Made by a program: the position numbers and the translations under genes | Shown: positions 1 through 64,000 of the stretch, piece by piece | How positions within the stretch are numbered: position 1 is the first letter of the stretch | How the letters are laid out: every line of letters starts with the position of its first letter | Notes under the pieces: generated by a model | Told to the model about the DNA's origin: nothing | Database searches by the model: none | The model's input: only the letters and a program-made list of their open reading frames with translations | From: Candidatus Sulfomarinibacteraceae bacterium | GTDB taxonomy: Bacteria > Acidobacteriota > Thermoanaerobaculia > Thermoanaerobaculales > Sulfomarinibacteraceae | Length of the DNA stretch: 64,000 nt | Assembly: GCA_963796455.1 (NCBI GenBank) | Contig: CAWCLO010000001.1 | Coordinates: 928,001-992,000 of the forward strand | Reading direction: 5' to 3'

Positions 1-1898
1 TCGGGCCACCGTCTTCCGCCACCTCACCCTCGAGTACCTGCGCGCCCAGCAAAAGTTCGAGATTCGACCCGAGGGCAAAGGACGCCTCGAGCTCGATACC
101 GGTGATCTGCGACTCGCCGCGGTTGCGGAAGAAAAAGTCGTCATCGATTCGAAACCGCTCGATGAGGTCGAAGATGCGATAACGATAAACATAGAGCGCG
201 GCCATCATCTTGTCGGGGTTGTAGCGAAGGGCGAGATCGAATTGCAGGCTGGTTTCGGGCTCGAGATCGGGGTTGCCGGTGATGAAGCCTCTCCCGGTCT
301 CACCGCGATAGTAACGATCGGAAAGAAGTGGATCCCGGAAGCCCCGGGCCACCTGTCCGGTGAGCTCGAGATCGTGGCCGAAATCGAACCCGAGCGCCGC
401 AAAGCCCGAAAAGGCGGTATTGGACGTACCGACGTCGCCAAAATATCCGCCGGTGTTCTCACTCCGCACCCAGTCGCCGCGGGCTCCGAAGTCGAGACGC
501 CACCGGCCTAGGTCCGCTCTCGAAACTGGCAAAGACCCCCAGGTCGCTGCCATTGGCATCCTCGATACTCGTCTCACTGCTGGTCTCCAGCGGATCTCCG
601 GCACGGTCGAAGGTCGTGTATGTGTTGAGGGCCCGGAGATTGTAGCGGCCGTTGAGATCCAGCCCGATCACCATCCTCCACGCACCGAGCGCACGCTCGG
701 CATCGGCGCGGATCGTGTAATCGTTGGCATCGACCCTTGATTGCGCCACATCCCGAACGGTCGATGCCGTGGCGAAACGATCCTTGGTGAGATCCAGGCG
801 ATAGTCGTCCCAGGCGATTGAAACGCTGAGGCGGCTCCAGCTGCCCGGGCCCGGTCGTTCGAAACCGAGGCTGAGCCGATTCGAGTCTTCTCGCGGGTAA
901 TAGACCCTTCTTGTCGCGGAGTCAGGGGCCGGTTTTCCGACGTCCTTCGCCTCGTCGGTCCGCCAGCCGAGGTGAACGACCCCACCCAGCGCCACCGCCT
1001 GCCACCCGAAACGAAAACCGCTGAGCGTGGCACCCGAATCGAGCACCGTGCCTTCCGGGCTCTCGTAATCATCAGAGGAACGATAGTGCGCACCGAGGAG
1101 CAGGCCGCCACCGAGCAGACCGGTGGTAAATTCCGCCGCTGCCCCCGCCTCATTGATCCCCGCGCCGGCAACGGCGCTCCAATTCAGCCCCGTGCCCCCC
1201 TGCGGGTCCGGCATCCTGGTCCGAGCCCGGATGATCCCTCCAAAGGCATCCGAACCATAGGCCACCGAACCCGGTCCCCTGACCACCTCCACCTCCTCGA
1301 TGGTTTCGGGATCGAGGTAGGTTGCCGAGGGCCCAGCTCGCCGTTCGCTGGCCACCCGCCCATCGTCGAGTAAAAGCAGGGTTCGATGCTGGGGAAGACC
1401 ACGAAGACCGGGCACCGCCGAACGTCCGTCGCCGCTCACGCTGGATCCCGGGAGGTTCTCGAGCGTCTGGAAGAGCTGAACCGGCAAGCGCTGATCGAGA
1501 TCGCCGCGCCCCATCACTGTGGAGGCGACGGCAGGTGGCAGCTCGAGATCGGGCACGACCCCACTGACCACGGTGACTGTCTCTCCGATCGGAGCGACAA
1601 CAACAACCAGTGGTCCTTCGAGGGGCACCACTTCGATCGTCACCGGGCGCAGAGCAACTCCGTCGGGGCGTGCGACAAAAAGCACGAAGGGCGCCTCGGG
1701 GACCGGGTCGAGGACGAATCGGCCCCGGCCGTCTGCGACAAAGGATTCTCCGGTCTCGATCACCGTCACCCTGGCGCCGGCAAGGGTCTCCCCCGACGGG
1801 GTCTGAACACGGCACTCCAGCGCCGCCGAAACGGCGACACTGAAAAGGACGAAGATGAAGAACAACGATCTTCGAAGAATCAACGGTGAAATATCCAA
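1..1898 (-). pseudogene. TonB-dependent receptor with an apparent frameshift near 515-530; runs off the window start
   Basis: ORF 459-1898 has a signal peptide and a plug domain (IEEVEVVRGPGSVAYGSDAFGG). A shifted frame from ~525 to base 1 continues the beta-barrel (RWRLDFGARGDW...ARGFRDPLLSDRYY...GNPDLEPETS). Could be an assembly indel. Confidence 0.75.
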
Positions 1899-1902
1899 AT
1901 CC

Positions 1903-2484
1903 TCAGAACGCCACTAACGAAAGCAGCTCCTCGACCATTCCCAGGGTCATGCCCCAGATCAGATGGTCGCGGTAACGATAGCAGGGAAGTTCGAGGTCAA
2001 GACCGGAGTGGCGGTATTCCATGGTCTCGCGGTTCTGCTGATCGGCCAGGAAATCCACCGGCACCCAGACCACCTCCGCGACCTCATGATTTGGCACCAG
2101 GACCGGTCGTTCCGCCAGCGAAAAAACAAAGGGGCTGATAACCAGCGACATGGGTCGACCGCGACCGATGGCCTGGACGTCGTCGAGCCTTCCGAGTTTT
2201 TGAGCAAGGGCCTCCAGATCCAGGCTGACCTCTTCGCGGGCCTCCCGGATCGCTGCGCCCAGAGGATCCGCGTCACCCGGATCCACGCGGCCGCCGGGAA
2301 AAGCCATGTGACCGGACCACGGATCGCGCGGATCTTCGGCACGGTGGATAAACAGCATATCGAGCGAACCTGCGTGCTCACACAAGACCGCCGCAACCGC
2401 CGCCTGGCGCATCCCCTCGGTAATGGGCACTTCGAGAGCCTGGTATCGAGTCAGGGCGGCACGAAATCCATCGATCGTCAGCAC
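1903..2484 (-). CDS. Nudix hydrolase, CoA pyrophosphatase (NudL-like)
   Basis: PWSGHMAFPGG followed by the Nudix box AAIREAREEV, and IWGMT. Confidence 0.9.
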   Translation of the reverse strand: MLTIDGFRAALTRYQALEVPITEGMRQAAVAAVLCEHAGSLDMLFIHRAEDPRDPWSGHMAFPGGRVDPGDADPLGAAIREAREEVSLDLEALAQKLGRLDDVQAIGRGRPMSLVISPFVFSLAERPVLVPNHEVAEVVWVPVDFLADQQNRETMEYRHSGLDLELPCYRYRDHLIWGMTLGMVEELLSLVAF

Positions 2485-2512
2485 GAGAACATTGTCGCAG
2501 AGAGGGAGCGAT

Positions 2513-2624
2513 GGGGCTATCGGCTATCGGCCGTAAGCTATAGGCTATAGGCTATGGGCTATGGGCTATGGGCTGCAGGCTGTAGGCTGCAGGCTGTGGG
2601 CTGTGGGCTGTGGGCGATGGGCTG
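2513..2624 (+). repeat. Tandem heptamer array GGCTAT(C/A/G) drifting to GGCTG(C/T)N, about 16 units
   Basis: Read directly from the sequence. Confidence 0.9.
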
Positions 2625-2736
2625 AGGTTAGTCGGCTCCCATTTGTCAGCGATACCATTACCTTCTTCATCGTGCAATTCAGCCTACTTGCGTCACGGTG
2701 ACTTCGCCTCTCGACTCCTGGCTTACTGCTATTGTT

Positions 2737-2757
2737 TATAGCCTATAGCTTATAGCT
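2737..2757 (-). repeat. Inverted partner array (TATAGCC/TATAGCT x3)
   Basis: Reverse complement of the 2513-2624 unit; contains the stop codon of the MBL gene. Confidence 0.75.
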
Positions 2758-3621
2758 TTTCGGGGCGTTGCTCACCGCCGCCTTGACGAAGTTGAGCCTC
2801 GAAAACTCCCTCGTCGTCAACAACTCGAAGAATCGGTCTTTCATCCTGCCCTTGGCAAAAACACGGCTCGCGATCCTGCGTGGTGACAGACCCTTGGCGG
2901 TCAGTTCCAGGGAGCGCCGGGCCGCGTCCTCGATACGGTCAGCCTTGAGTTCGAGGCTTGGGGCCGGATCGTCGACTATCGCTCCGTGACCGGTCAACAT
3001 GCGGCGAGGGGCGAGGGCGGCGACCCGACGCAAGGACTCCGCCTCCTGCCACGGGTTGCCCCAGATGAGCACCGCGGTCGCACCGGGAGAGACAAAAAGA
3101 TCGCCGGAAAAGACATATCCGGTCGCCCGCTCGAAAAACGCAACCTGAGTCCGGGAATGGCCCGGCGTCGGAATGACCTCGAGTCTTCGGTCGGAGGTCG
3201 TCATCACCTCAGGAAGCTCGGTCGCTTCGAATTCGGCCACCGGCCCCCACCAGGCGCGGCGATAGGGTGCCAGCGAACGAACGCCCTCCTCCCACAATCG
3301 ATCGGCCTCGCGGAGAAAAACCGGACAACCGTGGGCGGCGGCGATGGCAGCGCAATTTCCGGTGTGGTCTTCGTGATTGTGGGTGCAGGCGACGGCTGCA
3401 ACATCGCGGCCGGAGAGCGCAGCCAGGAACGCTTCGCCACCATGGGAGAAACCGCTATCGATCAGCAGATCGCCGAGCAGGTAAGCGTTCACCTCGAAGC
3501 CGAGTCGGCGGGTCCCTCGGCTTTGAATACGAAATCTGCAGACACCCTCACCAACCTCGTCCACAGTCACCCGGACTGCTTGCGTCCGAGCCCACGCCCG
3601 ATGAATGAAGCTCTGCCGCAC
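2743..3621 (-). CDS. MBL-fold metallo-hydrolase
   Basis: THNHEDHTG, TPGHS, SGD and GHG motifs. Confidence 0.9.
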   Translation of the reverse strand: MRQSFIHRAWARTQAVRVTVDEVGEGVCRFRIQSRGTRRLGFEVNAYLLGDLLIDSGFSHGGEAFLAALSGRDVAAVACTHNHEDHTGNCAAIAAAHGCPVFLREADRLWEEGVRSLAPYRRAWWGPVAEFEATELPEVMTTSDRRLEVIPTPGHSRTQVAFFERATGYVFSGDLFVSPGATAVLIWGNPWQEAESLRRVAALAPRRMLTGHGAIVDDPAPSLELKADRIEDAARRSLELTAKGLSPRRIASRVFAKGRMKDRFFELLTTREFSRLNFVKAAVSNAPKSYKL

Positions 3622-3689
3622 CTCGGCATCTTACTCGATACTGGATGCTGGATTCCCGAACCAGATGGCTGAGGGACTGAGTAACAATC

Positions 3690-3975
3690 GCTATCGCTAT
3701 CGGAATCGCTATCAATATCGAACGGCTGCTGTGGATACCGTTCCTGAAAGGGAGAAAGGGAGAAAAGGAGAAAGGGGGAACCATCGATCACGGATATTTC
3801 CTGCACGCGAAAATCGCCTCCCGATGTCATCCTGAGCGGAGCCCGCCCTGGGGCGTAGTCGAAGGATCTATGAGATGGACCGCAGAGACCCGTGAGCCGC
3901 AGATCCTTCGACTCGGCCGTCGGACGGCCTCGCTCAGGATGACATATTGAACGACAGTTCCGATCCCGATCCCGT
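3690..3975 (+). repeat. Composite intergenic element: ATCGCT hexamers, GGGAGAAA octamers, paired TGTCATCCTGAGCG palindrome, CCGATC hexamers
   Basis: Homologous in inverted orientation to 48690-48976. Confidence 0.85.
3824..3945. repeat. Paired palindromic element ATGTCATCCTGAGCG...AGTCGAAGGATCT / AGATCCTTCGACT...CGCTCAGGATGACAT
   Basis: Two inverted ~45-bp arms, each with an internal hairpin. Confidence 0.9.
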
Positions 3976-4035
3976 TGCAGAAGGGGAGAAAGGGAGAACC
4001 GTACCGGAGGCGTCGCTTGTGATAAGGGCCGTGTG

Positions 4036-4281
4036 TCCTCTGCTCCTCTGCTCCTCTGCCTCCTCTGCTCCTCTGCTCCTCTGCTCCTCTGCTCCTCTGG
4101 CTCCTCTAAGGCTCCTCTGGCTCCTCTGCTCACTCTGCTCCTCTGCTCCTCTGCTCCTGCTGCTCGCTCCGCTGCTCCTCAGGCTGCCTCTGCTACGTCT
4201 GCTCCTCTGCTCCTCTGCTCCTCTGCTCCTCTGCTCCTCTGCTCCTCTGCTCCTCTGCTCCTCTGCTCCTCTGCTCCTCTG
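4036..4281 (+). repeat. Tandem octamer array (TCCTCTGC)n, about 30 units, degenerate in the middle
   Basis: Read directly from the sequence. Confidence 0.95.
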
Positions 4282-4382
4282 GAGATCTGAATTTCGATAC
4301 CGGTAGCGATTGCGGCATGCACCACCAACGAAATAGATGATGAATCCGTTTTGCTTTCTCTTGCAGCGACAAGGAGATCAAT

Positions 4383-4766
4383 ATGGCCAAGGTGCTTGGA
4401 ATCGGTGGCGTGTTCTTCAAATCCGAGGACCCCGCAAAACTCGGAGAGTGGTATCAAAAATGGCTCGGACTCCCGGTAGAGCCCCCTTACGGGGCCAATT
4501 TCAAACCGGAGACCGTGCCGGCCGGTGGTCTCACCGTCTGGTCGCCGTTCAAAAAGGACACCGATTATTTCGAACCGTCGAAACAGGACTACATGATCAA
4601 CCTGATGGTGGATGATCTCGATGGTGTCTTGGCCCAGGTGACCGAAGGCGGTGGCGAAATCGTCGGTGACATCATGGACGAGGACTATGGCCGTTTTGGC
4701 TGGTTTCTCGACCCCGAGGGCAACAAGGTGGAGCTTTGGCAACCAAAAGAAGGCGGGTTTGAATGA
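4383..4766 (+). CDS. VOC (glyoxalase/bleomycin-resistance) family protein
   Basis: KVLGIGGVFF...YGRFGWFLDPEGNKVELW; AAGGAG RBS. Confidence 0.9.
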   Translation: MAKVLGIGGVFFKSEDPAKLGEWYQKWLGLPVEPPYGANFKPETVPAGGLTVWSPFKKDTDYFEPSKQDYMINLMVDDLDGVLAQVTEGGGEIVGDIMDEDYGRFGWFLDPEGNKVELWQPKEGGFE

Positions 4767-4769
4767 GGA

Positions 4770-4853
4770 ATTTCGGATTTCGGATTTCGGATTTCGGATT
4801 TCGGATTTCGGATTTCGGATTTCGGATTTCGGATTTCGGATTTCGGATTTCGG
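4770..4853 (+). repeat. Perfect heptamer array (ATTTCGG)12
   Basis: Counted directly; starts 3 nt after the VOC stop codon. Confidence 0.95.
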
Positions 4854-4873
4854 ATTTTACCGGACATTTCATG

Positions 4874-4977
4874 AGAAACCGCAGATCACGCAGATGACAT
4901 GAGGCTGGGCTGGCCAAACCGGCACTGGCCGTTTGTCATCCTGAGCGACGGAGCTTCGCGACCGAGTCGAAGGATCT
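4874..4977 (+). repeat. Dispersed module: 32-bp AGAAACCGCAGATCACGCAGATGACATGAGGC plus a 44-bp single TGTCATCCTGAGCG...GAAGGATCT arm
   Basis: Further copies at 48469-48563 and 60903-61005. Confidence 0.9.
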
Positions 4978-5009
4978 GTGCAGATAGTACATCGCGATCG
5001 ATCCGACGG

Positions 5010-5120
5010 TGATCGCTGTTCCTGATCGTTGTTCCCGGTCGCTGCTTCCTGCCGCTGAACTCTGTTCGCTGTCCCTGCTCTCTGTCCCGGTGGTTGACGC
5101 TGGACACTGTCGCTGTCGCC
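5010..5120 (+). repeat. Degenerate CGCTGT-type hexamer array (single arm)
   Basis: Same unit type as the arms at 51600-51691 and 61255-61370. Confidence 0.65.
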
Positions 5121-5150
5121 CGAGTTTTGGAGAGCAGCAACTCTTGACCC

Positions 5151-5948
5151 TTACCTCTTGACTTTCTTTTCCGCCGAATCACCATGCCGAGCAGTACCCG
5201 GAGTCGGGGGTCGCTGGTCGCCGTACCAGTATTTGTCCGCATAGTCGCTGGTCGCCCTCGGCGAGCGCAGGATCAACGGAAATACCTTGAAGAGATCGGT
5301 GAAGTAGTGCCAGTCTCCGTATTTGTCGAACTTGCGCGACGAGGCGATGCCTTTGACTTTCCGGAGACGAACGAGCCGCTGTCCTCGTTTCCGACCAAGC
5401 CTCCGAAGATCGAAAAGCAACTGGACGTCTTCACCGAAGAGACGTCTCTCGTCATAGGTTCCGACCGAAGTGAAGTCTTCCCGGAGGCAAAAGACGACCC
5501 CGGTGTCCATGCGAAGAGCCCAGACAAATGGCACGAACATGCAATAGGTGATGGCGATCCCGAGCGACCATCGTTCGAGACGGACACCGGTCGAACCCGC
5601 CACCACCCTGCCCCCCGCCAGGCAGTCCTCGATCGCGTTGAATGTCTCGGGATGAACCTGTCCATCGGCATCAACGAAACACAGAATCTTTCCGGTCGCT
5701 TCGGCCGCCCCACCATTGCGCACGCTCGCGATTCGGCGGGGTTCAATCGAGACCACCCGGCAACCCCGATCGACCGCGATCGCCGCGGTGTCGTCGAGTG
5801 ACTCGTTGTCGGCCACAACAACCTCGATCGCAGCAGGGCCCCCGCGGTAACGATCTCGGGCCACATCGACCGTGTCGAGCAATCGGGGAAGCAACTCCGC
5901 TTCGTTGTAGGCCGGAATGACCAGGGAAATCCTGGAATGACTCCTCAT
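5151..5948 (-). CDS. Glycosyltransferase family 2
   Basis: ISLVIPAYNE, VADNES, FVDAD, GED. Confidence 0.9.
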   Translation of the reverse strand: MRSHSRISLVIPAYNEAELLPRLLDTVDVARDRYRGGPAAIEVVVADNESLDDTAAIAVDRGCRVVSIEPRRIASVRNGGAAEATGKILCFVDADGQVHPETFNAIEDCLAGGRVVAGSTGVRLERWSLGIAITYCMFVPFVWALRMDTGVVFCLREDFTSVGTYDERRLFGEDVQLLFDLRRLGRKRGQRLVRLRKVKGIASSRKFDKYGDWHYFTDLFKVFPLILRSPRATSDYADKYWYGDQRPPTPGTARHGDSAEKKVKR

Positions 5949-5989
5949 TGCATCACCATGCTACTTGAAAGCGCGTATGATCGTGTTCA

Positions 5990-6454
5990 ATGAACGAACA
6001 ACCAGTCTCGATTCGACCGGCCGATGGTGGTGACCTGCGAGCCCTCTGCAAACTCACCGGCGAACTCGGCTACTCGTCGACCCTCGAGGCGGTCGAAACC
6101 CGCTTCGAAAAACTCATGGAGGCGCCGGGCAACGCCGTATTCGTGGCCGTGGCCGAAACCAGAATAATCGTGGGTTGGGTGCACGTCTTCGGAACTCACC
6201 GCATCGAATCAGATACTTTTGCAGAACTCGGAGGATTGATCGTCTCCGATGAACACCGCCGTCGCGGCATCGGCCGGGCCTTGCTCGACGCGGCCCGCCG
6301 GTGGGCAGAATCCAACGGCTACGTGAAGCTCAGGGTCCGTAGCCGCGCCGACCGCGACAAGGCTCACCGCTTCTTCGAGCGGTCGGGGCTTGCCCATACC
6401 AAGACGCAGAAAATATTCGATGCGACACTGAACCGCGGAGATCGAGAACATTGA
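5990..6454 (+). CDS. GNAT family N-acetyltransferase
   Basis: LIVSDEHRRRGIGRALL; AHRFFERSG. Confidence 0.9.
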   Translation: MNEQPVSIRPADGGDLRALCKLTGELGYSSTLEAVETRFEKLMEAPGNAVFVAVAETRIIVGWVHVFGTHRIESDTFAELGGLIVSDEHRRRGIGRALLDAARRWAESNGYVKLRVRSRADRDKAHRFFERSGLAHTKTQKIFDATLNRGDREH

Positions 6455-6520
6455 GAGTGACCAGAAACCATTGCGAAGCCTGGTTGTGGCGGGTACATTG
6501 ACAGGTGCAGGGAGGCGATA

Positions 6521-6886
6521 TTGATCGACCACATCAGCATTTCAGTCAGCGAATTCGAGGCTAGTAGAGATTTTTTCAAAGAAGCCCTACTCCCTCTCGA
6601 CTATCAGATCGTAGTGGAAATGGAGGACGCCTGCGGATTCGGCGTCATGCAGAAATCGGACTTCTGGATCAAAGAAGGGGACGCCACGGTTCCTCCTGTC
6701 CACATCGCCTTCACCAGTCGCGACCGCGCGACCGTCGACGCCTTTTATGCGGCAGCCCTGGCGGCCGGCGGCACCGACAACGGCGCACCTGGTCTGCGAG
6801 GGGACTACCATCCCAACTATTACGCGGCTTTCGTCCTCGACCCTGACGGCAACAATATCGAGGCCGTATGTCATCGACCCCAATAA
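6521..6886 (+). CDS. VOC family protein
   Basis: IDHISISV...HIAF...YYAAFVLDPDGNNIEAVCH. Confidence 0.9.
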   Translation: MIDHISISVSEFEASRDFFKEALLPLDYQIVVEMEDACGFGVMQKSDFWIKEGDATVPPVHIAFTSRDRATVDAFYAAALAAGGTDNGAPGLRGDYHPNYYAAFVLDPDGNNIEAVCHRPQ

Positions 6887-6894
6887 CCCGGCCG

Positions 6895-7584
6895 ATGCTC
6901 ACGCGCCAGCAGGCACGTGAGCATTACGACCGCCGCGGGCGACGGCCTAAAGGGCCCGCCCGTTATGAGCGTGAGGCTCTCGATCGATTGATCGAGGTCG
7001 GTGACTTCGGTCTTGCCGAATCGGTGGTCGAATTCGGGTGCGGCGACGGCTCCCTGGCCCAACGCCTGATGGAGGAAGAACTGCCGATGAAGGCCTCCTA
7101 CGCGGCCTTCGATGTTTCGGATGCAATGGTCCAGTCAACCAGGGCGCGGCTCGTGCCATTTGGTTCACGGGTCTCGGTGACGAAGACCGACGGCCGACCG
7201 CGGGTCCCGTTACCGCCGAAGTGCTGCGACCGGTATGTCGCCACCTATGTGATCGAGCTGCTTTCGACCATGGACATCGGCCGGACCCTCTCCCAGGCCT
7301 GGCAACTGCTCCGGCCCGACGGTTTACTGTGCCTGACGAGTCTCACCTATGGGACCAACTTCGTCTCAAAGCTGATCGTAGCCGGTCGGTTGGCCGTGCA
7401 TACGATCAAACCCTCGCTCGTCGGTGGCCGCCGTCCCCTCTCGCTCGCCGATTATCTCGGGCCGGCATCGTGGAAGATCCTGTATTCGACCACCATCGTC
7501 TCGTACGGGATTCCCTCCGAGGTCCTGGTCGCCAAACCACGCGCCCACAGTCAGGGAGACCCCGGAGCAGTCGTTCTGGATTAA
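6895..7584 (+). CDS. Class I SAM-dependent methyltransferase
   Basis: VVEFGCGDG; LLRPDG. Confidence 0.85.
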   Translation: MLTRQQAREHYDRRGRRPKGPARYEREALDRLIEVGDFGLAESVVEFGCGDGSLAQRLMEEELPMKASYAAFDVSDAMVQSTRARLVPFGSRVSVTKTDGRPRVPLPPKCCDRYVATYVIELLSTMDIGRTLSQAWQLLRPDGLLCLTSLTYGTNFVSKLIVAGRLAVHTIKPSLVGGRRPLSLADYLGPASWKILYSTTIVSYGIPSEVLVAKPRAHSQGDPGAVVLD

Positions 7585-7603
7585 AAGTAACAGGGGGCTC
7601 ATC

Positions 7604-7915
7604 ATGAACATCGAAGACATCGAGATCCAACGTCTCCTGCCGGGAACCGAGGTCCGTTTCATCCATTCCGACCGGATGACCGTCGCCCACTGGCACTTCG
7701 ATCCCGACATCGATCTTCCCGAACACTCACACCACCACGATCAGATATCCACTGTCGTCGAGGGCGAGTTCGAACTCACGCTGAACGGCGTCACCGAACG
7801 ACTGAGCGCCGGCGACTACCTGGTCATCCCACCAAACGTCGTGCACTCCGGCCGCTCCATAACCGATTGTCGGATCATCGACGTCTTCTCCCCGGTCCGA
7901 GAGGACTTCCGGTAG
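7604..7915 (+). CDS. Cupin domain protein
   Basis: PEHSHHHDQ...IPPNVVHS...IDVFSPVREDF. Confidence 0.9.
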   Translation: MNIEDIEIQRLLPGTEVRFIHSDRMTVAHWHFDPDIDLPEHSHHHDQISTVVEGEFELTLNGVTERLSAGDYLVIPPNVVHSGRSITDCRIIDVFSPVREDFR

Positions 7916-7932
7916 ACGCACACAGAATCTGA

Positions 7933-8028
7933 ACCACCAAGACACCAAGTACACCAAGAACGCGCCAAGCGTTTCGAAGGCCGGGCCCGAGTATGAGTCC
8001 GTCTTGGTGTCCTTGGTGCCTTGGTGGT
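7933..8028. repeat. Inverted pair of CACCAAG-based 8/9-mer arrays (27-bp arms, 25/27 complementary) around a 42-bp core
   Basis: ACCACCAAGACACCAAGTACACCAAGA ... TCTTGGTGTCCTTGGTGCCTTGGTGGT. Confidence 0.9.
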
Positions 8029-8044
8029 GAAGCGGCGGCCGGCA

Positions 8045-8078
8045 TTCCTAATTCCTAATTCATCTAATTCCTAATTCT
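8045..8078 (+). repeat. Heptamer array ATTCCTA
   Basis: Read directly from the sequence. Confidence 0.75.
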
Positions 8079-8117
8079 TCCAAGCTACACTGATCCCACA
8101 ATGGAGATGCAACCAAA

Positions 8118-8504
8118 TTGAAAGCCTTCACCGACGTCCTCTGGGTCGGATTCGGAGGTTTCGTCGGTTCGAGCCTCCGCTTCATGCTCTCGGGTTGGGT
8201 CCACCGGATACCCGGCACCGGGAGCTTTCCGCACGGAACTTTGGTGGTCAACGTCCTCGGTTGCCTGGCGATCGGTCTGCTTGGCGGCTGGGCGGAACAC
8301 CGCCAGGTATTCTCTCCCGCCGCCCGGCTCTTTCTTATGATCGGTGTGCTCGGAGGCTTCACGACATTTTCGACCTTTGCATTCGAGACTGTGGCATTGG
8401 CACACGCCTCTGACGTGGCGCGCATGTTTGCCAATATCGTTCTCCAACTCGTGCTGGGTCTCAGCGCCGCCTGGCTCGGCTACCTCATCGCCCGATCATT
8501 GTGA
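8118..8504 (+). CDS. crcB: Fluoride channel CrcB/FluC
   Basis: GGFVGSSLRF, FPHGTLVVNVLG, GVLGGFTTFSTF. Confidence 0.95.
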   Translation: MKAFTDVLWVGFGGFVGSSLRFMLSGWVHRIPGTGSFPHGTLVVNVLGCLAIGLLGGWAEHRQVFSPAARLFLMIGVLGGFTTFSTFAFETVALAHASDVARMFANIVLQLVLGLSAAWLGYLIARSL

Positions 8505-8511
8505 GGTTGAT

Positions 8512-8862
8512 ATGGACGTACCGGATCATGGTCAACTCCTTCGCATCTTTATCGGCGAATCCGACCGTCATGAAGGAATGCCGCTTTATGAATGGATCGT
8601 CCGCGAGGCGCGGCGCGAGGGTCTCGCCGGGGCCACCGTATTGCGCGGTCTCGAGGGATTCGGTGCGCGCAGCCGGCTCCATACCGCCCGCATCCTGCGT
8701 CTCTCATCCGATCTTCCGGTGGTCATCGAGATCGTCGATACGGCCGACCACATCGATGCTTTTTTGCCGCTGATCGACGGAGCCATCACCGAAGGCCTCG
8801 CCACGGTCGAAAAAGTCGCGATACGCTTCTACCGAAGTGGCAAAGACGACACTGATTCCTGA
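8512..8862 (+). CDS. DUF190 domain protein
   Basis: LLRIFIGESD...GLAGATVLRG...LSSDLPVVIEIVD; common neighbour of crcB. Confidence 0.9.
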   Translation: MDVPDHGQLLRIFIGESDRHEGMPLYEWIVREARREGLAGATVLRGLEGFGARSRLHTARILRLSSDLPVVIEIVDTADHIDAFLPLIDGAITEGLATVEKVAIRFYRSGKDDTDS

Positions 8863-8926
8863 CTGGATGCTAGATGCAGCGAAATCGTTGGTTTCCCTCA
8901 CGGCTTGTCAAGGGCAGTGTGCGATG

Positions 8927-8953
8927 AAATTCCGAATTCCGAATTCCGAATTC
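8927..8953 (+). repeat. Heptamer array AATTCCG
   Basis: Read directly from the sequence. Confidence 0.8.
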
Positions 8954-8973
8954 TTCCGCGCTAGACTCCCCCT

Positions 8974-9384
8974 ATGAACCTCAATCCCAACCTGGTTGTC
9001 CATCGCGGCGGATGCCACTGCGGCGCGGTTCGTTTCGAGGTCGATGCACCGGCAGAGCTCCATGTCAAACTCTGCAACTGCTCGATCTGCGCCATGACCT
9101 CCTATCTCCACCTGATCGTTCCGAAAGACGATTTTCGTTTACTCGAAGGCGAAGACATCCTCACCACCTACACATTCAACACCGGGGTCGCACAGCACCT
9201 TTTCTGTGCCAATTGTGGTATCAAATCGTTTTACGTCCCACGTTCGAACCCGAATGGCGTCAGCGTGAACGCCCGCTGTCTCGAGCCCGAAACGGTCGCG
9301 AGGATCAAAATCTCCGATTTTGATGGCCGTGAATGGGAAAAAAACATCCATACGCTTCCACAATTTTCTCAGGACGAAGTATAA
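8974..9384 (+). CDS. GFA/CENP-V family protein
   Basis: GGCHCGAVRF, CNCSIC, FCANCG, RSNP. Confidence 0.9.
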   Translation: MNLNPNLVVHRGGCHCGAVRFEVDAPAELHVKLCNCSICAMTSYLHLIVPKDDFRLLEGEDILTTYTFNTGVAQHLFCANCGIKSFYVPRSNPNGVSVNARCLEPETVARIKISDFDGREWEKNIHTLPQFSQDEV

Positions 9385-9411
9385 TCTCCGGCCATCAGCC
9401 ATGGTGGAGAA

Positions 9412-9831
9412 ATGAAAGCACGATCGTGCGCTCTTCTCGTCGGCGTTCTGACGCTGATCGCCGCTGGATGCGGTGATGGTGGCCCGACCCTCCCGACCCA
9501 GCAAAAGGACTGGCTGGTCGTATTCAAAAGGATCACCGTCGCCAATGATGCGCCCGGTCAGGCCGAGATCGAAGTGGACGTCCGATCGGGATCGAGCTAT
9601 TCGAGCAACGCTCCCGACGGGACCGTGGTTGTCTTTCGCGCAACACTCGGACATTTCGCTGGTGGGTCAGACACCATAAAGGTCTCGACTCACGCCGGGC
9701 GGGCCACCGTCATCCTGATCCTCCCCGGGCAGTCCCGTTTCCAACTGACCGCTTCGGCAGGAGCATCCGTGACGGAGATCCTCTTCATCGTCCACGACGA
9801 TGGATCGCTGCAACTCGGCACGTCGTCCTGA
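9412..9831 (+). CDS. Hypothetical lipoprotein (Ig-like fold possible)
   Basis: Signal peptide with lipobox AAGC; GGAG RBS. Confidence 0.65.
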   Translation: MKARSCALLVGVLTLIAAGCGDGGPTLPTQQKDWLVVFKRITVANDAPGQAEIEVDVRSGSSYSSNAPDGTVVVFRATLGHFAGGSDTIKVSTHAGRATVILILPGQSRFQLTASAGASVTEILFIVHDDGSLQLGTSS

Positions 9832-9876
9832 AGCGCTCGACACCCACCGCGAGACGCTGTAGGGTCGGCGGTACCC

Positions 9877-10365
9877 GTGATTGGAACAAATCTCATCACT
9901 ACTGCAGTCGCAGCGAGCGCACCCCAGTGGCCCACCCAGGATCTCGGCCGCCTGTTCGTGTGGATCGCTGTTCCGGCGGTGATTCTGGCAACCATAATCG
10001 CGGGTTTCATCAAATGGAAAATCCTCTCATCTCCAACCTTCCGCCAACACCGCCCATCATGGCGGGCTTTTGCATGGGTCGGCATCGCGGACATGGTTGC
10101 GTGGGCGGTGTTGTGGCCGGCCCTGCTGGTGGTTCGTGTGCAAGGCGCTGGTGACGGCGGGGCCCTCTGGATCATCGCTCTCCTGCTGGTCGTGGCTCTC
10201 GGCTATGTGGCCAACCGCTACGGCTTCGGTCAGGCCTTTGATCCGGCGGTCGCCGGGAGCATGCGAGGCACTCTTTTGGCAGAGCTCTTCACGATCATGA
10301 TGCCGGTATTGGCTGTTTTGGTCGGTCTGCTTTTGTTCTGGGTGGTTTCCGCCCTGGGGGTTTGA
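9877..10365 (+). CDS. Hypothetical membrane protein
   Basis: Four hydrophobic segments; abuts the next gene. Confidence 0.6.
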   Translation: MIGTNLITTAVAASAPQWPTQDLGRLFVWIAVPAVILATIIAGFIKWKILSSPTFRQHRPSWRAFAWVGIADMVAWAVLWPALLVVRVQGAGDGGALWIIALLLVVALGYVANRYGFGQAFDPAVAGSMRGTLLAELFTIMMPVLAVLVGLLLFWVVSALGV

Positions 10366-10366
10366 A

Positions 10367-11236
10367 ATGATCAAAAACGTTCACAACCGCGTGTGGGCCT
10401 TCGATATCGAGTGGGTGCCGGATCCGGTGGCGGGCCGGCTGCTGTACGAGGAGGCCGTGGAGCTCGCCGATCCAGGCGAGGTCATGCGGGTCATGTGGGA
10501 GCGTGGCGGCGCCACCGAGGAGAATCCGACTCCCTTTCTGAAAACCGTCGTCTGCCGGGTCGTCTCAGTCGCGGCGCTCGAGAGACGACGCCTCCACGAC
10601 GGATCGGTCAAGCTCAACCTCATGGCGCTGCCACACGACCCCACGAACGGCAAAGAATGTACTGAAGCGCACGTCGTCGGCACCTTCCTCGACGCCCTGG
10701 GGAACAACCGCCCCCAGCTGGTGGGCTACAATTCGCTCCAATCCGACCTCAAAATTCTGATCCAGCGCGGGCTGCTTCTCGGCCTCTCGGCGCCGGGATT
10801 CTGCGAGCGACCCGACAAACCGTGGGAAGGCATCGACTACTTCGCCCGTGGCTCCGATTTCAACATCGACCTCCAGGAAATCGTCGGCGGGTGGGGCCGC
10901 GTCAACCCCAGCCTGCACGAGATTGCGGTCCAGTCGGGAATCCCGGGGAAAATGGGGGTCGACGGCAACGACGTGGCGCCCTTGTGGCTGGAAGGCAACA
11001 TCAAACGCATCGTGAATTACAACGAGTGCGATGCCGTCACGACCTACCTGGTTTGGCTACGACTCGCCCACTTCGCCGGTTTTTTTGACCAAAAAGCCTA
11101 TGACAAAGAACAACGGCTGGTCGAGAAACTTCTGGAGTCGCTGATCAAAGACGGGGGCCACGAACATCTCGCCGAGTATCTCGAAGCCTGGCGCGTGCTC
11201 CGCAGCCGCATCGAGAGCGAGAGAAAACTGGAATAG
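10367..11236 (+). CDS. PolB-like 3'-5' exonuclease family protein
   Basis: FDIEW (ExoI), LVGYN..SD (ExoII), YNECD (ExoIII). Confidence 0.85.
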   Translation: MIKNVHNRVWAFDIEWVPDPVAGRLLYEEAVELADPGEVMRVMWERGGATEENPTPFLKTVVCRVVSVAALERRRLHDGSVKLNLMALPHDPTNGKECTEAHVVGTFLDALGNNRPQLVGYNSLQSDLKILIQRGLLLGLSAPGFCERPDKPWEGIDYFARGSDFNIDLQEIVGGWGRVNPSLHEIAVQSGIPGKMGVDGNDVAPLWLEGNIKRIVNYNECDAVTTYLVWLRLAHFAGFFDQKAYDKEQRLVEKLLESLIKDGGHEHLAEYLEAWRVLRSRIESERKLE

Positions 11237-11310
11237 ATGCATCGGGAGAATTGTCTCAACTCGTGACGCCCGGTGAGATCACCGGACCGAGAAGCGAGAC
11301 GGGGGCACCA

Positions 11311-13332
11311 GTGACGAGTAAGAACGATCCGATTGCCGGTTTCCACCGGCGGGACTTCATGAGGATGCTGGCCGGCACAGCCGCTACGGCCGGTCTGTCG
11401 CTGCCCGCGGTCTCGTGCGGTGGTTCGTCGACCGACAAAAAGGTCATCGTCCTCGGTCTCGACGGGCTCGACCCGAAGATTCTCGGGGCGTTGATGGAAA
11501 TGGGACGTCTGCCGAACTTCAAAAAACTCGCCGAAATGGGATCTCTGCAAGCCCTCGGAACCACCATGCCCGCCCTCAGTCCGGTTGCGTGGTCGAGCTT
11601 TATCACCGGCATGACTCCCGGTGGCCACGGCATCGCCGATTTCATCGCCCGCGATCCAAAGACCTACACGCCGGTTTTTGCGATTTACGAAAACACCGAG
11701 CCCGATCTGACGATCTCGGTCGGCGATGTCCACCTTCCGATCAAGGGAGGGGGGCCGAAGAACCTACGCCGGGGCAAACCCTTCTGGGCCTACCTCACGG
11801 AGCGCGACATCCCGGCCTGGATCTCCAAGATCCCGACCAACTTCCCGGTCGAAGAGACCGCCACCAAGGCCATCGCCGGGATGGGGACCCCGGATCTGGT
11901 GGACTCGTATGGTGTCTTCTCCTACTACACCTCCGATCCCTTCGAGGACTATCCGAATCTCGAAGGCGGCGAGATCGTCTATGTCGATGTCAATCAGAAC
12001 GTCGTCCGCTCCAATGTTCTTGGACCGGTCAACTCGCTGGTGACTGCAAAGGACACCTCGTCGGACCCCTACGCCAATACCGCCAAAATTCCGTTTACCG
12101 CCTACCTCGACCCCAAGGCCGACGGCGTCCGCCTCGACATCCAGGGGCAGACCATTCTCCTCAAACGCGGTGAGTACTCGCCCTGGGTCACCCTGACCTT
12201 CGACCTCCTGCCGGTCATCGGCTCGGTGCAGGGGATTGCGCGTTTTCTCGTGAAGGGAATCGCCCCCCATTTCCAGCTCTACGTCACACCAATCAATATC
12301 GACCCCTCCGCGCAGGCGGCGCCGGTCACCTATCCGGTGGAGTTCGGGGCCGAGATCGCCCGCGACATCGGCGCATTCTGGACCAAGGGCCTCCCCGCCG
12401 ACGTCAAGGCATTCGACCACAAGGTCATCAATGACGAGGAGTACATCGGCCAGGCCGAATTGATCCTCAAGGAACGGATGGCGCTCTTCGATCACCAGTG
12501 GTCGCGTTTCGAAAACGGGCTCTTCTATTTCTACGTCTCCTCCACCGATCAGGATGCCCACATGATGTGGCGCAACATGGACGAGACGCACCCTAAGCAT
12601 CACGAGTCGGACGTGCGCTTCGCCGGTTGGATCCCCCACCTCTATGAAGAGATGGACAAGCTCGTCGGCAAGGTGCTGCCGGCGGTGGATGACAAGACCC
12701 TGCTCCTGGTCTGCTCCGACCACGGTTTCGCCCAGTTCGCACGCCAGTTCCACCTCAACACCTGGCTCCGCGACAACGGTTATCTGGTGCTCAAGGACGG
12801 TGCCGCCAAGAAGGACGAAACCTCGATCTTCGACGTGGATTGGTCACAAAGTGTGGCGTACGGCGTCGGATTCAACGGTCTCTACCTCAACCTCCAGGGC
12901 CGCGAACGCGACGGAATCGTCACACCCGAGAAAGCCGGGGAGATCACCGCCCGGCTGATCCGCGAGCTCGAGGCCATCACCGATCTGGAGACCGGTCAAC
13001 GCCCTGTCGCCAAGGTCTACCGTCGCGAAGAAATGTACACCGGCCCGGCGACGCCAATGATGCCCGAGCTGCTGGTTGGTTACACGCCCGGCTATCGCAA
13101 CGCCTCGGCCTCGGTCCTGGGATCGACCGGCAAACCCACCATCGACCTCAATCCGTGGGCGTGGTCTGGCGACCACTCGATGGCCCGCGACCTGGTGCCC
13201 GGCACCCTCCTATCATCGCAGAAGGTCGCCAAGGCCGATGCCAACATCCTCGATCTGCCGGTTTCCATCCTCGAATTCTTCGGGGTTTCAAAACCCGAGC
13301 AGATGGTCGGCAGCTCGATCTTCCGCGTGTGA
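11311..13332 (+). CDS. Tat-exported alkaline phosphatase / nucleotide pyrophosphatase superfamily protein
   Basis: HRRDF twin-arginine signal; LGLDG, SPVAWS, SDHGF, SGDH; start uncertain (11251 or 11311). Confidence 0.85.
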   Translation: MTSKNDPIAGFHRRDFMRMLAGTAATAGLSLPAVSCGGSSTDKKVIVLGLDGLDPKILGALMEMGRLPNFKKLAEMGSLQALGTTMPALSPVAWSSFITGMTPGGHGIADFIARDPKTYTPVFAIYENTEPDLTISVGDVHLPIKGGGPKNLRRGKPFWAYLTERDIPAWISKIPTNFPVEETATKAIAGMGTPDLVDSYGVFSYYTSDPFEDYPNLEGGEIVYVDVNQNVVRSNVLGPVNSLVTAKDTSSDPYANTAKIPFTAYLDPKADGVRLDIQGQTILLKRGEYSPWVTLTFDLLPVIGSVQGIARFLVKGIAPHFQLYVTPINIDPSAQAAPVTYPVEFGAEIARDIGAFWTKGLPADVKAFDHKVINDEEYIGQAELILKERMALFDHQWSRFENGLFYFYVSSTDQDAHMMWRNMDETHPKHHESDVRFAGWIPHLYEEMDKLVGKVLPAVDDKTLLLVCSDHGFAQFARQFHLNTWLRDNGYLVLKDGAAKKDETSIFDVDWSQSVAYGVGFNGLYLNLQGRERDGIVTPEKAGEITARLIRELEAITDLETGQRPVAKVYRREEMYTGPATPMMPELLVGYTPGYRNASASVLGSTGKPTIDLNPWAWSGDHSMARDLVPGTLLSSQKVAKADANILDLPVSILEFFGVSKPEQMVGSSIFRV

Positions 13333-13344
13333 CCGAAAACGGTT

Positions 13345-13368
13345 GTAGGGGCGGCACATGTGCCGCCC
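13345..13368 (+). repeat. GTAG-type REP with a 20-bp perfect palindrome GGGCGGCACATGTGCCGCCC
   Basis: GTAG foot plus palindrome between convergent genes; may also act as a terminator. Confidence 0.7.
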
Positions 13369-13377
13369 ATTGTCATT

Positions 13378-16300
13378 TCACCACTCCGGAACAGTCGCCC
13401 ATCCCGGGAACGGTCCAACCTCGATCTTCCAGCCGGTGGAGGACTCGGGGTCGCGGACCGCGCGGAGGTTGGTGAGGGTCTTGAGTTTGGCGATGAGCTC
13501 GTCGTGCGGCAGCGTATGCAACGGCGGTTTGTCTAAATCCGGCATCGGCCAGATGCGCACGGTCGTGTCGGAACCGGCCGAAGCGACCCACCGCAGATCG
13601 GGCGAAACGGCAACGCATTCGACCGCGCCTTCATGGCCCGCAAGCAGGTGCGGCTCACCGCCGCCAATGCGACCGACGCGGACGACGCCGTCGGCATCAC
13701 CCGTAACCGCAACGGCCCCCATCGGATCGAGAGCGACCACCCTGACGCAGTCGCCGAAAGATGGCAGCGCCTCGGTCGTTCCAGCTTCCAGATCGAAGAG
13801 CACCGGAGTCGCACAGATGTCCAGCTCAAGGCCCCCCCCGAGGCTCTCGACCATCAGCACCTTCAGTCCGTCGGCGCTTACCGCCGCTGTCCTGTAGCCG
13901 ACAGTTTCCAGCTCGACGGCCTCTTCGCTCGATCCGTCCTTCAGGTCCCATTTGAGGAACTTCGAAGCCCCAATCGTGAACAGGGTGTCCTCGTCGGTGA
14001 ACCAGAGGTTTTGCACGTTATCCTCGTAGACGGCCGAGGCCATCTCGGCCGACTCATCGGCGGAGTACCTGCTCATTTCAGACCTCGGCAGATCGAAGGC
14101 CCTCGCCTCTCCCGTTTCCAGATCCCACACCCGAAGCGTGTGCTCCTCGACGCCGATACCGGAGGCTGCTGCGACGAGGCGTCCACTCGGCGAGAACGCT
14201 GCCGCCTCGATCAATGTCTCGTTCGGAAAACCTTCCAGCCTTCGCGGCTCTCCGCCGTCCATCGGCACGACCACGAGGCGACCAGGTCGTCCTCCCGTCA
14301 CGTGCTCACCGGACGGGTCGAACACCGGGTTGGAGAGGATGTAATGCCTGGCCAGCTTCGGTGTCTCCGCCTGGTCGGCCTCCGAAAGCGGAAAGAGCCT
14401 GGCTCTTCCCGGCGGCCAGATCGTCGCCAGCCACCGGCCGTCGGGGCTGAAAGCCAGACCCTTCCGATACGAGGACGCGCCCTCGACGACGCTGGGATAG
14501 GTTTTGCGCAACGGCCAGAAGGTCGTTCCGGAACTGCCGCCGCCCGCAGTGGCGACCGCCCAATCGGATTTCGGATGCACGGCGAGTTGCGCGAACTGCC
14601 ACGAACCGCTCCGCCGCAGCTCGAGCGGCTGCGTTCCCGGCGGGGCCGAAAGATCCCACAACAGCCCCTTGCCGATCTCGCTTGCAGACTCGGGGTAGAT
14701 CCAACGACCCGTACGATCAAGGAGGAGACCAATATCGTCCGGCGCTCCTTCGGGTCTGGGAATCACCCGCAGCGGCCCGGCCCCGGGCGCTGCGAGCGAC
14801 CACACTCGAAGCGCTCCTTCGTCGTCGCGGGACATGAAGCGGCCGCCGTTCAATGTGTGATGACTCAACACTCTGGCACGATTTGCGTCGTGAACACCGA
14901 CGACAAGGTCGTTGCCTCTTTCGACCATGGGTAACGAGCTGGTGAAGATCGTGTCACCCGTGGCGTAGATCCAGGCGTCTCCCGACGGGTCAAAGAGAGA
15001 CGTGAAAGGTCGCAGCTCCTCCCAGTCGATCCTCCGGCCGAGATCCTCAGGCTCGCCTTCCGGCAGCCTCCAGGATCTCAGCAATATGTCCCATCTCCGC
15101 GTCGGGTGGCTCAGAAAGGTCTCCGTGAGGAGGCGATACCCCTCGACCTGCCAGTAGGTCGGCCCTCCGAACTCGATCGTCCGAAGGAGCCGTTCTTCCG
15201 GAATGGACCAGATGAAAACCCGCTCGGCATTAGCAGTCCGGAAGTGGACTCCCGTTGCCAGGAGCTTCTGCGAGATCCATTGGGCTCCCCACCCCTTGAC
15301 CGCACGCCTCCCGGGGGGGTCGAGAACGAGAGGTCCATCACCCGTATCCCACCAGACTGCCGCCACGTCTCTGAAGCCCATCAAGGCAATCGCGCTTCCG
15401 TCGGGGCTGAATCGTGGGAAGACCGCCGGTGCTCCACGGGAATCAAGGACAAGGACCGGCGGCGCCTCCCAGAGGGCTCTCATCACGAAGGACCGTGCCG
15501 CAGGAGAATCGGCCAGATTGAGGCTCGCCATGGTGTAGGCGAGCGCTTCAGTCGGATCTGTTGGGAGCTGGGCCTGGGCCAACGCAACGAGCTTGCTGGC
15601 CTCGGCACGCCTGGACTCTGAGACCGCTTGCTGGCGGGACAGGCCAACCACGACGAGAAACGCCAGCAGAACGGCGAATGCGGCGGCGACCCCGATCCGT
15701 CGGCGACGTTTTCTCCGCCTGGCGTGCGAAAACATCGCCCGGGAGTACTCTTCTTCGAGCTCGCTCAACCCGCCGGGGTACCGTTCCCGCCACGAAGCGA
15801 ACTCGCGAAAGGCGGCGCCACTCCACAACCGGTCGCGGTGACGTCCATGCTCGTCCCAGGAACGTGCCGTCTGCCTCAGCTCATCTCTCATGCGTGCCGA
15901 GTCGGCGTCCTGGGTCTGCCATCCGATGAGCCGCGGCCAGTTGGTGAGCAGCGATTCGTGGATGATCTCGATGCGCCTCGTCGATTCATCTTCTTCTTCA
16001 CGAAGCTCGTAGGTTGTGAGCAGCCGTGCATCGGTCAATTCACGTAATACCTCCTCGGGCGACTCGCGTTGCGAATCGCTGAATACAGACAACAGTTCGT
16101 CCCACTCGCGCACGGCGCGTGTGCCCTCGGCGGTGACCAGGTTGCGGAAAAGCTCGCGGACCACGCCCTGGCGACCCCTTCCGATCCGCTCCAAAACTGC
16201 CTCGGCGTGGTGGGCCAGCGCACCCGCGACCCCGCCGATGTCACCATATGCCTCCCGTGTCAGCATCTTGCGCTCGCGATCGCGCGTCTCCCACAACCGC

Positions 16301-17457
16301 GCGACGGCAAATGCGAGGAGCGGCAACGCGCCGCGCTCTCCCTCCACGGCCTCCAACATCTCATCCACAAGGCCGTCATCCTCGAATGCGTAGCCGAACC
16401 GTGCCGCCGGTTGCTCGAGGGCGCGACGCAGGTCCTCGCGGGCCGGCACCTTGACGGGGGTGAGGGAATCGAAGATCGGCTCGAGTTCCTCGTGGTCGTG
16501 ACATCTGAAGAGAAAGTCATCTCTCAAGCCCAGCAAAACGTGGACGTCCGCCTTCCGCGCGAGATGGCCGATCAATCCCGCAAATCGCGCCTGGACTTCA
16601 GGTGGGTTGAGTGTAAGGAGTTCTTCGAATTGATCAACGATCAAAAGTGCCTGCCCGTGCAGCTGCCGCCACCGCGCCACCAGGGTGGCCGCGGTGTCGG
16701 CGTCACGGACACCCACCAGCCCTTCCACAGCCTCCCGATCACCCTCGAACTCGGGCAGGAGCGCCCGCGCGAGCCCCGCGAGTGGATCGTCACCGGGATG
16801 GCAGACGACCACCCCCCAACCGTCGGGGGCTGCGGGCACCAGACCCGCCCTCAAGAATGAGCTCTTGCCGACGCCCGACGGGCCAATCACGGCCAGCAGA
16901 CGCCGGGAGGTGATCTTGCGCCACAACTGTGTTACCTCGGCCTCGCGGCCGAAGAAGATCTCGGCGTCGGCCTCGGTGAAGGCGGCAAGCCCGGGGTAGG
17001 GGTTGAGGCTCTCTTCTCCCAACCGAGCAGGGAAATGAGCGATTGTCGCCCTGGTCGGGGGGTTCATCTCCATCGGCGCGATCAGCCGGTAGCCTTTGCG
17101 GTGGATGGTCTCGATGTAACGCGGCTGTTTGGCGTCGTCGCCGAAAGTTCGACGCAGCTCGGCGACCGCCCGGGTGAGGGTCTTTTCGGTGATGAACTCG
17201 GTCGCCCACACGGTGTCGGTGATCTCCCGGCGGGTCACCAGCTCTCCGGCTCTCCCCGCCAGACACACCAGCACATCCATCATCTTGAGCTCGATCTGGA
17301 TCGACTCCTCGCCCCGGGTCAGGCGGTTGAGGCGCGGATCCACCCGCCAGTCGCCGAGCCGAAACGAGGCATCCGCCAACTCGTGATGCTCAGTTGTCGT
17401 GGTCACCTTGAGATGAATATGGGTCGCGGTTCCTTCGAATGCCAGAAAGTTGGGCAT
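13378..17457 (-). CDS. OmpR/CadC-type winged HTH + STAND (nSTAND1-like) NTPase + WD40 repeat protein
   Basis: YIETIHRKGYRL; PYPGLAAF; Walker A GPSGVGKSS; Walker B IVDQFEE; C-terminal WD repeats (GHEGAV..SPD..DTTVRIW). Confidence 0.9.
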   Translation of the reverse strand: MPNFLAFEGTATHIHLKVTTTTEHHELADASFRLGDWRVDPRLNRLTRGEESIQIELKMMDVLVCLAGRAGELVTRREITDTVWATEFITEKTLTRAVAELRRTFGDDAKQPRYIETIHRKGYRLIAPMEMNPPTRATIAHFPARLGEESLNPYPGLAAFTEADAEIFFGREAEVTQLWRKITSRRLLAVIGPSGVGKSSFLRAGLVPAAPDGWGVVVCHPGDDPLAGLARALLPEFEGDREAVEGLVGVRDADTAATLVARWRQLHGQALLIVDQFEELLTLNPPEVQARFAGLIGHLARKADVHVLLGLRDDFLFRCHDHEELEPIFDSLTPVKVPAREDLRRALEQPAARFGYAFEDDGLVDEMLEAVEGERGALPLLAFAVARLWETRDRERKMLTREAYGDIGGVAGALAHHAEAVLERIGRGRQGVVRELFRNLVTAEGTRAVREWDELLSVFSDSQRESPEEVLRELTDARLLTTYELREEEDESTRRIEIIHESLLTNWPRLIGWQTQDADSARMRDELRQTARSWDEHGRHRDRLWSGAAFREFASWRERYPGGLSELEEEYSRAMFSHARRRKRRRRIGVAAAFAVLLAFLVVVGLSRQQAVSESRRAEASKLVALAQAQLPTDPTEALAYTMASLNLADSPAARSFVMRALWEAPPVLVLDSRGAPAVFPRFSPDGSAIALMGFRDVAAVWWDTGDGPLVLDPPGRRAVKGWGAQWISQKLLATGVHFRTANAERVFIWSIPEERLLRTIEFGGPTYWQVEGYRLLTETFLSHPTRRWDILLRSWRLPEGEPEDLGRRIDWEELRPFTSLFDPSGDAWIYATGDTIFTSSLPMVERGNDLVVGVHDANRARVLSHHTLNGGRFMSRDDEGALRVWSLAAPGAGPLRVIPRPEGAPDDIGLLLDRTGRWIYPESASEIGKGLLWDLSAPPGTQPLELRRSGSWQFAQLAVHPKSDWAVATAGGGSSGTTFWPLRKTYPSVVEGASSYRKGLAFSPDGRWLATIWPPGRARLFPLSEADQAETPKLARHYILSNPVFDPSGEHVTGGRPGRLVVVPMDGGEPRRLEGFPNETLIEAAAFSPSGRLVAAASGIGVEEHTLRVWDLETGEARAFDLPRSEMSRYSADESAEMASAVYEDNVQNLWFTDEDTLFTIGASKFLKWDLKDGSSEEAVELETVGYRTAAVSADGLKVLMVESLGGGLELDICATPVLFDLEAGTTEALPSFGDCVRVVALDPMGAVAVTGDADGVVRVGRIGGGEPHLLAGHEGAVECVAVSPDLRWVASAGSDTTVRIWPMPDLDKPPLHTLPHDELIAKLKTLTNLRAVRDPESSTGWKIEVGPFPGWATVPEW

Positions 17458-17511
17458 TGAGTTGTGGGTTCCACCTAGCCTCCCCTAATGCCTCTCGGGT
17501 TGGCGGGTGGC

Positions 17512-17551
17512 AAATCCGAAATTCGAAATCCGAAATCCGAAATCCGAACTC
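17512..17551 (-). repeat. Heptamer array (ATTTCGG on the minus strand)
   Basis: AAATCCG units directly after the stop of the 17556 gene. Confidence 0.85.
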
Positions 17552-17555
17552 GCAG

Positions 17556-18125
17556 TCACAGGCCGCAATGTTTCATGACCATCTGGTTGATGAGCGTGGA
17601 GGTCATGCCGTCTGGATCCAGGGGGTACTCGCTGAGGCCAGCGTGGTGGAGCGCCTCGTGGACGATCACCATCGCCGCCTGCGTATCGGACAGCCGCGAG
17701 AACTCCCGGCACACCCAGATCGGTCCACCGCCGACGAGGGTGTAGGCGGAGCTGCCGCGGCACACGCCACCTTGCGCCTGCGCGCGTCCGATCGGAATAA
17801 AGATGACCCGGGCGAGGGCATCCATCCCGTCGGAGCCGAGCTCGGCGAAGAGCCCACGGCACTCCGGGACCTCTTGGACCCGTTCGAGGGCCACGTCGAA
17901 CGCATCAGAGATTTTGCGCCGGTTCTTGACCGACACTTCCGAGCTGATCGTGGGTTTGCAGATCGTTGGAGTTCCGCCGTCCACGGAGACTGCTCCAAGG
18001 GCGGTAGTCGCCGCGGCGGCGACGACCGCGGGTGAGGCACCCGACTCGACGGCGTCGGACGCCCACGCGGATGGAATCATTGTTGCCAGAACAGCGCCAC
18101 AGAAAAGGACCAACCTCGCCGCCAT
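17556..18125 (-). CDS. Secreted protein with an HExxH motif (putative zinc metallopeptidase)
   Basis: GGAGG RBS, signal peptide, VIVHEALHHAG. Confidence 0.65.
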   Translation of the reverse strand: MAARLVLFCGAVLATMIPSAWASDAVESGASPAVVAAAATTALGAVSVDGGTPTICKPTISSEVSVKNRRKISDAFDVALERVQEVPECRGLFAELGSDGMDALARVIFIPIGRAQAQGGVCRGSSAYTLVGGGPIWVCREFSRLSDTQAAMVIVHEALHHAGLSEYPLDPDGMTSTLINQMVMKHCGL

Positions 18126-18535
18126 CAGGACCTCCCCGGGGCGACGCGGTTTACCGATTCGTCGGTTGGCGATTCCGCCGACGTTGTCCGGTGTATGTGT
18201 GTGCCGCCCCATGGGTTCACGTTCGGGCGTGGGAGGCGGAAAGTAGTTAGGCGAAGGCGAGAGAGAGGATAGGGATTGGTGAGGGCCTGGCCGTTTTCAG
18301 ACAACCTGTTTATTTATTTACATTTAGAAAACCTGTGAAGAGCCGGTCCGGGATCCTGACAGCACACAATGTGGACGGCGATTGCTCGCTTGCTCAATCG
18401 ATATCGATTGCCCTTCCTGTTTTGAGTTCATAAAGATTTTTGGCACCAGTTTGTTGCGTTTTCATTCCCAGGGCACCACCTTTCCAGATAGAAACAACAG
18501 AGCACATTGCGCGAGACGAGGGGGGATCGGCGGTC

Positions 18536-21451
18536 ATGAGACGACTCATCGCCATCTTCATTGGCAGTACCCTGCTCTGCTCCATTGCAGTCGCCCAGCA
18601 AACGCAGACGGGATCCATTTCGGGGACAGTGACGCTGCAAGACGGCGAACGGCTACCAGGGGTCATCGTGCAGGCCACCGCGGACATCCTGCCGAAGTCG
18701 CGGGCAACCGTGGCGGGCGCCAACGGGGAGTACAGGGTCCCGGCGTTGCCTCCCGGCAATTACGAGCTGACCTTCAGCCTGCACGGATTCGCCACCGAGA
18801 AGCGGAGCTTTCGGGTCCACCTCCAGCACAACGCCGTGATCAATGTCGAGATGAAGACGGCCCGGTTCGAGGAGGAGATCTTCATCATCGCCGAGACCCC
18901 GACCATCGACACCACCTCATCGGAGATCAAGGCCTCGATCTCCGACGACGTCATCAAGATGCTGCCGGTGGGACAGCAATACCGGGACCTGGTGAAGCTT
19001 ATTCCAGGCGTCCAGTACACCGAGGACACGACTCGCGGCCCCAGTGCCGGCGGCAGCGGCCAGGACAACGCCTACGAGTTCGATGGAGTGAGCGTGAACA
19101 AACCGCTCTTCGGAACCCTCTCGGCCCAACCCTCCTCGCACGACATCGAGGAGGTGACCGTCGTCAAGGGGGGCGCGAACGCCATCGGCTTCAACCGCAC
19201 CGGAGGTTTCCTGATCAACACCGTGAGCAAGTCCGGCAGCAACCAGTTCCGGGGTGAGCTGAGCTACCAGTTCCAGACCGACGGCATGACCGGCGCTCTC
19301 GACACCGAGAGCGAGGCCGCCTTCGACGAGGACCAGGACTGGCTGGTGGCCAACCTGGGAGGACCGCTGATCCCCGAGATGATGTACTTTTTCGTATCCT
19401 ACTACCGCCCCTCTACATCTCTGATGAATCGCTCCAACGCCTACGGAGAGGTACCGGACTCCGAGAGCATCCGGGACGAGTACTTCGCCAAGTTGTCCTT
19501 CAATCCCACCGACTCCATCATGCTGCACGGCAGCTATCGCCATTCCGAAAGAGACAATTCCGGATATGGCGTCTCGTGGGAGTACACGGCGGGCTCCTGC
19601 TCCTACGGGCAAGACGCCACTATGGGGATCACGGTCATCGAGGGGACCTGGGTCGTCAACGACAGAAGCTACCTCTCAATCAAATACTCCAATTTTAACG
19701 ACAGGTACATGGAGCGTCCGGACCTCCTCTTCGATTTCCCAATCGCCATCGACGGCAGCGTGCGTCTCGACGTGGAAAACCTCAACCAGCAAGGTCGGCT
19801 CTCCGTGCCGACACCGAGGGAGGGGGAGGGCGACTACAACGCGTTCATCGCCCCGCTCATCGAAAGGTACGGCTTTCTCCAGGACGGCATTCCCAGGGGC
19901 GGTGGCAATGTCGGCGGCGACTCCATCCTCTACAACCAGGATTTCTCCAATGAGAGCTTCCAGGCAGGGTATGACTTCATCCTTGACAAACACGACTTCC
20001 ACATCGGTTACCGGTGGTCTCTCGGTACGGAGGAAATCAACTCGACCTCGAACGGCTGGGGTCGGATCACCGTCCCCGGCGGTCGCCTGGTAACCGACGA
20101 CGGGGTACCGATTTTTTACCAGGCGCGCTTCTATGAGGCGAGCCTGGTGGACGAGGATGGACAGGTGATTCCCCCAATCCACTCCGAGATCGAGTCCCAG
20201 AGCATCGAGCTCAACGACGTCATCAGGCTGAAGGAGTGGACCATCAACCTGGGCATCATCTTTTCGAGCGACAAGCTCTACGGCCAGGGGCTGGGACCCA
20301 ACAGCAACAACGTCTCCGGTTTCGAGCTCGCCCCGGGTCACAAGTATCTGATGAAGGAGATCGGCTTCGACGAGATGATCCAGCCTCGGCTGGGTGCGAC
20401 GTGGAGTTCCAACGGCAAGGATTCCCTGTACGGGGCCTACGCCCGCTACTATCCGGCCGCGACCTCCCTGCCGCAGGCGGCATCCTGGGCACGAAACCTC
20501 AACAAAAGCATCCGGGCTTATTTCGACGCCGAGGGTAACCTCGTCAGTATTGACCGCCAGACTGGGGCCGCCTCCGGGAAGTGGTTTCAGGAGGGCATCA
20601 CGCCACGGTTCATCGACGAGTTTGTGGTCGGTTACGACAAGCAGATCTCGCGCACATGGACGGGTCGCATCCACGCCCGGCACCGCAAGGCCAAGAATTT
20701 CTGGGAGGACACGGAAAACGACGCCCGCCTGCTCTACGATCCGCCCGAGGAAATACCGCAGGAGCTCTACGTGCCCAACCTGGACGAGATCCAGGCTGAA
20801 ATCGGTGGCGGAAACTACGTCATCGCCCAGCTCGACGGCGCCTACACCAAGTACTACGAAATCAGCACCGAGGCCGAGTGGCGCGGCGCCAACGCCTATT
20901 TCCGCGGCTCCTACGTCTGGAGCCACTACTACGGCAATTTCGACCAGGACAACAGCACGGTATGGAACGACAACGACATCTACATTGGATCTTCGTTCAT
21001 CGCCGACGGCGGGGGCCGGCAGCTGTGGAACTTCCGCGAGGGCGACCTGCGCGGCGACCGGCGCCACATGCTCAAGCTCTACGGCTTCTACCAGCTTCCC
21101 TGGAACGGCACCATTGGCGCCTACGGCATCTACCAGTCGGGCCAGCCGTGGGAGGCCTGGGACTGGACGATCTATAGTGAGTACACCCCAGACACGAACG
21201 ACGTGAGTCACTACGCCGAACCTGCGGGCTCCCGCAGGACCGAGGCCCACTACCAGCTCGATCTCGCGTACACCCAGAACATCCCGTTCGGCAATCGGTT
21301 CAACTTCCGGGTTCGTGGTGAGGTATTCAACGTGACGGACAATCAGACGGGCTATGACATCCAAAACAGGAGGAATGGCGCAGGCTTCGGCGAGCCGAGG
21401 TCCTACTTCAAGCCCCGTCGTTTCCAAATAACGGTCGCTTTCCAGTTCTGA
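18536..21451 (+). CDS. Oar-like TonB-dependent receptor with carboxypeptidase-regulatory-like N-terminus
   Basis: GSISGTV...LPPGNYEL; INTVSKSGSNQFRG; QPRLG; C-terminal F. Confidence 0.9.
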   Translation: MRRLIAIFIGSTLLCSIAVAQQTQTGSISGTVTLQDGERLPGVIVQATADILPKSRATVAGANGEYRVPALPPGNYELTFSLHGFATEKRSFRVHLQHNAVINVEMKTARFEEEIFIIAETPTIDTTSSEIKASISDDVIKMLPVGQQYRDLVKLIPGVQYTEDTTRGPSAGGSGQDNAYEFDGVSVNKPLFGTLSAQPSSHDIEEVTVVKGGANAIGFNRTGGFLINTVSKSGSNQFRGELSYQFQTDGMTGALDTESEAAFDEDQDWLVANLGGPLIPEMMYFFVSYYRPSTSLMNRSNAYGEVPDSESIRDEYFAKLSFNPTDSIMLHGSYRHSERDNSGYGVSWEYTAGSCSYGQDATMGITVIEGTWVVNDRSYLSIKYSNFNDRYMERPDLLFDFPIAIDGSVRLDVENLNQQGRLSVPTPREGEGDYNAFIAPLIERYGFLQDGIPRGGGNVGGDSILYNQDFSNESFQAGYDFILDKHDFHIGYRWSLGTEEINSTSNGWGRITVPGGRLVTDDGVPIFYQARFYEASLVDEDGQVIPPIHSEIESQSIELNDVIRLKEWTINLGIIFSSDKLYGQGLGPNSNNVSGFELAPGHKYLMKEIGFDEMIQPRLGATWSSNGKDSLYGAYARYYPAATSLPQAASWARNLNKSIRAYFDAEGNLVSIDRQTGAASGKWFQEGITPRFIDEFVVGYDKQISRTWTGRIHARHRKAKNFWEDTENDARLLYDPPEEIPQELYVPNLDEIQAEIGGGNYVIAQLDGAYTKYYEISTEAEWRGANAYFRGSYVWSHYYGNFDQDNSTVWNDNDIYIGSSFIADGGGRQLWNFREGDLRGDRRHMLKLYGFYQLPWNGTIGAYGIYQSGQPWEAWDWTIYSEYTPDTNDVSHYAEPAGSRRTEAHYQLDLAYTQNIPFGNRFNFRVRGEVFNVTDNQTGYDIQNRRNGAGFGEPRSYFKPRRFQITVAFQF

Positions 21452-21544
21452 AAACGGCTGGCGGTATGTGTGCCGCCTTTGCGCGTTCAATGAGGCTTCA
21501 ACGGACAAAGGCAGGGCATGCCCCGCCACAACATTGGCGATCCG

Positions 21545-21581
21545 AAAAAAAAACGCCCGCCCTTCAAATCACGGGCGGGCG
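21545..21581 (-). terminator. Rho-independent terminator
   Basis: CGCCCGCCC/GGGCGGGCG stem with a 9-nt T-tract on the minus strand, downstream of the sulfatase-like gene. Confidence 0.75.
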
Positions 21582-21600
21582 GGAATTCCAAATCCGAATT

Positions 21601-22929
21601 CTATTGGATATACCCGAGGCTCTTTAGCTGCTTCAGGGTCTCCTCGTCGAGATCTTCTTCGGATCGGAGATTCGGATCGAGAGATGTGGCCGCGACCATC
21701 TTCTCCCACGCCTGGAGATGGCGGACCATTACGCCGAGCTTGTCGGCCTCGGTCTCGGCGAGATCATCGAGTTGCAATGGGTCGGCAATGAGGTCATAGA
21801 TACCGGCGTTCTCGCCTGCGGATTCGCTGAGAAGCCCCATTCCACCAAGAGCCACAAAACGTTGACCACCGGCCTGCGGCGATTCGGCAAAGGCGATGTA
21901 TGGCGGAGTACCGGAACCGTTGATGATCGGCAGCAGACTCGAACCCTGGGTGCCGCCAGGCGCCTGTCCGCCGGCAAGCTCGAGGAGGGTCGGCATCAGA
22001 TCGACAACCTCGGTGACCTTGGAAATGACCTTGGCGCCCTCGCCGCCCGGTAGGCGGATGAGGACCGGCACGTGGGTGACCGCGGTATCGAGGGTTTCAC
22101 CAAACAGACCGGCGTGCTCCTGAAGGGCGAAACCGTTGCTGCCGAGGACAACGAGCACGGCCCGCTGGTCGAGACCGAGTTCCCTGAAGGTGGCCATGAA
22201 CCCGACGAGCAACGAGTCGATGACCTGGATCCGGGCGGCGTACCACGAACTCACCCACTCGAGTTCCTCGTCGGTGAAGGAAAGCGGCGTATCGCCCGCT
22301 CTCGAGGCCATGACCTCTTGCACCCGCCCGCTCATCTCCGGGGCGCCATCACCCTCGAGGAGGGCGTTGACCTTTTCCAGCGCCGGTCTCGACCACCCAC
22401 CGAAGACGAGAAGGAAATTCTCGTTGGAGTGGTCGGCCATCCATGAAATGGCCTCGTCACCCGGTGTTGCGGTGATCTGGTAGCTATCGAATCCCTGCGC
22501 CAGGCCACGATCGCTGTCGGCTGGCGAGCCTTCCATAAAAGCAGCCGTCGAATAGCCCGCGGCACCCAGTATCTCGGCCAGGGTTCGCGCCCCATCTGCG
22601 AGGTATTCACCTGGTTGGCGGAGACCGTTGGCAGTCGGATAGAGGCCGCTGAAGAGGGTGGCGAGAGAGGGTTGGATATGGGGCGCCTGGGCAAAGGCCC
22701 ATTCAAATCGAATGGACTCGGCTGCCAATGCATCAAAGACCGGCGTCCTGGCGACCGCGCCATAGGCGCCGAGCGCATCCGCCCTCAGACCGTCGATGGC
22801 GAGAATGACGATTGGACGAGGACCTGTGATCACGCCTTCCCGTGCGGCGTCGTGATCACTTCTGACGCAAGAACCGAGCACGACGAAAGACACAGCGGCA
22901 ACCGCAAAAACACCGAGCGTACGTTTCAT
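21601..22929 (-). CDS. Sulfatase-like protein with degenerate catalytic motifs
   Basis: ILAIDGLRAD..G.YG, TPVFD, HVP, QLKSLGYI; lacks the CxPxR nucleophile and DHG. Confidence 0.85.
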   Translation of the reverse strand: MKRTLGVFAVAAVSFVVLGSCVRSDHDAAREGVITGPRPIVILAIDGLRADALGAYGAVARTPVFDALAAESIRFEWAFAQAPHIQPSLATLFSGLYPTANGLRQPGEYLADGARTLAEILGAAGYSTAAFMEGSPADSDRGLAQGFDSYQITATPGDEAISWMADHSNENFLLVFGGWSRPALEKVNALLEGDGAPEMSGRVQEVMASRAGDTPLSFTDEELEWVSSWYAARIQVIDSLLVGFMATFRELGLDQRAVLVVLGSNGFALQEHAGLFGETLDTAVTHVPVLIRLPGGEGAKVISKVTEVVDLMPTLLELAGGQAPGGTQGSSLLPIINGSGTPPYIAFAESPQAGGQRFVALGGMGLLSESAGENAGIYDLIADPLQLDDLAETEADKLGVMVRHLQAWEKMVAATSLDPNLRSEEDLDEETLKQLKSLGYIQ

Positions 22930-22969
22930 GATTTCGACACCCTCCTGCCGACCTTGGAGTTTATCACGA

Positions 22970-23096
22970 GGGAAAGAGAGAAAGGGAGAAAGGGAGAAAG
23001 GGGGAATCGCGAGAGCCCACCGATCCCGCATACCCAATTCCTCATTCCTCATTCCTCATTCCTCATTCCGAACTCCGAACTCCGAACTCCGAACTC
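22970..23096. repeat. GGGAGAAA array (left), then ATTCCTC and ACTCCGA arrays (right)
   Basis: Read directly; lies in a divergent intergenic region. Confidence 0.85.
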
Positions 23097-23147
23097 AAAA
23101 TGCGCTACCATACCGCCGGTCCGCTACACCCGATTTTGGAGTCCATC

Positions 23148-24371
23148 ATGCGTCGCTTATTCGCTTCGTTCGCCGTCGTCGCCGCACTCGTCGTTTTCGC
23201 CTCCTGCGCCGCCGAGGGGCCCAAAGAGCCCGCAGCCAAGCCCTTCGCCAATGGGCTCCTGCTCGGGCTGGCAGTTCTCGAGAGCGGTCCTTCGGGACCA
23301 GTGCCTCAGCCCGCACAGCTCGGCATTCTGACCTTTGACGGCACAAGCTGGAACTATCGATTTATCGAGGACGAGGACAGCAACGTCTTTCACAAGGGGA
23401 TGGCATTCCAGCCCACGGGCGGCGACGCAGGGATTCTCACTGCCGGCGGTTCCAGGGCGTTGATCAAACTCTGGCGCGGAGACGGTTCATCCGAAACCAT
23501 CTGGGAAAAGGATTTCGGAGGCAAATTCAGCCGGATGCGCGACATCGAGGTGGCCGACATCAATCATGACGGCCATACGGACATCGCCGTGGTGACCCAC
23601 GATCAGGGGGTCGTCGCGGTGCTCTTCGGCGACGGCAGCGGTGGCTTCTCGGTCACCGAACTGGACGCCGAGCCCAACACCTTTGTCCACGAAGTCGAAG
23701 TCGGCGACCTCGATGGCGATGGCGTGCTCGAGGTTTATGCGACACCGAGCCTGCCCAACAAAATGGACGGCACACCGCAGCCGGGTTTTGTGACCCGCTA
23801 CCTCCCCGGCGAGGCCGACAGCCGCACCGTGGTTGCCGATCTCGGCGACCGCCACGCCAAGGAGATCCTGGTCGAGGATGTGGACGGCGACGGCACGGAT
23901 GAGCTTTACGTCTCGGTGGAAGCGGTTGCAGGCGGTCGAGTCGAAATCCTCCGCTTTGACGAGGGCACCGATCCGACGGCCGGGATGTTGATCACCAGCC
24001 TCGACGACAATCTCACGCGATTCCTGACCGCTGGAGACATCGACGGTGACGGCATCAAGGAAATGGTTGCTGCCGCCAACAAGAGCGGTCTCTGGCTGCT
24101 CGAGCCCGGTGACGACCCACGCTCCGAGTGGTCGATCCAATCCATCGATCGAAACTCCGGTGGATTCGAGCACGCGGCCATTCTCACCGATCTCGATGGT
24201 GATGGCGTCGATGAGCTCTACGTGGCCAACGACGATGAGGGCGAGATCAACCGCTATGTCTGGATCGACGGCGAACCGACCCGCGAGCTGCTCTACACCC
24301 ACCCCGAGGGTCTATCGGGCTTCACCTGGAACATCATGCCGGTGCCCATCACGTTGATCCCAGCGGAGTAG
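23148..24371 (+). CDS. FG-GAP/VCBS repeat lipoprotein
   Basis: Lipobox FASC; repeated DxDGDGxxE motifs. Confidence 0.85.
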   Translation: MRRLFASFAVVAALVVFASCAAEGPKEPAAKPFANGLLLGLAVLESGPSGPVPQPAQLGILTFDGTSWNYRFIEDEDSNVFHKGMAFQPTGGDAGILTAGGSRALIKLWRGDGSSETIWEKDFGGKFSRMRDIEVADINHDGHTDIAVVTHDQGVVAVLFGDGSGGFSVTELDAEPNTFVHEVEVGDLDGDGVLEVYATPSLPNKMDGTPQPGFVTRYLPGEADSRTVVADLGDRHAKEILVEDVDGDGTDELYVSVEAVAGGRVEILRFDEGTDPTAGMLITSLDDNLTRFLTAGDIDGDGIKEMVAAANKSGLWLLEPGDDPRSEWSIQSIDRNSGGFEHAAILTDLDGDGVDELYVANDDEGEINRYVWIDGEPTRELLYTHPEGLSGFTWNIMPVPITLIPAE

Positions 24372-24378
24372 CGTCTGC

Positions 24379-24593
24379 GTTGTGCGGGCTTCTTGCCCGC
24401 ATAACGAATATCCCCCACCGCCCTTGTGGTGCGGCCGTCCCGGCCGCACATTCTTGCGGTTTATCCGGGTACCGTTGTGGTGCGGCCGTCCCGGCCGCAC
24501 ATTTTCGACCTCAGTGGAATCGTGCGGGCGAGACGCCCGCACCACAAAAACTCTCGCTACCCTTGGAAGCCCGGCGGGTCACCCGAACCACAA
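24379..24593. repeat. REP cluster left of the RAYT gene
   Basis: TTGTGGTGCGGCCGTCCCGGCCGCAC x2, an inverted GTGCGGGCGAGACGCCCGCACCACAA, and degenerate copies. Confidence 0.9.
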
Positions 24594-24603
24594 TCAGAAT
24601 GAA

Positions 24604-25227
24604 TCAATCATCACCCACACGATACCTTGCGCTTCCGAACGGCCAGTCTTGAGGCCGATCACAAAGTCCGGCCACCACCGGATTCCTCTCGGTGTAGACC
24701 ACGAATCTCTCGAAAGCCCGCTCGCCGCGAACGAGATGATCGAAGGTCTCTTCCTCCCAGATGCCTCCCTTTCTTTCCAGGGCTCTGTTGATCTCGTGTG
24801 CTGAAAACGACTTCCACGAGTGAAGAATCGTGGGCAGTGTGAATCCCGAAAACGGCGTCACCACGGCATGGACGTGGTTGGGCATAACGCACCAAGCACT
24901 GAGCGCGTAACGGTTCCCCTGAAAGTGCAACAGAGATCCTTCGACGACCGAAGCAACTCTCGGATCCCCCAGCAGACAACTGCCGGTAAAAGGCTCGGGG
25001 TCCAGTACAGACGCTATGAGGTCTGGGGTTTCATCGGCAACGATACGGCGTCTTCGAAGCACCTTTTGAGGGACCGCATCAAACAAATTGAATGTCACGA
25101 AATAGCTACAGCCGTCTTTGTAAAGGTGCGGCAGATTACCTCTCCATTGAGGCATTGTGTGGGGTTCGGACCGAGGATCGACAATCCTTTCCGGCACCAT
25201 CGGCGTCGATTTTTTGCGGTCGTTCAT
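24604..25227 (-). mobile_element. REP-associated tyrosine (HUH/Y1) transposase, RAYT
   Basis: LPH...YFVTF, VMPNHVH (HUH), WKSFSA, W...FDH, Y..RNPV.AGL...W..GS; flanked by REPs. Confidence 0.9.
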
Positions 25228-25265
25228 CGTCTGCCGATTGTCTCATCTCAACTGATTGACCGCCA

Positions 25266-25383
25266 TTGTGGTGCGGCCGTCCCGGCCGCACATTTTCGAC
25301 CTCAGTGGAATCGTGCGGGCGAGACGCCCGCACCACAACAACTTCGCTACCGTTGGAACGCGGGCGGGACGCCCGCACCACAA
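25266..25383. repeat. REP cluster right of the RAYT gene; direct repeat of 24475-24593
   Basis: 25266-25338 is identical to 24475-24547. Confidence 0.9.
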
Positions 25384-25390
25384 CGGGAGG

Positions 25391-28021
25391 TCAGCCCTCG
25401 TCCTCAGCCAGGGTCACAGTGATCGCAAAGCGTTCGTTTTCGTCTGCTTCGCCATCGGTCATCGTCAAACCACCCTCGGCGACATTGCCCGCCCGGCAGA
25501 CATCTTCGATCACCGGCTGTAAGGCGCTGCGGTCAGCTTCGGAGCCCATGATTTCCAGCGCCGCCACCGGCCAACGGAGGCTCTTCTGAGCGACTGTCTT
25601 GGCGCCGCGGATTGCGGTCATGACCGCAACTGCCGCATCGAAGGTGCTCTCAGCCTCGGGTTTTGCCACCGCCTGGAGTTCTGCGGTCACCGGCCACGGC
25701 GCGGTATGCACACTTTTGAATCGGTCCTCACTTGCAAAGCTCCAGGACCACACCTCTTCAGTAACAAACGGCAGGAAGGGGGCCAGCAGCCTCAGATAAG
25801 CGTTGAGACCCAGGCCGAGTGCCGCAAGGGCCGACCGGCGTCCCGGGGAATCCTCTTCGGAATAGGAGCGCAGCTTGACCAATTCGAGATAGTGGTCGCA
25901 GAACTGCCAGAAACTCTCCTCAACCACCTGCAGCACGGTGGCATAGTCAAAGGCCTCGAAGGATCGGGTGGCCTGGTCGATCACCTTGCGCAGACGATCG
26001 ATCAGGGCGAGATCAAGGGGCTCCACGATGTGCTCCGGTCCCGGAACCTCGCCGCCTGCGCCTTCGAGCTGCATGAGGACAAAACGACTGGCGTTGAACA
26101 CCTTCATCGCCAGCCTCTTGCCGACCTTGAAAACACCGGGATCAAAGGCGGTGTCGGTGCCGAGCCGGGCCCGGGCGGCCCAATACCGTACGGCGTCCGA
26201 AGACCACTCCACCAGCAGATCGTCCGGAGTGACCACGTTGCCCTTGGATTTCGACATCTTTTTGCGATCCGGATCGAGGATCCAACCCGAAAGGACCACG
26301 TGACGCCACGGGATCTCACCCTCGTGCATCCAGGCCTTGACGATGGTCGAAAAAGCCCAGGTCCGGATGATGTCGTGAGCCTGCGGCCGGATGTCCATCG
26401 GGAAGAGCTTGGCGTGGCGGTCGGGATCGATGCCCCAATGGCTCTGGATCTGCGGGGTCATGGACGAGGTCGCCCAGGTATCCATGACATCCGGCTCGGC
26501 CGAGAAGCCACCCGGCTGATCACGTTGGTCGGGCTGGAATCCCGGTGGGGTGTCGGTCAGTGGATCAACCGGCAGCGACGCCGGATCGGCATAGACCGGC
26601 CGCGCGAAGTCGGGTTCACCGTCATCGCCGACCTCGTACCAGACCGGAAAGGGCACTCCAAAATAACGTTGGCGGGAAATGCACCAATCCTGATTGAGCC
26701 CTTCCACCCAGTGCGTGTAGCGGGTCTTCATGTGGGCAGGGTGCCACTGGATCTTGTCGCCCTGGGCCAACAGCGCATCTTTGTGCACCATCGTCCGGAC
26801 GAACCACTGCCGGGTGGTCACGAACTCGAGCGGGCGGTCGCCCTTTTCGAAAAACTTGACGATCTGATCCGTCGGTTTCGGATCGCCGACCAGGGCCGTG
26901 CCCGACCAACCCGGCAGGCTCCCCTCCTCGGCAAGCAACTCGGCCACCCGCTTCTTGGCCTTGCTGATATACAGCCCGGCGATCTCGTCGTGCGACAGTT
27001 GTGCGAGCTCGACATCGACGCTTTCGAAGGGCGTCTCGCCAATGGTGGCGGGCAGCATTTTTCCGTCGCGGCCGATGAGCTGTTTGAGTGCCAGACCTGA
27101 TTGTTTCCACCACTCGACATCCATCGCGTCGCCAAAAGTGCAGACCATCAAGATGCCGGTCCCCTTGTCGGGATCAGCATGGTCGGCCGCGAGGATGGGG
27201 ACCCTCGCTCCATAAAGCGGTGTGATGGCGTACTTGCCGAAGAGCTCCTGATAGCGCTCGTCTTCAGGGTGGGCAACCACCGCGATGCAGGCACCGAGTA
27301 ACTCGGGCCGGGTGGTGGCGATCTGTAGTTCGCCACCGCCTTCGACACCGAATCGAAGATCGAAGAAGAGCCCCTGCCGGGGACGGTCTTCGACCTCCGC
27401 CTGGGCAACGGCGGTGTGGAAATCGATGTCCCACATGGTGGGGCTCTCGACGTTGTAGACCTCGCCCTTTTCCACCAGATCGAGAAAGCTCAGCTGTGAA
27501 ACCCGCCGACAGTGATCGTCGATCGTGGCGTATTGCTCCGACCAATCGAGCGACAGACCGAGATGACGCCAGAGATGCTCGAAGGCCTTCTCGTCCTCGG
27601 CGGTCACGATGCCGCAGGCCTCGATGAAGTTGCGCCGCGAGACTTCTTCGATCTCTTTGCGTTTGCCGCCCTTGGGGTCCGGCTTCCAGTCCGCGTCGTA
27701 CGGCAAATGGGGGTTACAACGGATGCCGAGCAGATTCTGGACCCGCCGTTCGGTGGGCAATCCGTTGTCATCCCACCCCATCGGGAATGCAATGTTTTTT
27801 CCCAACATCCGCTGGTAGCGGACCAACAGATCTTCGTGGGTGTATGAAAAAACATGACCGACGTGCAGGGAACCCGACACCGTCGGCGGTGGCGTATCCA
27901 CCACGAAGGTCTCCTCGCGAGGCCGCGAAGGATCCCACTTGTAGATCCCCCAGTCATCCCACTGCTGGCGCCACTTGTCCTCGATTTCGATGTGCTTGTA
28001 CTTCTTCGGAATCTCAGCCAC
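25391..28021 (-). CDS. valS: Valine--tRNA ligase (short, type 2)
   Basis: DTPPPTVSGSLHVGH, DWCISRQR, KMSKS; GTG start with GGAGG RBS. Confidence 0.95.
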   Translation of the reverse strand: MAEIPKKYKHIEIEDKWRQQWDDWGIYKWDPSRPREETFVVDTPPPTVSGSLHVGHVFSYTHEDLLVRYQRMLGKNIAFPMGWDDNGLPTERRVQNLLGIRCNPHLPYDADWKPDPKGGKRKEIEEVSRRNFIEACGIVTAEDEKAFEHLWRHLGLSLDWSEQYATIDDHCRRVSQLSFLDLVEKGEVYNVESPTMWDIDFHTAVAQAEVEDRPRQGLFFDLRFGVEGGGELQIATTRPELLGACIAVVAHPEDERYQELFGKYAITPLYGARVPILAADHADPDKGTGILMVCTFGDAMDVEWWKQSGLALKQLIGRDGKMLPATIGETPFESVDVELAQLSHDEIAGLYISKAKKRVAELLAEEGSLPGWSGTALVGDPKPTDQIVKFFEKGDRPLEFVTTRQWFVRTMVHKDALLAQGDKIQWHPAHMKTRYTHWVEGLNQDWCISRQRYFGVPFPVWYEVGDDGEPDFARPVYADPASLPVDPLTDTPPGFQPDQRDQPGGFSAEPDVMDTWATSSMTPQIQSHWGIDPDRHAKLFPMDIRPQAHDIIRTWAFSTIVKAWMHEGEIPWRHVVLSGWILDPDRKKMSKSKGNVVTPDDLLVEWSSDAVRYWAARARLGTDTAFDPGVFKVGKRLAMKVFNASRFVLMQLEGAGGEVPGPEHIVEPLDLALIDRLRKVIDQATRSFEAFDYATVLQVVEESFWQFCDHYLELVKLRSYSEEDSPGRRSALAALGLGLNAYLRLLAPFLPFVTEEVWSWSFASEDRFKSVHTAPWPVTAELQAVAKPEAESTFDAAVAVMTAIRGAKTVAQKSLRWPVAALEIMGSEADRSALQPVIEDVCRAGNVAEGGLTMTDGEADENERFAITVTLAEDEG

Positions 28022-28376
28022 GCTGTTCCTCCGCTCCGGCAAAGGCGAATTCGGCATCCTCGACGCGAAGACGATCACGGGTGATCCAGCCTCCGACCTG
28101 ACCGGGCTCACCGAGGACCGCCGCGATCACCGAGAAGTCGTCGCCAAAGAGATATTTCTTTTCGTCATTTTCGAACATTGCCGAATCCTTGATCCACACC
28201 ACCACTCGCCCATCGTCGAGCTTTGCGGCATCGAGGGCGTTGGGAAGAAAGACCCGGATATCGGAATCGTCGCCGCGGACGATCATGATCGTCGAACCAC
28301 CAAACTCGGGGGGCCCGCCGTGCAGCCACGCATCGAGATCAGCCCTGTTCGTAACATCAACCAGCCACGGTCCCAT
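28014..28376 (-). CDS. Hypothetical protein
   Basis: GGAG RBS; stop overlaps the valS start. Confidence 0.55.
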   Translation of the reverse strand: MGPWLVDVTNRADLDAWLHGGPPEFGGSTIMIVRGDDSDIRVFLPNALDAAKLDDGRVVVWIKDSAMFENDEKKYLFGDDFSVIAAVLGEPGQVGGWITRDRLRVEDAEFAFAGAEEQRG

Positions 28377-28446
28377 GTCCTGCTCTCCATTGTCGGGAAT
28401 CGTCGCGGAAACCAACCGCGACGTCGGCAGATGATAACACCCGGGA

Positions 28447-28479
28447 ATTTGGGATTTCGGATTTCGGATTTCGGATTTC
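28447..28479 (+). repeat. Heptamer array ATTTCGG
   Basis: Read directly from the sequence. Confidence 0.85.
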
Positions 28480-28682
28480 TGGAACTGCAAACGAAATAGA
28501 CGCCAAGAGTCCTGCATTCAATAATTTACCGGAGCTGACCCTCGAACCCTCGAAGCAGCGGGGAACGCGTCGTTTGGCAATGCCGGCAACGCCGCTCGCG
28601 TTGTCCCACACCCTCGGAGACTTTCCGTTTTCGAGGCGCCCTGCTTGACAATACCGAGCTTCTCCGTTCTCCTATGGGCCGC

Positions 28683-31355
28683 ATGGCAGACGCAAAACCA
28701 CTGATTATCGTCGAGTCGCCCGCGAAAGCGCGGACCATCTCCAAGTTTCTTGGGTCGGACTATGTCGTTGAGTCGTCGGTCGGTCACATCCGCGACCTGC
28801 CGTCTTCGGCGGCGGAGATCCCGAAAAAACAAAAGGGCGAGTCCTGGGCGCGGCTCGGGATCGATGTCGAAAACGGCTTTGCACCACTGTACGTGGTTCC
28901 TGCCGACAAAAAAAAGCAGGTGACGACCCTCAAGAAAAAACTCAAGGAGGCCTCCGAGCTCTACCTCGCGACTGACGAAGACCGCGAGGGAGAGGCCATT
29001 GCGTGGCATCTTGTTGAAGTCCTCAAACCGGCAATACCGGTCAAGCGATTGGTCTTCCACGAGATCACCAACAAAGCCATCGACCGGGCGCTCTCCGAAC
29101 CGCGTGATATCGACAGCCGGTTGGTTGCAGCGCAGGAGACGCGCCGGATTCTCGATCGTCTTGTGGGTTACGAAGTCTCACCGGTCCTCTGGAAAAAGGT
29201 CCGCCCCAAACTTTCCGCCGGTCGCGTGCAGTCGGTGGCCACCCGTCTGATCGTCGCCCGTGAGGAAGCACGGATGCGTTTTGTCGAGTCCACATTCTGC
29301 GGTCTCGATGCGACGCTGTCGGTAGCGGACGATGGTGCCAGGTTCACCGCGCGGCTGGCCGAGCTCGATGGATCCAAGATCGCCATCGGCAAAGATTTCG
29401 ACACCGAGACCGGCGAACTCAAAACCAAAGCCAGGGTTCTCGACCAGGAGAGCGCCAACAGCCTGGCATCGAAGCTCGAGACAGCTCCCTTCGACGTCAC
29501 CGACATCATTCAGAAGCCCTTCACCAACCGGCCCTATCCACCGTTCATGACCTCGACCCTGCAGCAGGAGGCGGGCCGCAAGCTCCGCTTCAACGCCCGC
29601 CGCACCATGCGGGTGGCACAGAGCCTCTATGAGAACGGATTCATCACCTATATGCGTACCGACTCGCTGACCCTGTCGTCGGAGGCGCTGAACGCCGCTC
29701 GCGGCCAGGTCACCGAGCTCTACGGCAGCGAATACCTCCCGGATCAACCGCGAGTCTATCGATCGAAGTCGCGGACCGCCCAGGAAGCTCACGAGGCCAT
29801 CCGGCCCGCCGGCAGCCGTTTCCAGACGCCGGCGAGCCTCAAAGGCACCCTCGAGACCGACCAGTTCAGGCTCTACGAGCTGATCTGGAAACGCACCCTG
29901 GCCTCACAGATGAAGGACGCCACCGGCGTTCGTACTCAGCTCAGAATCGAAGCGCCGGTGGAGGGCGACGGACAGGCGGTCTTCACGACATCGGGCAAGG
30001 TCATCACCTTCGCCGGCTTCCTGCGAGCCTATGTGGAAGGGTCGGATGATCCCGGAGCCGAACTCGCCGACCAGGAAAAGCTCCTGCCGCCACTGGAAAA
30101 GGGCGAGAAACCCGATCTGATCGGGCTCGAACCGACTCATCACACCACCCAGCCGCCCGCTCGCTACACCGAGGCGAGTCTGGTCAAGGAACTGGAAGCA
30201 CGCGGTATCGGCCGCCCCTCGACCTACGCATCCATCATTCAAACCATCCAGGATCGTGGATACGTCTGGAACAAGGGTCAGGCGCTGGTACCGACCTTCA
30301 CGGCCTTCGCCGTGATCCGGCTGCTCGAACGCAATCTCTCCGACCTCGTGGACTACGACTTCACCGCCCGTATGGAATCCGAGCTCGACTCCATCGCCCG
30401 CGGCGAGACCGACGCCACGCCGTGGCTCAACGACTTCTACTTCGGCCTCGCCGAAGACGACACCGGTCGGAGTCAGATCATGCGCGTGGGTCTGCACGCA
30501 TTGGTCGCAACGGGCGAAGAGATCGACCCGCGCGAAGCCTCCAGGATTACTATCGGTCAAACCGCCGAGGGCGAATTGGTGGCGGTCCGAGTCGGCCGCT
30601 ACGGGCCCTATATTCAAATCGGTGATTCCGATCGGCGCGCTCCGGTCCCCGAAGACATGCCGCCCGACGAGATGACCATCGAACAGGCACTCGAAATGGT
30701 GGCCAGGGCGGCCGAAGGCGATCAGGCCATCGGAAACGACCCCGAGACCGGAAAGCCGATCTATGTCAAAAACGGGCGCTTCGGCCCCTACGTTCAACTC
30801 GGCGACCGCACCGATGACGGCGAAAAACCAAAGATGGCCAGCCTCTGGAAATCCATGTCGCCCTCCGGGGTAGCGTTGGAAGACGCATTGATGCTCCTGT
30901 CCTTCCCGCGTGATCTCGGCAAACACCCCGAAACGGGCGAAAGCGTCACCGTCCAGGACGGTCGCTATGGCCCCTACGTCAAGTCGGGCTCCGAGACCCG
31001 AAGTCTCGACAGCCAGGACCGACTCGGCACGATCACCTTCGAAGAGGCGGTCAACAAGCTCAAAGAGCCCAAAAAGGGCCGTCGCGCCGGCGGCGCCGCT
31101 TCAACCATCGCCGAACTCGGGACTCACCCGGATTCGGGCGACCCGATTCAGGTCAAAACCGGCCGCTACGGCCCCTACGTCACCGACGGCACCGTCAACG
31201 CCACCGTACCAAAGGGCACCGACCCCGAGAAAGTCGATCTCGACGCCGCCCTCGAACTCCTGGCCAGACGGGAAGAAAAGCTCCGGTCGCAGGGCAAAGA
31301 TCCACGGGCGAAGAAGAAACCAAAAAAGAAAACCACCAAGCGCAAGAAGAAATAG
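28683..31355 (+). CDS. topA: DNA topoisomerase I
   Basis: IVESPAKA, ATDEDREGEAI, SAGRVQS, ITYMRTDS; C-terminal GRYGPY repeats and Lys-rich tail. Confidence 0.97.
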   Translation: MADAKPLIIVESPAKARTISKFLGSDYVVESSVGHIRDLPSSAAEIPKKQKGESWARLGIDVENGFAPLYVVPADKKKQVTTLKKKLKEASELYLATDEDREGEAIAWHLVEVLKPAIPVKRLVFHEITNKAIDRALSEPRDIDSRLVAAQETRRILDRLVGYEVSPVLWKKVRPKLSAGRVQSVATRLIVAREEARMRFVESTFCGLDATLSVADDGARFTARLAELDGSKIAIGKDFDTETGELKTKARVLDQESANSLASKLETAPFDVTDIIQKPFTNRPYPPFMTSTLQQEAGRKLRFNARRTMRVAQSLYENGFITYMRTDSLTLSSEALNAARGQVTELYGSEYLPDQPRVYRSKSRTAQEAHEAIRPAGSRFQTPASLKGTLETDQFRLYELIWKRTLASQMKDATGVRTQLRIEAPVEGDGQAVFTTSGKVITFAGFLRAYVEGSDDPGAELADQEKLLPPLEKGEKPDLIGLEPTHHTTQPPARYTEASLVKELEARGIGRPSTYASIIQTIQDRGYVWNKGQALVPTFTAFAVIRLLERNLSDLVDYDFTARMESELDSIARGETDATPWLNDFYFGLAEDDTGRSQIMRVGLHALVATGEEIDPREASRITIGQTAEGELVAVRVGRYGPYIQIGDSDRRAPVPEDMPPDEMTIEQALEMVARAAEGDQAIGNDPETGKPIYVKNGRFGPYVQLGDRTDDGEKPKMASLWKSMSPSGVALEDALMLLSFPRDLGKHPETGESVTVQDGRYGPYVKSGSETRSLDSQDRLGTITFEEAVNKLKEPKKGRRAGGAASTIAELGTHPDSGDPIQVKTGRYGPYVTDGTVNATVPKGTDPEKVDLDAALELLARREEKLRSQGKDPRAKKKPKKKTTKRKKK

Positions 31356-31445
31356 GCCCAGCCAGCGCCATTGTGGCGCAGGCGCCCCGTCTGCACTTCT
31401 CTTCAGATTCGCCGTCGTTGTGCTCCTCGGAATGCCAATCGGCTG

Positions 31446-31811
31446 TTAATTTGCAGCCAGCTTCTGGAGAACCCCTCGTGCCTGGGCCTCGGTGGCGCTG
31501 ACATTGAGAACCCCTTCCAGCATGACAACGGTGAAGACCTCGCGAATCTTGTCGCTGCATCCGTAGACGGCGATGGCCCCACCAAAGGTTTTGAGGCGCA
31601 CGAAGATTCGCACCATGACACCGATACCCGCACTGGTAAGGATGTTGAGGCGTGACAGATCGAAAAGGAAAAACCGCGCATCGGGACCGGCGATGCCGGA
31701 CGCCCAGACCCAAAGATCTTCGGCTCCGTTGACCTCGAGCGCACCACTGAGGCGCACGAGCAGGGCCTCATCGATCTCAGCGTCAGGTTCGAAGGCAATT
31801 TGCAGGCCCAC
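31446..31811 (-). CDS. STAS domain protein (anti-sigma factor antagonist)
   Basis: FDLSRLNILTSAGIG. Confidence 0.85.
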   Translation of the reverse strand: MGLQIAFEPDAEIDEALLVRLSGALEVNGAEDLWVWASGIAGPDARFFLFDLSRLNILTSAGIGVMVRIFVRLKTFGGAIAVYGCSDKIREVFTVVMLEGVLNVSATEAQARGVLQKLAAN

Positions 31812-31962
31812 AGGCAGTTCCTTTCTGGTCGGATTGTCTGGGTGATTCTATCACTGGAAAGTCTCGGTAAGGAGACCGCTCCAGCTGTAGGAGCTCTCCG
31901 ACATGGCGGCCGGGCGAAGTGGACTGCGGAATCGCCACCGGGCCCAGGTATGATCGTCTCGC

Positions 31963-33645
31963 ATGCCGCTCATCCATATTGTCCAGGCAGAGGGCGAGGC
32001 CTTCGATCACGAGATCGAGGGCGATTCGCTGGTCATCGGCCGTTCTTCGCGGTGCGATCTTGCGGTCCTCGACCGCTGTCTCTCCAGACAACACGTCCGG
32101 ATCTTCAAATCGGATGATGACTGGATGGTGGAGGATCTCGGGTCCAGAAATGGCACGACTCTCAATGGATTGCAGGTATCGAACCCGACCCGATTGCGAA
32201 TCGGCGACACGATCGCCGCCTCGATGTCTGAGATCACATTCGGCGGTCCCGGGCTATTTGGAAATCACCCCGCGAGCGGTGATTCTCGGGCGCGGATCAG
32301 TGAATCTTCCGACACCGACAGCCAGACCATCTTCCGGGCGGCAAGCGATATCCTCGCCGACTCGGAGCGCGAGCTCGCCGGCGCCGCTTTCGCCGCGAGC
32401 GATGAGCTGCAGCGCGCTGCTACGCAACTTCGGGTTCTCAACGACATCCACCAGTCTTTAGCCGGGGCGACCACAACCGAGGAGCTTTTCGCGGAGATCC
32501 TCGACCGCGTTTTTGCCCACTTCCGACCGCAAAACGCGGCGGTCTTCGTCAAGGACGGCGACCGTTTGATCCGCGCCGCGACGCGATCTGCCGTCGGCTG
32601 CACGGAGGACTTTCCTGAATCATCGAGCTTGGCGAGGGAGGTCATCGACAAGGGCCTCGCGGCTGTTGTCCACGACACATCCACCGATATGAGATTCGCC
32701 GGATCGGAGAGTCTCCTCGACGCCGGGGTACGTACGCTGGTCGCGGCGCCGCTTCTGACCCGCAAACTCGCGCTCGGGATGATCGTGCTCAGCTCGACCC
32801 TCGCCGAGCGTCAGTTCGCCGAATCGGATATGGAGATGCTGACGGTCGTGGCCTCCGCGACCGGTCTGCGGTTGCGCAACCTCGCCCTCGCCGAGGAAGC
32901 CGCCGAGCGGCAAAGATTCGAACGCGAGTTGGCCATCGCCCGGCGCATCCAGGTCGCGCTGCTGCCGGCCGCGATGCCGGAAGTGCCCGGCGTGCGGATT
33001 CACGGCGGCAACACACCATCGAGGGGAGTATCCGGCGACTATTTCCAAGTTGTCGATCGACCGGAACAGCATGAGGTGGCGTTGGTGATCGCCGACGTTT
33101 CGGGCAAGGGGATCGGCGCCTCCCTGCTGACCGGATACGTCGACGCACTGGTCATCGCCTACCTCGGGGAGAACCTCGAACCCGATGAGATCTTCAACCG
33201 GATTTCACCGCAGATGCATGCCAAAACACCGGTTGAGGCCTTTGCCACCGCTTTCCTCGGAATCTATTCGACCGACACCGGGAAGCTTCGTTTTGCCAGC
33301 GCGGGCCACGACCCCGCCCTCCTTGTTCGTTCATCGGGCGAGGTCGAGTTGCTCAGACCGACCGGGATGCCGCTCGGTCTGATGCCCGAGGCCCATTACA
33401 CCGCAACCGAGGCCGCGATGGGAATCGGCGACACCCTCGTCCTTTACACCGACGGCATTACCGAAGCCGCCAACCTTGAAGAAGATGAATTCGGCAGGAA
33501 GCGTCTGACAGCGACCTGCATCGAAAACCGGACCCGGACGGCGGAAGAGCTCGCCACGTCGATTCACCAACGGGTGCACCTTCACGTGGACGGTGTGCCC
33601 TACCACGACGACAGAACCTTGGTGATTCTGCAGCGGGTGGAGTAG
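31963..33645 (+). CDS. FHA-GAF-PP2C (SpoIIE/RsbU-like) phosphatase
   Basis: IGRS..SRQH..DLGSRNGT; GDY, ADVSGKG, TDG, DD. Confidence 0.9.
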   Translation: MPLIHIVQAEGEAFDHEIEGDSLVIGRSSRCDLAVLDRCLSRQHVRIFKSDDDWMVEDLGSRNGTTLNGLQVSNPTRLRIGDTIAASMSEITFGGPGLFGNHPASGDSRARISESSDTDSQTIFRAASDILADSERELAGAAFAASDELQRAATQLRVLNDIHQSLAGATTTEELFAEILDRVFAHFRPQNAAVFVKDGDRLIRAATRSAVGCTEDFPESSSLAREVIDKGLAAVVHDTSTDMRFAGSESLLDAGVRTLVAAPLLTRKLALGMIVLSSTLAERQFAESDMEMLTVVASATGLRLRNLALAEEAAERQRFERELAIARRIQVALLPAAMPEVPGVRIHGGNTPSRGVSGDYFQVVDRPEQHEVALVIADVSGKGIGASLLTGYVDALVIAYLGENLEPDEIFNRISPQMHAKTPVEAFATAFLGIYSTDTGKLRFASAGHDPALLVRSSGEVELLRPTGMPLGLMPEAHYTATEAAMGIGDTLVLYTDGITEAANLEEDEFGRKRLTATCIENRTRTAEELATSIHQRVHLHVDGVPYHDDRTLVILQRVE

Positions 33646-33756
33646 CTCGCGCCACCCCGCCACGAACGATTGTCGCGCTCTGCAGGCTTGATTCCAGGTC
33701 CACGTCGCAAAGTGACTGGTGATCCAGGTTAAGATATCCGCAGCGGAATCCTGAAA

Positions 33757-36465
33757 ATGCGTGATCTCATTGGTCTCACGCTCGATCACTACCGAATTGT
33801 CGAGAAAATCGGCGAAGGCGGAATGGGAATGGTTTATCGTGCCCACGACGAGACCCTCGATCGAGACGTGGCGATCAAGGTGCTGCCGGAAGAAGTGGCG
33901 CAGGACGCGGATCGGCTGGCCCGCTTTGAGCACGAAGCCAGGGCGGTCGCCAAACTCAATCACCCGAATATCCTCGCCATCCATGATTTCGAGGCCGAGG
34001 GCGAGATCACCTTTGCCGTCACCGAATTGCTCGAGGGTGAGTCACTGCGTGAGCGTCTTCTCAACCGGAGCGGCCCGCTGCCCTGGCGAAGGACCCGGGA
34101 AATCGGGGCCGCGGTGGCAACGGGTCTGGGGGCAGCCCACCACAAAGGAATTGTTCACCGGGACATCAAACCCGAGAATATTTTTCTGGTCAACGACGGC
34201 CGGGTCAAGATCCTCGATTTCGGGCTCGCCCAGGTCCACGAACCGGTGGACGCCAACGCCGATACAGCCACCCTCACCCCCGCCGGGACGGTGCCAGGCA
34301 GCGTGATGGGCACCGTCGGATACATGTCTCCGGAACAGGTTCGAGGTGAGCCGGCCGATGCGCGATCCGACATCTTTGCTCTCGGTTGTGTGCTCTTCGA
34401 AATGCTCGCGGGTCACCAGGCCTTCAAACGGGAAACCACCGCGGAGATCATGGCCGCGATTCTTCGCGAGGATCCGCCGTCCCTGGTCGAGTTTGGTATC
34501 GAGACCGCTCCCGAGGTCGAAAAAACAATCCAGCGTTGTCTGGAGAAAAACCCCGAGCGACGCTATCAGTCAGCGCGGGATCTGGCATTTGCAGTGGAGT
34601 CGCTGTCAGGCACGTCAGCCCCCGTCGCACCGGTCGAATCCGAACCATCCACCCGGTCACGTTCGTTGCCCCTGATCGCGGCAGCACTGGCTGTCCTTTC
34701 GGCTCTGTTGGTCGTGCTTCTCTGGCAGAAACCCACCGGCGCCGATCTCAGTACCTATCGATTCTCCCCCTTCGCTACGGGCGCCGAACCTGTGGGTGCG
34801 GCCGCCTGGTCCTATGATGGCCGCAGCATCGCCTACGTGAAACGCGCAAATGGTCGATCGAATATTTTTGTTCGCAGCCTCGACTCCGATTCGCCCGTCA
34901 AAATCACCGATTTTGACGGCCAAGGTGTCGACGCACCGTTCTGGTCGCCCGATGGAAGTCGGGTATGGTTTCGATCCGGTGGCAGGGTGATGTCTGTCGG
35001 ACGGGCGGGTGGGGAGCCTGAACTGGCCCAGGACGACACCTACGGGCGAGCCGGTGATCTGTCACCGGACGGACGAACTCTCGCCACCTGGCGATCTGAA
35101 AAGGAAAACGGAGTCTTCAGCGCCGGTGTCTGGCTTGCCGACCCGCCGACGGCCACACCAAGAAAATATGAACCCGCGCCATTTGAAATTACGGTACCCA
35201 ATTTTCCCGTATACCTGAAATTCTCCCCCGACGGAACACAGATACTGGCATCTTTTCCCGGGTCTGACGGCGTCGAGGTGTGGCTGCTTCCATTTCCGGA
35301 CGGGGAACCGGCATCTGGGAAATCCCGGAAGCTATTTTCAAATCATCCCTTTTCTGGATCGCCGGAGATCTCGTGGATGCCGGACGGCCGGCGCGTCGTG
35401 ATGGCCTTTCGAGAAAACCTCGGATCCAGAGCGAAACTCTGGATGGGGGACATTCGCGATGAAACGGTCCGACCTCTCACCGCAGGAGTCATCCCCGAAA
35501 GAGCGCCTGATGTCTCACCGGACGGTTTGACAATTGCCTTCAACTCGATTCGGAGCAATTTTGACATTGTGGAGGTTCAACTGGACGGCTCGCCACTGCG
35601 CGACCTGCTCACAAGCACTCAAGACGTGTATTCTGCGGCCTGGGTCCCCGGGAAAGACCGATTCGCCTATATGACCTCTCGAAATGGGCGCGTAGAAATC
35701 CGGGTTCGCAGCCGCTATGAAGACTGGGACCGCACCGTCGTATCCCAGAAAGACTTCCCCGATGACGTGACGAGAATCATGAGGGGTCCAATCGTTTCCC
35801 CGAACGGAAGTCAGATTGCGTTTGACCGGCAACCTGAAAACGGTCTCGCCGCCATCTGGATCTCGCCCACTGCCGGCGGAGCACCGACGAAGCTCGTCGA
35901 GACTATTGGAGCTCAATATGGGCCCGACTGGGGGCCGGACGGTAAATGGCTATCGTTTTTGTGGGCGAAGGGGGGCGCCATCAGCATCGCCAAGGTTCGG
36001 GTGGGTTCGAGCGACCCTCCCCAGACCCTGGTCGACGGCAATCTGGTGGCTTCCCTGATTCCCGCATGGTCACCGACGGGTGAATGGATCGTTTACTTTG
36101 GCCGCAACGAAACCGAGACCGGGCTCAGGTTGATCGACGCCGAAGGCACAACCTCACGTTTTCTCGCCGACATCGGTATCCCCGCGGGGTGGGTTTGGTC
36201 GCGCGACGGCGAGACGATCTACACTATCAAGGTCGATTCTGAAAACCCGCAACTCCTGGCGATAGACATCGAAACTGGCGCCGTGACCTCCATCGGCCAA
36301 TTTGGGGCAGAAAACACCTTCCAAGTCCCTTTCTCTCCCGGCATGAGATTCACTTTAGCCCCAGACGGCAAAAGCTTCTCCGCTTCGGTCTATCGAATCG
36401 ACAGCGACCTCTGGCTTCTCGAGGGTTTCGATCCAAAGAGGAATTGGCTCGATCGGTTCCGCTGA
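33757..36465 (+). CDS. Ser/Thr protein kinase with TolB-like beta-propeller
   Basis: GEGGMG, VAIK, HRDIKPEN, DFG, YMSPEQ; hydrophobic segment; WSPDG repeats. Confidence 0.93.
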   Translation: MRDLIGLTLDHYRIVEKIGEGGMGMVYRAHDETLDRDVAIKVLPEEVAQDADRLARFEHEARAVAKLNHPNILAIHDFEAEGEITFAVTELLEGESLRERLLNRSGPLPWRRTREIGAAVATGLGAAHHKGIVHRDIKPENIFLVNDGRVKILDFGLAQVHEPVDANADTATLTPAGTVPGSVMGTVGYMSPEQVRGEPADARSDIFALGCVLFEMLAGHQAFKRETTAEIMAAILREDPPSLVEFGIETAPEVEKTIQRCLEKNPERRYQSARDLAFAVESLSGTSAPVAPVESEPSTRSRSLPLIAAALAVLSALLVVLLWQKPTGADLSTYRFSPFATGAEPVGAAAWSYDGRSIAYVKRANGRSNIFVRSLDSDSPVKITDFDGQGVDAPFWSPDGSRVWFRSGGRVMSVGRAGGEPELAQDDTYGRAGDLSPDGRTLATWRSEKENGVFSAGVWLADPPTATPRKYEPAPFEITVPNFPVYLKFSPDGTQILASFPGSDGVEVWLLPFPDGEPASGKSRKLFSNHPFSGSPEISWMPDGRRVVMAFRENLGSRAKLWMGDIRDETVRPLTAGVIPERAPDVSPDGLTIAFNSIRSNFDIVEVQLDGSPLRDLLTSTQDVYSAAWVPGKDRFAYMTSRNGRVEIRVRSRYEDWDRTVVSQKDFPDDVTRIMRGPIVSPNGSQIAFDRQPENGLAAIWISPTAGGAPTKLVETIGAQYGPDWGPDGKWLSFLWAKGGAISIAKVRVGSSDPPQTLVDGNLVASLIPAWSPTGEWIVYFGRNETETGLRLIDAEGTTSRFLADIGIPAGWVWSRDGETIYTIKVDSENPQLLAIDIETGAVTSIGQFGAENTFQVPFSPGMRFTLAPDGKSFSASVYRIDSDLWLLEGFDPKRNWLDRFR

Positions 36466-36528
36466 CCGATTCACGATCACGGGCCCAGCAATCTTGTCAA
36501 AATGACTGGCCTGAGCCGGGGTCTTGGT

Positions 36529-36561
36529 CCCCCCTGCTCCCTTTCTCCCTTTCTCCCTTTC
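36529..36561 (+). repeat. Octamer array CTCCCTTT
   Basis: Read directly from the sequence. Confidence 0.75.
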
Positions 36562-36571
36562 GAGATCGGGT

Positions 36572-37801
36572 CTACCTCGACAGCTGATCCCAGATCGCCG
36601 CCATGCCCTCGTGTTCGGCGGCGAAGATCTCCACGAGGCGGGGGTCGAGGTGACGGCGGGGATCGAAGCGATCGTCGCCCTCCATAACGATGCGGCGAGT
36701 CTGCTCGTGGGTGAAGGCCGGTTTGTACGGGCGTTCGGAGCGCAGGGCGTCATAGATGTCGGCGAGGGTGACGATGCGGGCCGAGGCGGGGATCTCCCTG
36801 CCCTTGCGGCCGACCGGGTAGCCGCCGCCGTCCCATTGCTCGTGGTGGTTGAGGGCGATCTCGGCCGCCATTTGGAGGCGGTCGGAGGCCGAGAGAATCC
36901 GGTAGCCGTATTCAGGGTGGCGCTTCATCTCATGTCGCTCATCGTCATCGAGGGGGCCGTTTTTGCGCAGAATGGCGACGTTGATGCTCATCTTGCCCAC
37001 ATCGTGGAGCTGGGCCGAGTAACGGATTTCGTTGCAGAAGGACTTCGACTTGCCCATCTTTTCGGCCAGGAAAAATGAGTATTCATTGACCCGCTCGACA
37101 TGCTGAGCGGTGTTCTCATCGTGCAGTTCGGCCGCCCGCGACAAGAGATTGATCGAGATCTGGAACGCTTCCTCGGTCTCGTCCTGGAGCGCTGCGATGC
37201 GGGCGCGTTGTTCGCGCAGCGTCCGGTTGCGGTCGCGGAGGCGAAGATTCTGGGCCGAGATCCGGTCGAGCATATCGGCGCGCTCGATGGCGCCGCCGAC
37301 GATGTGGTTGAAGGGAACGATGAGATCGGCCTGTTCGCGCTCGAAAGGCACCGGGCCGTTGCCTGCGGCATCGAGACGATTGATGAGTTGCACGACACCA
37401 ATCGTCTCGCGATCATAGTTGAGGAGCGGGAAGCTGAGCATGGAGCGGCTGCGGTAGCCGTTGTCGCGGTCAAAACTGGGATCGAAGTCGAAGGGCAACT
37501 CGTCGGGAATATTGTAGAGATCGGCAACGAAGACCGTCTCGCCGGTGACCGCGGTATAACCGGCAATTGACGAGGTATTCAAGGGGACCACAAAACGTGA
37601 GGGTTCGAGCTCGATCCGGTCGTTCTGGGTGTTCGCCGCCTCGAGACGCTTGTCCTTGCCTCTGCCGCGGGTGACAAAGACAGTCCCCGCCTCGGCCCCG
37701 GTCAGACCGCGGCTCTTGAGCAACACCCGCCGCAGCAGTTCGTCCGCCGGCTGCGGTTTCGAGTATTCGATGAACTCCAGGAACTCTCTGAGGACGTCCA
37801 T
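36572..37801 (-). CDS. GAF + HD-GYP phosphodiesterase
   Basis: LHDVGK, HHEQWDGGGYP, ADIYDAL, RPYK. Confidence 0.92.
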   Translation of the reverse strand: MDVLREFLEFIEYSKPQPADELLRRVLLKSRGLTGAEAGTVFVTRGRGKDKRLEAANTQNDRIELEPSRFVVPLNTSSIAGYTAVTGETVFVADLYNIPDELPFDFDPSFDRDNGYRSRSMLSFPLLNYDRETIGVVQLINRLDAAGNGPVPFEREQADLIVPFNHIVGGAIERADMLDRISAQNLRLRDRNRTLREQRARIAALQDETEEAFQISINLLSRAAELHDENTAQHVERVNEYSFFLAEKMGKSKSFCNEIRYSAQLHDVGKMSINVAILRKNGPLDDDERHEMKRHPEYGYRILSASDRLQMAAEIALNHHEQWDGGGYPVGRKGREIPASARIVTLADIYDALRSERPYKPAFTHEQTRRIVMEGDDRFDPRRHLDPRLVEIFAAEHEGMAAIWDQLSR

Positions 37802-37858
37802 CTGTGTTCCCCTCGATCAGAAAAATAAAACGGCAACTATCATACCGAATCCGAACGC

Positions 37859-37892
37859 AAAACGACCCGGCAACGAGGGAGATGCCGGGTCG
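37859..37892 (-). terminator. Terminator-like hairpin after rpmG
   Basis: CGACCCGGCA/TGCCGGGTCG 10-bp stem followed by TTTT on the minus strand. Confidence 0.65.
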
Positions 37893-37932
37893 AGTTGGGG
37901 CACCCGTTTCGGGGCGCCGTGGCGTCCTCCGC

Positions 37933-38091
37933 TTAGCGGGACTCTTTGAAGACCACGTGTTTGCGCACGACCGGGTCGTACTTTTTGAGCTCGAGGCGCT
38001 CGGTGGTGTTCTGTTTGTTCTTTTTGACACTGTACATATAAGCACTCTCGGTGCTTTTGAGCTTGACGGTCACGCGATGTCCTTTGGCCAT
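37933..38091 (-). CDS. rpmG: 50S ribosomal protein L33 (absent from the ORF track)
   Basis: Hand translation MAKGHRVTVKLKSTESAYMYSVKKNKQNTTERLELKKYDPVVRKHVVFKESR; GGAGG RBS. Confidence 0.95.
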   Translation of the reverse strand: MAKGHRVTVKLKSTESAYMYSVKKNKQNTTERLELKKYDPVVRKHVVFKESR

Positions 38092-38117
38092 AGTTCCTCC
38101 ACTGTCTCAGCCGACGG

Positions 38118-38146
38118 ATGATACTCATGGTGAGAAGTGGTGTCAA
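38118..38146 (-). promoter_or_regulatory. Sigma70-type promoter of rpmG
   Basis: TTGACA-17 nt-TATCAT on the minus strand. Confidence 0.75.
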
Positions 38147-38152
38147 GTCTCT

Positions 38153-38187
38153 GGGGACCTGAGGCTTGGGGCCTGGGGCTTGGGGTT
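38153..38187 (+). repeat. Heptamer array GGGGC(C/T)T
   Basis: Read directly from the sequence. Confidence 0.7.
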
Positions 38188-38192
38188 GCCGG

Positions 38193-38849
38193 CTAGATGC
38201 CGGCTTTCAACACTGCTCGCAGGATCCGCTCGAGTTCCTTTGCAAGATCGATCCAGAAACCCGCATAATCGGGATCACCTTTTTCGAAGGCCGCGCTTCC
38301 GCGAGGGTTCGCGGCGGGCTCGAGTCCCGTGACCAACAGCTGAGCGAGGTACAAAACCTTGAAGCCATCGCCGGCAGCGAGGTCTGGGAACACTTTTTCG
38401 ATCGCCTCGCCGATCTCCACAATCCTATCGCGCCGCCAACGCTGAAACCGAAAGACCTCCATCAGCTCGACGTTTTGCTCGAGGACCACCGGCATCACAC
38501 TGAGAAAACGGGTCAGAACGGGCCGCTCGCCCAGACTCCGGGCTATCAATTCGGCAAGGCGATCGATGCTCATCTCGCCATTGCAGCCCGAGAACTCGCT
38601 TTCGAGCGCCGTAAACCACTCGGCAAGTTCATCGCGCAACAGCAAGAGGAAGAGCTCTTCCCTGGTTCTGAAATACATCGATGCGATGCCTCGATCAACA
38701 TCGGCTTTTTGTCCAATGGTGTCCAGGGTGACCTCAACATAGGGCATGCGGGCAAAGGTCGACCGCGCGAGTTCGAAGATCTGCTGTTTGCGGACGGCCC
38801 GGTTTTCTTTGGCGCGTTTGAGCTTCTCGCGGTTGATCAGTCGTCCCAT
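38193..38849 (-). CDS. TetR family transcriptional regulator
   Basis: N-terminal HTH (VTLDTIGQKADV...YFRTREELFL). Confidence 0.85.
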   Translation of the reverse strand: MGRLINREKLKRAKENRAVRKQQIFELARSTFARMPYVEVTLDTIGQKADVDRGIASMYFRTREELFLLLLRDELAEWFTALESEFSGCNGEMSIDRLAELIARSLGERPVLTRFLSVMPVVLEQNVELMEVFRFQRWRRDRIVEIGEAIEKVFPDLAAGDGFKVLYLAQLLVTGLEPAANPRGSAAFEKGDPDYAGFWIDLAKELERILRAVLKAGI

Positions 38850-38883
38850 GGGCGCATTATCCTCGATTTTCCGGGGTGTGATG

Positions 38884-40038
38884 TCAGGCTGAATCTGCGA
38901 GCCGGATATGACCGGCCTTTGCGAGCTTCCAGAAGACGATGAGCGAGTCCACTTCGGACAAAGGTGAGACCCTGATCATCGACGCGATGTCGGTGTTGCC
39001 GTTGATACGGGAAAGGATGAAACCCTCTTCCGGCGAGAGATTCGAGCTCCGGAGATCATCGAGGGAGCCTTCGAGGCTTGGATAGGATTCGACGCGAACC
39101 CCATCCATCTCGATCGCGGCGAGGATCCGCGCCTCCAGCTCCTTGACCACGAGGGTCAACTCGCCGTTGTGTGGATCGAGGCTGGCGGCCGCGCGGATGT
39201 GGCGGGCGGCAGATTCAAAATCGCCGTCCTTGAAATAGGAATTGGAGAGCCCGATCAAGGCCTCGGGGCTGGTTGCCGGTGGCGCGATTTCCGTGCCCTC
39301 GACCTCGACTGCTTCGCTCGATTCCGCCTGGACGACCCGGGGACGAACGATTTTGATCGCGCCGTCTGAAATCTTGTGAAAAAGAATCTGGGACACGAAG
39401 AACTCGGTAGAGTGGGTGTGGAGACAGATGTCCTCGATCGAACGATCGTCGTCCACCGCTGCCAAGACACCCTTCCAACCGTGGTCCATCTCCTCGTCAT
39501 CGAGCAGATCAACGATCGCCACCGGCACGCACTGGGGCGACGGAATCACTTCCTTGATCGCCCGGCTGTGATCGATCCGGCGCATCCCCTCCATGACCAG
39601 CCCGGTGACATTGGCCGACATGGGAACCAGATCGTGATCGGGGAGCTCTCCATCGAGGAACTCGAAGCTCCCCTGCTCCCACGCAAAGAGATCGCAGATG
39701 TTTTCTTCGGCTTTGAGCCGCAACATGTGGTCGAGGGTTTCCTGGTCGAGAGCGCCGCCGGAAACCAGAATTTCACCCAGCATGCCGCCCTGTTCATCCT
39801 GCATGTCCATGGCCTGCGCCAGCGTTTCTTCGTCAATGACTCCCTTGGATACCAGAAAATGGCCCAGAAAACCCGTCGGATCGGAACTCGACGAGGACAC
39901 GATCTTGCCTTCGTCGAGGTAGATCTTCTTCTCCACGGTCCCGTTGGTGATGATCAAGGTGCCGGTCTGCTGCCCGTTGGACAACCATTGCAGCAGCTCT
40001 GCCAGGTTCATCGTTTCAAGGTTGCCGGTGATCGCCAT
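38884..40038 (-). CDS. DUF4388 domain protein
   Basis: GNLETMNLAELLQWL..TGTL; LGEILV; GLVMEGMRRID. Confidence 0.85.
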   Translation of the reverse strand: MAITGNLETMNLAELLQWLSNGQQTGTLIITNGTVEKKIYLDEGKIVSSSSSDPTGFLGHFLVSKGVIDEETLAQAMDMQDEQGGMLGEILVSGGALDQETLDHMLRLKAEENICDLFAWEQGSFEFLDGELPDHDLVPMSANVTGLVMEGMRRIDHSRAIKEVIPSPQCVPVAIVDLLDDEEMDHGWKGVLAAVDDDRSIEDICLHTHSTEFFVSQILFHKISDGAIKIVRPRVVQAESSEAVEVEGTEIAPPATSPEALIGLSNSYFKDGDFESAARHIRAAASLDPHNGELTLVVKELEARILAAIEMDGVRVESYPSLEGSLDDLRSSNLSPEEGFILSRINGNTDIASMIRVSPLSEVDSLIVFWKLAKAGHIRLADSA

Positions 40039-40161
40039 CCTAGTTGTGGTACCCGATTCCGGTCGGCAGCAGCGGTGTTGAGTTCCTATTCATATCTACT
40101 CGAAAATATCCCACCACCTGTCCGGTGTCCATCGTTCTCTCTCTGGTGTTCATCAGCTGAT

Positions 40162-41919
40162 TCACTGGGTTTCGGGCAGATCGATGAAAAAAGTCGTCCC
40201 GGCCCCGGTCTCGGTTTCGAAACTGATGTCGCCACCGAGCTCCTCAACGATCGCCTTGGATATGTTCATTCCGAGACCCGTCCCACTGCGGTGGCGCCAG
40301 TCCGAATCCTCGAATTGCGCAAAGGCTTCAAAGACCCTGTCCCTGAACTCTTCACTGATCCCGGGTCCTCGGTCAGTCACCCGAATCCTCAGAAATCCGT
40401 CGTATCGGCCGATGTTCACGGTGACCGCTTCGTCGGCCGGGGAGAACCTCACGGCGTTCGAGAGCACATTCGTGACAACCTGGATGAGCCGGTCTGGATC
40501 GACCGTCACCCTGGCCTCGGGGATGGAATTCTCCAGCTCGAATCGTACGTTGTACCGCTCTCCATAAGCGGCGGTAGCCTCGATCGCCTGCTCGACCACC
40601 GGAGCCAACTCCACGGTCTCGAGATGAAACGCCATGTGGCCCGACTCGAGCTTTCGTGACGCCAGAATGTCGTTGACCAGGCGCTCCAGCCTTTCGCTGT
40701 GTCTCAGAGCGATCGCCACCAGTTCGCGCCCGCGGTCGCCGAGATCCCCCGCCACCCCACCATCGAGCAACCCGATCGCCCCTCGAACGGCGGTCAGTGG
40801 GGTCCGAACCTCATGGTGGACCATGGTCACAAAATCGTCCTTCTGCGCTTCGATCCGCAAGCGTTCGCCGATGTCTGCGGCGACCAGGATGGAGCCCTTG
40901 GGCTCACCGGGTGAAGAGTCGATGCTTGCCAGCGCAACCAACACCGGCACGGTGCTTCCGTCTTCGGCCAGCAGATCTGTTTCGAGACCACGGGTGGCTC
41001 CGCTCGTCCTCCCGGCATGGAGAATCGAGGCATATCCTTCCGGCGCCGCGATGATTTCACCACAATAGCGACCGATCAAGTCATTCTCTTCAGCTCCAAC
41101 AAGAGTGCAGAGCGCCCGGTTGACCCGGTTGATGGTGCCGTCGGGCTCCGTCACGATCAGACACTCGCCCATATTCTCGAGCACGCTGTCGAGATAGTCC
41201 CGCGAAACCGTCGTCTCGCGCAAACGGCGGGTCATCTCGTTGAAAGCTTCTGCGAGCTGGCCGACCTCGTCGCTGGTGCGGACCGGAACCTGCGGTACCG
41301 GTTGACCCTCCGAAAGGGCGCGGGTAGCGCTGATGACTTCCTTCAGAGGTCGAGTTACGGCCTCGGTCAGAAGGGCGGCAGAAAGAACACCCAGCAGCGC
41401 GAAGATCGCCCCCACCAGGGCGGTCTTGCGCGCAAGAGCCGCTTGATCCTCCACCAGACCCGCCAGTGAATAACGAATGCGAAGCCCACCGAGATTCTGG
41501 CTGCCGATTCGCACCGCTTTGGTCACCGTCATCTCTTCGCCCGCGAACTCCACGAGCAGGGCATCAGATTCGGAGACATGGCGCCTCGCGGTTTCTCCGA
41601 TGGGTTCATGTCGCAGTGGATTGTCGACCGTGCCGTCGGTGATGATGCGTCCATCCGCACCAAAAACCGTCGCCTCCAGTAGATTGTCGTGAGCCAGAGC
41701 CTCGTCCAGCAACCGGCGCAGTTCGTGGACTTCGAGCAGGGCAAGTGGGTCGGTCACGCTGGCCGAGATCACGGTGGTCAGGAGTTTGCCCTTCTCGACG
41801 AGCTCCGACCGGAGGCGGTCGTTCTGCACCTGGACTGCGAGAGCGGTCAAAACCACACCGAAGGCGATGACGATCGCCGACACAAAGGCCACGAAACGAC
41901 CTCTTAGCCCGAGACGCAT
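40162..41919 (-). CDS. Sensor histidine kinase (TM-HAMP-PAS-HisKA-HATPase)
   Basis: DEVGQLAEAFNEM; HEVRTPL; NAVRF; DRGPG; GTGLG. Confidence 0.93.
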   Translation of the reverse strand: MRLGLRGRFVAFVSAIVIAFGVVLTALAVQVQNDRLRSELVEKGKLLTTVISASVTDPLALLEVHELRRLLDEALAHDNLLEATVFGADGRIITDGTVDNPLRHEPIGETARRHVSESDALLVEFAGEEMTVTKAVRIGSQNLGGLRIRYSLAGLVEDQAALARKTALVGAIFALLGVLSAALLTEAVTRPLKEVISATRALSEGQPVPQVPVRTSDEVGQLAEAFNEMTRRLRETTVSRDYLDSVLENMGECLIVTEPDGTINRVNRALCTLVGAEENDLIGRYCGEIIAAPEGYASILHAGRTSGATRGLETDLLAEDGSTVPVLVALASIDSSPGEPKGSILVAADIGERLRIEAQKDDFVTMVHHEVRTPLTAVRGAIGLLDGGVAGDLGDRGRELVAIALRHSERLERLVNDILASRKLESGHMAFHLETVELAPVVEQAIEATAAYGERYNVRFELENSIPEARVTVDPDRLIQVVTNVLSNAVRFSPADEAVTVNIGRYDGFLRIRVTDRGPGISEEFRDRVFEAFAQFEDSDWRHRSGTGLGMNISKAIVEELGGDISFETETGAGTTFFIDLPETQ

Positions 41920-41950
41920 GACCTTTTTCCGTCGCTATTCACTGGTCCAT

Positions 41951-42904
41951 TCATCCACCAAGGTCCGATTCAACGTATTGCATCAAGTCGATGATCTTTT
42001 CGATCGCCAGTTCTCCCCCGCCCGGAAACTCGTCGAATCGTGACGTCTCTTCGAAGTTTTCCATGACCTGCCTGCCGGCTTCGCTCAGACCCAGATTGAG
42101 CAGGGTCGTTGTCAGACCCTCGACGATTCGCCGATCGAGATCACCGCGAACGCTCACCAGGTTCCGAGGCACCTCCTCCGAGGTGTGAATGAGCCGGAGC
42201 TCATCGATGCGGCTCCCAGCCAGATCCTCGTAATAATCGAGATTGACGGCACCTGCGACGACCTTTTCGTTGAGCACCCAGAACATGGTGGTTTCGGCAT
42301 CCTCCGAAAACACATAGCCGACCCTGTCCGGCGGGACCGAGGCAGCCGCATCCTCGAAGCGCGTCATTCTCAAATCCATCGCGACCAGATCGGCTTTCGG
42401 CAAGAGGAATCCCGAGGTGGAATAGGGCTCACCAAAGGCGATCATCTTGCCCACCAGGTCATCTGGAGCCGCCACGGCACCATCGGAACGAGCAAAAATC
42501 GCACTTCGATAGACCTGAGTTCCCCGCTTCCAGCGCCGTAGAATAACTTCGATCTCGGTGCGGGTCGAAACAAAACCGACCGGGAACGGGCTGTCGATAA
42601 ACACATCCACCGTTCCCGACCGAAGCTCCTCGACCATTTTGCTCATCGAATCGACGACAACCACCCGACCCCGGCCGATTCCGAATTCACCCATCTGGGC
42701 CGCCACATGCTGTGCAAACGGTAGGAATGTCTCATACTCGCTGGCTGGATTGAGCGATACGGCCCCGAAGGTGAGCGTCCCGGAGGCGGTCGCGGTCGGT
42801 GACTCGGTCGATGAGGTCTTCCTATTGCCGCCGTCGCCGCAATTCGAGAGCACCAGAACGAGGGCCGCGAGAAGAATCCTGCTCGCTGCCGATTGCATAC
42901 TCAT
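41951..42904 (-). CDS. PhnD-like phosphate/phosphonate-binding lipoprotein
   Basis: Lipobox LSNC; YRSAIF, STSGFLLP. Confidence 0.85.
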   Translation of the reverse strand: MSMQSAASRILLAALVLVLSNCGDGGNRKTSSTESPTATASGTLTFGAVSLNPASEYETFLPFAQHVAAQMGEFGIGRGRVVVVDSMSKMVEELRSGTVDVFIDSPFPVGFVSTRTEIEVILRRWKRGTQVYRSAIFARSDGAVAAPDDLVGKMIAFGEPYSTSGFLLPKADLVAMDLRMTRFEDAAASVPPDRVGYVFSEDAETTMFWVLNEKVVAGAVNLDYYEDLAGSRIDELRLIHTSEEVPRNLVSVRGDLDRRIVEGLTTTLLNLGLSEAGRQVMENFEETSRFDEFPGGGELAIEKIIDLMQYVESDLGG

Positions 42905-44580
42905 TCCCCCACGGCGTCGCGAACGACCCGGTTTCGACCCGCCCGTTTTCCTTCATAGAGCGCCTCATCGGCTGCGGCAATGAGTTCGGGGCCGGTGACG
43001 ACCGATGGATAGTCCGCAACCCCACAGCTCAAGGTCGCTGAAAAAGACCCTTCTCCGGTATCGTGCTCGACGGCCGCAAAGTTTTTTCGAATTTCATCCA
43101 TCTTGTCAGCCGCCGCCGCTCCGTCCGTGTCCGGCATGACGACCACAAACTCATCACCACCAAAGCGCCCCAGAATATCGCTGATCCGCAGACGCTGGCG
43201 CAGGAGATAGGCCAGCGCCTTGAGAACCTGGTCCCCCACCAGATGCCCGAATTCGTCATTGACCTGCTTGAATCCATCGATGTCAAGCATCGCTACAGCC
43301 AACCGGCCCTCGGCCCGATCAGCCCGCCGCACCGCGACCTCGAGCTGCTCGATGATGCGGCTGTGGGAATACAGACCCGTCAATCCGTCACGTTCCATGA
43401 ACATCCGCAGGGTTCGCCCACGTTGGGCCCGGGCCTGCACTGCAGGAACCAGTTGCCCAGGAGGCACCGGCTTGGTGAAAAAATCGTCACAACCCTCGCC
43501 AAGCGCGGCGATTTGCTTCATCCGATCCTGTTCGACCGACAGAAAGACAATTGGAACGCCAACAAAGGCCTCTTCCTGCCGAATCACCATCGCCAACTCA
43601 ATGCCGCTGCAACCCGGCATATAAACATCCATCAGGATCACATCCGGCTGGAACTCGACCAGCTGTGCAATCACAAGGAGGGGGTCGGTCAGAATGACGG
43701 CCTCGAGACCGGCCGCTCGAAGGTGGCCGGCGTGATACTCCGCCACATCTTCTTCGTCATCGATGATCAGAATCCTGAAGGGATCCGGTTCGCGCCGGGT
43801 CAATCGATCGAGGGTCTCGAGAATTTGTCCGTAGTTGACGGGCTTGACAAAAAACGCGCTGCACCCGGCCCGCACCGCGTCGAGCCGAATTTTGAAATCC
43901 GAATGATTCGAGACAAAGACCAGCGGCACATCGTCGCCCAGGGCCTTTCGGACCTCGGTCGCGGATTGTTCCGCACTCGAATCTGCGGATGGAGACGAGA
44001 GGTCGACGATCACCGCTGCCGGTTTCCGGCCAACCTCCGCGGCTGCTACCTCCTCCACCCTCTTGTACATCTGGAGTTCGAAACCGAAGTGACCCAGCTG
44101 AAAGACAAGCTCATTGGCAAAGGGGCCTTCTTTTTCGACCACGACAATCAGGTTTCGCAGCTCGAAAATACGCGCCTCGGGTGAGCCCTCGACATCAACC
44201 AGGGACGAGGAGATCTCTTTGCGGGCATCTTCAGCTGCCGCCTCGGCGATCCTCTCAAACCAACCCAAAACCTCGCGGCTGTCGTGATCGGTCGGGGGGG
44301 AGGCGGCATCGATGATGGCGAGCAACTGCCGCTCGAGACGGCGAGCGGTACCGGCCATGGCGGGAAATCCAAGACTCCCCGCTGTTCCGACCAACCCGTG
44401 CACCGCGCGATGAAGATCTCGCGCGCCATCTTCTTCCCACTGACCGGCAAACAAGCCCAGCCAGAGTACGGTGAGTTCCTGCAGCCGCCCCGGCAGCTTG
44501 TCAGCGAAATTTGCACGCAGGCGAACCAACTCGGTTTCAAGTGATTTTCCGGACCGCTTCTGTCGCTTTTCATCCGTCAT
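42901..44580 (-). CDS. Hpt-REC-REC-GGDEF diguanylate cyclase
   Basis: VHGLVGTAG (Hpt); ILMDVYMP; DGLTGL; RFGGDEF. Confidence 0.92.
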   Translation of the reverse strand: MTDEKRQKRSGKSLETELVRLRANFADKLPGRLQELTVLWLGLFAGQWEEDGARDLHRAVHGLVGTAGSLGFPAMAGTARRLERQLLAIIDAASPPTDHDSREVLGWFERIAEAAAEDARKEISSSLVDVEGSPEARIFELRNLIVVVEKEGPFANELVFQLGHFGFELQMYKRVEEVAAAEVGRKPAAVIVDLSSPSADSSAEQSATEVRKALGDDVPLVFVSNHSDFKIRLDAVRAGCSAFFVKPVNYGQILETLDRLTRREPDPFRILIIDDEEDVAEYHAGHLRAAGLEAVILTDPLLVIAQLVEFQPDVILMDVYMPGCSGIELAMVIRQEEAFVGVPIVFLSVEQDRMKQIAALGEGCDDFFTKPVPPGQLVPAVQARAQRGRTLRMFMERDGLTGLYSHSRIIEQLEVAVRRADRAEGRLAVAMLDIDGFKQVNDEFGHLVGDQVLKALAYLLRQRLRISDILGRFGGDEFVVVMPDTDGAAAADKMDEIRKNFAAVEHDTGEGSFSATLSCGVADYPSVVTGPELIAAADEALYEGKRAGRNRVVRDAVGE

Positions 44581-44965
44581 CGGCGATCCTCCAAATCCCC
44601 TGAATCCGCTCTGCAAGAGTCATTGGATCGAATGGTTTGAGAATAACGTCGGCCGCGCCGGCAGCGCGAAGAGCTTGCAGGTCGTTCCCGTTGATCACCC
44701 CGGTCACGAATACGACTGGGGTTTTTTCGAAGCCGGCAAGGCATCGCATGCGGCGCAGGACTTCGATGCCTTCCATCTCCGGCATCAAGACATCAATCAT
44801 CACGAGATCCGGATCGAAGTCGGGCAGACGGCGGAGCAATTCGGGTCCCGAGTCACAGGTACACACCTCATATCCGCCGACGGTTTCAAGGGCGATCCGC
44901 GAGATCGCGAGAATATCGGGCTCGTCGTCAACGAGCAGGATTTTTTGTAACGAAATCCTTGGCAC
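44570..44965 (-). CDS. Single-domain response regulator
   Basis: LLVDDE, IDVLMPEMEG, KPF. Confidence 0.92.
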   Translation of the reverse strand: MPRISLQKILLVDDEPDILAISRIALETVGGYEVCTCDSGPELLRRLPDFDPDLVMIDVLMPEMEGIEVLRRMRCLAGFEKTPVVFVTGVINGNDLQALRAAGAADVILKPFDPMTLAERIQGIWRIADDG

Positions 44966-45039
44966 GACTTCTACCCCATTTCAATATCGAGCCGAACTCG
45001 AAGGACGGGGGCCTCCTGATCCCCGCCAGGCTCAAACCT

Positions 45040-45540
45040 CTACTGCATCGCTGCCGAAACTTCCCCCGTATCGACCGGGGTCCACAATTCGCTTCGACCG
45101 AGCAGCGACACCCCGATAAAACCACGCACCTTGAGATCTCCACCCTCGGTGAGGCGTATCTTGCACTTATAGGTCTTGCCGTTTTCGGGGTCGTAGATCT
45201 TCCCCTTGTTCCAATTCCCGTCGCCGGCAAATTGAAACCCAAACAACAACTTCAACCCCACGATCGGTCTCGAACGCAGGCTGGGATCCGGGTTTTCGGT
45301 ATCGGTTTTGATTTCACCGACGGTCCCGTGCACATCCCCCTCCTGATAGACGGGGATCTCCATCCAGATGATTTTGCCCTCGTAGGTGCCCCCTACCTCA
45401 TAGATCTCGATGTGAGCCTGACCAACATCTGAATCGGGATTGGTCGCCCACACACCCACAATGTCATCGGCGTCGCCGGCTGCAACGAGCGAAGCAGCCG
45501 ACACCAACAAAAGCACGCCTAAAATCGCGGTTCGCTTCAA
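45040..45540 (-). CDS. DUF2147 family exported protein
   Basis: DIVGVW...GKIYDPENGKTY...RGFIGVSLLGRS..W; start uncertain. Confidence 0.85.
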   Translation of the reverse strand: MKRTAILGVLLLVSAASLVAAGDADDIVGVWATNPDSDVGQAHIEIYEVGGTYEGKIIWMEIPVYQEGDVHGTVGEIKTDTENPDPSLRSRPIVGLKLLFGFQFAGDGNWNKGKIYDPENGKTYKCKIRLTEGGDLKVRGFIGVSLLGRSELWTPVDTGEVSAAMQ

Positions 45541-45655
45541 ATTCTCGTCCCTTCCGGGATTACCGACCTGGAAATCATAACCCGGAAAGGCAAACCGTCG
45601 ATCTTCAACAACCATTGCTGTGACGGAGAGGGAGCGTCGGTAGTAGAGTGAAATC

Positions 45656-46168
45656 ATGGTGAGATCGAATCGACGCCGGTTTCTGACAGTTCGATCGGGG
45701 TGTCTCGGTCTCTTGATGATTGCAGCACAGGGCTGTTTCGGGCCCGGCCCACCTCCCGAAAAACCAACAGACGAACGAGTTGCAGCCAACAACAGCAGCT
45801 TCGGAATTCCCTACGGGCAGTTCATCCTGATCCGCACCGGCGATCGGTTCGTGGCCTTGCGCGTCAACGCAGCATCCGGGGTCGGAAATCAGATCGACTA
45901 CGAGTGGTACGCGCCGGAGCCCGGCAGCAGTGATTTCCAGAATGCCCACCAGCGCTTCGGTACCGCGGTCGAAGGACGCTTTCTCGGCCGGATCGACGCT
46001 GGACCGCTCAGTCTCAACTGGTCAAGAGGTTCGGCTGAGCTGGGCTGGATCTACTGGCCGGCCCCGGAGGTCGGTCTGAACGTCTGCTCGCGCACCTTTT
46101 CAAGCCTCGATGACATCGAGGCTGATTTGACTCGGCTGACCTTTTATTCGCAGGAGATGTTCGAGTAA
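45656..46168 (+). CDS. Hypothetical lipoprotein
   Basis: Basic RRRF N-terminus with lipobox AQGC. Confidence 0.6.
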   Translation: MVRSNRRRFLTVRSGCLGLLMIAAQGCFGPGPPPEKPTDERVAANNSSFGIPYGQFILIRTGDRFVALRVNAASGVGNQIDYEWYAPEPGSSDFQNAHQRFGTAVEGRFLGRIDAGPLSLNWSRGSAELGWIYWPAPEVGLNVCSRTFSSLDDIEADLTRLTFYSQEMFE

Positions 46169-46210
46169 CGCCACGCACAAGGGAAACTGGGCGACCGGCA
46201 ACCATTTCCG

Positions 46211-46437
46211 CTCCCGATCCCGTTCCCGAAAGGGAGAAAGGGAGAAAGGGAGAAAGGGAGAAAGGGAGAAAGGGAGAAAGGGAGGGGAACCGTACCGGAA
46301 ACTTCGTTCGTGATAAGGAACGGGTGTCCTCTGCTCCTCTGCTCCTCTGCTCCTCTGCTCCTCTGCTCACTCTGCTCCTCTGCTTCTGCTCCTCTGCTCC
46401 TCTGCTCCTCTGCTCCTCTGCCCTCTGCTCCTCTGCT
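46211..46437 (+). repeat. Composite module: CCGATC, (GGGAGAAA)n, linker AACCGTACCGGA-N10-GTGATAAGG, (TCCTCTGC)~14
   Basis: Same order and linker spacing as 3960-4281. Confidence 0.9.
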
Positions 46438-46450
46438 ATCCTCCCTCCCC

Positions 46451-48373
46451 ATGATTACGGTCACCGATCTCGCCAAGGCTTATGGCAGCCAAACGCTGTT
46501 CCAGGGGGTGAATTTTCAACTCAACCCGGGGAGTCGATATGGGTTGGTCGGGGCCAACGGTTCGGGCAAGAGCACGCTCCTTCGCGTCCTCGCGGGTGAA
46601 GAAGAAGCAAGCGAGGGTGCGGTTTCGATGCCAAAGAGGCTTCGCCTCGGCGTGCTCGCACAGGATCATTTCCGTTATGAGAACAAACCGATCATCGATG
46701 TCACGATGATGGGCCACCAGGAGCTCTGGCAGGCCTTGGCCGAGAAGGATCGAATCCTCGAGGCGTCGGCGGAACATTTTGATGGCGATCGCTACGCCGA
46801 GGTCGAAGACCTGATCGTGAGTCTCGACGGGTACAGCTTCGAGGCCCGATCGAGCGAAATCCTCGAGGGGCTCGGCATCCCGACCGAAATCCACCGCGAA
46901 CCCCTGTCGACTCTTTCCGGCGGTTTCAAACTTCGAGTCCTTCTGGCCCAGGTCCTCGCCGCGGATCCGGGTGTCCTGCTCCTGGACGAACCGACCAACC
47001 ACCTCGACATCATTTCAATTCGTTGGCTCGAGAAATTTCTCGCGACCTACCGCGGCTGCGCAATCGTGATCTCCCACGACCACCGCTTCCTCGACAATGT
47101 CTGTACCAATATCCTCGATGTCGACTATGAGACCGTCACCCTCTACACCGGTAACTACAGCGATTTCACCAAGGCCAAGATCGCCGAAAGGGATCGGAAA
47201 GAAGGCGAGATCGCCCGTCAGGAAAAAAAGATCGCCCAGCAGCAAGCCTTCGTCGATCGTTTCAGGGCCAAGGCAACCAAGGCGCGGCAAGCGCAGAGCA
47301 AGCTCAAACAGATGGACCGTATCGAAGTCCTGACGCTCGCCCGATCGTCACGGAGATACCCGATCTTTCGCTTCAAGCAAACACGCCCGAGCGGCAAAGA
47401 GGCGCTCAATGTGGAGGGTCTCGATAAATCATTTGAAGACAACCAGGTGCTTCGCGGCATCAACCTCAACGTCCGCCGAGGAGACCGCCTCGCGATCATC
47501 GGTCCAAACGGAATCGGAAAATCGACTTTTCTCAAGATCGCCGTTGGTGAACTCGAGGCGGATCGCGGTGAACTCAAATGGGGCCACGAGGTGAGGCCCG
47601 GCTACTTCGCCCAGGATCACCGGCAATCGCTCAGCGGTCGAGACGTCACCGTAGAGAGCTGGCTGGCGGCGTTCTGCATCGGTGAAGGAACAGGGCCGGT
47701 CCGGAGCCGTCTCGGCCAGGTGCTTTTTTCGGGTGACGATGTGGAGAAACGGCTGTCGAGTCTGTCCGGTGGCGAGGCGGCACGATTGATTTTTGCTCGT
47801 TTGGTGGCCGAACAACCCAACGTGCTGGTCCTCGACGAACCTACGAACCATCTCGACCTCGAAGCGATTGAAGCCCTGGTTGCCGGGCTCGAAGCCTACG
47901 ACGGGACCTTGATTTTCGTTTCTCACGATCGTTGGTTCGTCTCCCGTCTCGCGACCCGGGTCCTCGAGATCACCCACGAAGGTCTCAACGACTACCGGGG
48001 GACCTACGATGAGTATCTGGCCAGTTGTGGCGACGATCACCTCGATGCCGATGCCGCCGTCTTGCGCGTGCGACGTGACAAACGCCACCGCAAGCGGGGC
48101 GCCTCGAAGGCACCCAAACCCAAAAACAGCGGCGACGTTGCAGCCAAGCGGAAGCGGATCATGCTCCGTCGCGATGTGGTCACCGCGGCCATCGAAAACA
48201 CCGAGGCGCGAATCGAGGAGATCGATGCCGCGTTCTGCAAACCCGGCTTTTTCGAAAAAAACTCGAAACAAAAGACCCGGTCCATGCAACAGGAACGGGA
48301 CAAAAAAGCATTGGAGCTCGAAAAGCTGATGGCGGAATGGGAAGAGCTCGAGGCCAAGTTGGAAGAGAATTAG
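46451..48373 (+). CDS. ABC-F family ATPase (YbiT-like)
   Basis: Two ABC domains (GANGSGKST, LSGG, LDEPTNHLD; GPNGIGKST); no TM segments. Confidence 0.93.
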   Translation: MITVTDLAKAYGSQTLFQGVNFQLNPGSRYGLVGANGSGKSTLLRVLAGEEEASEGAVSMPKRLRLGVLAQDHFRYENKPIIDVTMMGHQELWQALAEKDRILEASAEHFDGDRYAEVEDLIVSLDGYSFEARSSEILEGLGIPTEIHREPLSTLSGGFKLRVLLAQVLAADPGVLLLDEPTNHLDIISIRWLEKFLATYRGCAIVISHDHRFLDNVCTNILDVDYETVTLYTGNYSDFTKAKIAERDRKEGEIARQEKKIAQQQAFVDRFRAKATKARQAQSKLKQMDRIEVLTLARSSRRYPIFRFKQTRPSGKEALNVEGLDKSFEDNQVLRGINLNVRRGDRLAIIGPNGIGKSTFLKIAVGELEADRGELKWGHEVRPGYFAQDHRQSLSGRDVTVESWLAAFCIGEGTGPVRSRLGQVLFSGDDVEKRLSSLSGGEAARLIFARLVAEQPNVLVLDEPTNHLDLEAIEALVAGLEAYDGTLIFVSHDRWFVSRLATRVLEITHEGLNDYRGTYDEYLASCGDDHLDADAAVLRVRRDKRHRKRGASKAPKPKNSGDVAAKRKRIMLRRDVVTAAIENTEARIEEIDAAFCKPGFFEKNSKQKTRSMQQERDKKALELEKLMAEWEELEAKLEEN

Positions 48374-48450
48374 GGATTAGGATATTTCCAATTTCGAATT
48401 TCGGATTTCGAATTTCGGATTTCGGATTTCGGATTTCGGATTTCGGATTT
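48374..48450 (+). repeat. Heptamer array ATTTCG(G/A)
   Basis: Starts at the ABC-F stop codon. Confidence 0.9.
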
Positions 48451-48468
48451 TCGCCAACCCATCACATA

Positions 48469-48563
48469 AGAAACCGCAGATCACGCAGATGACATGAGGC
48501 CGTCCCGGCACTGGCCGATTGTCATCCTGAGCGACGGAGCTTCGCGACCGAGTCGAAGGATCT
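48469..48563 (+). repeat. Second copy of the CGCAGAT/TGTCATCCTGAGCG module
   Basis: 32-bp and 44-bp blocks identical to 4874-4905 and 4934-4977. Confidence 0.9.
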
Positions 48564-48689
48564 GCGCGGATAAGGAATCGCTTTCGATGTGGCGGCGATT
48601 CCGACCCGGCTGGGAGCAATCCGTATCTCCCTTTCCCCCCTGCTCCCTTTCTCCCCCCCCCCCCTTCGCCATTGGTCCGCCCAATTTCG

Positions 48690-48976
48690 GAATCGGGATC
48701 GGGATCGGAACTGTCGTTCAAGATGTCATCCTGAGCGAAGCGCCTGTGGCGCGGAGTCGAAGGATCTGCGGCCTTGGGTCTCTCCCGTGTGCGCCATAGA
48801 TCCTTCGACTACGCCTCTGCGGGGCTGCGCTCAGGATGACATCGGGAGGCGCCATTCGTGTGCTGGGAAAATCCGTAACCTGTGGTTCCCCCTTTCGGGA
48901 AAGCGTGCGAATCGCGAGTGGGGTAAGAAAGATGGACCATTGGTTGCCCATCGATAGCGATTCCGATAGCGATAGC
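48690..48976 (-). repeat. Inverted copy of composite element 3690-3975, with the paired palindrome at 48723-48842
   Basis: Manual alignment of the reverse complement. Confidence 0.85.
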
Positions 48977-49030
48977 AAGAGGAAGCCGAGCCGCCCCTCA
49001 GCCCCCGTGCCCCTCTACCATCCTGGTTCG

Positions 49031-49065
49031 TGCATCCTGCATCCTGCATCCTGCATCGAGTATCC
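49031..49065 (+). repeat. Heptamer array TGCATCC
   Basis: Read directly from the sequence. Confidence 0.85.
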
Positions 49066-49094
49066 CGATCTCAACTCACTCCTGACGCCGATCG

Positions 49095-50354
49095 TTATGA
49101 ACGTCGCACGGCGTGCATGGTGAATCCATCGCCGTCGGGGTTGGGCAGGATTCGGCAACCTCCAGTCGGGGTCGGGATCCACGGTGCGCCTTCGGGCATC
49201 GCCGCAGAGAGATTCTCGATCGCGAAACCCTCGGACAACCTGGAGACGACACCCTCATTCTCCTCTGGCTCGACCGAACAGGTCGAGTAGAGCAGAACCC
49301 CACCCGGCGCGACGAGCCCGAGCGCGGATTCAAAGAGCGCCCTCTGTTTGACGGCCATCTCTTGCACCGACTCCGGGCGCAAACGCCACTTGAGCTCCGG
49401 GTGGCGGCGAAAGGTCCCGCTCCCGGAACAGGGCGCATCGAGGAGAACCAGATCCCAGGATTCGGGCGCAAAGGGCGGTTGCATTGCGTCCGCCACCACC
49501 ACCGATTGCCCGGCCCAGCTCTCGAGAGTCCGCGCCATCATTCGCACCCTTTGAGGTGACACATCGGCCGCAACCCGCAGAGTGCCAAGGTCATTTTTCG
49601 CCATCAAAGCGGACTTCCCGCCAGGTGCGGCACAGAGGTCGATCACCCGGCCGGCCGTTCCCGTCAAACTCCCGGCGATATGCGCCACCAGCTGCGAACT
49701 CGGATCCTGGGCATAGGCTCTGCGCGCCGCAACCACCTGGACGAGATCCGCCGCTTTGCCCGGGGCCGTCCAGCAATCCGGCATCCAGGGGTGCGCTTCG
49801 AGTTCCACCCCATCCGCGGCGAGGGCCCGCCGGCCGTCATCATCGAGGAACCACACCCAGGTGACGGCCCCTTCCTGGGATGCCGCCATCGACTCCTTCG
49901 CTGGGCCGGAATCGAAGTTTTCGAGCCACCGTTGATAGAGCCACCCTGGATGGGAAAGCCGAATATCGATCGATGAGCTCTCGAGTATTTCGGGCCAACC
50001 GGCGGCCGCCTTGCGGAGGATCGCGTTGACCATCCCCGCAGCGGAGGATCGGCCAAGGCGGCGGGCCAGGCGAACGGCACCATCGGTGGCAAGCGCCGGA
50101 GGAACGTCCAGACGCATTACCTCGACCAGACCCAGGCGCAGGACCACCCGGACTTCCGGATCGAGTTTCTCGAGGTCCTTTCGACACCACTGCTGAAGCA
50201 CCACATCCAGGGCGCGCAGACAGCGGAGAACTTCGAGCACCCGAATCCTGACTGCCGGTGGTGAACCGCCGGCCATCAACCGGGAGGAGAAGGCCCCACC
50301 CTCGACCCGCAGCAGAAGGCGCGCGGCCGTCAGGCGATCAGCCGAAAGCCTCAC
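49095..50354 (-). CDS. rsmB: 16S rRNA m5C967 methyltransferase RsmB/Sun
   Basis: NusB-like N-terminus; QD.SS, DLCAAPGGKS, LDAPCSGSG, YSTCS...ENE; directly follows fmt. Confidence 0.9.
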   Translation of the reverse strand: MRLSADRLTAARLLLRVEGGAFSSRLMAGGSPPAVRIRVLEVLRCLRALDVVLQQWCRKDLEKLDPEVRVVLRLGLVEVMRLDVPPALATDGAVRLARRLGRSSAAGMVNAILRKAAAGWPEILESSSIDIRLSHPGWLYQRWLENFDSGPAKESMAASQEGAVTWVWFLDDDGRRALAADGVELEAHPWMPDCWTAPGKAADLVQVVAARRAYAQDPSSQLVAHIAGSLTGTAGRVIDLCAAPGGKSALMAKNDLGTLRVAADVSPQRVRMMARTLESWAGQSVVVADAMQPPFAPESWDLVLLDAPCSGSGTFRRHPELKWRLRPESVQEMAVKQRALFESALGLVAPGGVLLYSTCSVEPEENEGVVSRLSEGFAIENLSAAMPEGAPWIPTPTGGCRILPNPDGDGFTMHAVRRS

Positions 50355-51276
50355 CCGAGCTCACTCGCTCGCCGATCAGAAACGCATCCGCCGGCATCCG
50401 GCGACGGCCCTCGCGCTGCATCTCCGTGATCTTGGCAGCCGAACCGCGACCGCAGCGGACCACGATGCCATCCCCTTCGGCGATGAGGACGACTCCCGGT
50501 TCTTCTGAGCCCGGCGGTGGAGGTTTGACCTCCTCGAGACCGAAAATCTTCATTCGGCCGCCACGAAACTTGGTGTAGAGACCGGGCCAAGGCGAAAACC
50601 CCCGCAGACGATTCACCAGTTGACGCGCCGGCATCGTCCAATCCACTTTGGCGAAGTTGCGTCGCAACATCGGAGTCGTGTTGGATCCATCGGCGGGCTG
50701 CGGGCGAGGCGTCACCGTGCCCTCCTCGAGGGCGTCGAGAGTCTTCACGATCAACCGGGCACCGATCTCCGCCAGACGAGGACTCAGCATCTCGGCTGTT
50801 TCTTCATCCTCGATCGTGACCCGTTCCTGGAGAAGGAGCGGTCCGGTGTCCATTCCTTCATCGACCTGCATCGTCGTGACCCCGGTCGCCCGGTCGCCAC
50901 AAACGAGTGCCCACTGAATAGGTGACGGTCCCCTGTGGCGCGGCAACAGACTTGGGTGGAGGTTGACGAACCCATGTTCGAGGAGGGTGAGGAGCCGAGC
51001 GGGTATCAGCTTGCCGTAGGCCACCACCACAGCCACGTCGGCGCCGATTTCCGCCAGAGAATCGTCGATCTCCTTTGATTTGAGCGTCTTCGGCTGCACG
51101 ATTGGTATCTCGCGGTCTTGTACGAGTTCGACCACGGGGGGTGAAGACAGTACCTGGCGGCGCCCGACGGGTCGATCGGGCCGGGATACGACGAGCACGA
51201 CCTCGTGCCGGCTTTCGATCAACCGCTCGAGGGTCGGTACGGCGAATTCAGGGGTTCCAAAAAAGACGACCTTCAT
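50338..51276 (-). CDS. fmt: Methionyl-tRNA formyltransferase
   Basis: FFGTPEFAVP, VVAYG, NLHPSLLPRHRG..PIQ, GMDTG. Confidence 0.96.
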   Translation of the reverse strand: MKVVFFGTPEFAVPTLERLIESRHEVVLVVSRPDRPVGRRQVLSSPPVVELVQDREIPIVQPKTLKSKEIDDSLAEIGADVAVVVAYGKLIPARLLTLLEHGFVNLHPSLLPRHRGPSPIQWALVCGDRATGVTTMQVDEGMDTGPLLLQERVTIEDEETAEMLSPRLAEIGARLIVKTLDALEEGTVTPRPQPADGSNTTPMLRRNFAKVDWTMPARQLVNRLRGFSPWPGLYTKFRGGRMKIFGLEEVKPPPPGSEEPGVVLIAEGDGIVVRCGRGSAAKITEMQREGRRRMPADAFLIGERVSSGEAFG

Positions 51277-51358
51277 CCGCGCAGTGTACACGAAGATTCG
51301 GTCTCAATTCACTGTCAAGATCGGATCCTGTCAGGGCGATGTCCCGCAGGTTATGCAG

Positions 51359-51691
51359 GATCACTCTTGTCCCAGACAGAGTCTCGGATAGCGTGCAGGG
51401 ACAGCGCCAGAGAACGGTCGACAGCGTCAGCGAACTGGAGTCAGGGGCAGTGTTCAGCTATCAGCACTCAATTCGTCGGGTTCAAGAGCCGCAAGATAAT
51501 GGCCCGAACCTGATCGAAGGTGTTCATCGCCTCACGGGCGCCCGCCCACCGGCCACCCCGTTCCGTTGCACAACCCGGAGGTGGTGGCCACGCCGCCACC
51601 TGGACTCCTGAACGCTGCCGCCGATCGCTGCAAACTGATCGCTGACCGTTGTTCCCTGTCGCTGATCACTGTCGCTGCCGCTGCAATTCGG
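51359..51691. repeat. Foldback element: GACAGC-type hexamer arm, core, CGCTGT-type arm
   Basis: Inverted homolog of 61100-61396 with shared ends and core. Confidence 0.8.
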
Positions 51692-51860
51692 ACGCGGACG
51701 AGGACGCGGGCACGGGGCAACGGCGAACCGAATATGCCCAAAACCAACCCGTAAACCCCGTGTTGTCAATCGGGCAACTTCAGATCACGATCTGTTTTGG
51801 ACAGCACTGATACAGGAAGATAGTCGATTCACCTGACGGCTTGCCACTGGTCGAGTGCGA

Positions 51861-51896
51861 TGAATCCTGAATCCTGAGTCCTGTGGCCTGAATCCC
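51861..51896 (+). repeat. Heptamer array TGAATCC
   Basis: Read directly from the sequence. Confidence 0.75.
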
Positions 51897-51972
51897 GTTA
51901 CCGGGCGGGTTGGAAATAACTGAGAACTCATATACATTCCACTGTTCTGAGTAGATTGAACGGAGTGTGCTC

Positions 51973-54597
51973 ATGACAACCATGTCGCCGGAAGAGATCC
52001 GCGCGAAGCTCGATGACATATTGCCGGGGGTCCAGAAACCGACCCGCTATCTCGGCATCGAACGAAATCTGGTCCGCAAACCCTGGCAGTCGGTCAAGGT
52101 GCGAGTCGCCCTTGCCTTTCCAGATGCCTACGAGATCGGCATGTCCCATCAGGGGACTCGGGTGCTGTACCACCTCGTCAATCGACGTGACGACGCACTG
52201 GCCGAGCGGACCTTCGCCCCGATGCCGGACATGGCGGAAGCCCTGCGCAGCAACGATGTGCCCCTCTTCTCACTGGAAACCTATCAACCAGTTGGCGCAT
52301 TCGATATGGTCGGGATCTCGCTTCAGTCAGAGCTCAACTACATCAACATCCCGTACATGCTCGATCTTGCGCGGATCACGAGAAGGGCCTCGGACCGGGG
52401 TCACAATGAGCCCTTCGTCATCGGCGGTGGGCCCTGTACAGCCAACCCGGAACCAGTTGCCGACTTTTTCGATGCCATCCTGATCGGCGATGGAGAAGCG
52501 GCCCTCGACGACATCCTCGACACCATCGGCGACGGCCGCGCCGCCGGTTCCTCCAGGCTCGAGATCCTGAAGCGATTGGCCGCCATCCGTGGGGTCTATG
52601 TCCCAACCTTCTACAAATGGACGCCGGCAGAGGGCGACAAGCCTGCAACCTGGCAGACCCAGGACGCGCAAGCAGTTTTTCCGGTCGAGCGCGTCTGGGT
52701 GAAAGAACTCGATCCTGACAGCCAACCCGAATCGGTGATCGTTCCGTTTGCCGACGTGATCCAGGATCGTATCGGGATGGAAATCATGCGGGGCTGCACC
52801 CAGGGGTGCCGGTTCTGCCAGGCGGGTTACTGGTATCGACCGGTTCGCGAACACGACCCCGAAATGGTGCTCGAACGAATCCAGAAACAGGTTGCTGACA
52901 CCGGCTTCGAACAGGTTGGGCTACTCAGTCTCTCGACCGCCGACTACTCGCAGGTGGAACCGCTGGTATATCGCCTGTCGGAAGAACTGCAGGATCGCCG
53001 GGTCTCCGTGAGCCTGCCATCGCTCCGCGCCGATGCGTTCTCCGTCGGCCTTGCCGAGGCCGTTTCCCGGGTCCGCAAATCCGGTTTCACTTTCGCACCC
53101 GAAACCGGGTCCGATCGACTGCGGCGGGTCATCAACAAGACCTTCACCAACGCCGACATGGTGCAGGCTGCCGAGGCGGCGTTCTCGAAGGGCTGGAACC
53201 TCATCAAGGTCTACGCGATGATCGGGCTGCCCACCGAAACCGATGACGACCTCGAAGAGCTTGCCCGTTTGACCGAAGACATCCTCGAGGCCGCGCGTCG
53301 GTCCGGCAGAGGACGCAAGGTGCAGGTCAAGGTGTCGGTTGGCTGTTTCATCCCCAAGTCGTGGACGCCTTTTCAGTGGCAACCTTTTACCGGTGTTGGA
53401 GAACTCGAGCGCCGGATCCATCTCCTCAAGAACCGCTTCAAGAGGATTCGCGGCGCTCGCCTGACGTGGTCGGAACCGAGAGAAGCGGCTCTCGAGTCGC
53501 TGCTCTCGCGCGGCGGCCGAAATCTGTCCGAGACCATCGAACGAGCGCACGACCTCGGTGCCGTGTTCGACGGTTGGAATGATCTCCTCGACCTCGACGC
53601 CTGGCGCACAGCAATTGATGAGACCGGGGTCGATATGGAAACCGAACTGGGCGAGAGACAGCTCGGCGACACACTGCCCTGGGACGTCATCGACGCCGGC
53701 GTGCGCAAGGGTTATCTCAAGGCCGAATGGCGCCGCGCGCTCAAAGAGGACCAGACCGAAGACTGCAAGTGGGGCCACTGCTATCGCTGTGGGATTCCGG
53801 GCGACGGCGAAGACACCCAGCTCGCCCCGGCATCGCTGCCGGTGATTGGCGACGTTCTTCCCGAGGAGGACCAACCAAAGGCGGCAGCTTACCGCCTGCG
53901 GCCCGAGCCCCGCATCCCGCCACCGGACAAAAGCCGCGCCCAACCGCCGGTCTTTCGCCGCTTTCGCTTCACCTTCACCAAGACCGGCGACGCGAGATGG
54001 TTGTCTCACCGACAGATCATGGATGCCCTCGAACGGATTCTCCGCGCGGCCGAGATCCCGGTCCGATATACCGAAGGATTCAACCCCCATATCCGCCTAT
54101 CCATGGGCCCGGCCCTTTCGGTTGGTCACGAGGGTGAAGCAGAGATCTTCGACGTGGACTGCACCGCCCCGGTGCGCCCTCAGCACATCGAGCAGGCCAA
54201 CCGGCTCCTGCCTGACGGCGTCAAAATCACTGCTGTCCAGGCCTTGTTGCCCGGTGCCCCGTCACTCGGGAAGCTGATCGCAGCGGCCCGGTATCGGATA
54301 TCGGCGCCGCGCATCGACGATCGAAGCTGGCCAGCCTCGAGTGAAGGCCTTGCCGATGATCTGGGTTCAGGGGTCGGGAGCTGGGCCCTGCTCGAGGACG
54401 GCAGTCTTCGAGTCGAACTCAATGCCCGGCAAGAGGACGGCCCGACGGTTTCGGTCAAAAAGCTCCTTCTCGGTCTCGGACTCGACGAGGATGAATCCAT
54501 CCGGACAACGGTTGCCCGTGAAGGGCTGGTGCTCAGACCGCGAACCAAAAAAACAAAGCCTGCCGCAACGGAGACGACCGGGACGGTTCACCCGTGA
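51973..54597 (+). CDS. B12-binding-type radical SAM protein (TIGR03960-like) fused to a radical SAM-linked DUF2344-type domain
   Basis: VQKPTRYLG.E, FPDAYEIGMS, RGCTQGCRFC; C-terminal F.K.G..R..SH...YTEGFNPH. Confidence 0.9.
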   Translation: MTTMSPEEIRAKLDDILPGVQKPTRYLGIERNLVRKPWQSVKVRVALAFPDAYEIGMSHQGTRVLYHLVNRRDDALAERTFAPMPDMAEALRSNDVPLFSLETYQPVGAFDMVGISLQSELNYINIPYMLDLARITRRASDRGHNEPFVIGGGPCTANPEPVADFFDAILIGDGEAALDDILDTIGDGRAAGSSRLEILKRLAAIRGVYVPTFYKWTPAEGDKPATWQTQDAQAVFPVERVWVKELDPDSQPESVIVPFADVIQDRIGMEIMRGCTQGCRFCQAGYWYRPVREHDPEMVLERIQKQVADTGFEQVGLLSLSTADYSQVEPLVYRLSEELQDRRVSVSLPSLRADAFSVGLAEAVSRVRKSGFTFAPETGSDRLRRVINKTFTNADMVQAAEAAFSKGWNLIKVYAMIGLPTETDDDLEELARLTEDILEAARRSGRGRKVQVKVSVGCFIPKSWTPFQWQPFTGVGELERRIHLLKNRFKRIRGARLTWSEPREAALESLLSRGGRNLSETIERAHDLGAVFDGWNDLLDLDAWRTAIDETGVDMETELGERQLGDTLPWDVIDAGVRKGYLKAEWRRALKEDQTEDCKWGHCYRCGIPGDGEDTQLAPASLPVIGDVLPEEDQPKAAAYRLRPEPRIPPPDKSRAQPPVFRRFRFTFTKTGDARWLSHRQIMDALERILRAAEIPVRYTEGFNPHIRLSMGPALSVGHEGEAEIFDVDCTAPVRPQHIEQANRLLPDGVKITAVQALLPGAPSLGKLIAAARYRISAPRIDDRSWPASSEGLADDLGSGVGSWALLEDGSLRVELNARQEDGPTVSVKKLLLGLGLDEDESIRTTVAREGLVLRPRTKKTKPAATETTGTVHP

Positions 54598-54974
54598 GGG
54601 CACGATGGGTCATTCACTCGCGTTCGAATTTCAACGCGCACCACGCCCTGACCATTTACCTGGGCCAAGCGGAAGCCTCCCACAGTCACGAGTGGCAGGT
54701 CGAGGTACAGGTCGGCACGGATCGCCTCAACGACGAGGGATATGCGCTCGATTTCCACGCGGTACATCGGATTCTCAAAGATGCGGTGGCTCCCCTCGAG
54801 GACATGGACCTCAACCAACACCCTGAGATCGGCAAGCCGACACCCTCGGCCGAGCGGGTGGCCGAGGTGCTCGCCGGCCACCTGGCGCCGAAGTTCGAAG
54901 AGATCGGGGGCCGTCTCATTTCAGTGAGTGTGTGGGAGGGACCGGAGAACCGGGTTGATCTCAACCTCGGTTGA
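54594..54974 (+). CDS. 6-pyruvoyl-tetrahydropterin synthase / QueD family protein
   Basis: FNAHH, HSH, DFH, LN, PSAE, VWE; no catalytic Cys. Confidence 0.85.
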   Translation: MRARWVIHSRSNFNAHHALTIYLGQAEASHSHEWQVEVQVGTDRLNDEGYALDFHAVHRILKDAVAPLEDMDLNQHPEIGKPTPSAERVAEVLAGHLAPKFEEIGGRLISVSVWEGPENRVDLNLG

Positions 54975-54993
54975 CACGGGACGCAACGGGGTT

Positions 54994-55073
54994 GGGCTAT
55001 GGGGCTATGCGCTATGGGGCTATGGGGCTATGCGCTACTTAGGGGCTATGGGGCTATGGGGCTATGGGGCTAT
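54994..55073 (+). repeat. Tandem array (GGGGCTAT)n, about 10 units
   Basis: Read directly from the sequence. Confidence 0.92.
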
Positions 55074-55100
55074 TGAGCAATCGGTGTTCGTTGGCAGGAG

Positions 55101-55457
55101 TCAATAGGACCTGCGCTTCTGAATGAATGAGGCAAGAGCGGCCGCCGTTCTGCCTTGCGATTCGCGCAGCTTTTCTGATTTCCCATCGGCCAAATATCCC
55201 AGCCTGTGAGAAAGGTCGATCAGGTACCCCAATTCCCGGACCGATCCAAATGCGATATCGAGAAAACGGTCGAATTCGGTTTCAGTCCTTCGGCCACAAC
55301 CTTCTACAATATTTGCGGCGACAGAGACGGAGCACCGTCTCATCTGGCTGACCAATCCATAGAGTTCGTCCTGTGGATAACTTTTTGTCGCTTGGTAAAC
55401 GAGAATCACCAGATCATCTGCCAACCGATAAACATCAAGCTTTCGATGGTCTCTCAA
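55101..55457 (-). CDS. Four helix bundle protein (23S rRNA-IVP / Avd-like family)
   Basis: RDHRKLDVY, YPQDELYGLVSQMRR.SVSVAANIVEG, FLDIAFGS..E, LGY. Confidence 0.92.
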   Translation of the reverse strand: MRDHRKLDVYRLADDLVILVYQATKSYPQDELYGLVSQMRRCSVSVAANIVEGCGRRTETEFDRFLDIAFGSVRELGYLIDLSHRLGYLADGKSEKLRESQGRTAAALASFIQKRRSY

Positions 55458-55494
55458 AGCGTTCTCACTTTAGATCGGAGGCTCCAAACCCGTG

Positions 55495-55531
55495 ATCGCC
55501 ATAGCCTTATAGCCCCACAGCCTCATAGCCT
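55495..55531 (-). repeat. Inverted partner array (ATAGCC(C/T)N units)
   Basis: Reverse complement of the 54994-55073 unit; abuts the upstream gene's stop codon. Confidence 0.85.
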
Positions 55532-57546
55532 CATTGCCCATTCACCGCCTGCGCTACCAACTCGATGACATCGTAGGTCGTCGCGTCCTCATGCCCCATT
55601 TCGTTCTGGGCATCGGAGAGCATCGAGTAGCAGTAGGGGCATGCGACTGCCGTGTCCTTCGTTCCGGTGGCCTCGAGCTGGGCGAACCGGGTCTGGTTGA
55701 TGCGCTCTCCGATGCTTTCCTCGAGCCACATCCGACCGCCGCCGGCGCCGCAGCACATCGAGGTTTCACGACTGAGTTCGGCCTCCCGTACATTGACGCC
55801 CGGAATCGCGTTGAGGAGGAATCGCGGCGCGTCGTATTCGCCGTTGGTGCGGCCGAGATAACAGGGATCGTGATAAGCCACGTCGACATCGACCGTCGCG
55901 GTGAGCTTCACCTTGCCCGACCGTACGAGATCGGCGACGAGTTGGGTGCCGTGGACGACTTCGTACTCTCCGCCGAACTCGGGATACTCGTGCGCCAAGG
56001 TATTGAAGGCGTGCGGGCAATTGGTGACGATTTTCTTGACGCCATAGCCGTTCATGGTCTCGATGTTTTGCTGCGCCAGCATCTGGAAGAGGTATTCGTT
56101 GCCGAGCCGGCGCGCCGCGTCGCCGGTCGAGACCTCCTCGGGACCGAGGATGGCGATCTTGACACCGGCGGTCTGGAGAATCTTGACCATCGCCTGCGAG
56201 ACCTTTTTGCCGTGATCGTCGTAGCTTCCGGGCGACCCGACAAAAAACAGATATTCGAAATCGCCCGCGGCCTCCGCAGCAAGCGGGACACCGAGATCTG
56301 AGGCCCAGTTGCCGCGTTCTTCCGCCGGCAGCTGCCACGGGTTGCCGTTGACCTCGTAGCCGCGGAAGGCAGGTTGGGCTTCGTCGGGGAACTCCGCTTT
56401 CTCGAGCACCAGGTTCCGCCGCAACTCCACCAGCTTGTCGACGTAGCTGATATCGAGGGGACACGCCCGTTCGCACCAGCGGCAGGTGGTGCAAGCCCAG
56501 ATGACCTCGGGATCAACGACCACCGGCACCAGTTGATGTTCGGATCGGTGATCCGCTTCTCCGGGCGAACCGAGAATGTCCTGCTGCTCGGCATAGAGTT
56601 GATCTCGCACGCTCTTCAGAAAAAGCACCGGCTGCAGCGGTTTGTGGGTGAGGGTGGTCGGACAATACTCCCGGCAGCGTCCGCACTCGGTACAGGTGTA
56701 CATATCGAGCATCTGCTTCCAGGTGAAGTCGGTCACCGTCGAGATACCGAACGTGGTGTTGTCGTCGATGTTCTCGAGATCCATGCTCGGCAATTTGCCG
56801 GGAGCATCGAGATTGGCGAAAAAGACGTTGAATATCGAGGTGTAGACGTGGAAGTGCTTGGAGTACGGCAGTTCGTTGGCAAAGGCGAACAGGGTGATGA
56901 GGTGGACCCACCAGCTGAAGCCGTAGATGAATTGGAGCTTCGCCGCGCTGAGACCTGAAAAGGCGCCCGCTACGAGACTCGAGATCGGAAGATAGGAGCC
57001 CTCGAGCTCACCGGCCGCAATGCGCGCGCCCTCCGATGTCAGGTCGGTGATCATGAGGATGGCGATAAAACCAATCACCAACCAGGCGCCCCAGCTCTGA
57101 ATCACGCGCTCCTTCTTCTGGATGCCCCGTCGCCAGATGGCGAAAGCGAGACCGACCAATACCAGCAACTCGAATATGTCCTTGGAGAACAAATAGGCGT
57201 GGCCCACCGGCGAATCGAGGAGCGGCAGTTCCCAACCCGCAAAAAGGCCCTCGAGGACCATGGTCACCGTGCGCACGCTGACCACCAGGAAACCGTAGAA
57301 GATCAGCAGGTGATAGAAACCGGCCAGCTTGTCGTCAAACATCTTCCTCTGACCGAAGGCGTAGACCATCATGTGTTTGAATCGCTCACCTATACGGTCG
57401 AAACGATTGTCCGCCCGGCCGCTCCTGAGAAGCTGAATCCGCCGGCTCAGCGAAAAGATGACTGCGCCGACACCGAAAATCGTGAGAATCCAGAACCAAA
57501 CAACCCCGGAAATCCCCAGAAACGACCCAGCGGTGGCGTGATGCAT
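55531..57546 (-). CDS. Membrane-bound Fe-S oxidoreductase (FadF/HdrF-like)
   Basis: TM N-terminus; CTECGRC...CP, CTTCRWC...CP; CCG domain (HDPCYLGR, CCGAGGG). Confidence 0.9.
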   Translation of the reverse strand: MHHATAGSFLGISGVVWFWILTIFGVGAVIFSLSRRIQLLRSGRADNRFDRIGERFKHMMVYAFGQRKMFDDKLAGFYHLLIFYGFLVVSVRTVTMVLEGLFAGWELPLLDSPVGHAYLFSKDIFELLVLVGLAFAIWRRGIQKKERVIQSWGAWLVIGFIAILMITDLTSEGARIAAGELEGSYLPISSLVAGAFSGLSAAKLQFIYGFSWWVHLITLFAFANELPYSKHFHVYTSIFNVFFANLDAPGKLPSMDLENIDDNTTFGISTVTDFTWKQMLDMYTCTECGRCREYCPTTLTHKPLQPVLFLKSVRDQLYAEQQDILGSPGEADHRSEHQLVPVVVDPEVIWACTTCRWCERACPLDISYVDKLVELRRNLVLEKAEFPDEAQPAFRGYEVNGNPWQLPAEERGNWASDLGVPLAAEAAGDFEYLFFVGSPGSYDDHGKKVSQAMVKILQTAGVKIAILGPEEVSTGDAARRLGNEYLFQMLAQQNIETMNGYGVKKIVTNCPHAFNTLAHEYPEFGGEYEVVHGTQLVADLVRSGKVKLTATVDVDVAYHDPCYLGRTNGEYDAPRFLLNAIPGVNVREAELSRETSMCCGAGGGRMWLEESIGERINQTRFAQLEATGTKDTAVACPYCYSMLSDAQNEMGHEDATTYDVIELVAQAVNGQ

Positions 57547-57625
57547 GACCCCTCCTTCAATTCGGGCGGTTCAACCCGTGCACGAGCAGCACCGATCACG
57601 GGCGAGTATAGCGGGGAGACATGAA

Positions 57626-57667
57626 AATTAGGATTTAGGATTTAGGATTTAGGAATTCAGATTTCGG
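57626..57667 (+). repeat. Heptamer array ATTTAGG
   Basis: Read directly from the sequence. Confidence 0.85.
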
Positions 57668-57742
57668 GCCACAAACGACCGGCGAATGCGTAACCCGGCA
57701 GCAGATGTCGAGCACAGCCACGATGAGAGATCAGGGCATGAT

Positions 57743-58771
57743 TCAGACTGAGAGAGCGGCAACCAGTTTTTCGAGGAGGGACGAGGTCGGGACCTCCGGG
57801 TCCTCCGGATCGATCCAACGCCATGCCTCTGAGGGGGGCTCCAGCACGCCGATATCAAATCGGACCGGGATGACATCAATCTTCCGGTGGGTGATGTTGT
57901 GGCGAACCGGGGCGCCGACGACGCCGTTCGAAGCGGCGGTTTCGGGCAGGAGGTCGCGGGCAGTAGCAGCCGGATCGTCACGATCCCCGATTTCGGTGAA
58001 GGGTGGCAGCCAGAGACCCCTGAGTATCGGACCGTCGTCCACCCTGCGGAGCAACCACAATCCGCCACGGTTGACACAACAGGCTGCCGCCCAGCGGAGC
58101 GCGATCGTGGCCCGCCGGCGACGGGGCGGCGGGTAGGCTTCCTGTTGCCCACCCGCACGCGCTCGACATTTTGACTGCAGCGGACATCGATCGCAGCCCG
58201 GATCGGTTGGTGTGCAGACGGTGGCGCCGAGCTCCATCAGCGCCTCGTTGACCTCGCCCGGCGGCAACCCTTCCTGCATGGATGCGACCCATCCACCGAG
58301 ATGGCGCCGTCCGCCCGCCGATCGCGGGTCGAGATCGAGTGCCTCGACCCGCGCAGCCACGCGCATGACATTGCCATCAAGGACCGGCACCTGTTCGCCA
58401 AATGCCAACGATGCCACCGCAGCCGCAGTATAGGGACCGATTCCAGGAAGCTTCTGGAGCTCGGCGGCAGTCCGCGGGAAATCGCCCCCGACCCCCGATA
58501 ACTCCCGAGCCATTTGATGCAACAGGCGAGCACGCCGGTAGTAGCCGAGGCCTGACCAGGAGGCAAGGACCTCCTCCTCGCTGGCCGACGCGAGTTCCGC
58601 AATTGAGGGAAAACGATCTATAAACGCTTCAAAACGGGGCACGACCCGGTCGACCTGGGTCTGCTGGAGCATGAACTCGCTGACCACTACATGGTAGGGA
58701 TTCCGGGGTTCGGCCCGCCAGGGTAAGCAGCGGGCATTGGTGCGGTACCAGGTCAGAAGCTTTTGGTTCAT
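57743..58771 (-). CDS. mutY: A/G-specific adenine glycosylase
   Basis: LPWR, SEFMLQQTQV, WSGLGYYRRAR, LPGIGPYTA, DGNV, Fe-S cysteines. Confidence 0.95.
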   Translation of the reverse strand: MNQKLLTWYRTNARCLPWRAEPRNPYHVVVSEFMLQQTQVDRVVPRFEAFIDRFPSIAELASASEEEVLASWSGLGYYRRARLLHQMARELSGVGGDFPRTAAELQKLPGIGPYTAAAVASLAFGEQVPVLDGNVMRVAARVEALDLDPRSAGGRRHLGGWVASMQEGLPPGEVNEALMELGATVCTPTDPGCDRCPLQSKCRARAGGQQEAYPPPRRRRATIALRWAAACCVNRGGLWLLRRVDDGPILRGLWLPPFTEIGDRDDPAATARDLLPETAASNGVVGAPVRHNITHRKIDVIPVRFDIGVLEPPSEAWRWIDPEDPEVPTSSLLEKLVAALSV

Positions 58772-58862
58772 CAACCCCGCCATCCTACCCGGACCGGGCC
58801 TCCGCGCTATAATGCGCCACAGATCGCCACGTAACAAACCTGTCTGGGAGGGCAAAACATCC

Positions 58863-59423
58863 ATGGGAGTCGACCGGAAAGCCGAGGACGAGCGCCTGAT
58901 CGAGCTCATGATCGGCTATCAGAAAGGCAGCATGGATGATTTCGAGGGCTTGTACGCCGCTCTCAAACAACCCCTCGTCCGGTATCTCTGGACCTTTGTG
59001 CGCAACGCGACGATGGCCGAGGACCTCCTGCAGGACACATTTCTCCAGATCCATCGCGCACGACAGACCTACACACCAAGACGACCCGTACGGCCGTGGA
59101 TCTATGCGATCACCAGGCATGTGGCCTTGATGCACCTGAGGTCAGGCCGCCGCCGCAAGGAAATGTTGGCGAATGACGAGTTGCCCGAGGTCCCGGTGCC
59201 GCCGGAAGTGGAAAGTCTCGCGGATCGGGCGACTCTGCAAAAAATGTTGTCAGAACTTCCGAAACCAGCCCAGGAGGTCCTGACCTTGCACCATCTGTTG
59301 GGTATGAGCTTTCAGGAGGTGGGCGAGATTCTCGGGATTGCGCCGGGCACCGCCAAGGTGCGCGCTCACCGGGCGCTCAAGAGCATACGGGCGAGACTCG
59401 ACAAACAGGGAGGCAGCGCGTGA
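58863..59423 (+). CDS. ECF RNA polymerase sigma factor
   Basis: AEDLLQDTFL, WIYAI, region 4 HTH GTAKVRAHRA. Confidence 0.92.
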   Translation: MGVDRKAEDERLIELMIGYQKGSMDDFEGLYAALKQPLVRYLWTFVRNATMAEDLLQDTFLQIHRARQTYTPRRPVRPWIYAITRHVALMHLRSGRRRKEMLANDELPEVPVPPEVESLADRATLQKMLSELPKPAQEVLTLHHLLGMSFQEVGEILGIAPGTAKVRAHRALKSIRARLDKQGGSA

Positions 59424-60109
59424 ATAGCGAACTCGTTCCGGAGTCCCTGCGCAGCTCCATCGCAGAGGATCTCCAGCTTGTCAGGCCACTGCCTCCGGCA
59501 TGGATGCGGACCCTGGAGGCGGCAGCGGTCGCGGCGCTGGGTCTGGCCGCGGTTGTCGTGTTCTTCCACCTCCAGATTCGACCGGACATGGATCAACTCC
59601 CGATGTGGTTGGGCTGGGGATGCACGGTGGTCCAGATTGGTATCGGCATCCTTTTGGTCGGCATGGCGATGCGCGAAGCGGTGCCGGGTCTCGGTGTTCC
59701 CAAGGGTGCCATCATCCTCGCCCTCGGTACCGCGGTCCTGATGCAACTCCTGGTGGCCGTCGTTACCTGGATGTACAGCCCCGGAATGCCGCTGACAGAA
59801 GAGATCTTCGTGAAAACCGGCATGTCCTGCGCGAGCCACGACACCTCGATGGCGTTGCCGGCATTGGCGGTGACCCTCTGGTTGGTCTTCAGAGCCTTGC
59901 CGCTGCGTCCTTCCATCGCGGGTCTGCTCGGTGGGGCCGGCGCCGCAGTCACCGCCGATGCGATGACCCACGTCCTGTGCCCAATGTCCGATCTGCGGCA
60001 CGTGCTTGTCTGGCATACCGGCGCCCTGCTCGGTCTGATGCTGATCGGATGGATCGTCGGCAAGGTTTGGGAGTGGAAGCGGTTTGGATCAGGCGCCGCG
60101 TCGGATTGA
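59420..60109 (+). CDS. NrsF/DUF1109-like membrane anti-sigma factor
   Basis: Six TM segments, conserved Cys, CP......LVWH; overlaps the sigma gene stop. Confidence 0.8.
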   Translation: MNSELVPESLRSSIAEDLQLVRPLPPAWMRTLEAAAVAALGLAAVVVFFHLQIRPDMDQLPMWLGWGCTVVQIGIGILLVGMAMREAVPGLGVPKGAIILALGTAVLMQLLVAVVTWMYSPGMPLTEEIFVKTGMSCASHDTSMALPALAVTLWLVFRALPLRPSIAGLLGGAGAAVTADAMTHVLCPMSDLRHVLVWHTGALLGLMLIGWIVGKVWEWKRFGSGAASD

Positions 60110-60121
60110 TTCGAAGAAACC

Positions 60122-60240
60122 GAGTTCGAAATTCGGAGTTCGGAGTTCGGAGTTCCGTGCATCCAACCACGCGGTGACACCCAAGATCATTCGAGAAATG
60201 GCCGAAAATTCCGAATTCCGAATTCATCATTCCGAATTCG
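60122..60240. repeat. Inverted heptamer arrays (AGTTCGG ... CCGAATT) around a ~45-bp core
   Basis: Read directly from the sequence. Confidence 0.8.
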
Positions 60241-60317
60241 ACCGTTCGCGCTGCTGCTTGACAACCCGGCTCATTGAGTTCACAGTTTGCGCCGGATGAT
60301 GTTCCCTGGAGGATCCC

Positions 60318-60839
60318 ATGAGTCACGACATTGATTTCAGTACCCTTTCGCTCCGCGACACCCTCGACCTCGCCGTATCGGTGGAGGAAGAAGCCAAGGA
60401 GCGCTATGACGATTTCGCCGAGCAGATGGATGCGCACCGGACGCCTGAGGCCGCGAAGTTTTTCCGCTTCATGGCGGACAACGAGATCAAGCATGCCGAG
60501 AAGTTGAGCGCCCGGCGCAAGGAACTCTTTGGCGACGCACCGAGCACGGCCGACACATCGATGATTTATGACATCGAGGCTCCGGAGTTTGATGCCGCGC
60601 GCGCGTTCATGTCCATTCGCGCCGCCCTCGATGTCGCGATGGAGTCCGAGGTCAAGGCCTATGAATTCTACGACCAGGCGCTGCCGACCATCGAAGACCG
60701 TGAAGTCAAAAAGCTCTTCATCGAGCTCCGAGACGAAGAAATGCGTCATCAGGAGATGATCACCGAAACGATGGCCAAGGTTCCCGAGGGCGACGGCTTC
60801 GACCCCGACGATTTCGTGGACGGTCCGGCCGCTCAATAG
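60318..60839 (+). CDS. Ferritin/rubrerythrin-like protein
   Basis: E..A..Y, EIKH, E..A..FY, EMRH diiron ligands. Confidence 0.9.
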   Translation: MSHDIDFSTLSLRDTLDLAVSVEEEAKERYDDFAEQMDAHRTPEAAKFFRFMADNEIKHAEKLSARRKELFGDAPSTADTSMIYDIEAPEFDAARAFMSIRAALDVAMESEVKAYEFYDQALPTIEDREVKKLFIELRDEEMRHQEMITETMAKVPEGDGFDPDDFVDGPAAQ

Positions 60840-60902
60840 CTCGAAGCGCACCAGAAAAAATCTCGGAAAACCGCGGAGTATCCAGGGGCCGGATACGGTC
60901 TG

Positions 60903-61005
60903 AGAAACCGCAGATCACGCAGATGACATGAGGCGGTGCCGACCGTGGCTACACCGCCTCATGTCATCCTGAGCGAGGGAGTTTCGCGACCGAGTCGAAG
61001 GATCT
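60903..61005 (+). repeat. Third copy of the CGCAGAT/TGTCATCCTGAGCG module, with a perfect 17-bp stem
   Basis: 60922-60938 pairs with 60952-60968. Confidence 0.9.
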
Positions 61006-61099
61006 ACGCAGATAAGGAATCGCTACCGTCATCGTGTCGCTATCGCTATCGAAAAGCGAAAACTCCGAGGTCTATTCAATGGCGGTCCCGATCCCGATC

Positions 61100-61396
61100 C
61101 CGAATTGCAGCGGCAGCGACAGTGTTCAGCGTCAGCGACAGGCAACAGCGAACAGGGACAGCGACAGAGAACAGCGATCAGTGTTCAGCGGCAGCGGCAG
61201 CGATCAGGTCCGTGCCATGACCTGGCGGCTGTTGAACCCAAAAATTAACGTACCGTTCCCTGACGCTGACGCTGCTCGCCGACGCTGGTTCCTGTCGCTG
61301 TCGCCGACTCCTGTTCGCTGACGCTGTACACTGATCGCTGTTCCCTGTCTCTGACGCTGATCGCTGTCTAAGACCCTGTCTTGGACAAGAGTGATC
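61100..61396. repeat. Foldback hexamer element (homolog of 51359-51691)
   Basis: GACAGC-type left arm and CGCTGT-type right arm. Confidence 0.8.
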
Positions 61397-61565
61397 GAGT
61401 ATCGAGTATCGAGTATCGAGCGAATGGTCTCCCTTTCCCCATGCTCCTCTGCCGATGGTTGACGCGCCAAAAATCCGAAATCCGAAATCCGAAATTGATC
61501 TCCCCTTCCCCCTTTCTCCCCTTCCCCCTTTCTCCCTTTCTCCCTTTCTCCCTTTCTCCTCTTCT
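61394..61565 (+). repeat. Stacked arrays ATCGAGT, AAATCCG, TCTCCCTT
   Basis: Read directly from the sequence. Confidence 0.85.
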
Positions 61566-61626
61566 ACCCGGCACCCGTTCTCACAATTGATGAACCCGCA
61601 AGGTCGTTGCGGTTACACTTGAAGGG

Positions 61627-62649
61627 ATGCCTTATTCCCCCGAGCCCGCCGCCGTTTCTGATCCGCCGCCAGCGGGTGTCCTGCTCGTCAACACCGGGTC
61701 ACCGGTCGAAGCAAAAGCGGCAGCGGCACGAGAGTACCTCCGTCAATTCCTTACCGATCCGAGGGTCGTCGAACTGCCCCGCCTCCGATGGTGGTTGCTG
61801 CGAAACCTGATCATCCTCCCCTTCAGGCCCTATCGGACGGCCCGCGCCTACCGCCGAATATGGACCGAGGACGGTTCGCCTCTCGTCGCCACCGGGCGCC
61901 ACCAGGCCGCCGACCTCGAGTGGCAGCTCGGGCAGAGAATCGACCGGCCTGTGCCCGTCTTTACAGGGATGCGCTATGGGAAACCTTCCATAGCCGCGGC
62001 GCTCGGCGTTCTTCGGCGTCGCGGCTGCCGGAGAATTCTCGTGCTCCCCCTCTTTCCGCAGTATTCGGCGACCACCACCGCTTCCGCCTACGACGAGGTA
62101 TTTCGCGAACTTTCGGCTTGGCGGCGGGTTCCCGAACTGCGGACAGTCGGCGACTATCACGACCACCCCGCCTATATCGGTTCGGTGATTTCGAGTATTT
62201 ACGATTTTTGGAAGGACAAAGGCAAACCGCAACGCCTCTTGATCAGCTTCCACGGTCTACCGGTTCGTTATATTGAAAACGGCGACCCTTACGAGGACCA
62301 CTGTCGTGCGACAGCGGCTATCATTTCTTCCCGGCTCGATTTTGATAACAATCGCGTCGAAACCGTCTTCCAGTCTCGCTTTGGCCGCGAGGCGTGGATC
62401 GAACCCTACCTCACCGACGTCCTCCGCCGCTCGGGACGCGAAAGACTGTCGACCCTGGACGTGGTCTGTCCCGGTTTTGCCGCCGACTGTCTGGAGACCC
62501 TCGAGGAGATCGATGTGGCCGGCCGCAAGATCTTCACGAAGGCCGGCGGCGAAGAGCTTCGCTACATCCCCGCACTCGGCCGCCGCCCCGATCACATCAG
62601 TGCGCTGGCCGAGGTGGCGATCGAGCATCTCGGTGGGTGGATCGTCTAA
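61627..62649 (+). CDS. hemH: Ferrochelatase
   Basis: GVLLVNTGSP, YLRQFLTDPRV, GSPL, MRYGKP, PLFPQYS, SFHGLP, FQSRFG, DCLETLEE. Confidence 0.96.
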   Translation: MPYSPEPAAVSDPPPAGVLLVNTGSPVEAKAAAAREYLRQFLTDPRVVELPRLRWWLLRNLIILPFRPYRTARAYRRIWTEDGSPLVATGRHQAADLEWQLGQRIDRPVPVFTGMRYGKPSIAAALGVLRRRGCRRILVLPLFPQYSATTTASAYDEVFRELSAWRRVPELRTVGDYHDHPAYIGSVISSIYDFWKDKGKPQRLLISFHGLPVRYIENGDPYEDHCRATAAIISSRLDFDNNRVETVFQSRFGREAWIEPYLTDVLRRSGRERLSTLDVVCPGFAADCLETLEEIDVAGRKIFTKAGGEELRYIPALGRRPDHISALAEVAIEHLGGWIV

Positions 62650-62698
62650 GGAGGCGAAGGGCTAAGGGGCTCTAGCCACCGCCGCTTCATCGCGCCTT

Positions 62699-63166
62699 TC
62701 AAAACGCCAGCACGAGCGCGATCATCAAAAAGATGTACACGGTGGTCGTGGCGAGCAGGTACACCAGCAGCCCGTGGCCGATATCGGTTTTGAACAGAAG
62801 CTTGACACCCACTGCCCCACCGAGGACCCCGCCACACGCTGCGATCACCTGCAACAACTCGGGCGGCAGAAAGAACATGACCATCGAGGCGATAAAAACA
62901 ACGACGCCGCCGACGATGCCTCCAAGCAGGACCGCGAGAATCGCGGCGAAGATGCCACCGTCGAGACCGAGCACCTTGGCGAATACAAAAACGCAAAGAA
63001 TATGGCCGATGATGAATCCTGCGGCAAAGATGATCATCGTCACCGTGGTCTTCTCAAAGAATTCCTCTGCCATATCGCTTGCCGATGCCGGCACCGTGAG
63101 AAGGAGCAACCCGACGGCCACTGCGATCGATCTGCAGATCGAAGTACGGCCTGCGACAGAATCCAT
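62699..63166 (-). CDS. Hypothetical membrane protein
   Basis: Signal-like N-terminus plus four hydrophobic helices. Confidence 0.6.
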   Translation of the reverse strand: MDSVAGRTSICRSIAVAVGLLLLTVPASASDMAEEFFEKTTVTMIIFAAGFIIGHILCVFVFAKVLGLDGGIFAAILAVLLGGIVGGVVVFIASMVMFFLPPELLQVIAACGGVLGGAVGVKLLFKTDIGHGLLVYLLATTTVYIFLMIALVLAF

Positions 63167-63204
63167 TCTGTTTTCGTCGGGCGACCGGAGGGAGAATCTC
63201 ACAA

Positions 63205-63954
63205 TCACAACCGATCGATGATTTCTCGCGCGAAAGCACGGGCCTTCACCTGCGGACCGATGAGTGCCAGCATCGCCGATTCCCCGTCCGCGGTATGAAT
63301 TGGTATCAGGTACAGATGATTGCCCTGGGCACCACCCAGGAGGAGGATTCTGCCGGTCAGTTGCTCGTCCCCCTGTTCGACTGTCCCCCTTCTCACCTCC
63401 GACCAGTCGATTTCGAAGAAATCCAGAATCTTCTCCGCGCCGGCATCCAGCTCCGAGACATCGAGCGGCCTGGCCGGCCATCGATGGAAATAGACGAACA
63501 GTCCCAGTTCGTCCCGATGTTCCAGTCCGACGACCCGGCGGCCTACAAAATGGCCCGCGTACCCGGCTTCGAAACCCTTCGGGGGGTACCTCCCGACGAC
63601 ATGACGATACGCCTGTTCCACGGCACGAGGAGTGGTCGTGACGCTGACCGCAAACCTCCCGAATACCCACAGGATCGCAGCAAATAAAACGATGGCTCCA
63701 AACACCGCGACCGCCAGATTGTCGTCGATCCAACCCCGCAAGGACCTGGGCGGCGGACTCGCCTTGGCGATCCGGCTGGACGACAGAGTCCGGGGGGCAA
63801 CGGACGCAGCCCCGGGCGACGGCGCATCGCCGGCCGCTGCCTCTTCGCCGGCTCTACCGTCAAAGACCACTCCACACCTGACGCAATCCCAGGCGTGATT
63901 GAGCCTCGGTGTGCCGCATTTCGGACAGGTCAGGGGGGTTTCGTTCTCAATCAC
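63205..63954 (-). CDS. Hypothetical protein with N-terminal zinc ribbon and TM helix
   Basis: CPKCG...CVRCG; start uncertain. Confidence 0.6.
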   Translation of the reverse strand: MIENETPLTCPKCGTPRLNHAWDCVRCGVVFDGRAGEEAAAGDAPSPGAASVAPRTLSSSRIAKASPPPRSLRGWIDDNLAVAVFGAIVLFAAILWVFGRFAVSVTTTPRAVEQAYRHVVGRYPPKGFEAGYAGHFVGRRVVGLEHRDELGLFVYFHRWPARPLDVSELDAGAEKILDFFEIDWSEVRRGTVEQGDEQLTGRILLLGGAQGNHLYLIPIHTADGESAMLALIGPQVKARAFAREIIDRL

Positions 63955-64000
63955 CCAGGTCTCACTCCGGATCCGGTCTATGTTCTTCCATCTCAAGAAT

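Follow-up and report, generated by a model that had tools for sequence, protein, structure and literature searches.

The window, a 64,000-nucleotide (nt) stretch of DNA from Candidatus Sulfomarinibacteraceae bacterium (GCA_963796455.1, CAWCLO010000001.1:928001-992000), carries short tandem arrays in its intergenic spacers. Between two convergent protein genes, an element at 54994-55538 consists of a four-helix-bundle gene enclosed by inverted arrays, hereafter called arms. Arms are designated GG-form or CC-form as read on the + strand, and left or right by their place in the spacer. The features are as follows.

2513..2624, + strand: gene-less left arm GGCTAT/GGCTGT, of the family of the 54994 cassette arms
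2736..2758, + strand: short right arm TATAGC(C/T), at the stop of a metallo-beta-lactamase-fold gene
3632..4281, + strand: nested pile with left arms TGCTGGA, ATCGCT and GAAAGGGA
3826-3943, in that pile: palindromic hairpin, followed by another GAAAGGGA arm
3999-4027, in that pile: dispersed core
4036-4281, in that pile: right arm TCCTCTGC, 30 units
4770..4857, + strand: left arm ATTTCGG, 12.6 units, 4 nt past a stop codon
7935..8026, + strand: gene-less doublet CACCAAGA ... CTTGGTGT, CC-form on the left and GG-form on the right, an exception to the rule described below
8044..8077, + strand: right arm ATTCCTA, then a -10-like TACACT
8927..8953, + strand: right arm AATTCCG, then a -10-like TAGACT
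17512..17548, + strand: right arm AAATCCG at a stop codon, with a G-rich inner motif at 17497-17506
21584..21602, + strand: degenerate right arm below the Tandem Repeats Finder threshold, with inner motif GGGCGGGCGG at 21573-21582
22970..23096, + strand: gene-less doublet with unlike arms (GAAAGGGA, a 30-nt loop, ATTCCTC then TCCGAAC)
28447..28479, + strand: lone left arm ATTTCGG, missing at this junction in genomes G001, G005 and G008
36529..36561, + strand: right arm CTCCCTTT, at a stop codon
38151..38185, + strand: lone left arm of GGGGCTT type, beginning just outside the left gene's -35-like box
46228..46437, + strand: gene-less element with a GAAAGGGA arm, a dispersed core (46290-46318) and a TCCTCTGC arm
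48374..49065, + strand: nested pile whose left arm, ATT(T/A)(C/A)GG, starts at a stop codon
48472-48490, in that pile: GxxExxY-type arm; the pile also holds palindromic hairpins, 6-mer arrays and a right arm TGCATCC (49019-49065)
51362..51809, - strand: internally deleted IS4-ended mini-transposon, a passenger and no arm, with a 9-bp target repeat alike at 7 of 9 positions
51861..51895, + strand: right arm TGAATCC
54994..55073, + strand: left GG-form arm of the gene cassette, unit GGGCTATG, starting 20 nt past the stop of a PTPS (queD-like) gene
55101..55457, - strand: four-helix-bundle gene, 118 aa, PF05635 / TIGR02436, a relative of PDB 2gsc (XCC0516)
55495..55538, + strand: right CC-form arm, unit CATAGCC(T/C), extending into the stop codon of an Fe-S oxidoreductase gene and predicted to pair with the left arm
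57626..57664, + strand: left arm ATTTAGG, adjoining the left gene's -10-like TATACT; congeners have other arm families there
60122..60239, + strand: typical gene-less doublet, with an AGTTCGG arm, a unique 51-nt loop and an AATTCCG arm
61087..61393, + strand: IS4-ended mini-transposon that has undergone deletion and carries inner arms of its own, of CAGCGA type; its right end lies at 61375-61393
61389..61565, + strand: three stacked right arms, GAGTATC, AAATCCG and TCTCCCTT
62650..62675, + strand: degenerate left arm at a stop codon, with 2-3 units that fall below the Tandem Repeats Finder threshold

An earlier note had claimed that GG-form arrays open spacers on the left and CC-form arrays close them on the right, regardless of unit sequence or gene orientation. 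Repeat-like sequence is present at all 26 places that it named, and Tandem Repeats Finder (score of at least 30 in the window) detected 23 of the 25 rule-following arrays, missing those at 21584 and 62650, which have 2-3 degenerate units each. All 11 GG arrays begin closer to the left edge of their spacer and all 14 CC arrays end closer to the right edge. The array at 38153, described as less clean, lies closer to the right gene, yet starts just outside the left gene's -35-like TTGACA.

The rule extends to the whole genome. With gene calls from a script gene finder (4106 genes, starts approximate) and a Tandem Repeats Finder score of at least 40 at periods 6-9, we found 1110 arrays, 1043 of them intergenic. 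Among the 658 clear-sided GG or CC arrays, 514 obey the rule (Fisher p 2e-49), as do 332 of the 363 lying at most 60 nt from a spacer end. GC skew and gene orientation, which the earlier note had itself named as explanations that would undo its rule, do not account for the bias: the rule is kept at positive skew (138/192) and at negative skew (376/466), and in ++ (84%), -- (76%), convergent (81%) and divergent (71%) spacers. Because an inverted pair reads identically on both strands, the independence from gene orientation needs no extra mechanism. At periods 7-8, with the labels of the earlier note only, GG precedes CC in the same spacer 166 times and CC precedes GG once, a count from which a unit-length filter left out the reversed window doublet (7935-7959 / 8003-8026); a per-spacer tally gives 107 spacers to 0, and drawing one random array per spacer leaves about 318 of 376 in agreement with the rule. 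A separate genome-wide count of the order gives 199:2. A single array is all that 306 of the 583 array-bearing spacers hold. As for unit sequence, the claim stands for 7- and 8-mers and fails for 6-mers, which run in reverse (53 vs 22), and for GxxExxY-type arms. Neither GG nor CC occurs in 358 of the 1110 arrays, and several such families, for example AGTTTTG and AGATGCT, are also polar. The polarity is real, and the GG/CC pattern of 7/8-mer arms is best regarded as a strong tendency that falls short of a law.

The suggestion that these are inward-facing arms is borne out, in that the arrays belong to the content of the spacer. The outer left and right arms are of the same family in 55 of 129 spacers (22.3 +- 4.1 by permutation), and across a host gene the families match in 6 of 27 cases (4.6 expected). 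Placement is strict: next to a stop codon the median distance of the arm is 9 nt (190/299 within 15 nt), next to a start it is 65 nt, and a -10-like word occurs in 61 of 219 start-side flanks, vs 28 after shuffling and 10% in matched array-free spacers. Such placement at stop codons and promoter edges, together with the inheritance of some doublets in place across congeners, would suit local slippage under selection, in which arrays would persist because G-leading repeats behind a stop, or C-leading ones ahead of a promoter, bring a benefit or do no harm, as in the G-quadruplex reading of Rehm 2015. However, families match within spacers and not across genes, the arms around their own genes run GG-gene-CC, opposite in sense to host genes, and a small number of units are found at hundreds of sites, gained and lost from lineage to lineage. 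GGG tracts of the G-quadruplex type occur only in GGGAGAAA, GGGCTATG and CTTGGGG; the commonest 7-mer units, and most units overall, have GG only or no G run. Already weakened by these observations, slippage with selection has in our view very little probability.

The cassette at 54994 is the gene-bearing form of the element. Its 118-aa protein scores 104.9 bits against PF05635 (curated cut-off 33.8) and 101.3 bits against TIGR02436 (cut-off 24), and the stem of the cassette ends has a predicted fold z of -4.9. The four classic four-helix-bundle genes in the genome are all different and single-copy, each with its own inverted arms, and own inverted arms also surround three GxxExxY genes. Across 130 proteins the conserved residues are Q38, R41, S45, N49, E52, S72 and E75; neither a His pair nor a Tyr is conserved. 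We know of no catalytic role for this protein.

The arm polarity recurs around relatives of this gene. At 56 relative loci in many phyla, the 41 upstream arrays are GG in 33 cases, CC in 3, both in 4 and neither in 1, and the 33 downstream arrays are CC in 25 and GG in 3; an inverted match of at least 12 flanks the gene in 40 of the 56, vs a direct match in 4. Among the best 30 matches from 200 genomes of the phylum, upstream arrays are GG 15 times and CC once, and downstream arrays CC 14 times and GG once. On a genus tree of 58 proteins, the 13 arm groups can be placed with 12 changes, the minimum (shuffled mean 42.6, 0/200 as low); because the arm labels were assigned visually, with sight of the proteins, and orthologues from a single junction fill many of the rows, this tree shows co-inheritance, not recognition. 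Unit likeness also increases with protein likeness (rho 0.28, 0/2000 permutations). Each of the ten main orphan, or gene-less, families of this genome is matched by a genus gene clade with the same arms. In place of the one class of element previously proposed, we see at least 10 unit families, each of them linked with a gene clade, in addition to GxxExxY cassettes and unrelated IS-ended passengers.

Against the spread in trans favoured below, gene clades matching the ATTTCGG, AATTCGG, GATGCTG, AGTTTTG and GGGCTTG arrays are absent from this assembly, which is 90.5% complete, and GATGCWG is abundant here (117 matches) despite this. One congener, G010, has the AATTTTG gene and a single AATTTTG match, and two genus genes (L337 and L339) have no arms. 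Arrays of AACGTTNN occur in 17 of 25 congeners, with up to 317 matches per strand, and not in this genome; array families arrive in lineage bursts. Genomes with a matching gene tend to hold more of the array in all three pairs tested, with medians per Mb of 14 v 1.5, 15 v 3 and 24 v 6.5 for gene present v absent (one-sided p 0.014, 0.07 and 0.08), an association that is weak; kin are not independent, and 150 of 331 genus matches were covered. Of six wrong gene-array pairings, five gave p > 0.29 and one p 0.07.

The earlier note likened all arrays to the 54994 element, and this fails for most orphans, which bear no trace of a gene. The usual gene-less unit has two arms of about 30 nt round a unique loop of about 40 nt; in same-family doublets, 33 of 39 loops measure 25-57 nt and the median arm has 4.6 units, and 51 of 76 short loops are unique. 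These loops do not fold (z -0.32; 2/39 below -2), and the likeness between the two arms of one doublet does not exceed that between arms from different loci (0.30 v 0.35 permuted). For these reasons, and because loops do not resemble cassette flanks either, evidence that doublets are copied whole is confined to one shared-core family, that of the dispersed core at 46290-46318, whose pattern has 41 matches genome-wide, about 39 of them with arms. Doublets are not conserved better than singles (purity 89 v 91%), and no new insertion or excision was seen, the population reads having too little depth to show doublet excision.

Closest to the earlier note is the explanation that each orphan is the remnant of an inserted gene cassette, its interior trimmed by deletion to the shortest tolerated loop. 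One locus (C8:140331) is a gene-less doublet here (G000) and a gene cassette in four congeners, the stop-to-arm distance of cassettes is 50-58 nt in 14 of 45, close to loop length, and cassettes contain a short G-rich inner motif that is also seen next to orphans. Against this, the 583 array-bearing spacers contain no partial classic gene (of the matches, 2 are intact genes, 8 are mini-transposon copies and 1 is marginal at E 0.008), loops do not resemble the flanks of cassettes (mean score 9.3, vs 8.7 on shuffling), and the genome has about 1000 arrays to 4 genes, each different from the others and present once. The orphans are not just gene cassettes that have decayed, and decay as the sole explanation is unlikely.

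A further source of arms might be ordinary transposases, with IS4- or ISL3-ended mini-transposons and the like carrying arms, and adjacent deletions and footprints building the piles. The passenger at 51362 has ends in common with an IS4 transposase element and a 9-bp duplication, which makes it an IS4-derived mini-transposon. One subfamily makes up 72 of the 76 PF05635 matches in the genome, many of its copies having IS4-type ends with 9-bp target repeats (exact in 21/67); sequence of this mini-transposon kind is found at 214 loci, and 39 of 67 IS4-ended copies lie in 7-periodic DNA, vs 135 of 5000 control sites. In congeners the subfamily gene rides on ISL3-type ends with 8-bp repeats, within AACGTTNN arrays of period 8. 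However, the IS4-ended copies insert in arrays of either orientation, so such mini-transposons do not set the polarity. In metagenomes the same IS4 end lies mostly outside arrays, the IS4 transposase turned up in a single genome of the 25 from the genus, and arm families track the four-helix-bundle tree. Outside 129 arm pairs, whose edges are approximate, we found no direct repeat of at least 7 bp (2.1 expected) and no excess of inverted repeats (2 vs 3.6 expected). A reading of arm-ended elements as IS-derived MITEs was rejected, as they have no terminal inverted repeats beyond the arms and no target-site duplication. The genome's Y1 genes have palindromes of their own, as seen for the single Y1 gene of the window. 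An origin through ordinary transposases is, overall, distinctly improbable.

We favour, at about an even chance of being right, a reading in which the arrays are the arms of mirror-image junction elements whose gene-less copies were likely spread in trans with the help of the matching four-helix-bundle protein. The rare gene-bearing form encloses a PF05635/TIGR02436 gene, and the rule follows from its 7/8-mer arms, which in many phyla are GG-form upstream and CC-form downstream of the gene, an inverted pair being the same from both strands. The protein may recognise its own repeat and supply or recruit cutting and joining, as RAYT is thought to do for REPINs. Different arm families, or a flipped interior, are found at the same junction in congeners. 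Newcomers may enter a resident element or replace its interior, through exchange of strands, whether between similar arms or at the loop, and left arms would for that reason pile on the left and right arms on the right. If true, protein-driven spread would account for a class of bacterial repeats that has long been puzzling.

The same polarity could instead be written onto broken ends, by a telomerase-like activity that adds a G-leading unit to both 3' ends of a spacer break. Because a unit is added at each 3' end, arms would point inward whatever the unit, might be unlike and might stack; their steady length, their character as independent mosaics and the lack of target duplication also fit. 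The four-helix-bundle protein is structurally related to Avd, a reverse transcriptase partner (PMC10053308), and DRT10 is described as a case of tandem-repeat synthesis in bacteria. However, this assembly (90.5% complete) has no match to the reverse transcriptase model PF00078, reverse transcriptases occur in only 11 of 25 genus genomes, often multi-copy and by length like group II intron proteins, no template RNA was identified, and one family has a shared core. We consider end addition very unlikely.

Although the passengers at 51362 and 61087 share IS4-type ends and 9-bp target repeats with mini-transposons and mobile insertion cassettes derived from IS4 or ISL3, the arm-ended elements differ from these in having no terminal repeats beyond the arms and no target duplications. 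They also differ from diversity-generating (DGR) Avd systems, the four-helix-bundle proteins reaching at best 23.1 bits against NF033474 (cut-off 80) in an assembly, 90.5% complete, without a reverse transcriptase. The TAACTGA repeats of Beggiatoaceae, cyanobacteria and Bacteroidetes (MacGregor 2015, PMC4679880) are likewise heptamer arrays in a single orientation just before starts. In the parts of that paper considered here, they are read as regulator sites with almost no inverted pairs, horizontal spread is suspected with no mechanism given, and four-helix-bundle terms are absent. ORF-bearing 23S rRNA intervening sequences of Coxiella and Leptospira (PMC4990558) share the protein family, complementary ends predicted as a stem, and sporadic presence. 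Unlike them, the cassettes here sit at protein-gene junctions in either orientation, not in an rRNA gene, have tandem repeats as ends and are accompanied by far more gene-less copies.

REPINs (Bertels and Rainey 2011, PMC3337134) resemble the doublets as extragenic inverted pairs in hundreds of copies with one usual orientation and unique spacers of preferred lengths. Each REPIN repeat type flanks a distinct single-copy gene, as holds here for the 4 genes and the genus tree, with five families having no gene in the assembly. Unlike REPINs, however, the arms are tandem 6-9-mers and not imperfect palindromes of about 20 nt, loops do not fold and doublets are no better conserved than singles; unlike RAYT, the four-helix-bundle gene has no HUH/Tyr motif.

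The same polarity was published earlier (Rehm 2015, PMC4692102) for individual repeat types of Xanthomonas and Nostoc, the heptamers GGGAATC and GGGGA(C/T)T. Those repeats too are intergenic, with the G-rich form closer to the 5' neighbour whatever the gene or replication strand, and show no replication-strand bias; they form 70-75 convergent inverted pairs of about four units, with loops of 21-135 nt in the table rows covered, similar to what we find. They comprise one unit per genome, whereas at least 10 occur here, and the paper, in the portions considered, reads them as G-quadruplexes, with no tie to mobile DNA or XCC0516. Our literature searches found no paper linking polar arrays to a four-helix-bundle gene. 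Row 15 of table S2A lists a GGGAATC array that lies 6 nt past bccP and extends over the start of XCC0516, with no downstream partner arm given in the table for that gene. PDB 2gsc is the structure of the XCC0516 protein, a relative of the protein encoded in the 54994 cassette.

The orientation of short tandem arrays is a real and strong pattern, half of it already known, to which our analysis adds a new and testable link to a gene family. The Candidatus Sulfomarinibacteraceae assembly (G000; 5.02 Mb, 60% GC, 10 contigs, 90.5% complete) contains 1,110 arrays with periods of 6–9 nt, 1,043 of them intergenic; they occupy 46.7 kb, about 1% of the genome, and 583 of 3,355 spacers bear them. Genes outside the Pfam checks were called with our own hexamer gene finder (4,106 genes, 83.6% coding), with approximate starts. 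The array places named in an earlier note on this window are confirmed, 23 of 25 passing Tandem Repeats Finder and the remaining two, at 21584 and 62650, being degenerate. That note had proposed that, on the + strand, GG-form arrays lie at the left end of gene spacers and CC-form arrays at the right, and genome-wide 514 of the 658 GG or CC arrays with a clear side conform; close to a spacer end the figure is 332 of 363. The cleanest test, being independent of spacer ends, is the order within one spacer: across the genome a 7/8-mer of GG form stands to the left of a CC-form one in 166 cases and to its right in one, a count from which the unit-length filter left out the window doublet at 7935/8003, which is CC-left and against the rule. 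Ordering by family labels gives 199 versus 2, a partly circular result because the labels were set from the side table.

Independence from replication GC skew, which the earlier note had singled out for checking, is borne out, as the rule stands at either skew; it also stands in all four spacer types, in line with the proposal that gene orientation is immaterial. Replication or transcription strand is thereby ruled out as the source of polarity. The further claim that the rule applies regardless of unit sequence survives for 7/8-mers and fails for systematic exceptions: 6-mer arrays oppose the rule genome-wide (53 versus 22), and the arms of GxxExxY genes, another gene type with its own repeats, carry neither a GG nor a CC doublet, as do several polar families.

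Arms are part of spacer content. The outer arms of one spacer belong to the same family in 55 of 129 cases, compared with 22.3 ± 4.1 by permutation; arms on the two sides of a host gene match in only 6 of 27 (4.6 expected), ruling out that they bracket host genes. Arrays lie a median of 9 nt from the stop codon and 65 nt from the start, with −10-like words just beyond the arms in 61 of 219 flanks versus 28 when shuffled.

The cassette at 54994–55538 encloses between inverted arms a four-helix-bundle gene (55101–55457; PF05635/TIGR02436), whose product is related to the Xanthomonas XCC0516 pentamer (PDB 2gsc; E = 6e-21) and whose closest named relatives include Thermoanaerobaculia and Ca. Sulfomarinibacter records. 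The arms are predicted to pair (z = −4.9). PF05635 has 76 matches in G000, comprising 4 differing ‘classic’ genes, each with arms of its own, and 72 members of one subfamily, of which 59 have an intact frame; three GxxExxY genes are also armed. Among 56 relatives from many phyla, which form one clade and are not independent, upstream arrays are GG in 33, CC in 3, both in 4 and none in 1, and downstream arrays are CC in 25, GG in 3, both in 2 and none in 3. The family is present in 117 of 201 genomes of the phylum, and its best 30 matches in 200 phylum genomes give the same picture upstream (GG 15, CC 1, both 4, none 4) and downstream (CC 14, GG 1, both 2, none 5). An inverted pair is the same from either strand, and cassette arms run GG–gene–CC; the window’s rule therefore follows without more. 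The G-leading inward strand may reflect shared ancestry.

Near-invariant residues of the protein are Q38, S45, N49 and E52 (130 of 130 aligned proteins) and E75 (129 of 130), and the HUH/Tyr motif is absent from the same alignment. The search for a GIY-YIG partner gave a single match, in a 668-aa frame, and viral contigs yielded no relatives of three other clades. Two unarmed four-helix-bundle genes (loci L337 and L339) immediately follow a gene that by eye looks PIN-like.

Repeat unit and gene clade correspond. A quick tree built from 58 genus proteins accommodates the 13 arm groups with 12 changes, the minimum, compared with 42.6 when shuffled (0 of 200 as low); because we assigned the arm labels visually and many entries are orthologues of one another, we read the tree as co-inheritance of unit and clade. 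It omits the unarmed L337 and L339, the contig-end-cut L336, mini-transposon copies and duplicates. Several gene clades are present at more than one junction. Unit likeness increases with protein likeness (rho 0.28 over 84 loci), with rho 0.25 for genus versus outside, a set containing two identical pairs. Every main family of gene-less arm pairs (‘orphans’) in G000 has a genus clade with matching arms, five of these clades being absent from the 90.5%-complete assembly. In all three tests, genomes with a matching gene are richer in its array, but the effect is weak (p = 0.014, 0.07 and 0.08) and has clear exceptions. With about twelve clade–unit pairs from a single genus, this map makes protein specificity directly testable.

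The orphans are not plain wrecks of gene cassettes: none of the 583 array-bearing spacers contains a partial classic gene. Open-to-close interiors measure 20–60 nt in 66 of 130, and 51 of 76 short interiors are unique; arms have a median of 4.6 units, and the loops are without folding. Within a doublet, the left and right arms vary independently as mosaics of unit variants and resemble each other no more closely than arms of separate loci do, which supports neither an origin of the second arm by template switching nor selection for arms that pair perfectly. Comparison with cassette flanks gave no likeness signal for loops as flank remnants, and neither a target duplication nor an outer inverted repeat accompanies 129 arm pairs. 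Repeat addition at breaks, as the maker of the arms, fits several facts, although G000 contains no reverse transcriptase.

Gene-less units do get copied, because about 39 copies of one family in G000 share a core, the right arm being variable. This core, CCGTACCGG..GTGATAAGG, occurs at 3999–4027 and 46290–46318 and looks like an element end; a right arm whose unit varies comes after it at a constant spacing of ~7 nt. IS982, which we presumed the GTGATAAGG core to resemble, was rejected as its parent, with nothing above cut-off in 25 genomes. Array families expand by lineage, AACGTTNN being found in 17 of 25 congeners and absent from G000. A dispersed palindromic repeat starting GTCATCCTGAGCG (3826–3943, 4935, 48521, 48725–48840 and 60963) is often fused to 6-mer and GAAAGGGA arrays, and the composite is present in many copies; no enzyme to partner it was found. 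Four DNA sequencing runs were of low depth and at such depth showed no joint for any of the elements.

Across six congeners, other arm families are present at the same edge of these junctions.

Window junctions and their content in congener genomes
24371/25391: RAYT locus in G000; AGTTTTG/AATTTTG heptamer doublets instead in three congeners
28447: no array in three congeners
54994: intact in 12 congeners; cassette in 3, one of these with an internal stop; different arrays, palindromes or another gene in the remainder
57626: clear ATTTCGG, AATTCGG or GGGGAAA/GGAGCAG type arrays in 4 of 5 congeners shown
60839/61627: AGTTTTG or GGGGAAAA doublets; loop of G005 inverted relative to G001 and G024

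A cassette interior is likewise inverted at one junction between G016 and G024 (L108, L109). The RAYT gene (24604–25227; NF047646, narrowly above cut-off) lies between its own palindromic repeats in a locus at 24418–25390. Also in the window, 13378–17457 encodes a protein of 1,359 aa that combines a winged-helix domain, an nSTAND1 NTPase and WD40 repeats. Elsewhere in G000, a spacer of ~950 bp (C4:789319–790269) consists mostly of stacked arms of several families, and at this junction G002 and G014 carry a 6-mer-armed four-helix-bundle cassette; at C1:748375–748795 lies a broken GxxExxY cassette, and there G015 and G006 (L122, L133) have a four-helix-bundle cassette within GxxExxY arm remnants.

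IS-ended elements exploit the arrays and leave polarity unexplained. Many copies of the 72-member subfamily are bounded by IS4-type ends and flanked by 9-bp target repeats, whose mean identity is 0.79 and of which 21 of 67 are exact. Of 67 such copies, 39 are in 7-periodic DNA, compared with 135 of 5,000 random spacer sites, and the arrays entered are of both orientations. Their CACT ends, which we took to resemble Tn5/IS50, gave no PF14706 match for such a transposase; they are NF033592-type IS4 ends, identical in kind to those of ~1.4-kb NF033592 elements in metagenomes. An element of this type occurs in 1 of 25 genus genomes, within arrays, and the sole DDE_Tnp_1 gene of G000 is without CACT ends. 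In G005, G008, G014 and G016 the same gene is carried on ISL3-type ends at 15 of the 20 loci examined; 14 of the 15 lie in AACGTTNN arrays, and the 8-bp repeats have an identity of 0.93. The G008 ISL3 transposase has a similar end, likewise in an array. Even with a passive protein, arrays serve as IS4 and ISL3 landing sites, as REPs do for other insertion sequences.

A full ISL3 (L277:1430–1470, G008) and a full IS4 (L279:1390–2850, G017) are both inserted in heptamer arrays. G008 also shows a very recent burst of an 822-bp ISL3-ended element (L138–L147; copies 97–98% identical), nearly all in AACGTTNN arrays; the 8-bp length of the target repeat is also the period of those arrays. A long conserved hairpin immediately 5′ of the mini-transposon-borne gene’s start codon (L048:440–640, G000:C1 about 1250540–1250740) is common to the IS4-ended and ISL3-ended versions.

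Given the observed pairing, position, cassette-derived polarity, clade-to-unit map, turnover and inversion, newcomers may enter resident elements or replace their interior, and a protein matching the repeat would act in trans. One tentative reading, possible rather than probable in our judgement, is that four-helix-bundle (‘23S rRNA IVP’) proteins are specificity factors, perhaps enzymes, for a class of mobile DNA not yet described, in which each clade would read or write its own 6–9-base repeat and spread doublets in trans, the heptamers of Xanthomonas, cyanobacteria and Beggiatoaceae being non-autonomous copies. Many bacteria carry more heptamer repeats than expected, a subject on which older work includes cyanobacterial STRR repeats; we know of no source for them, nor of a function for PF05635 proteins, which have had a structure since 2006. 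If the reading were true, these two old puzzles would become one, and DNA at gene ends would be moved or rewritten by a repeat-programmed process with no known transposase involved.

In the literature covered, with most subscription journals outside its scope, no paper ties these genes to tandem-repeat arms or shows the orientation rule across differing units. Rehm 2015 (PMC4692102) describes, for single repeat types, the same polarity, convergent pairs and no strand bias; the rows of its table S2A covered here give loops of 21–135 nt, and array 15 there covers the start of XCC0516, a gene on which the sections covered make no remark. Oriented TAACTGA arrays appear in a section of MacGregor 2015 (PMC4679880), and the portion of PMC4990558 on 23S rRNA intervening sequences places the same protein inside a stem that RNase III cuts. 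REPINs/RAYTs, as partly set out in PMC3337134, have the same layout as the doublets here; unlike theirs, the arms here are not palindromes, and the four-helix-bundle protein lacks the HUH/Tyr motif. Polarity for single units is thus already published, and what is new here is the link of the four-helix-bundle protein to repeat arms.

Follow-up and report, generated by a model that had tools for sequence, protein, structure and literature searches.

Short tandem repeats with a defined polarity relative to genes have been described in Xanthomonas and Nostoc, where G-rich heptamers form sense-strand arrays within 50 bp after stop codons and antisense arrays within 50 bp before open reading frames (Rehm et al. 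2015, PMC4692102). Such arrays often occur as convergent inverted pairs, and nearby loci are reported to be genomically stable (PMC4692102). Ordered intergenic mosaics that are polymorphic between relatives are represented by the BIMEs of E. coli and by REPINs, and for BIMEs a spread by recombination followed by local amplification has been proposed (PMC3333891); mosaic intergenic regions of a comparable kind in Neisseria are mentioned in PMC3733652. The latter source also describes CGTC/TGTC-tagged REPs as head-to-head dimers without a dedicated transposase, and genes for Ssn GIY-YIG nucleases are flanked by Ssn-related motifs (PMC11893778). Polarity, convergent pairs and ordered REP mosaics are already known from these accounts (PMC4692102, PMC3333891). 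In the accessible text of the literature searched, neither a tandem-array doublet oriented with replication nor the pair of repeat modules that is the subject of the present analysis is described.

The window analysed here is a whole 64,000-nt stretch of DNA (C1:928001-992000, in contig C1 of the genome). The genome comprises 5.02 Mb in 10 contigs at a completeness of 90.5%, and our own gene calls were used (4437 genes, 86% coding). Two unrelated genes at a distance of 42 kb in the window, one belonging to the VOC/glyoxalase family and the other encoding an ABC-F-type ATPase, are each preceded by a left module (L) and followed by a right module (R) (Table 1). An earlier note on this DNA had offered three readings of the arrangement, i.e., a frame that captures or exchanges cargo genes, repeat-mediated conversion between spacers, or a coincidence of common modules.

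Table 1. Features of the VOC and ABC-F loci and the third right module (positions counted from the first letter of the window)
Feature	Position	Strand	Description
Metallo-beta-lactamase-fold hydrolase gene	2743..3621	-	PF00753; conserved left neighbour of VOC
Left spacer mosaic	3634..4281	+	GATGCTG-type units, (ATCGCT)n, (GAAAGGGA)n, REP doublet, then (CCCGAT)n, (GAAAGGGA)n, linker, (TCCTCTGC)n
Head-to-head doublet of TGTC-tagged REP/SRM-like hairpin arms	3825..3944	.	arms 3825-3869, 3901-3944
Left-module linker (L)	3997..4027	+	loop of GAAAGGGA/TCCTCTGC doublet
(TCCTCTGC)n reverse array	4036..4281	+	many indel-type aberrant units
VOC/glyoxalase-family gene	4383..4766	+	127 aa; PF18029, PF00903 above cut-off
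(ATTTCGG)n forward array at VOC stop	4770..4857	+
Right module (R)	4874..4985	+	GCAGAT-type head 4874-4897, 80-nt insert 4898-4977, tail from 4978
Family 2 glycosyltransferase gene	5151..5948	-	right neighbour of VOC
Second left module	46214..46437	+	(CCCGAT) units, (GAAAGGGA)n 46228-46284, linker 46288-46318, (TCCTCTGC)n 46327-46437
TGCTATCCT	46434..46442	+	17 nt before ABC-F start; overlaps last array unit; predicted extended -10 box
ABC-F-type ATPase gene	46451..48373	+	640 aa; PF00005 x2, PF12848, PF16326
(ATTTCGG/ATTTCGA)n forward array after ABC-F stop	48384..48450	+
Second right module (R)	48469..48563	+	71-nt insert
Third right module (R)	60903..61005	+	after rubrerythrin-like gene

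The labels VOC and ABC-F given to the two genes in the earlier note are upheld by the Pfam families. The best NCBIfam match of the ABC-F gene is PRK15064 at 615 bits, below the cut-off of 762, and each resistance-type ABC-F model among the NCBIfam matches listed scored below its own cut-off. Upstream of both genes, the repeat units, linker and array follow one another as the note had described, with the arrays located where it had placed them. The claimed equal spacing of the linkers (3997-4027 and 46288-46318) is exact in the sequence, with an identical 11+10+9 division and mismatches at 5/31 positions. The order of parts in the left spacer mosaic at 3634..4281 is found again at other loci. 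Downstream, the two blocks that had been called identical agree letter for letter, one of 32 bp (4874-4905 = 48469-48500) and the other a 44-bp arm (4934-4977 = 48520-48563), and the DNA between them is unlike, with 28 nt at VOC vs 19 nt at ABC-F. The 80-nt insert at 4898-4977 ends in a solitary REP arm (4934-4977). An (ATTTCGG)n array had also been placed at both stop codons; this is correct for VOC, where it begins 1-3 nt past the stop, but not for ABC-F, where it begins 10-16 nt past the stop. The third right module of the window (60903-61005) has no left module within 3 kb.

Where the second left module ends, a box of the TGCTATCCT type is kept at an equal distance from the ABC-F start in 18/19 congeners, and we infer that it has a promoter role. 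Between this box and the start (window 46434-46453) there is no purine-rich ribosome-binding site, which together with the box suggests that the ABC-F transcript may be leaderless or near-leaderless. As a general rule, the abutment of -10 boxes on arrays was rejected, with TAnnnT in 44/202 windows vs 39.5 in shuffles, and it applies to ABC-F only.

Gene order in related genomes bears directly on whether the two genes are cargo. VOC is present in 13/24 congeners, and the hydrolase adjoins it in 13/13 of these loci. On the right side, within 1.5 kb, the glycosyltransferase is found in 8/13, the next genes of this genome's order in 2/13, and no such gene in 3/13. In another family there are three VOC matches (38-46% identity) that are not syntenic. 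ABC-F is present in 21/24 congeners, of which 19 loci were taken for synteny, with loci ending at contig edges left out per side. The RsmB/NusB gene follows ABC-F in 17/17 loci with enough DNA, and an upstream neighbour from this genome's order precedes it in 16/16. Both modules were searched for in 40 relatives, including 24 other genomes of the genus that make up the entire genus sample, and neither the L pattern (0) nor the R pattern (0) was found in them; a metagenome collection gave 0 exact matches to L. Because the neighbours are kept in congeners without L and R, the genes are older at their sites than the modules. The earlier note had named synteny in sister genomes as an observation that could overturn its reading, and VOC and ABC-F proved to be fixed where both modules are missing. 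As judged from sequence comparison, VOC is evidently a resident gene, not cargo, and ABC-F is evidently resident as well.

Some change in gene content is seen to the right of VOC. A TauE/SafE-family gene of 119 aa follows VOC in 11/13 congeners (congener locus L002:1057-1416) and in most of them separates VOC from the glycosyltransferase; its orthologue was not found in this genome, either at the window site 4767-5150 or elsewhere, where only 27-34% matches occur. Gene content has therefore changed beside R, which occupies the expected TauE position; the gene is also missing there in two congeners.

The arrays at the gene ends have a history of their own. At ABC-F, congeners have an array before the gene in 17/19 and after it in 12/19, with units that vary by genome. 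For VOC, arrays were scored at 12 congener loci, one split gene being dropped, and some array of 7-nt units begins -6 to +12 nt from the stop in 12/12, whereas an array within 90 nt before the gene is present in just 1/12. The array before VOC in the present genome is for this reason a new insertion and not an overwritten array. Across the genus, short arrays hold three of the four VOC/ABC-F gene ends, with other units. Since the array positions are old and the units change among congeners, (ATTTCGG)n at the stop does not speak for a common frame. The stop codon of VOC and of ABC-F is often part of the array itself, which keeps its position although its unit changes between congeners (loci L002-L013, L019-L037).

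The polarity of the arrays is a genome-wide property. Of 3040 spacers of at least 20 nt, 494 contain tandem arrays, which fall into at least nine families with units of 6-8 nt. The forward sense of each family was fixed by eye, and the real test is the within-family asymmetry between left and right. At the left edge of spacers, arrays are forward in 131 cases and reverse in 10, and at the right edge forward in 35 and reverse in 184; the ATTTCGG family alone has forward:reverse ratios of 56:1 at the left edge and 14:61 at the right. Spacers with arrays at both edges are arranged forward..reverse in 39 cases, forward-forward in 6, reverse-reverse in 4 and reverse..forward in 0. Adjacent array pairs are forward-reverse in 74 cases and reverse-forward in 5, and arrays within 10 nt of a stop are forward in 127 cases vs reverse in 4. 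Since spacers tend to start with a forward array and end with a reversed one, a gene between two spacers tends to look framed. The resulting reverse-gene-forward layout is seen in 38/96 genes with arrays on both sides, four of them with the unit types of VOC/ABC-F. Genes truly inside forward..reverse pairs are mostly four-helix-bundle genes or fragments.

L is a self-contained doublet of array, linker and array in which the two arms consist of different units. Its linker occurs in 34 copies at up to 2 mismatches in the genome (41 matches at up to 4 mismatches, a few of them probably due to chance), nearly always between (GAAAGGGA)n and (TCCTCTGC)n, with another reverse array at the end of some copies. 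L is found on the C-rich strand in 33/34 copies, one of those in a zone of near-zero skew, and the doublet outnumbers its mirror image by 23 vs 0. As the cumulative skew of C10 has its minimum at dnaA, the G-rich strand was taken as leading. A replication bias is absent in R (4:3), in the host repeat of R (56:50) and in all REP arms (96:83). We infer that the copying or retention of L is coupled to fork direction during replication. For IS200/IS605 elements, a preference of single-strand transposition for the lagging-strand template is established (PMC5027513), and by analogy L might use a similar single-strand route; an alternative for the bias is that array stability depends on the strand. 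Transcription was rejected as the cause of L orientation, with flanking gene orientations of 10/10/9/5, and so was a stable RNA hairpin, as L folds no better than shuffles (z +0.40). A second repeat family is also orientation-biased, at 21:1.

R has a different build and distribution. It is a chimera of two repeat families, a GCAGAT-type host repeat with 106 copies and an insert of 71-80 nt whose last part is a single TGTC-tagged hairpin arm; beyond the insert the host repeat continues. TGTC-tagged arms of the type of the 44-bp arm number 181 in the genome, and R folds modestly (z -1.72). The 7 copies of R are all located on C1 at 645-1195 kb, and the probability that seven random host-repeat sites fall within 550 kb of one contig is P=1.4e-4, so that a local spread of R is indicated. 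The left-right junctions proposed as a sign of an emptied frame were absent from the assembly, where none of the 7 R copies (0/7) is joined to L without a gene.

In the set of 3881 genes, L is located upstream of 19 and R downstream of 6, and 2 genes are flanked by both modules in this way, which gives P=3.4e-4. Among the 167 genes with repeats on both sides, L/R co-flanking has P=0.003, or P=0.010 with matching strand; these single-pair values (3e-4 to 0.01) concern a module pair picked after the fact. L is upstream without R in 17/19 genes, and R is downstream without L in 4/6. Genome-wide co-flanking was scored as unrelated gene pairs with common non-tandem 18-mers on both sides, and in the permutation the downstream spacers were shuffled among genes with repeats on both sides. 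With an attC array on C4 left in, 155 pairs were obtained vs 20 in the permutation, which serves as a positive control; as a sign of genome-wide co-flanking this first excess was rejected, since it came from the attC array and was gone once the array was removed. After exclusion of C4:740-900 kb and one related gene at C1:785729 (30 genes), 137 genes were retained, and observed vs permuted pairs at four thresholds were 18/17.4, 9/9.1, 4/3.2 and 2/1.5. The claim that the module pair co-flanks genes more often than expected thus holds nominally for this pair alone (P=3.4e-4) but not for any module pair, since a pair as good as VOC/ABC-F appeared in 25% of shuffles of the 137 genes (P=0.25).

Based on these results, we consider it very probable that VOC and ABC-F are resident genes and that their common flanks come from two separate mosaic spacer repeats whose ends face each other, maybe with some local conversion. 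L and R would have been copied either into spacer repeats that were already there or on top of them, and this copying would take the form of non-reciprocal recombination between repeats, with R moving by short hops. The modules would likely have been copied to the two loci independently and within this lineage, and somewhat more tentatively, the VOC and ABC-F loci perhaps exchanged short tracts once or twice. Together with spacer polarity, a coincidence of common modules, as considered in the earlier note, explains the greater part of the pattern.

A reading that is compatible with resident genes and mosaic spacers, and adds to it, is that the two loci exchanged both flanks through gene conversion, with direct repeats at a distance of 42 kb as partners. 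A possible route would be transient duplication and reversion, and the match may partly reflect common descent of spacer DNA. The 44-bp arms of the two loci are identical and the five other copies deviate by 1-3 letters; the 12-mer around a 9-nt variant in the array at 4036..4281, a variant common only to the ABC-F locus, has exactly two occurrences in the genome, one at each locus; and VOC/ABC-F is the sole pair of 8385 non-paralogous pairs with private k-mers common to both sides. For the last test, 7 near-identical paralogues (transposase-like) were additionally left out, with which there are 4 pairs, and depending on thresholds P is 0.012-0.25 in a global shuffle and 0.025-0.27 in a local shuffle. 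Private sharing between spacers is also enriched at short range, 6-8-fold at less than 10 kb and 1.6-1.9-fold at 10-50 kb, but direct orientation is not preferred at 10-50 kb (17 direct vs 15 inverted). The linkers, which mismatch at five positions as noted above, have closer copies elsewhere and are not mutually closest (among 33 copies they place 9th and 19th for each other), and the top 21 non-self BLASTN hits of either upstream spacer do not include the other one. On the right side, the VOC downstream spacer is matched equally well by a copy at C1:1194k and by the ABC-F copy (238 vs 236 bits), and the private signal on the left side amounts to one inserted base in an array rich in indel-type units. 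Conversion between spacers, as first put forward, thus gains some weight from the arms that are identical only mutually, the 9-nt variant and the local spread of R, and as an account of both flanks we regard it as rather unlikely.

Three near-identical transposase-like ORFs with shared flanks are found at C6:37603-38634, C7:280408-281373 and C7:285302-286618, and are presumably of IS91 type.

It is quite unlikely that the likeness is partly an artefact of assembly or polishing in long tandem arrays, which would chiefly concern the shared left-array variant. Indel units that occur only once are indeed numerous in the VOC array, which sets it apart from most of the 34 arrays after L, but the linkers, blocks and synteny are independent of the arrays, and a short-read contig from an independent run is identical to 4876-4978 (0 differences), including the locus-specific middle, from which it follows that the VOC-side right module is real DNA. 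Least probable by far is an integron-like or transposon-like frame, bounded by L at one end and R at the other, that captures or swaps single genes, as the earlier note suggested: exact same-orientation co-flanking occurs twice with a single-pair P of 3e-4, a TauE gene was lost beside R, and according to one proposal TnpA-REP takes flanking genes along with BIMEs (PMC3333891), but the neighbours of both genes are kept in all congener loci with enough DNA, there is no empty frame among the 7 R copies and at C1:1008k L and R face each other inside one spacer, the genome-wide co-flanking equals the permutation null after removal of the attC array, ORF and family scans gave no attC-type site, integrase or transposase gene beside either locus, and the contigs of four shallow runs showed no joints at the right module.

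With VOC and ABC-F as resident genes beside separate spacer mosaics, polar spacer arrays mean that a resident gene between repeat-bearing spacers can mimic captured cargo, and a synteny check together with a permutation test that has an internal positive control decides between cargo and resident. The facts left over concern the spread of short tandem intergenic repeats: across the genus the array positions stay fixed while the units change, and L has one orientation relative to replication in nearly all copies (33/34), both of which point to fork-coupled copying. A wider picture, to which we give little credence in its entirety, would have L as a young species-specific mini-element that is copied one way relative to the fork and overwrites older arrays where gene ends are conserved; spacer repeats would then be targets of fork-coupled conversion that link distant loci on both flanks and delete small genes (TauE maybe), and the VOC and ABC-F loci would show a swap-ready frame in formation around resident genes, without a dedicated recombinase.

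As for the Xanthomonas/Nostoc heptamers, the arrays are forward after stops and reversed before starts and form convergent inverted pairs. Unlike the heptamers, the main units here contain no four-G runs by inspection and would not be G-quadruplex-forming (G4) units, and the at least nine unit families, most of them lacking four-G runs, the different units in the two arms of L, and the turnover of units among congeners at a fixed site are further differences. The resemblance to BIMEs and Neisseria mosaics lies in intergenic REP hairpins that combine with other repeats in a recurring order and vary at fixed loci, here between species. In contrast to BIMEs and REPINs, the hairpins are TGTC-tagged instead of GTAG-tagged, and tandem arrays dominate the mosaics. 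The 44-bp arm starts with TGTC and its family makes head-to-head dimers, as do CGTC/TGTC REPs, but the arm is longer than those of the described CGTC families, for which 8-9-bp stems are given in PMC3733652. At congener GIY-YIG loci (11 short-frame and one fragment), arms of the same build are found on both sides of the gene in 3/12 (L050, L051, L052). A small Ssn-like gene was not found in this genome, which is 90.5% complete and has one GIY-YIG match in a 668-aa frame. PF01797 (Y1 transposase) has six matches in the genome. Within the window, the region 24418-25155 contains a Y1 (IS200-like) transposase gene (24604-25155) and an adjacent 26-bp repeat, a REP family distinct from the TGTC arms.

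The same arrays are also associated with PF05635 (IVS-protein/Avd-like) four-helix-bundle genes, for which there are 70 matches, 67 of them over the cut-off (e.g., C1:873525-873815). Most of these matches form a single family of near-identical members, which has inverted ends and a conserved hairpin leader (71 copies), and no transposase was seen inside the PF05635 cassettes of this genome. An origin of the L linker from the end of a four-helix-bundle gene was also considered. The accessible portions of PMC5524665, PMC3531188 and PMC4679880 make no link of four-helix-bundle genes to arrays. Similar to the VOC and ABC-F flanks, the cassettes have the arrays in forward..reverse order, and several of their genes are directly bracketed by matching inverted arrays. 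A cassette encloses its gene within the pair, whereas VOC and ABC-F each lie outside such pairs, where one element has ended and the next has yet to begin. Two sites in the window relate to this group: a PF05635 gene at 55101-55424 is bracketed by inverted GGCTATG/CATAGCC arrays (54994-55538), and 61108-61368 looks by eye like an internally deleted PF05635 cassette, with degenerate inverted arrays and the last ~40 nt of the gene.

Integron cassettes are mobile genes in a tandem array, separated by one type of site. The genome has an integron-type array at C4:846000-879400, with some 35 short genes and attC-like sites between them, and beside it is an integrase-like match (C4:878636-878941) that is under the cut-off and has one stop. 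In both the integron and the present loci, unrelated single genes lie between repeated sites, but at VOC and ABC-F, which are conserved, resident and 42 kb distant from each other, the two flanking modules differ from one another. By inspection, neither L nor R resembles the attC-like sites of C4, and the window contains no integrase-like match. The L/R mosaics fail each gene-capture test that was run, and in their positions they work like the heptamer and BIME mosaics.

Follow-up and report, generated by a model that had tools for sequence, protein, structure and literature searches.

When a protein gene lies between two inverted arrays of one short tandem word, does it propagate together with its repeats, does it ride passively on repeats that spread by other means, or did it arrive as the cargo of an ordinary transposable element? 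We addressed this question for a four-helix-bundle gene in a window of 64,000 nucleotides (the whole stretch of DNA analysed) from the genome of a Candidatus Sulfomarinibacteraceae bacterium (G000; assembly 90.5% complete), together with congener genomes (labelled G0nn; 25 genomes in the genus comparison). An earlier, sequence-only reading had described the unit as a candidate gene-bearing member of a repeat-bounded cassette system.

The left arm of the cassette (54994-55073, plus strand) consists of about 10 tandem GGGGCTAT 8-mers with variants (Tandem Repeats Finder: period 8, 9.9 copies, 81% matches) and is the 3' hairpin arm on the gene's strand, and the right arm (55500-55538, minus strand) consists of about five copies of G(A/G)GGCTAT (period 8, 4.9 copies of the reverse-complement word) and is the 5' hairpin arm. 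The enclosed PF05635/TIGR02436 gene (55101-55457, minus strand) is an intact 118-aa ORF with a TTG start and a product pI of about 9; its GC content is 50.1-50.3% versus 60.4% for the window, within the lowest 0.9% of 354-nt windows of the genome. This is the arrangement that the sequence-only reading had described, a left array of about ten units, an AT-rich 118-aa gene and a right array of about five, except that the right array, placed at 55495-55531 by that reading, extends a few bases further and overlaps the stop codon (55531-55533) of the neighbouring gene. The location between the stops of two convergent genes was likewise borne out. A PTPS/QueD-like host gene (PF01242; 54594-54974, plus strand) flanks the cassette and ends at 54974, leaving 19 non-repeat bases before the left arm; on the other side, a membrane CCG/4Fe-4S oxidoreductase host gene of 671 aa (55531-57546, minus strand), which we take to be fadF-like, ends at 55531 and has the same orientation as the enclosed gene. 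The PTPS start is overlapped by a gene (51967-54597 of the window) for a TIGR03960 radical SAM protein fused to a DUF2344/TIGR03936 domain. Contigs from other public runs matched parts of the cassette with 0-2 differences, so the cassette is not an assembly artefact; one public run contained a +7 nt length variant of the left arm. The inner 422 bp of the cassette is single-copy in the genome.

The protein passed the curated cut-offs of PF05635 (E 3e-30; 104.9 bits versus 33.8) and TIGR02436 (E 3e-29; 101.3 bits versus 24) over most of each model and thus belongs to this family. By sequence it matched Xcc0516 (E 5e-21), and its structure model (pLDDT 96.5, four helices) superimposed on Xcc0516 (2GSC) with a TM of 0.93 and an rmsd of 1.1, followed by BT_0352 and then by Avd of diversity-generating retroelements (DGRs; 4DWL: TM 0.78, E 0.024, 10% identity). 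The links to the proteins of rRNA intervening sequences and to Avd drawn by the sequence-only reading therefore stood. Xcc0516, which has five chains in 2GSC, is described as a homopentamer (PMC4990558), and by homology we assumed the same for the focal protein. Genes of the focal clade showed a pN of 0.16-0.22 and a pS of about 0.8, with saturated synonymous sites, and the focal protein and the neighbouring PTPS protein are conserved to the same degree; judged by these substitution rates, the focal protein is under purifying selection.

We then asked whether the arms belong to the family or to this locus. Among 60 related loci, 55 were scored by an alignment test of complementarity (two weak matches and three short-flank loci were dropped), and the inverted flanks exceeded the 99th percentile of 150 control pairs in 50 of them, spread over many phyla, compared with 5 of 55 in direct orientation. 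A strict tandem test gave inverted arms in 22 of 60 homologues, direct arms in one and none in 56 controls; it reads low because the arms are degenerate, and the alignment test replaced it. Arm scores of at least 30 were also found in 38 of 40 further congener genes (the top-ranked genes outside family A, an amplified lineage described below), and 9 of 11 family-A loci scored below 30. Thus, the inverted-arm layout is family-wide. The sequence-only reading would have the flanks of four-helix-bundle genes carry inverted arrays in general, and this agrees both with the homologues and with G000 itself, where all four singleton genes have inverted arms, each with its own word. Furthermore, the word family tracked the protein clade in a tree of 66 rows and 117 columns: hexamers (support 96), GATG-type words (100), AATT-type words (99) and GGC-type 7/8-mers including the focal gene (99). 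Given 117 columns and shared descent, this agreement shows co-inheritance, not co-evolution.

The arm words are not confined to the cassettes. G000 contains 1306 arrays with a period of 6-9, which form 156 inverted versus 64 direct pairs (orientation-flip control, 110 +/- 8), and only 19 of the 156 inverted pairs enclose a four-helix-bundle gene. Polarity is nearly fixed for each word (12:0, 17:1, 9:0 and 7:0, with 6:0 for the focal class), and that of gene-less pairs is the polarity of the gene-bearing cassette with the same word. The window holds an inverted 7-mer pair of this kind at 2515-2758 (GGCTATA/GGCTGTG ... TTATAGC, same polarity, spacer of about 110 bp), and another gene-less inverted pair, of GAGTTCG/AATTCCG heptamers, at 60122-60239 (spacer of about 50 bp). 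Across the genus, (GGCTATGR)n was almost confined to G000 (42 matches, 20 loci) and G014 (24 matches, 17 loci): G034 had one match and the remaining 22 genomes had none. Intact arms of this word occur in the same two genomes, G000 and G014, which are not sisters (AU p 0.017 for a group named after the tree had been seen). A prediction made beforehand for GGCARTGR, the arm word of G032, was borne out: G032 itself had 111 matches, its two nearest relatives had 36 and 30, and no other genome had more than 4. As predictors, the arm words of G031 and G004 succeeded partially for the former and failed for the latter (4 of 5 matches were its own cassette), and the G031/G004 word is common in G006, G007 and G015, where the focal-clade gene was not found. 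The G008 arms are degenerate, with no clear match to the word of that genome, and the GGGGCTT 7-mer was non-discriminating: 22 of 25 genomes have it, both those with and those without a match to its gene. Many words are also abundant in G000 with no cognate gene in its 90.5% complete assembly.

Orthologous sites connected the two forms more directly. At one junction, presumably cpoB-rpsT, four congeners carry a focal-clade cassette, and G000 and G016 carry gene-less inverted arms, each in its own genome's word. At other sites occupied in relatives, G000 has an arm on its own, a pair of arms with no gene, a clean junction of 59 bp or a GxxExxY-type gene; candidate G000 sites were mapped for 20 of 48 loci, several of them doubtful, and only clear cases were relied on. 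No remnant of the focal gene was detected in 100 gene-less spacers (HMM, with a reversed-sequence control) or genome-wide (blastn), the best remnant-like matches being family A. With word, polarity and sites all shared, the kinship with gene-less inverted arrays that the sequence-only reading had suggested was upheld, and we read the cassette arms and the dispersed arrays as one exchanging population, in which sequence may flow either way.

Several other units were observed among these arrays. Inverted GGCTAT-type arrays enclose a whole host gene, presumably tlyA-like (G000:C8:10481-11440), and upstream of this gene a congener carries the word of its own genome. Three genes that we take from their motif to be GxxExxY-type (G000:C1:453927-454337, C1:750110-750504 and C1:748282-748795) lie between inverted 8-9-mer arrays, one of them at a site with a four-helix-bundle cassette in three congeners. 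A short GC-rich palindrome recurs in or beside focal-class arms (G000:C1:553382, C1:690873, C10:547635 and C8:140304; L316, L317, L320 and L321) and resembles a small element inserting into arrays. A composite palindromic multi-copy family of about 0.8 kb contains several word arrays and no clear gene (G000:C4:284744-285953 and 35 related segments), and REP-like palindromes starting GTCATCCTGAGCG are nested among word arrays at 3826-3943, 48400-48980 and 60936-61030 of the window.

The history of the focal cassette was addressed at its own junction. The convergent PTPS/fadF-like junction was readable in 14 of 25 genomes of the genus and held the focal cassette in four of them (G000, G014, G008 and G032); the other ten carried different repeats or genes, or short arrays with a different word. 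The absence from 10 of 14 readable junctions is what the sequence-only reading had pointed to as a check on mobility. In the remaining 11 genomes, the fadF-like gene was flipped (four), a family-A cassette followed the PTPS end (G017), the neighbour was another gene (one), a contig end cut the junction (three) or no match was found (two). The flipped state belongs to one clade of four congeners (L004, L005, L006 and L016), with AATTCCT-type arrays at the junction; in the window, an array at 57628-57654 lies on the far side of the fadF-like gene. The four same-site carriers were rejected as a clade (AU p 3e-5) on a local rSAM-PTPS tree, which was used because the rpoB tree lacked two of the carriers and had one row in the wrong frame. 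The G014 copy has an in-frame TAG, and the G008 copy a frameshift that may be an assembly error, the neighbouring gene being frameshifted too. Sharing the site did not bring copies closer together (65-71% identity at the same site, 68-70% at other sites), and genes of the focal clade are found at six sites across the genus. Taken together, the patchy occupancy, the TAG copy, these identities, the saturated synonymous sites and the low pN indicate that the cassette is old and dispensable at this junction and that its protein is selected; the junction data are explained equally well by an ancestral cassette that was lost repeatedly and by one that was gained repeatedly. The proposal of a mobile or self-propagating cassette was thus not supported for this copy, which is single-copy, old at its junction and without remnants in gene-less spacers.

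The predicted fold agreed with the idea, also put forward from the sequence alone, that the arrays fold back and loop out the gene. The 571-nt strand was predicted to fold with its arms paired around the ORF at -212 kcal/mol (z -4.05; none of 100 shuffles as good), and the arm duplex alone at -71.9 as RNA and -37.9 as DNA. A promoter scan of 54900-55700 found no promoter-like site, and the right arm overlaps the stop of the fadF-like gene; thus, read-through from this gene is the probable source of RNA for the cassette. One RNA run gave near-identical contigs only over 54932-55422 within 11.9 kb, at a depth of about 4, and these were not counted as expression because the run had been picked up using this stretch, and DNA may be present in it. 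Among six public runs (all assembled contigs, low depth), no joint that skipped or inverted the cassette was seen. Rfam found no rRNA family in 50000-62000, its only match being a sub-threshold microRNA-like hairpin at 61148-61364.

The closest known counterparts are the ORF-bearing intervening sequences of 23S rRNA in Coxiella and Leptospira, which share the protein family (S23p/PF05635) and an ORF looped from a terminal stem, predicted in our case. Variable numbers of tandem heptamers in the 5' stem region and excision by RNase III are described for them (PMC4990558). In contrast, the focal cassette lies between protein genes with no rRNA gene, both of its arms consist wholly of tandem words, its word is common to dozens of gene-less arrays, and its protein is under purifying selection instead of decaying. 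A table in PMC5524665 includes four-helix-bundle genes, and the available part of that paper does not mention repeats; in literature that covered few subscription journals, no description of repeat-armed four-helix-bundle cassettes outside rRNA was found. We concluded that the cassette is a variant of the ORF-bearing intervening sequence and not a member of that class, real, family-wide and apparently undescribed in print.

Thus, we proposed that the focal cassette is likely the gene-carrying form of the short-repeat hairpins of this genome, and that it was likely moved and rewritten by recombination between arms and not by a transposase of its own. In the complete form of this proposal, to which we give an even chance, an intervening-sequence-like hairpin cassette lives in mRNA space, exchanges sequence arm to arm and encodes a protein that favours copying of the hairpin or word to which it belongs. 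Transcription running on from the upstream gene would produce the RNA, the arms would pair into a stem of about 40 bp with the ORF looped out, and RNase III would be expected to cut the stem, by analogy with the intervening sequences of 23S rRNA (PMC4990558); with the cassette placed at a stop codon, the host genes would be spared. Within a word family, arrays would exchange sequence genome-wide, so that the cassette could enter, leave or be swapped at a gene-less pair with no target duplication, and loss of the gene would leave a gene-less pair or a solo arm. The basic, Avd-like protein would bind the hairpin or word of its own cassette, either as RNA or as single-stranded DNA, and favour its copying, and for this reason would stay under selection. 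A bolder version is possible but doubtful: every four-helix-bundle lineage would serve a selfish system that needs no transposase, as the dedicated factor that recognises its own 6-9-base word and drives hairpin cassettes and word arrays to be copied around the chromosome. The short-repeat arrays of many bacteria would then be the traces left by this system, from which rRNA intervening sequences and DGR Avd would have branched off.

Short-word repeats comparable to these arrays are the cyanobacterial STRR. Heptamer arrays of Xanthomonas and Nostoc are intergenic, G-rich and close behind stop codons, with 70 inverted pairs in one Xanthomonas genome (PMC4692102), and G000 resembles them in its dispersed intergenic words of 6-9 nt, often inverted and behind stop codons. 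However, the available part of that report links its arrays to no enclosed gene or mobile element, whereas here many word families coexist and each has a corresponding four-helix-bundle clade in the genus. Such arrays raise the possibility that the cassette is a passive passenger, with repeats that spread and homogenise by slippage and host recombination, a protein whose role is at the level of the host, and arms that are the packaging of its arrival. The arrays do far outnumber the genes and exist in the absence of a cognate gene, the cassette is old at its site with a protein conserved like the PTPS neighbour, heptamer pairs in Xanthomonas keep their positions between species (PMC4692102), and the arms at C8:10481-11440 enclose an ordinary host gene. 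Nevertheless, we consider this explanation rather unlikely: inverted arms in about nine-tenths of homologues, the fixed polarity, the selection on redundant family-A copies described below, and the absence of the gene from 10 of 14 junctions with a TAG stop in one carrier would all be left unexplained.

A different explanation, which we regard as quite improbable for the focal cassette, is that it came as cargo inside a non-autonomous insertion sequence derivative whose terminal repeats have since eroded. Its model is family A, which accounts for 66 of the 70 PF05635 matches in G000. The family-A element occupies 204 loci (66 with the gene, 25 partial and 113 without the gene), mostly inside heptamer arrays, (GATGCTG)n, and has terminal inverted repeats, CA-starting ends and a 9-bp target duplication (at least 8 of 9 positions in 13 of 23 paired copies; permutation mean 3.6); of 11 paired copies that lack the gene, 7 have one and the same palindromic insert in its place. 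The window contains an internally deleted copy with IS4-type ends (51362-51809, minus strand) and a remnant (61108-61393, plus strand) with CAGCGA-type arms, the final codons of the gene and a single terminal repeat. The same ends bound elements of 1.4-1.5 kb encoding an IS4 transposase in 1 of 25 genomes of the genus, and no autonomous IS4 partner with these ends was found in G000. Non-autonomous passenger elements of the IS4 family are known as mobile insertion cassettes, and family A qualifies as one: it has IS4-type ends, a duplication within the expected 8-10 bp, a passenger gene and, elsewhere in the genus, an autonomous partner with the same ends that encodes the transposase. Its CA-starting ends and 9-bp duplication are features of the IS4 family (PMC2266710). 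In other congeners, the family-A gene also resides in another non-autonomous element, which has ends of the form GG...CC and duplications of 8 bp and is inserted in (AACGTTCT)n arrays (L079-L085, L089). In view of the IS4-type ends and target duplications, the expansion of family A is most likely ordinary transposition in trans, and copy number alone is no proof of self-propagation, since capture by elements derived from insertion sequences can amplify such genes.

The focal cassette, however, differs from these elements. No terminal repeat or target duplication was visible by eye at it or at its 11 close homologues, no family-A end pattern matched at its locus, and its arms begin at host stop codons; the family-A ends carry other cargo in two congeners and thus are not specific to four-helix-bundle genes. 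Classification as an IS or MITE was rejected, the cassette showing neither unique terminal inverted repeats or target duplication nor near-identical copies. The earlier statement that there is no recognisable transposase does not fit the expansion of the amplified lineage, with its IS4-type ends. Nor is G000 free of transposases: a profile search for DDE_Tnp_1, this family only, found one gene with unrelated ends, and self-comparison gave repeats that we take to be three IS91-like and two Y1/RAYT-like (including C6:37094 and C4:1143372). The DDE_Tnp_1 gene adjoins a frameshifted IS110-like gene (G000:C7:291107-293858, L019). Among 58 intact family-A copies, pN/pS was 0.19 (0.13 for alleles in at least three copies versus 0.54 for singletons); the protein is still selected, unlike the prediction for purely passive cargo. 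The 135-nt family-A leader upstream of the start codon is highly conserved (mean difference 0.067 versus 0.28 at synonymous sites; L070, G000:C7:250500-251800) and has nested stems, the outer covering the ribosome-binding site and the inner appearing to covary in congeners, a candidate structured RNA.

DGR Avd (4DWL, 8UB7), as described in PMC10053308 and PMC12875486, resembles the focal protein in its fold and basic character and in an mRNA that borders structured RNA, but the focal locus, with PTPS and CCG/Fe-S neighbours, has no DGR context, and the assembly has no RVT_1 match. Retro-copying, in which the Avd-like protein loads the hairpin RNA, once excised, onto a reverse transcriptase whose gene lies elsewhere, with integration of the cDNA at arrays, is very improbable even with the fold match to Avd of DGR reverse transcriptase complexes, the requirement of Avd for retrohoming (PMC12875486) and family-A copies that are fine-scale mosaics whose linkage fades within 30-60 nt, because no RVT_1 match was found in 14 of the 25 congeneric genomes compared (among them 6 of the 10 that have a focal-clade gene), identity to Avd is 10%, and an informal look saw no template/variable repeat pair near the gene.

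Returning to the proposed hairpin cassette rewritten by arm recombination, we note what it would mean for the family. Structures of PF05635 proteins have been solved since 2006 and no function has been assigned, and dispersed arrays of 6-9 bases have been described with no origin. This locus and its genus tie the orphan family to the short-repeat arrays by evidence that can be counted: the word of the arms is also that of the genome at large and the two change together, and one junction alternates between gene-bearing and gene-less arms. Word-matched arms thereby offer a direct experiment, the protein against its own and foreign words, with natural variant pairs at hand.
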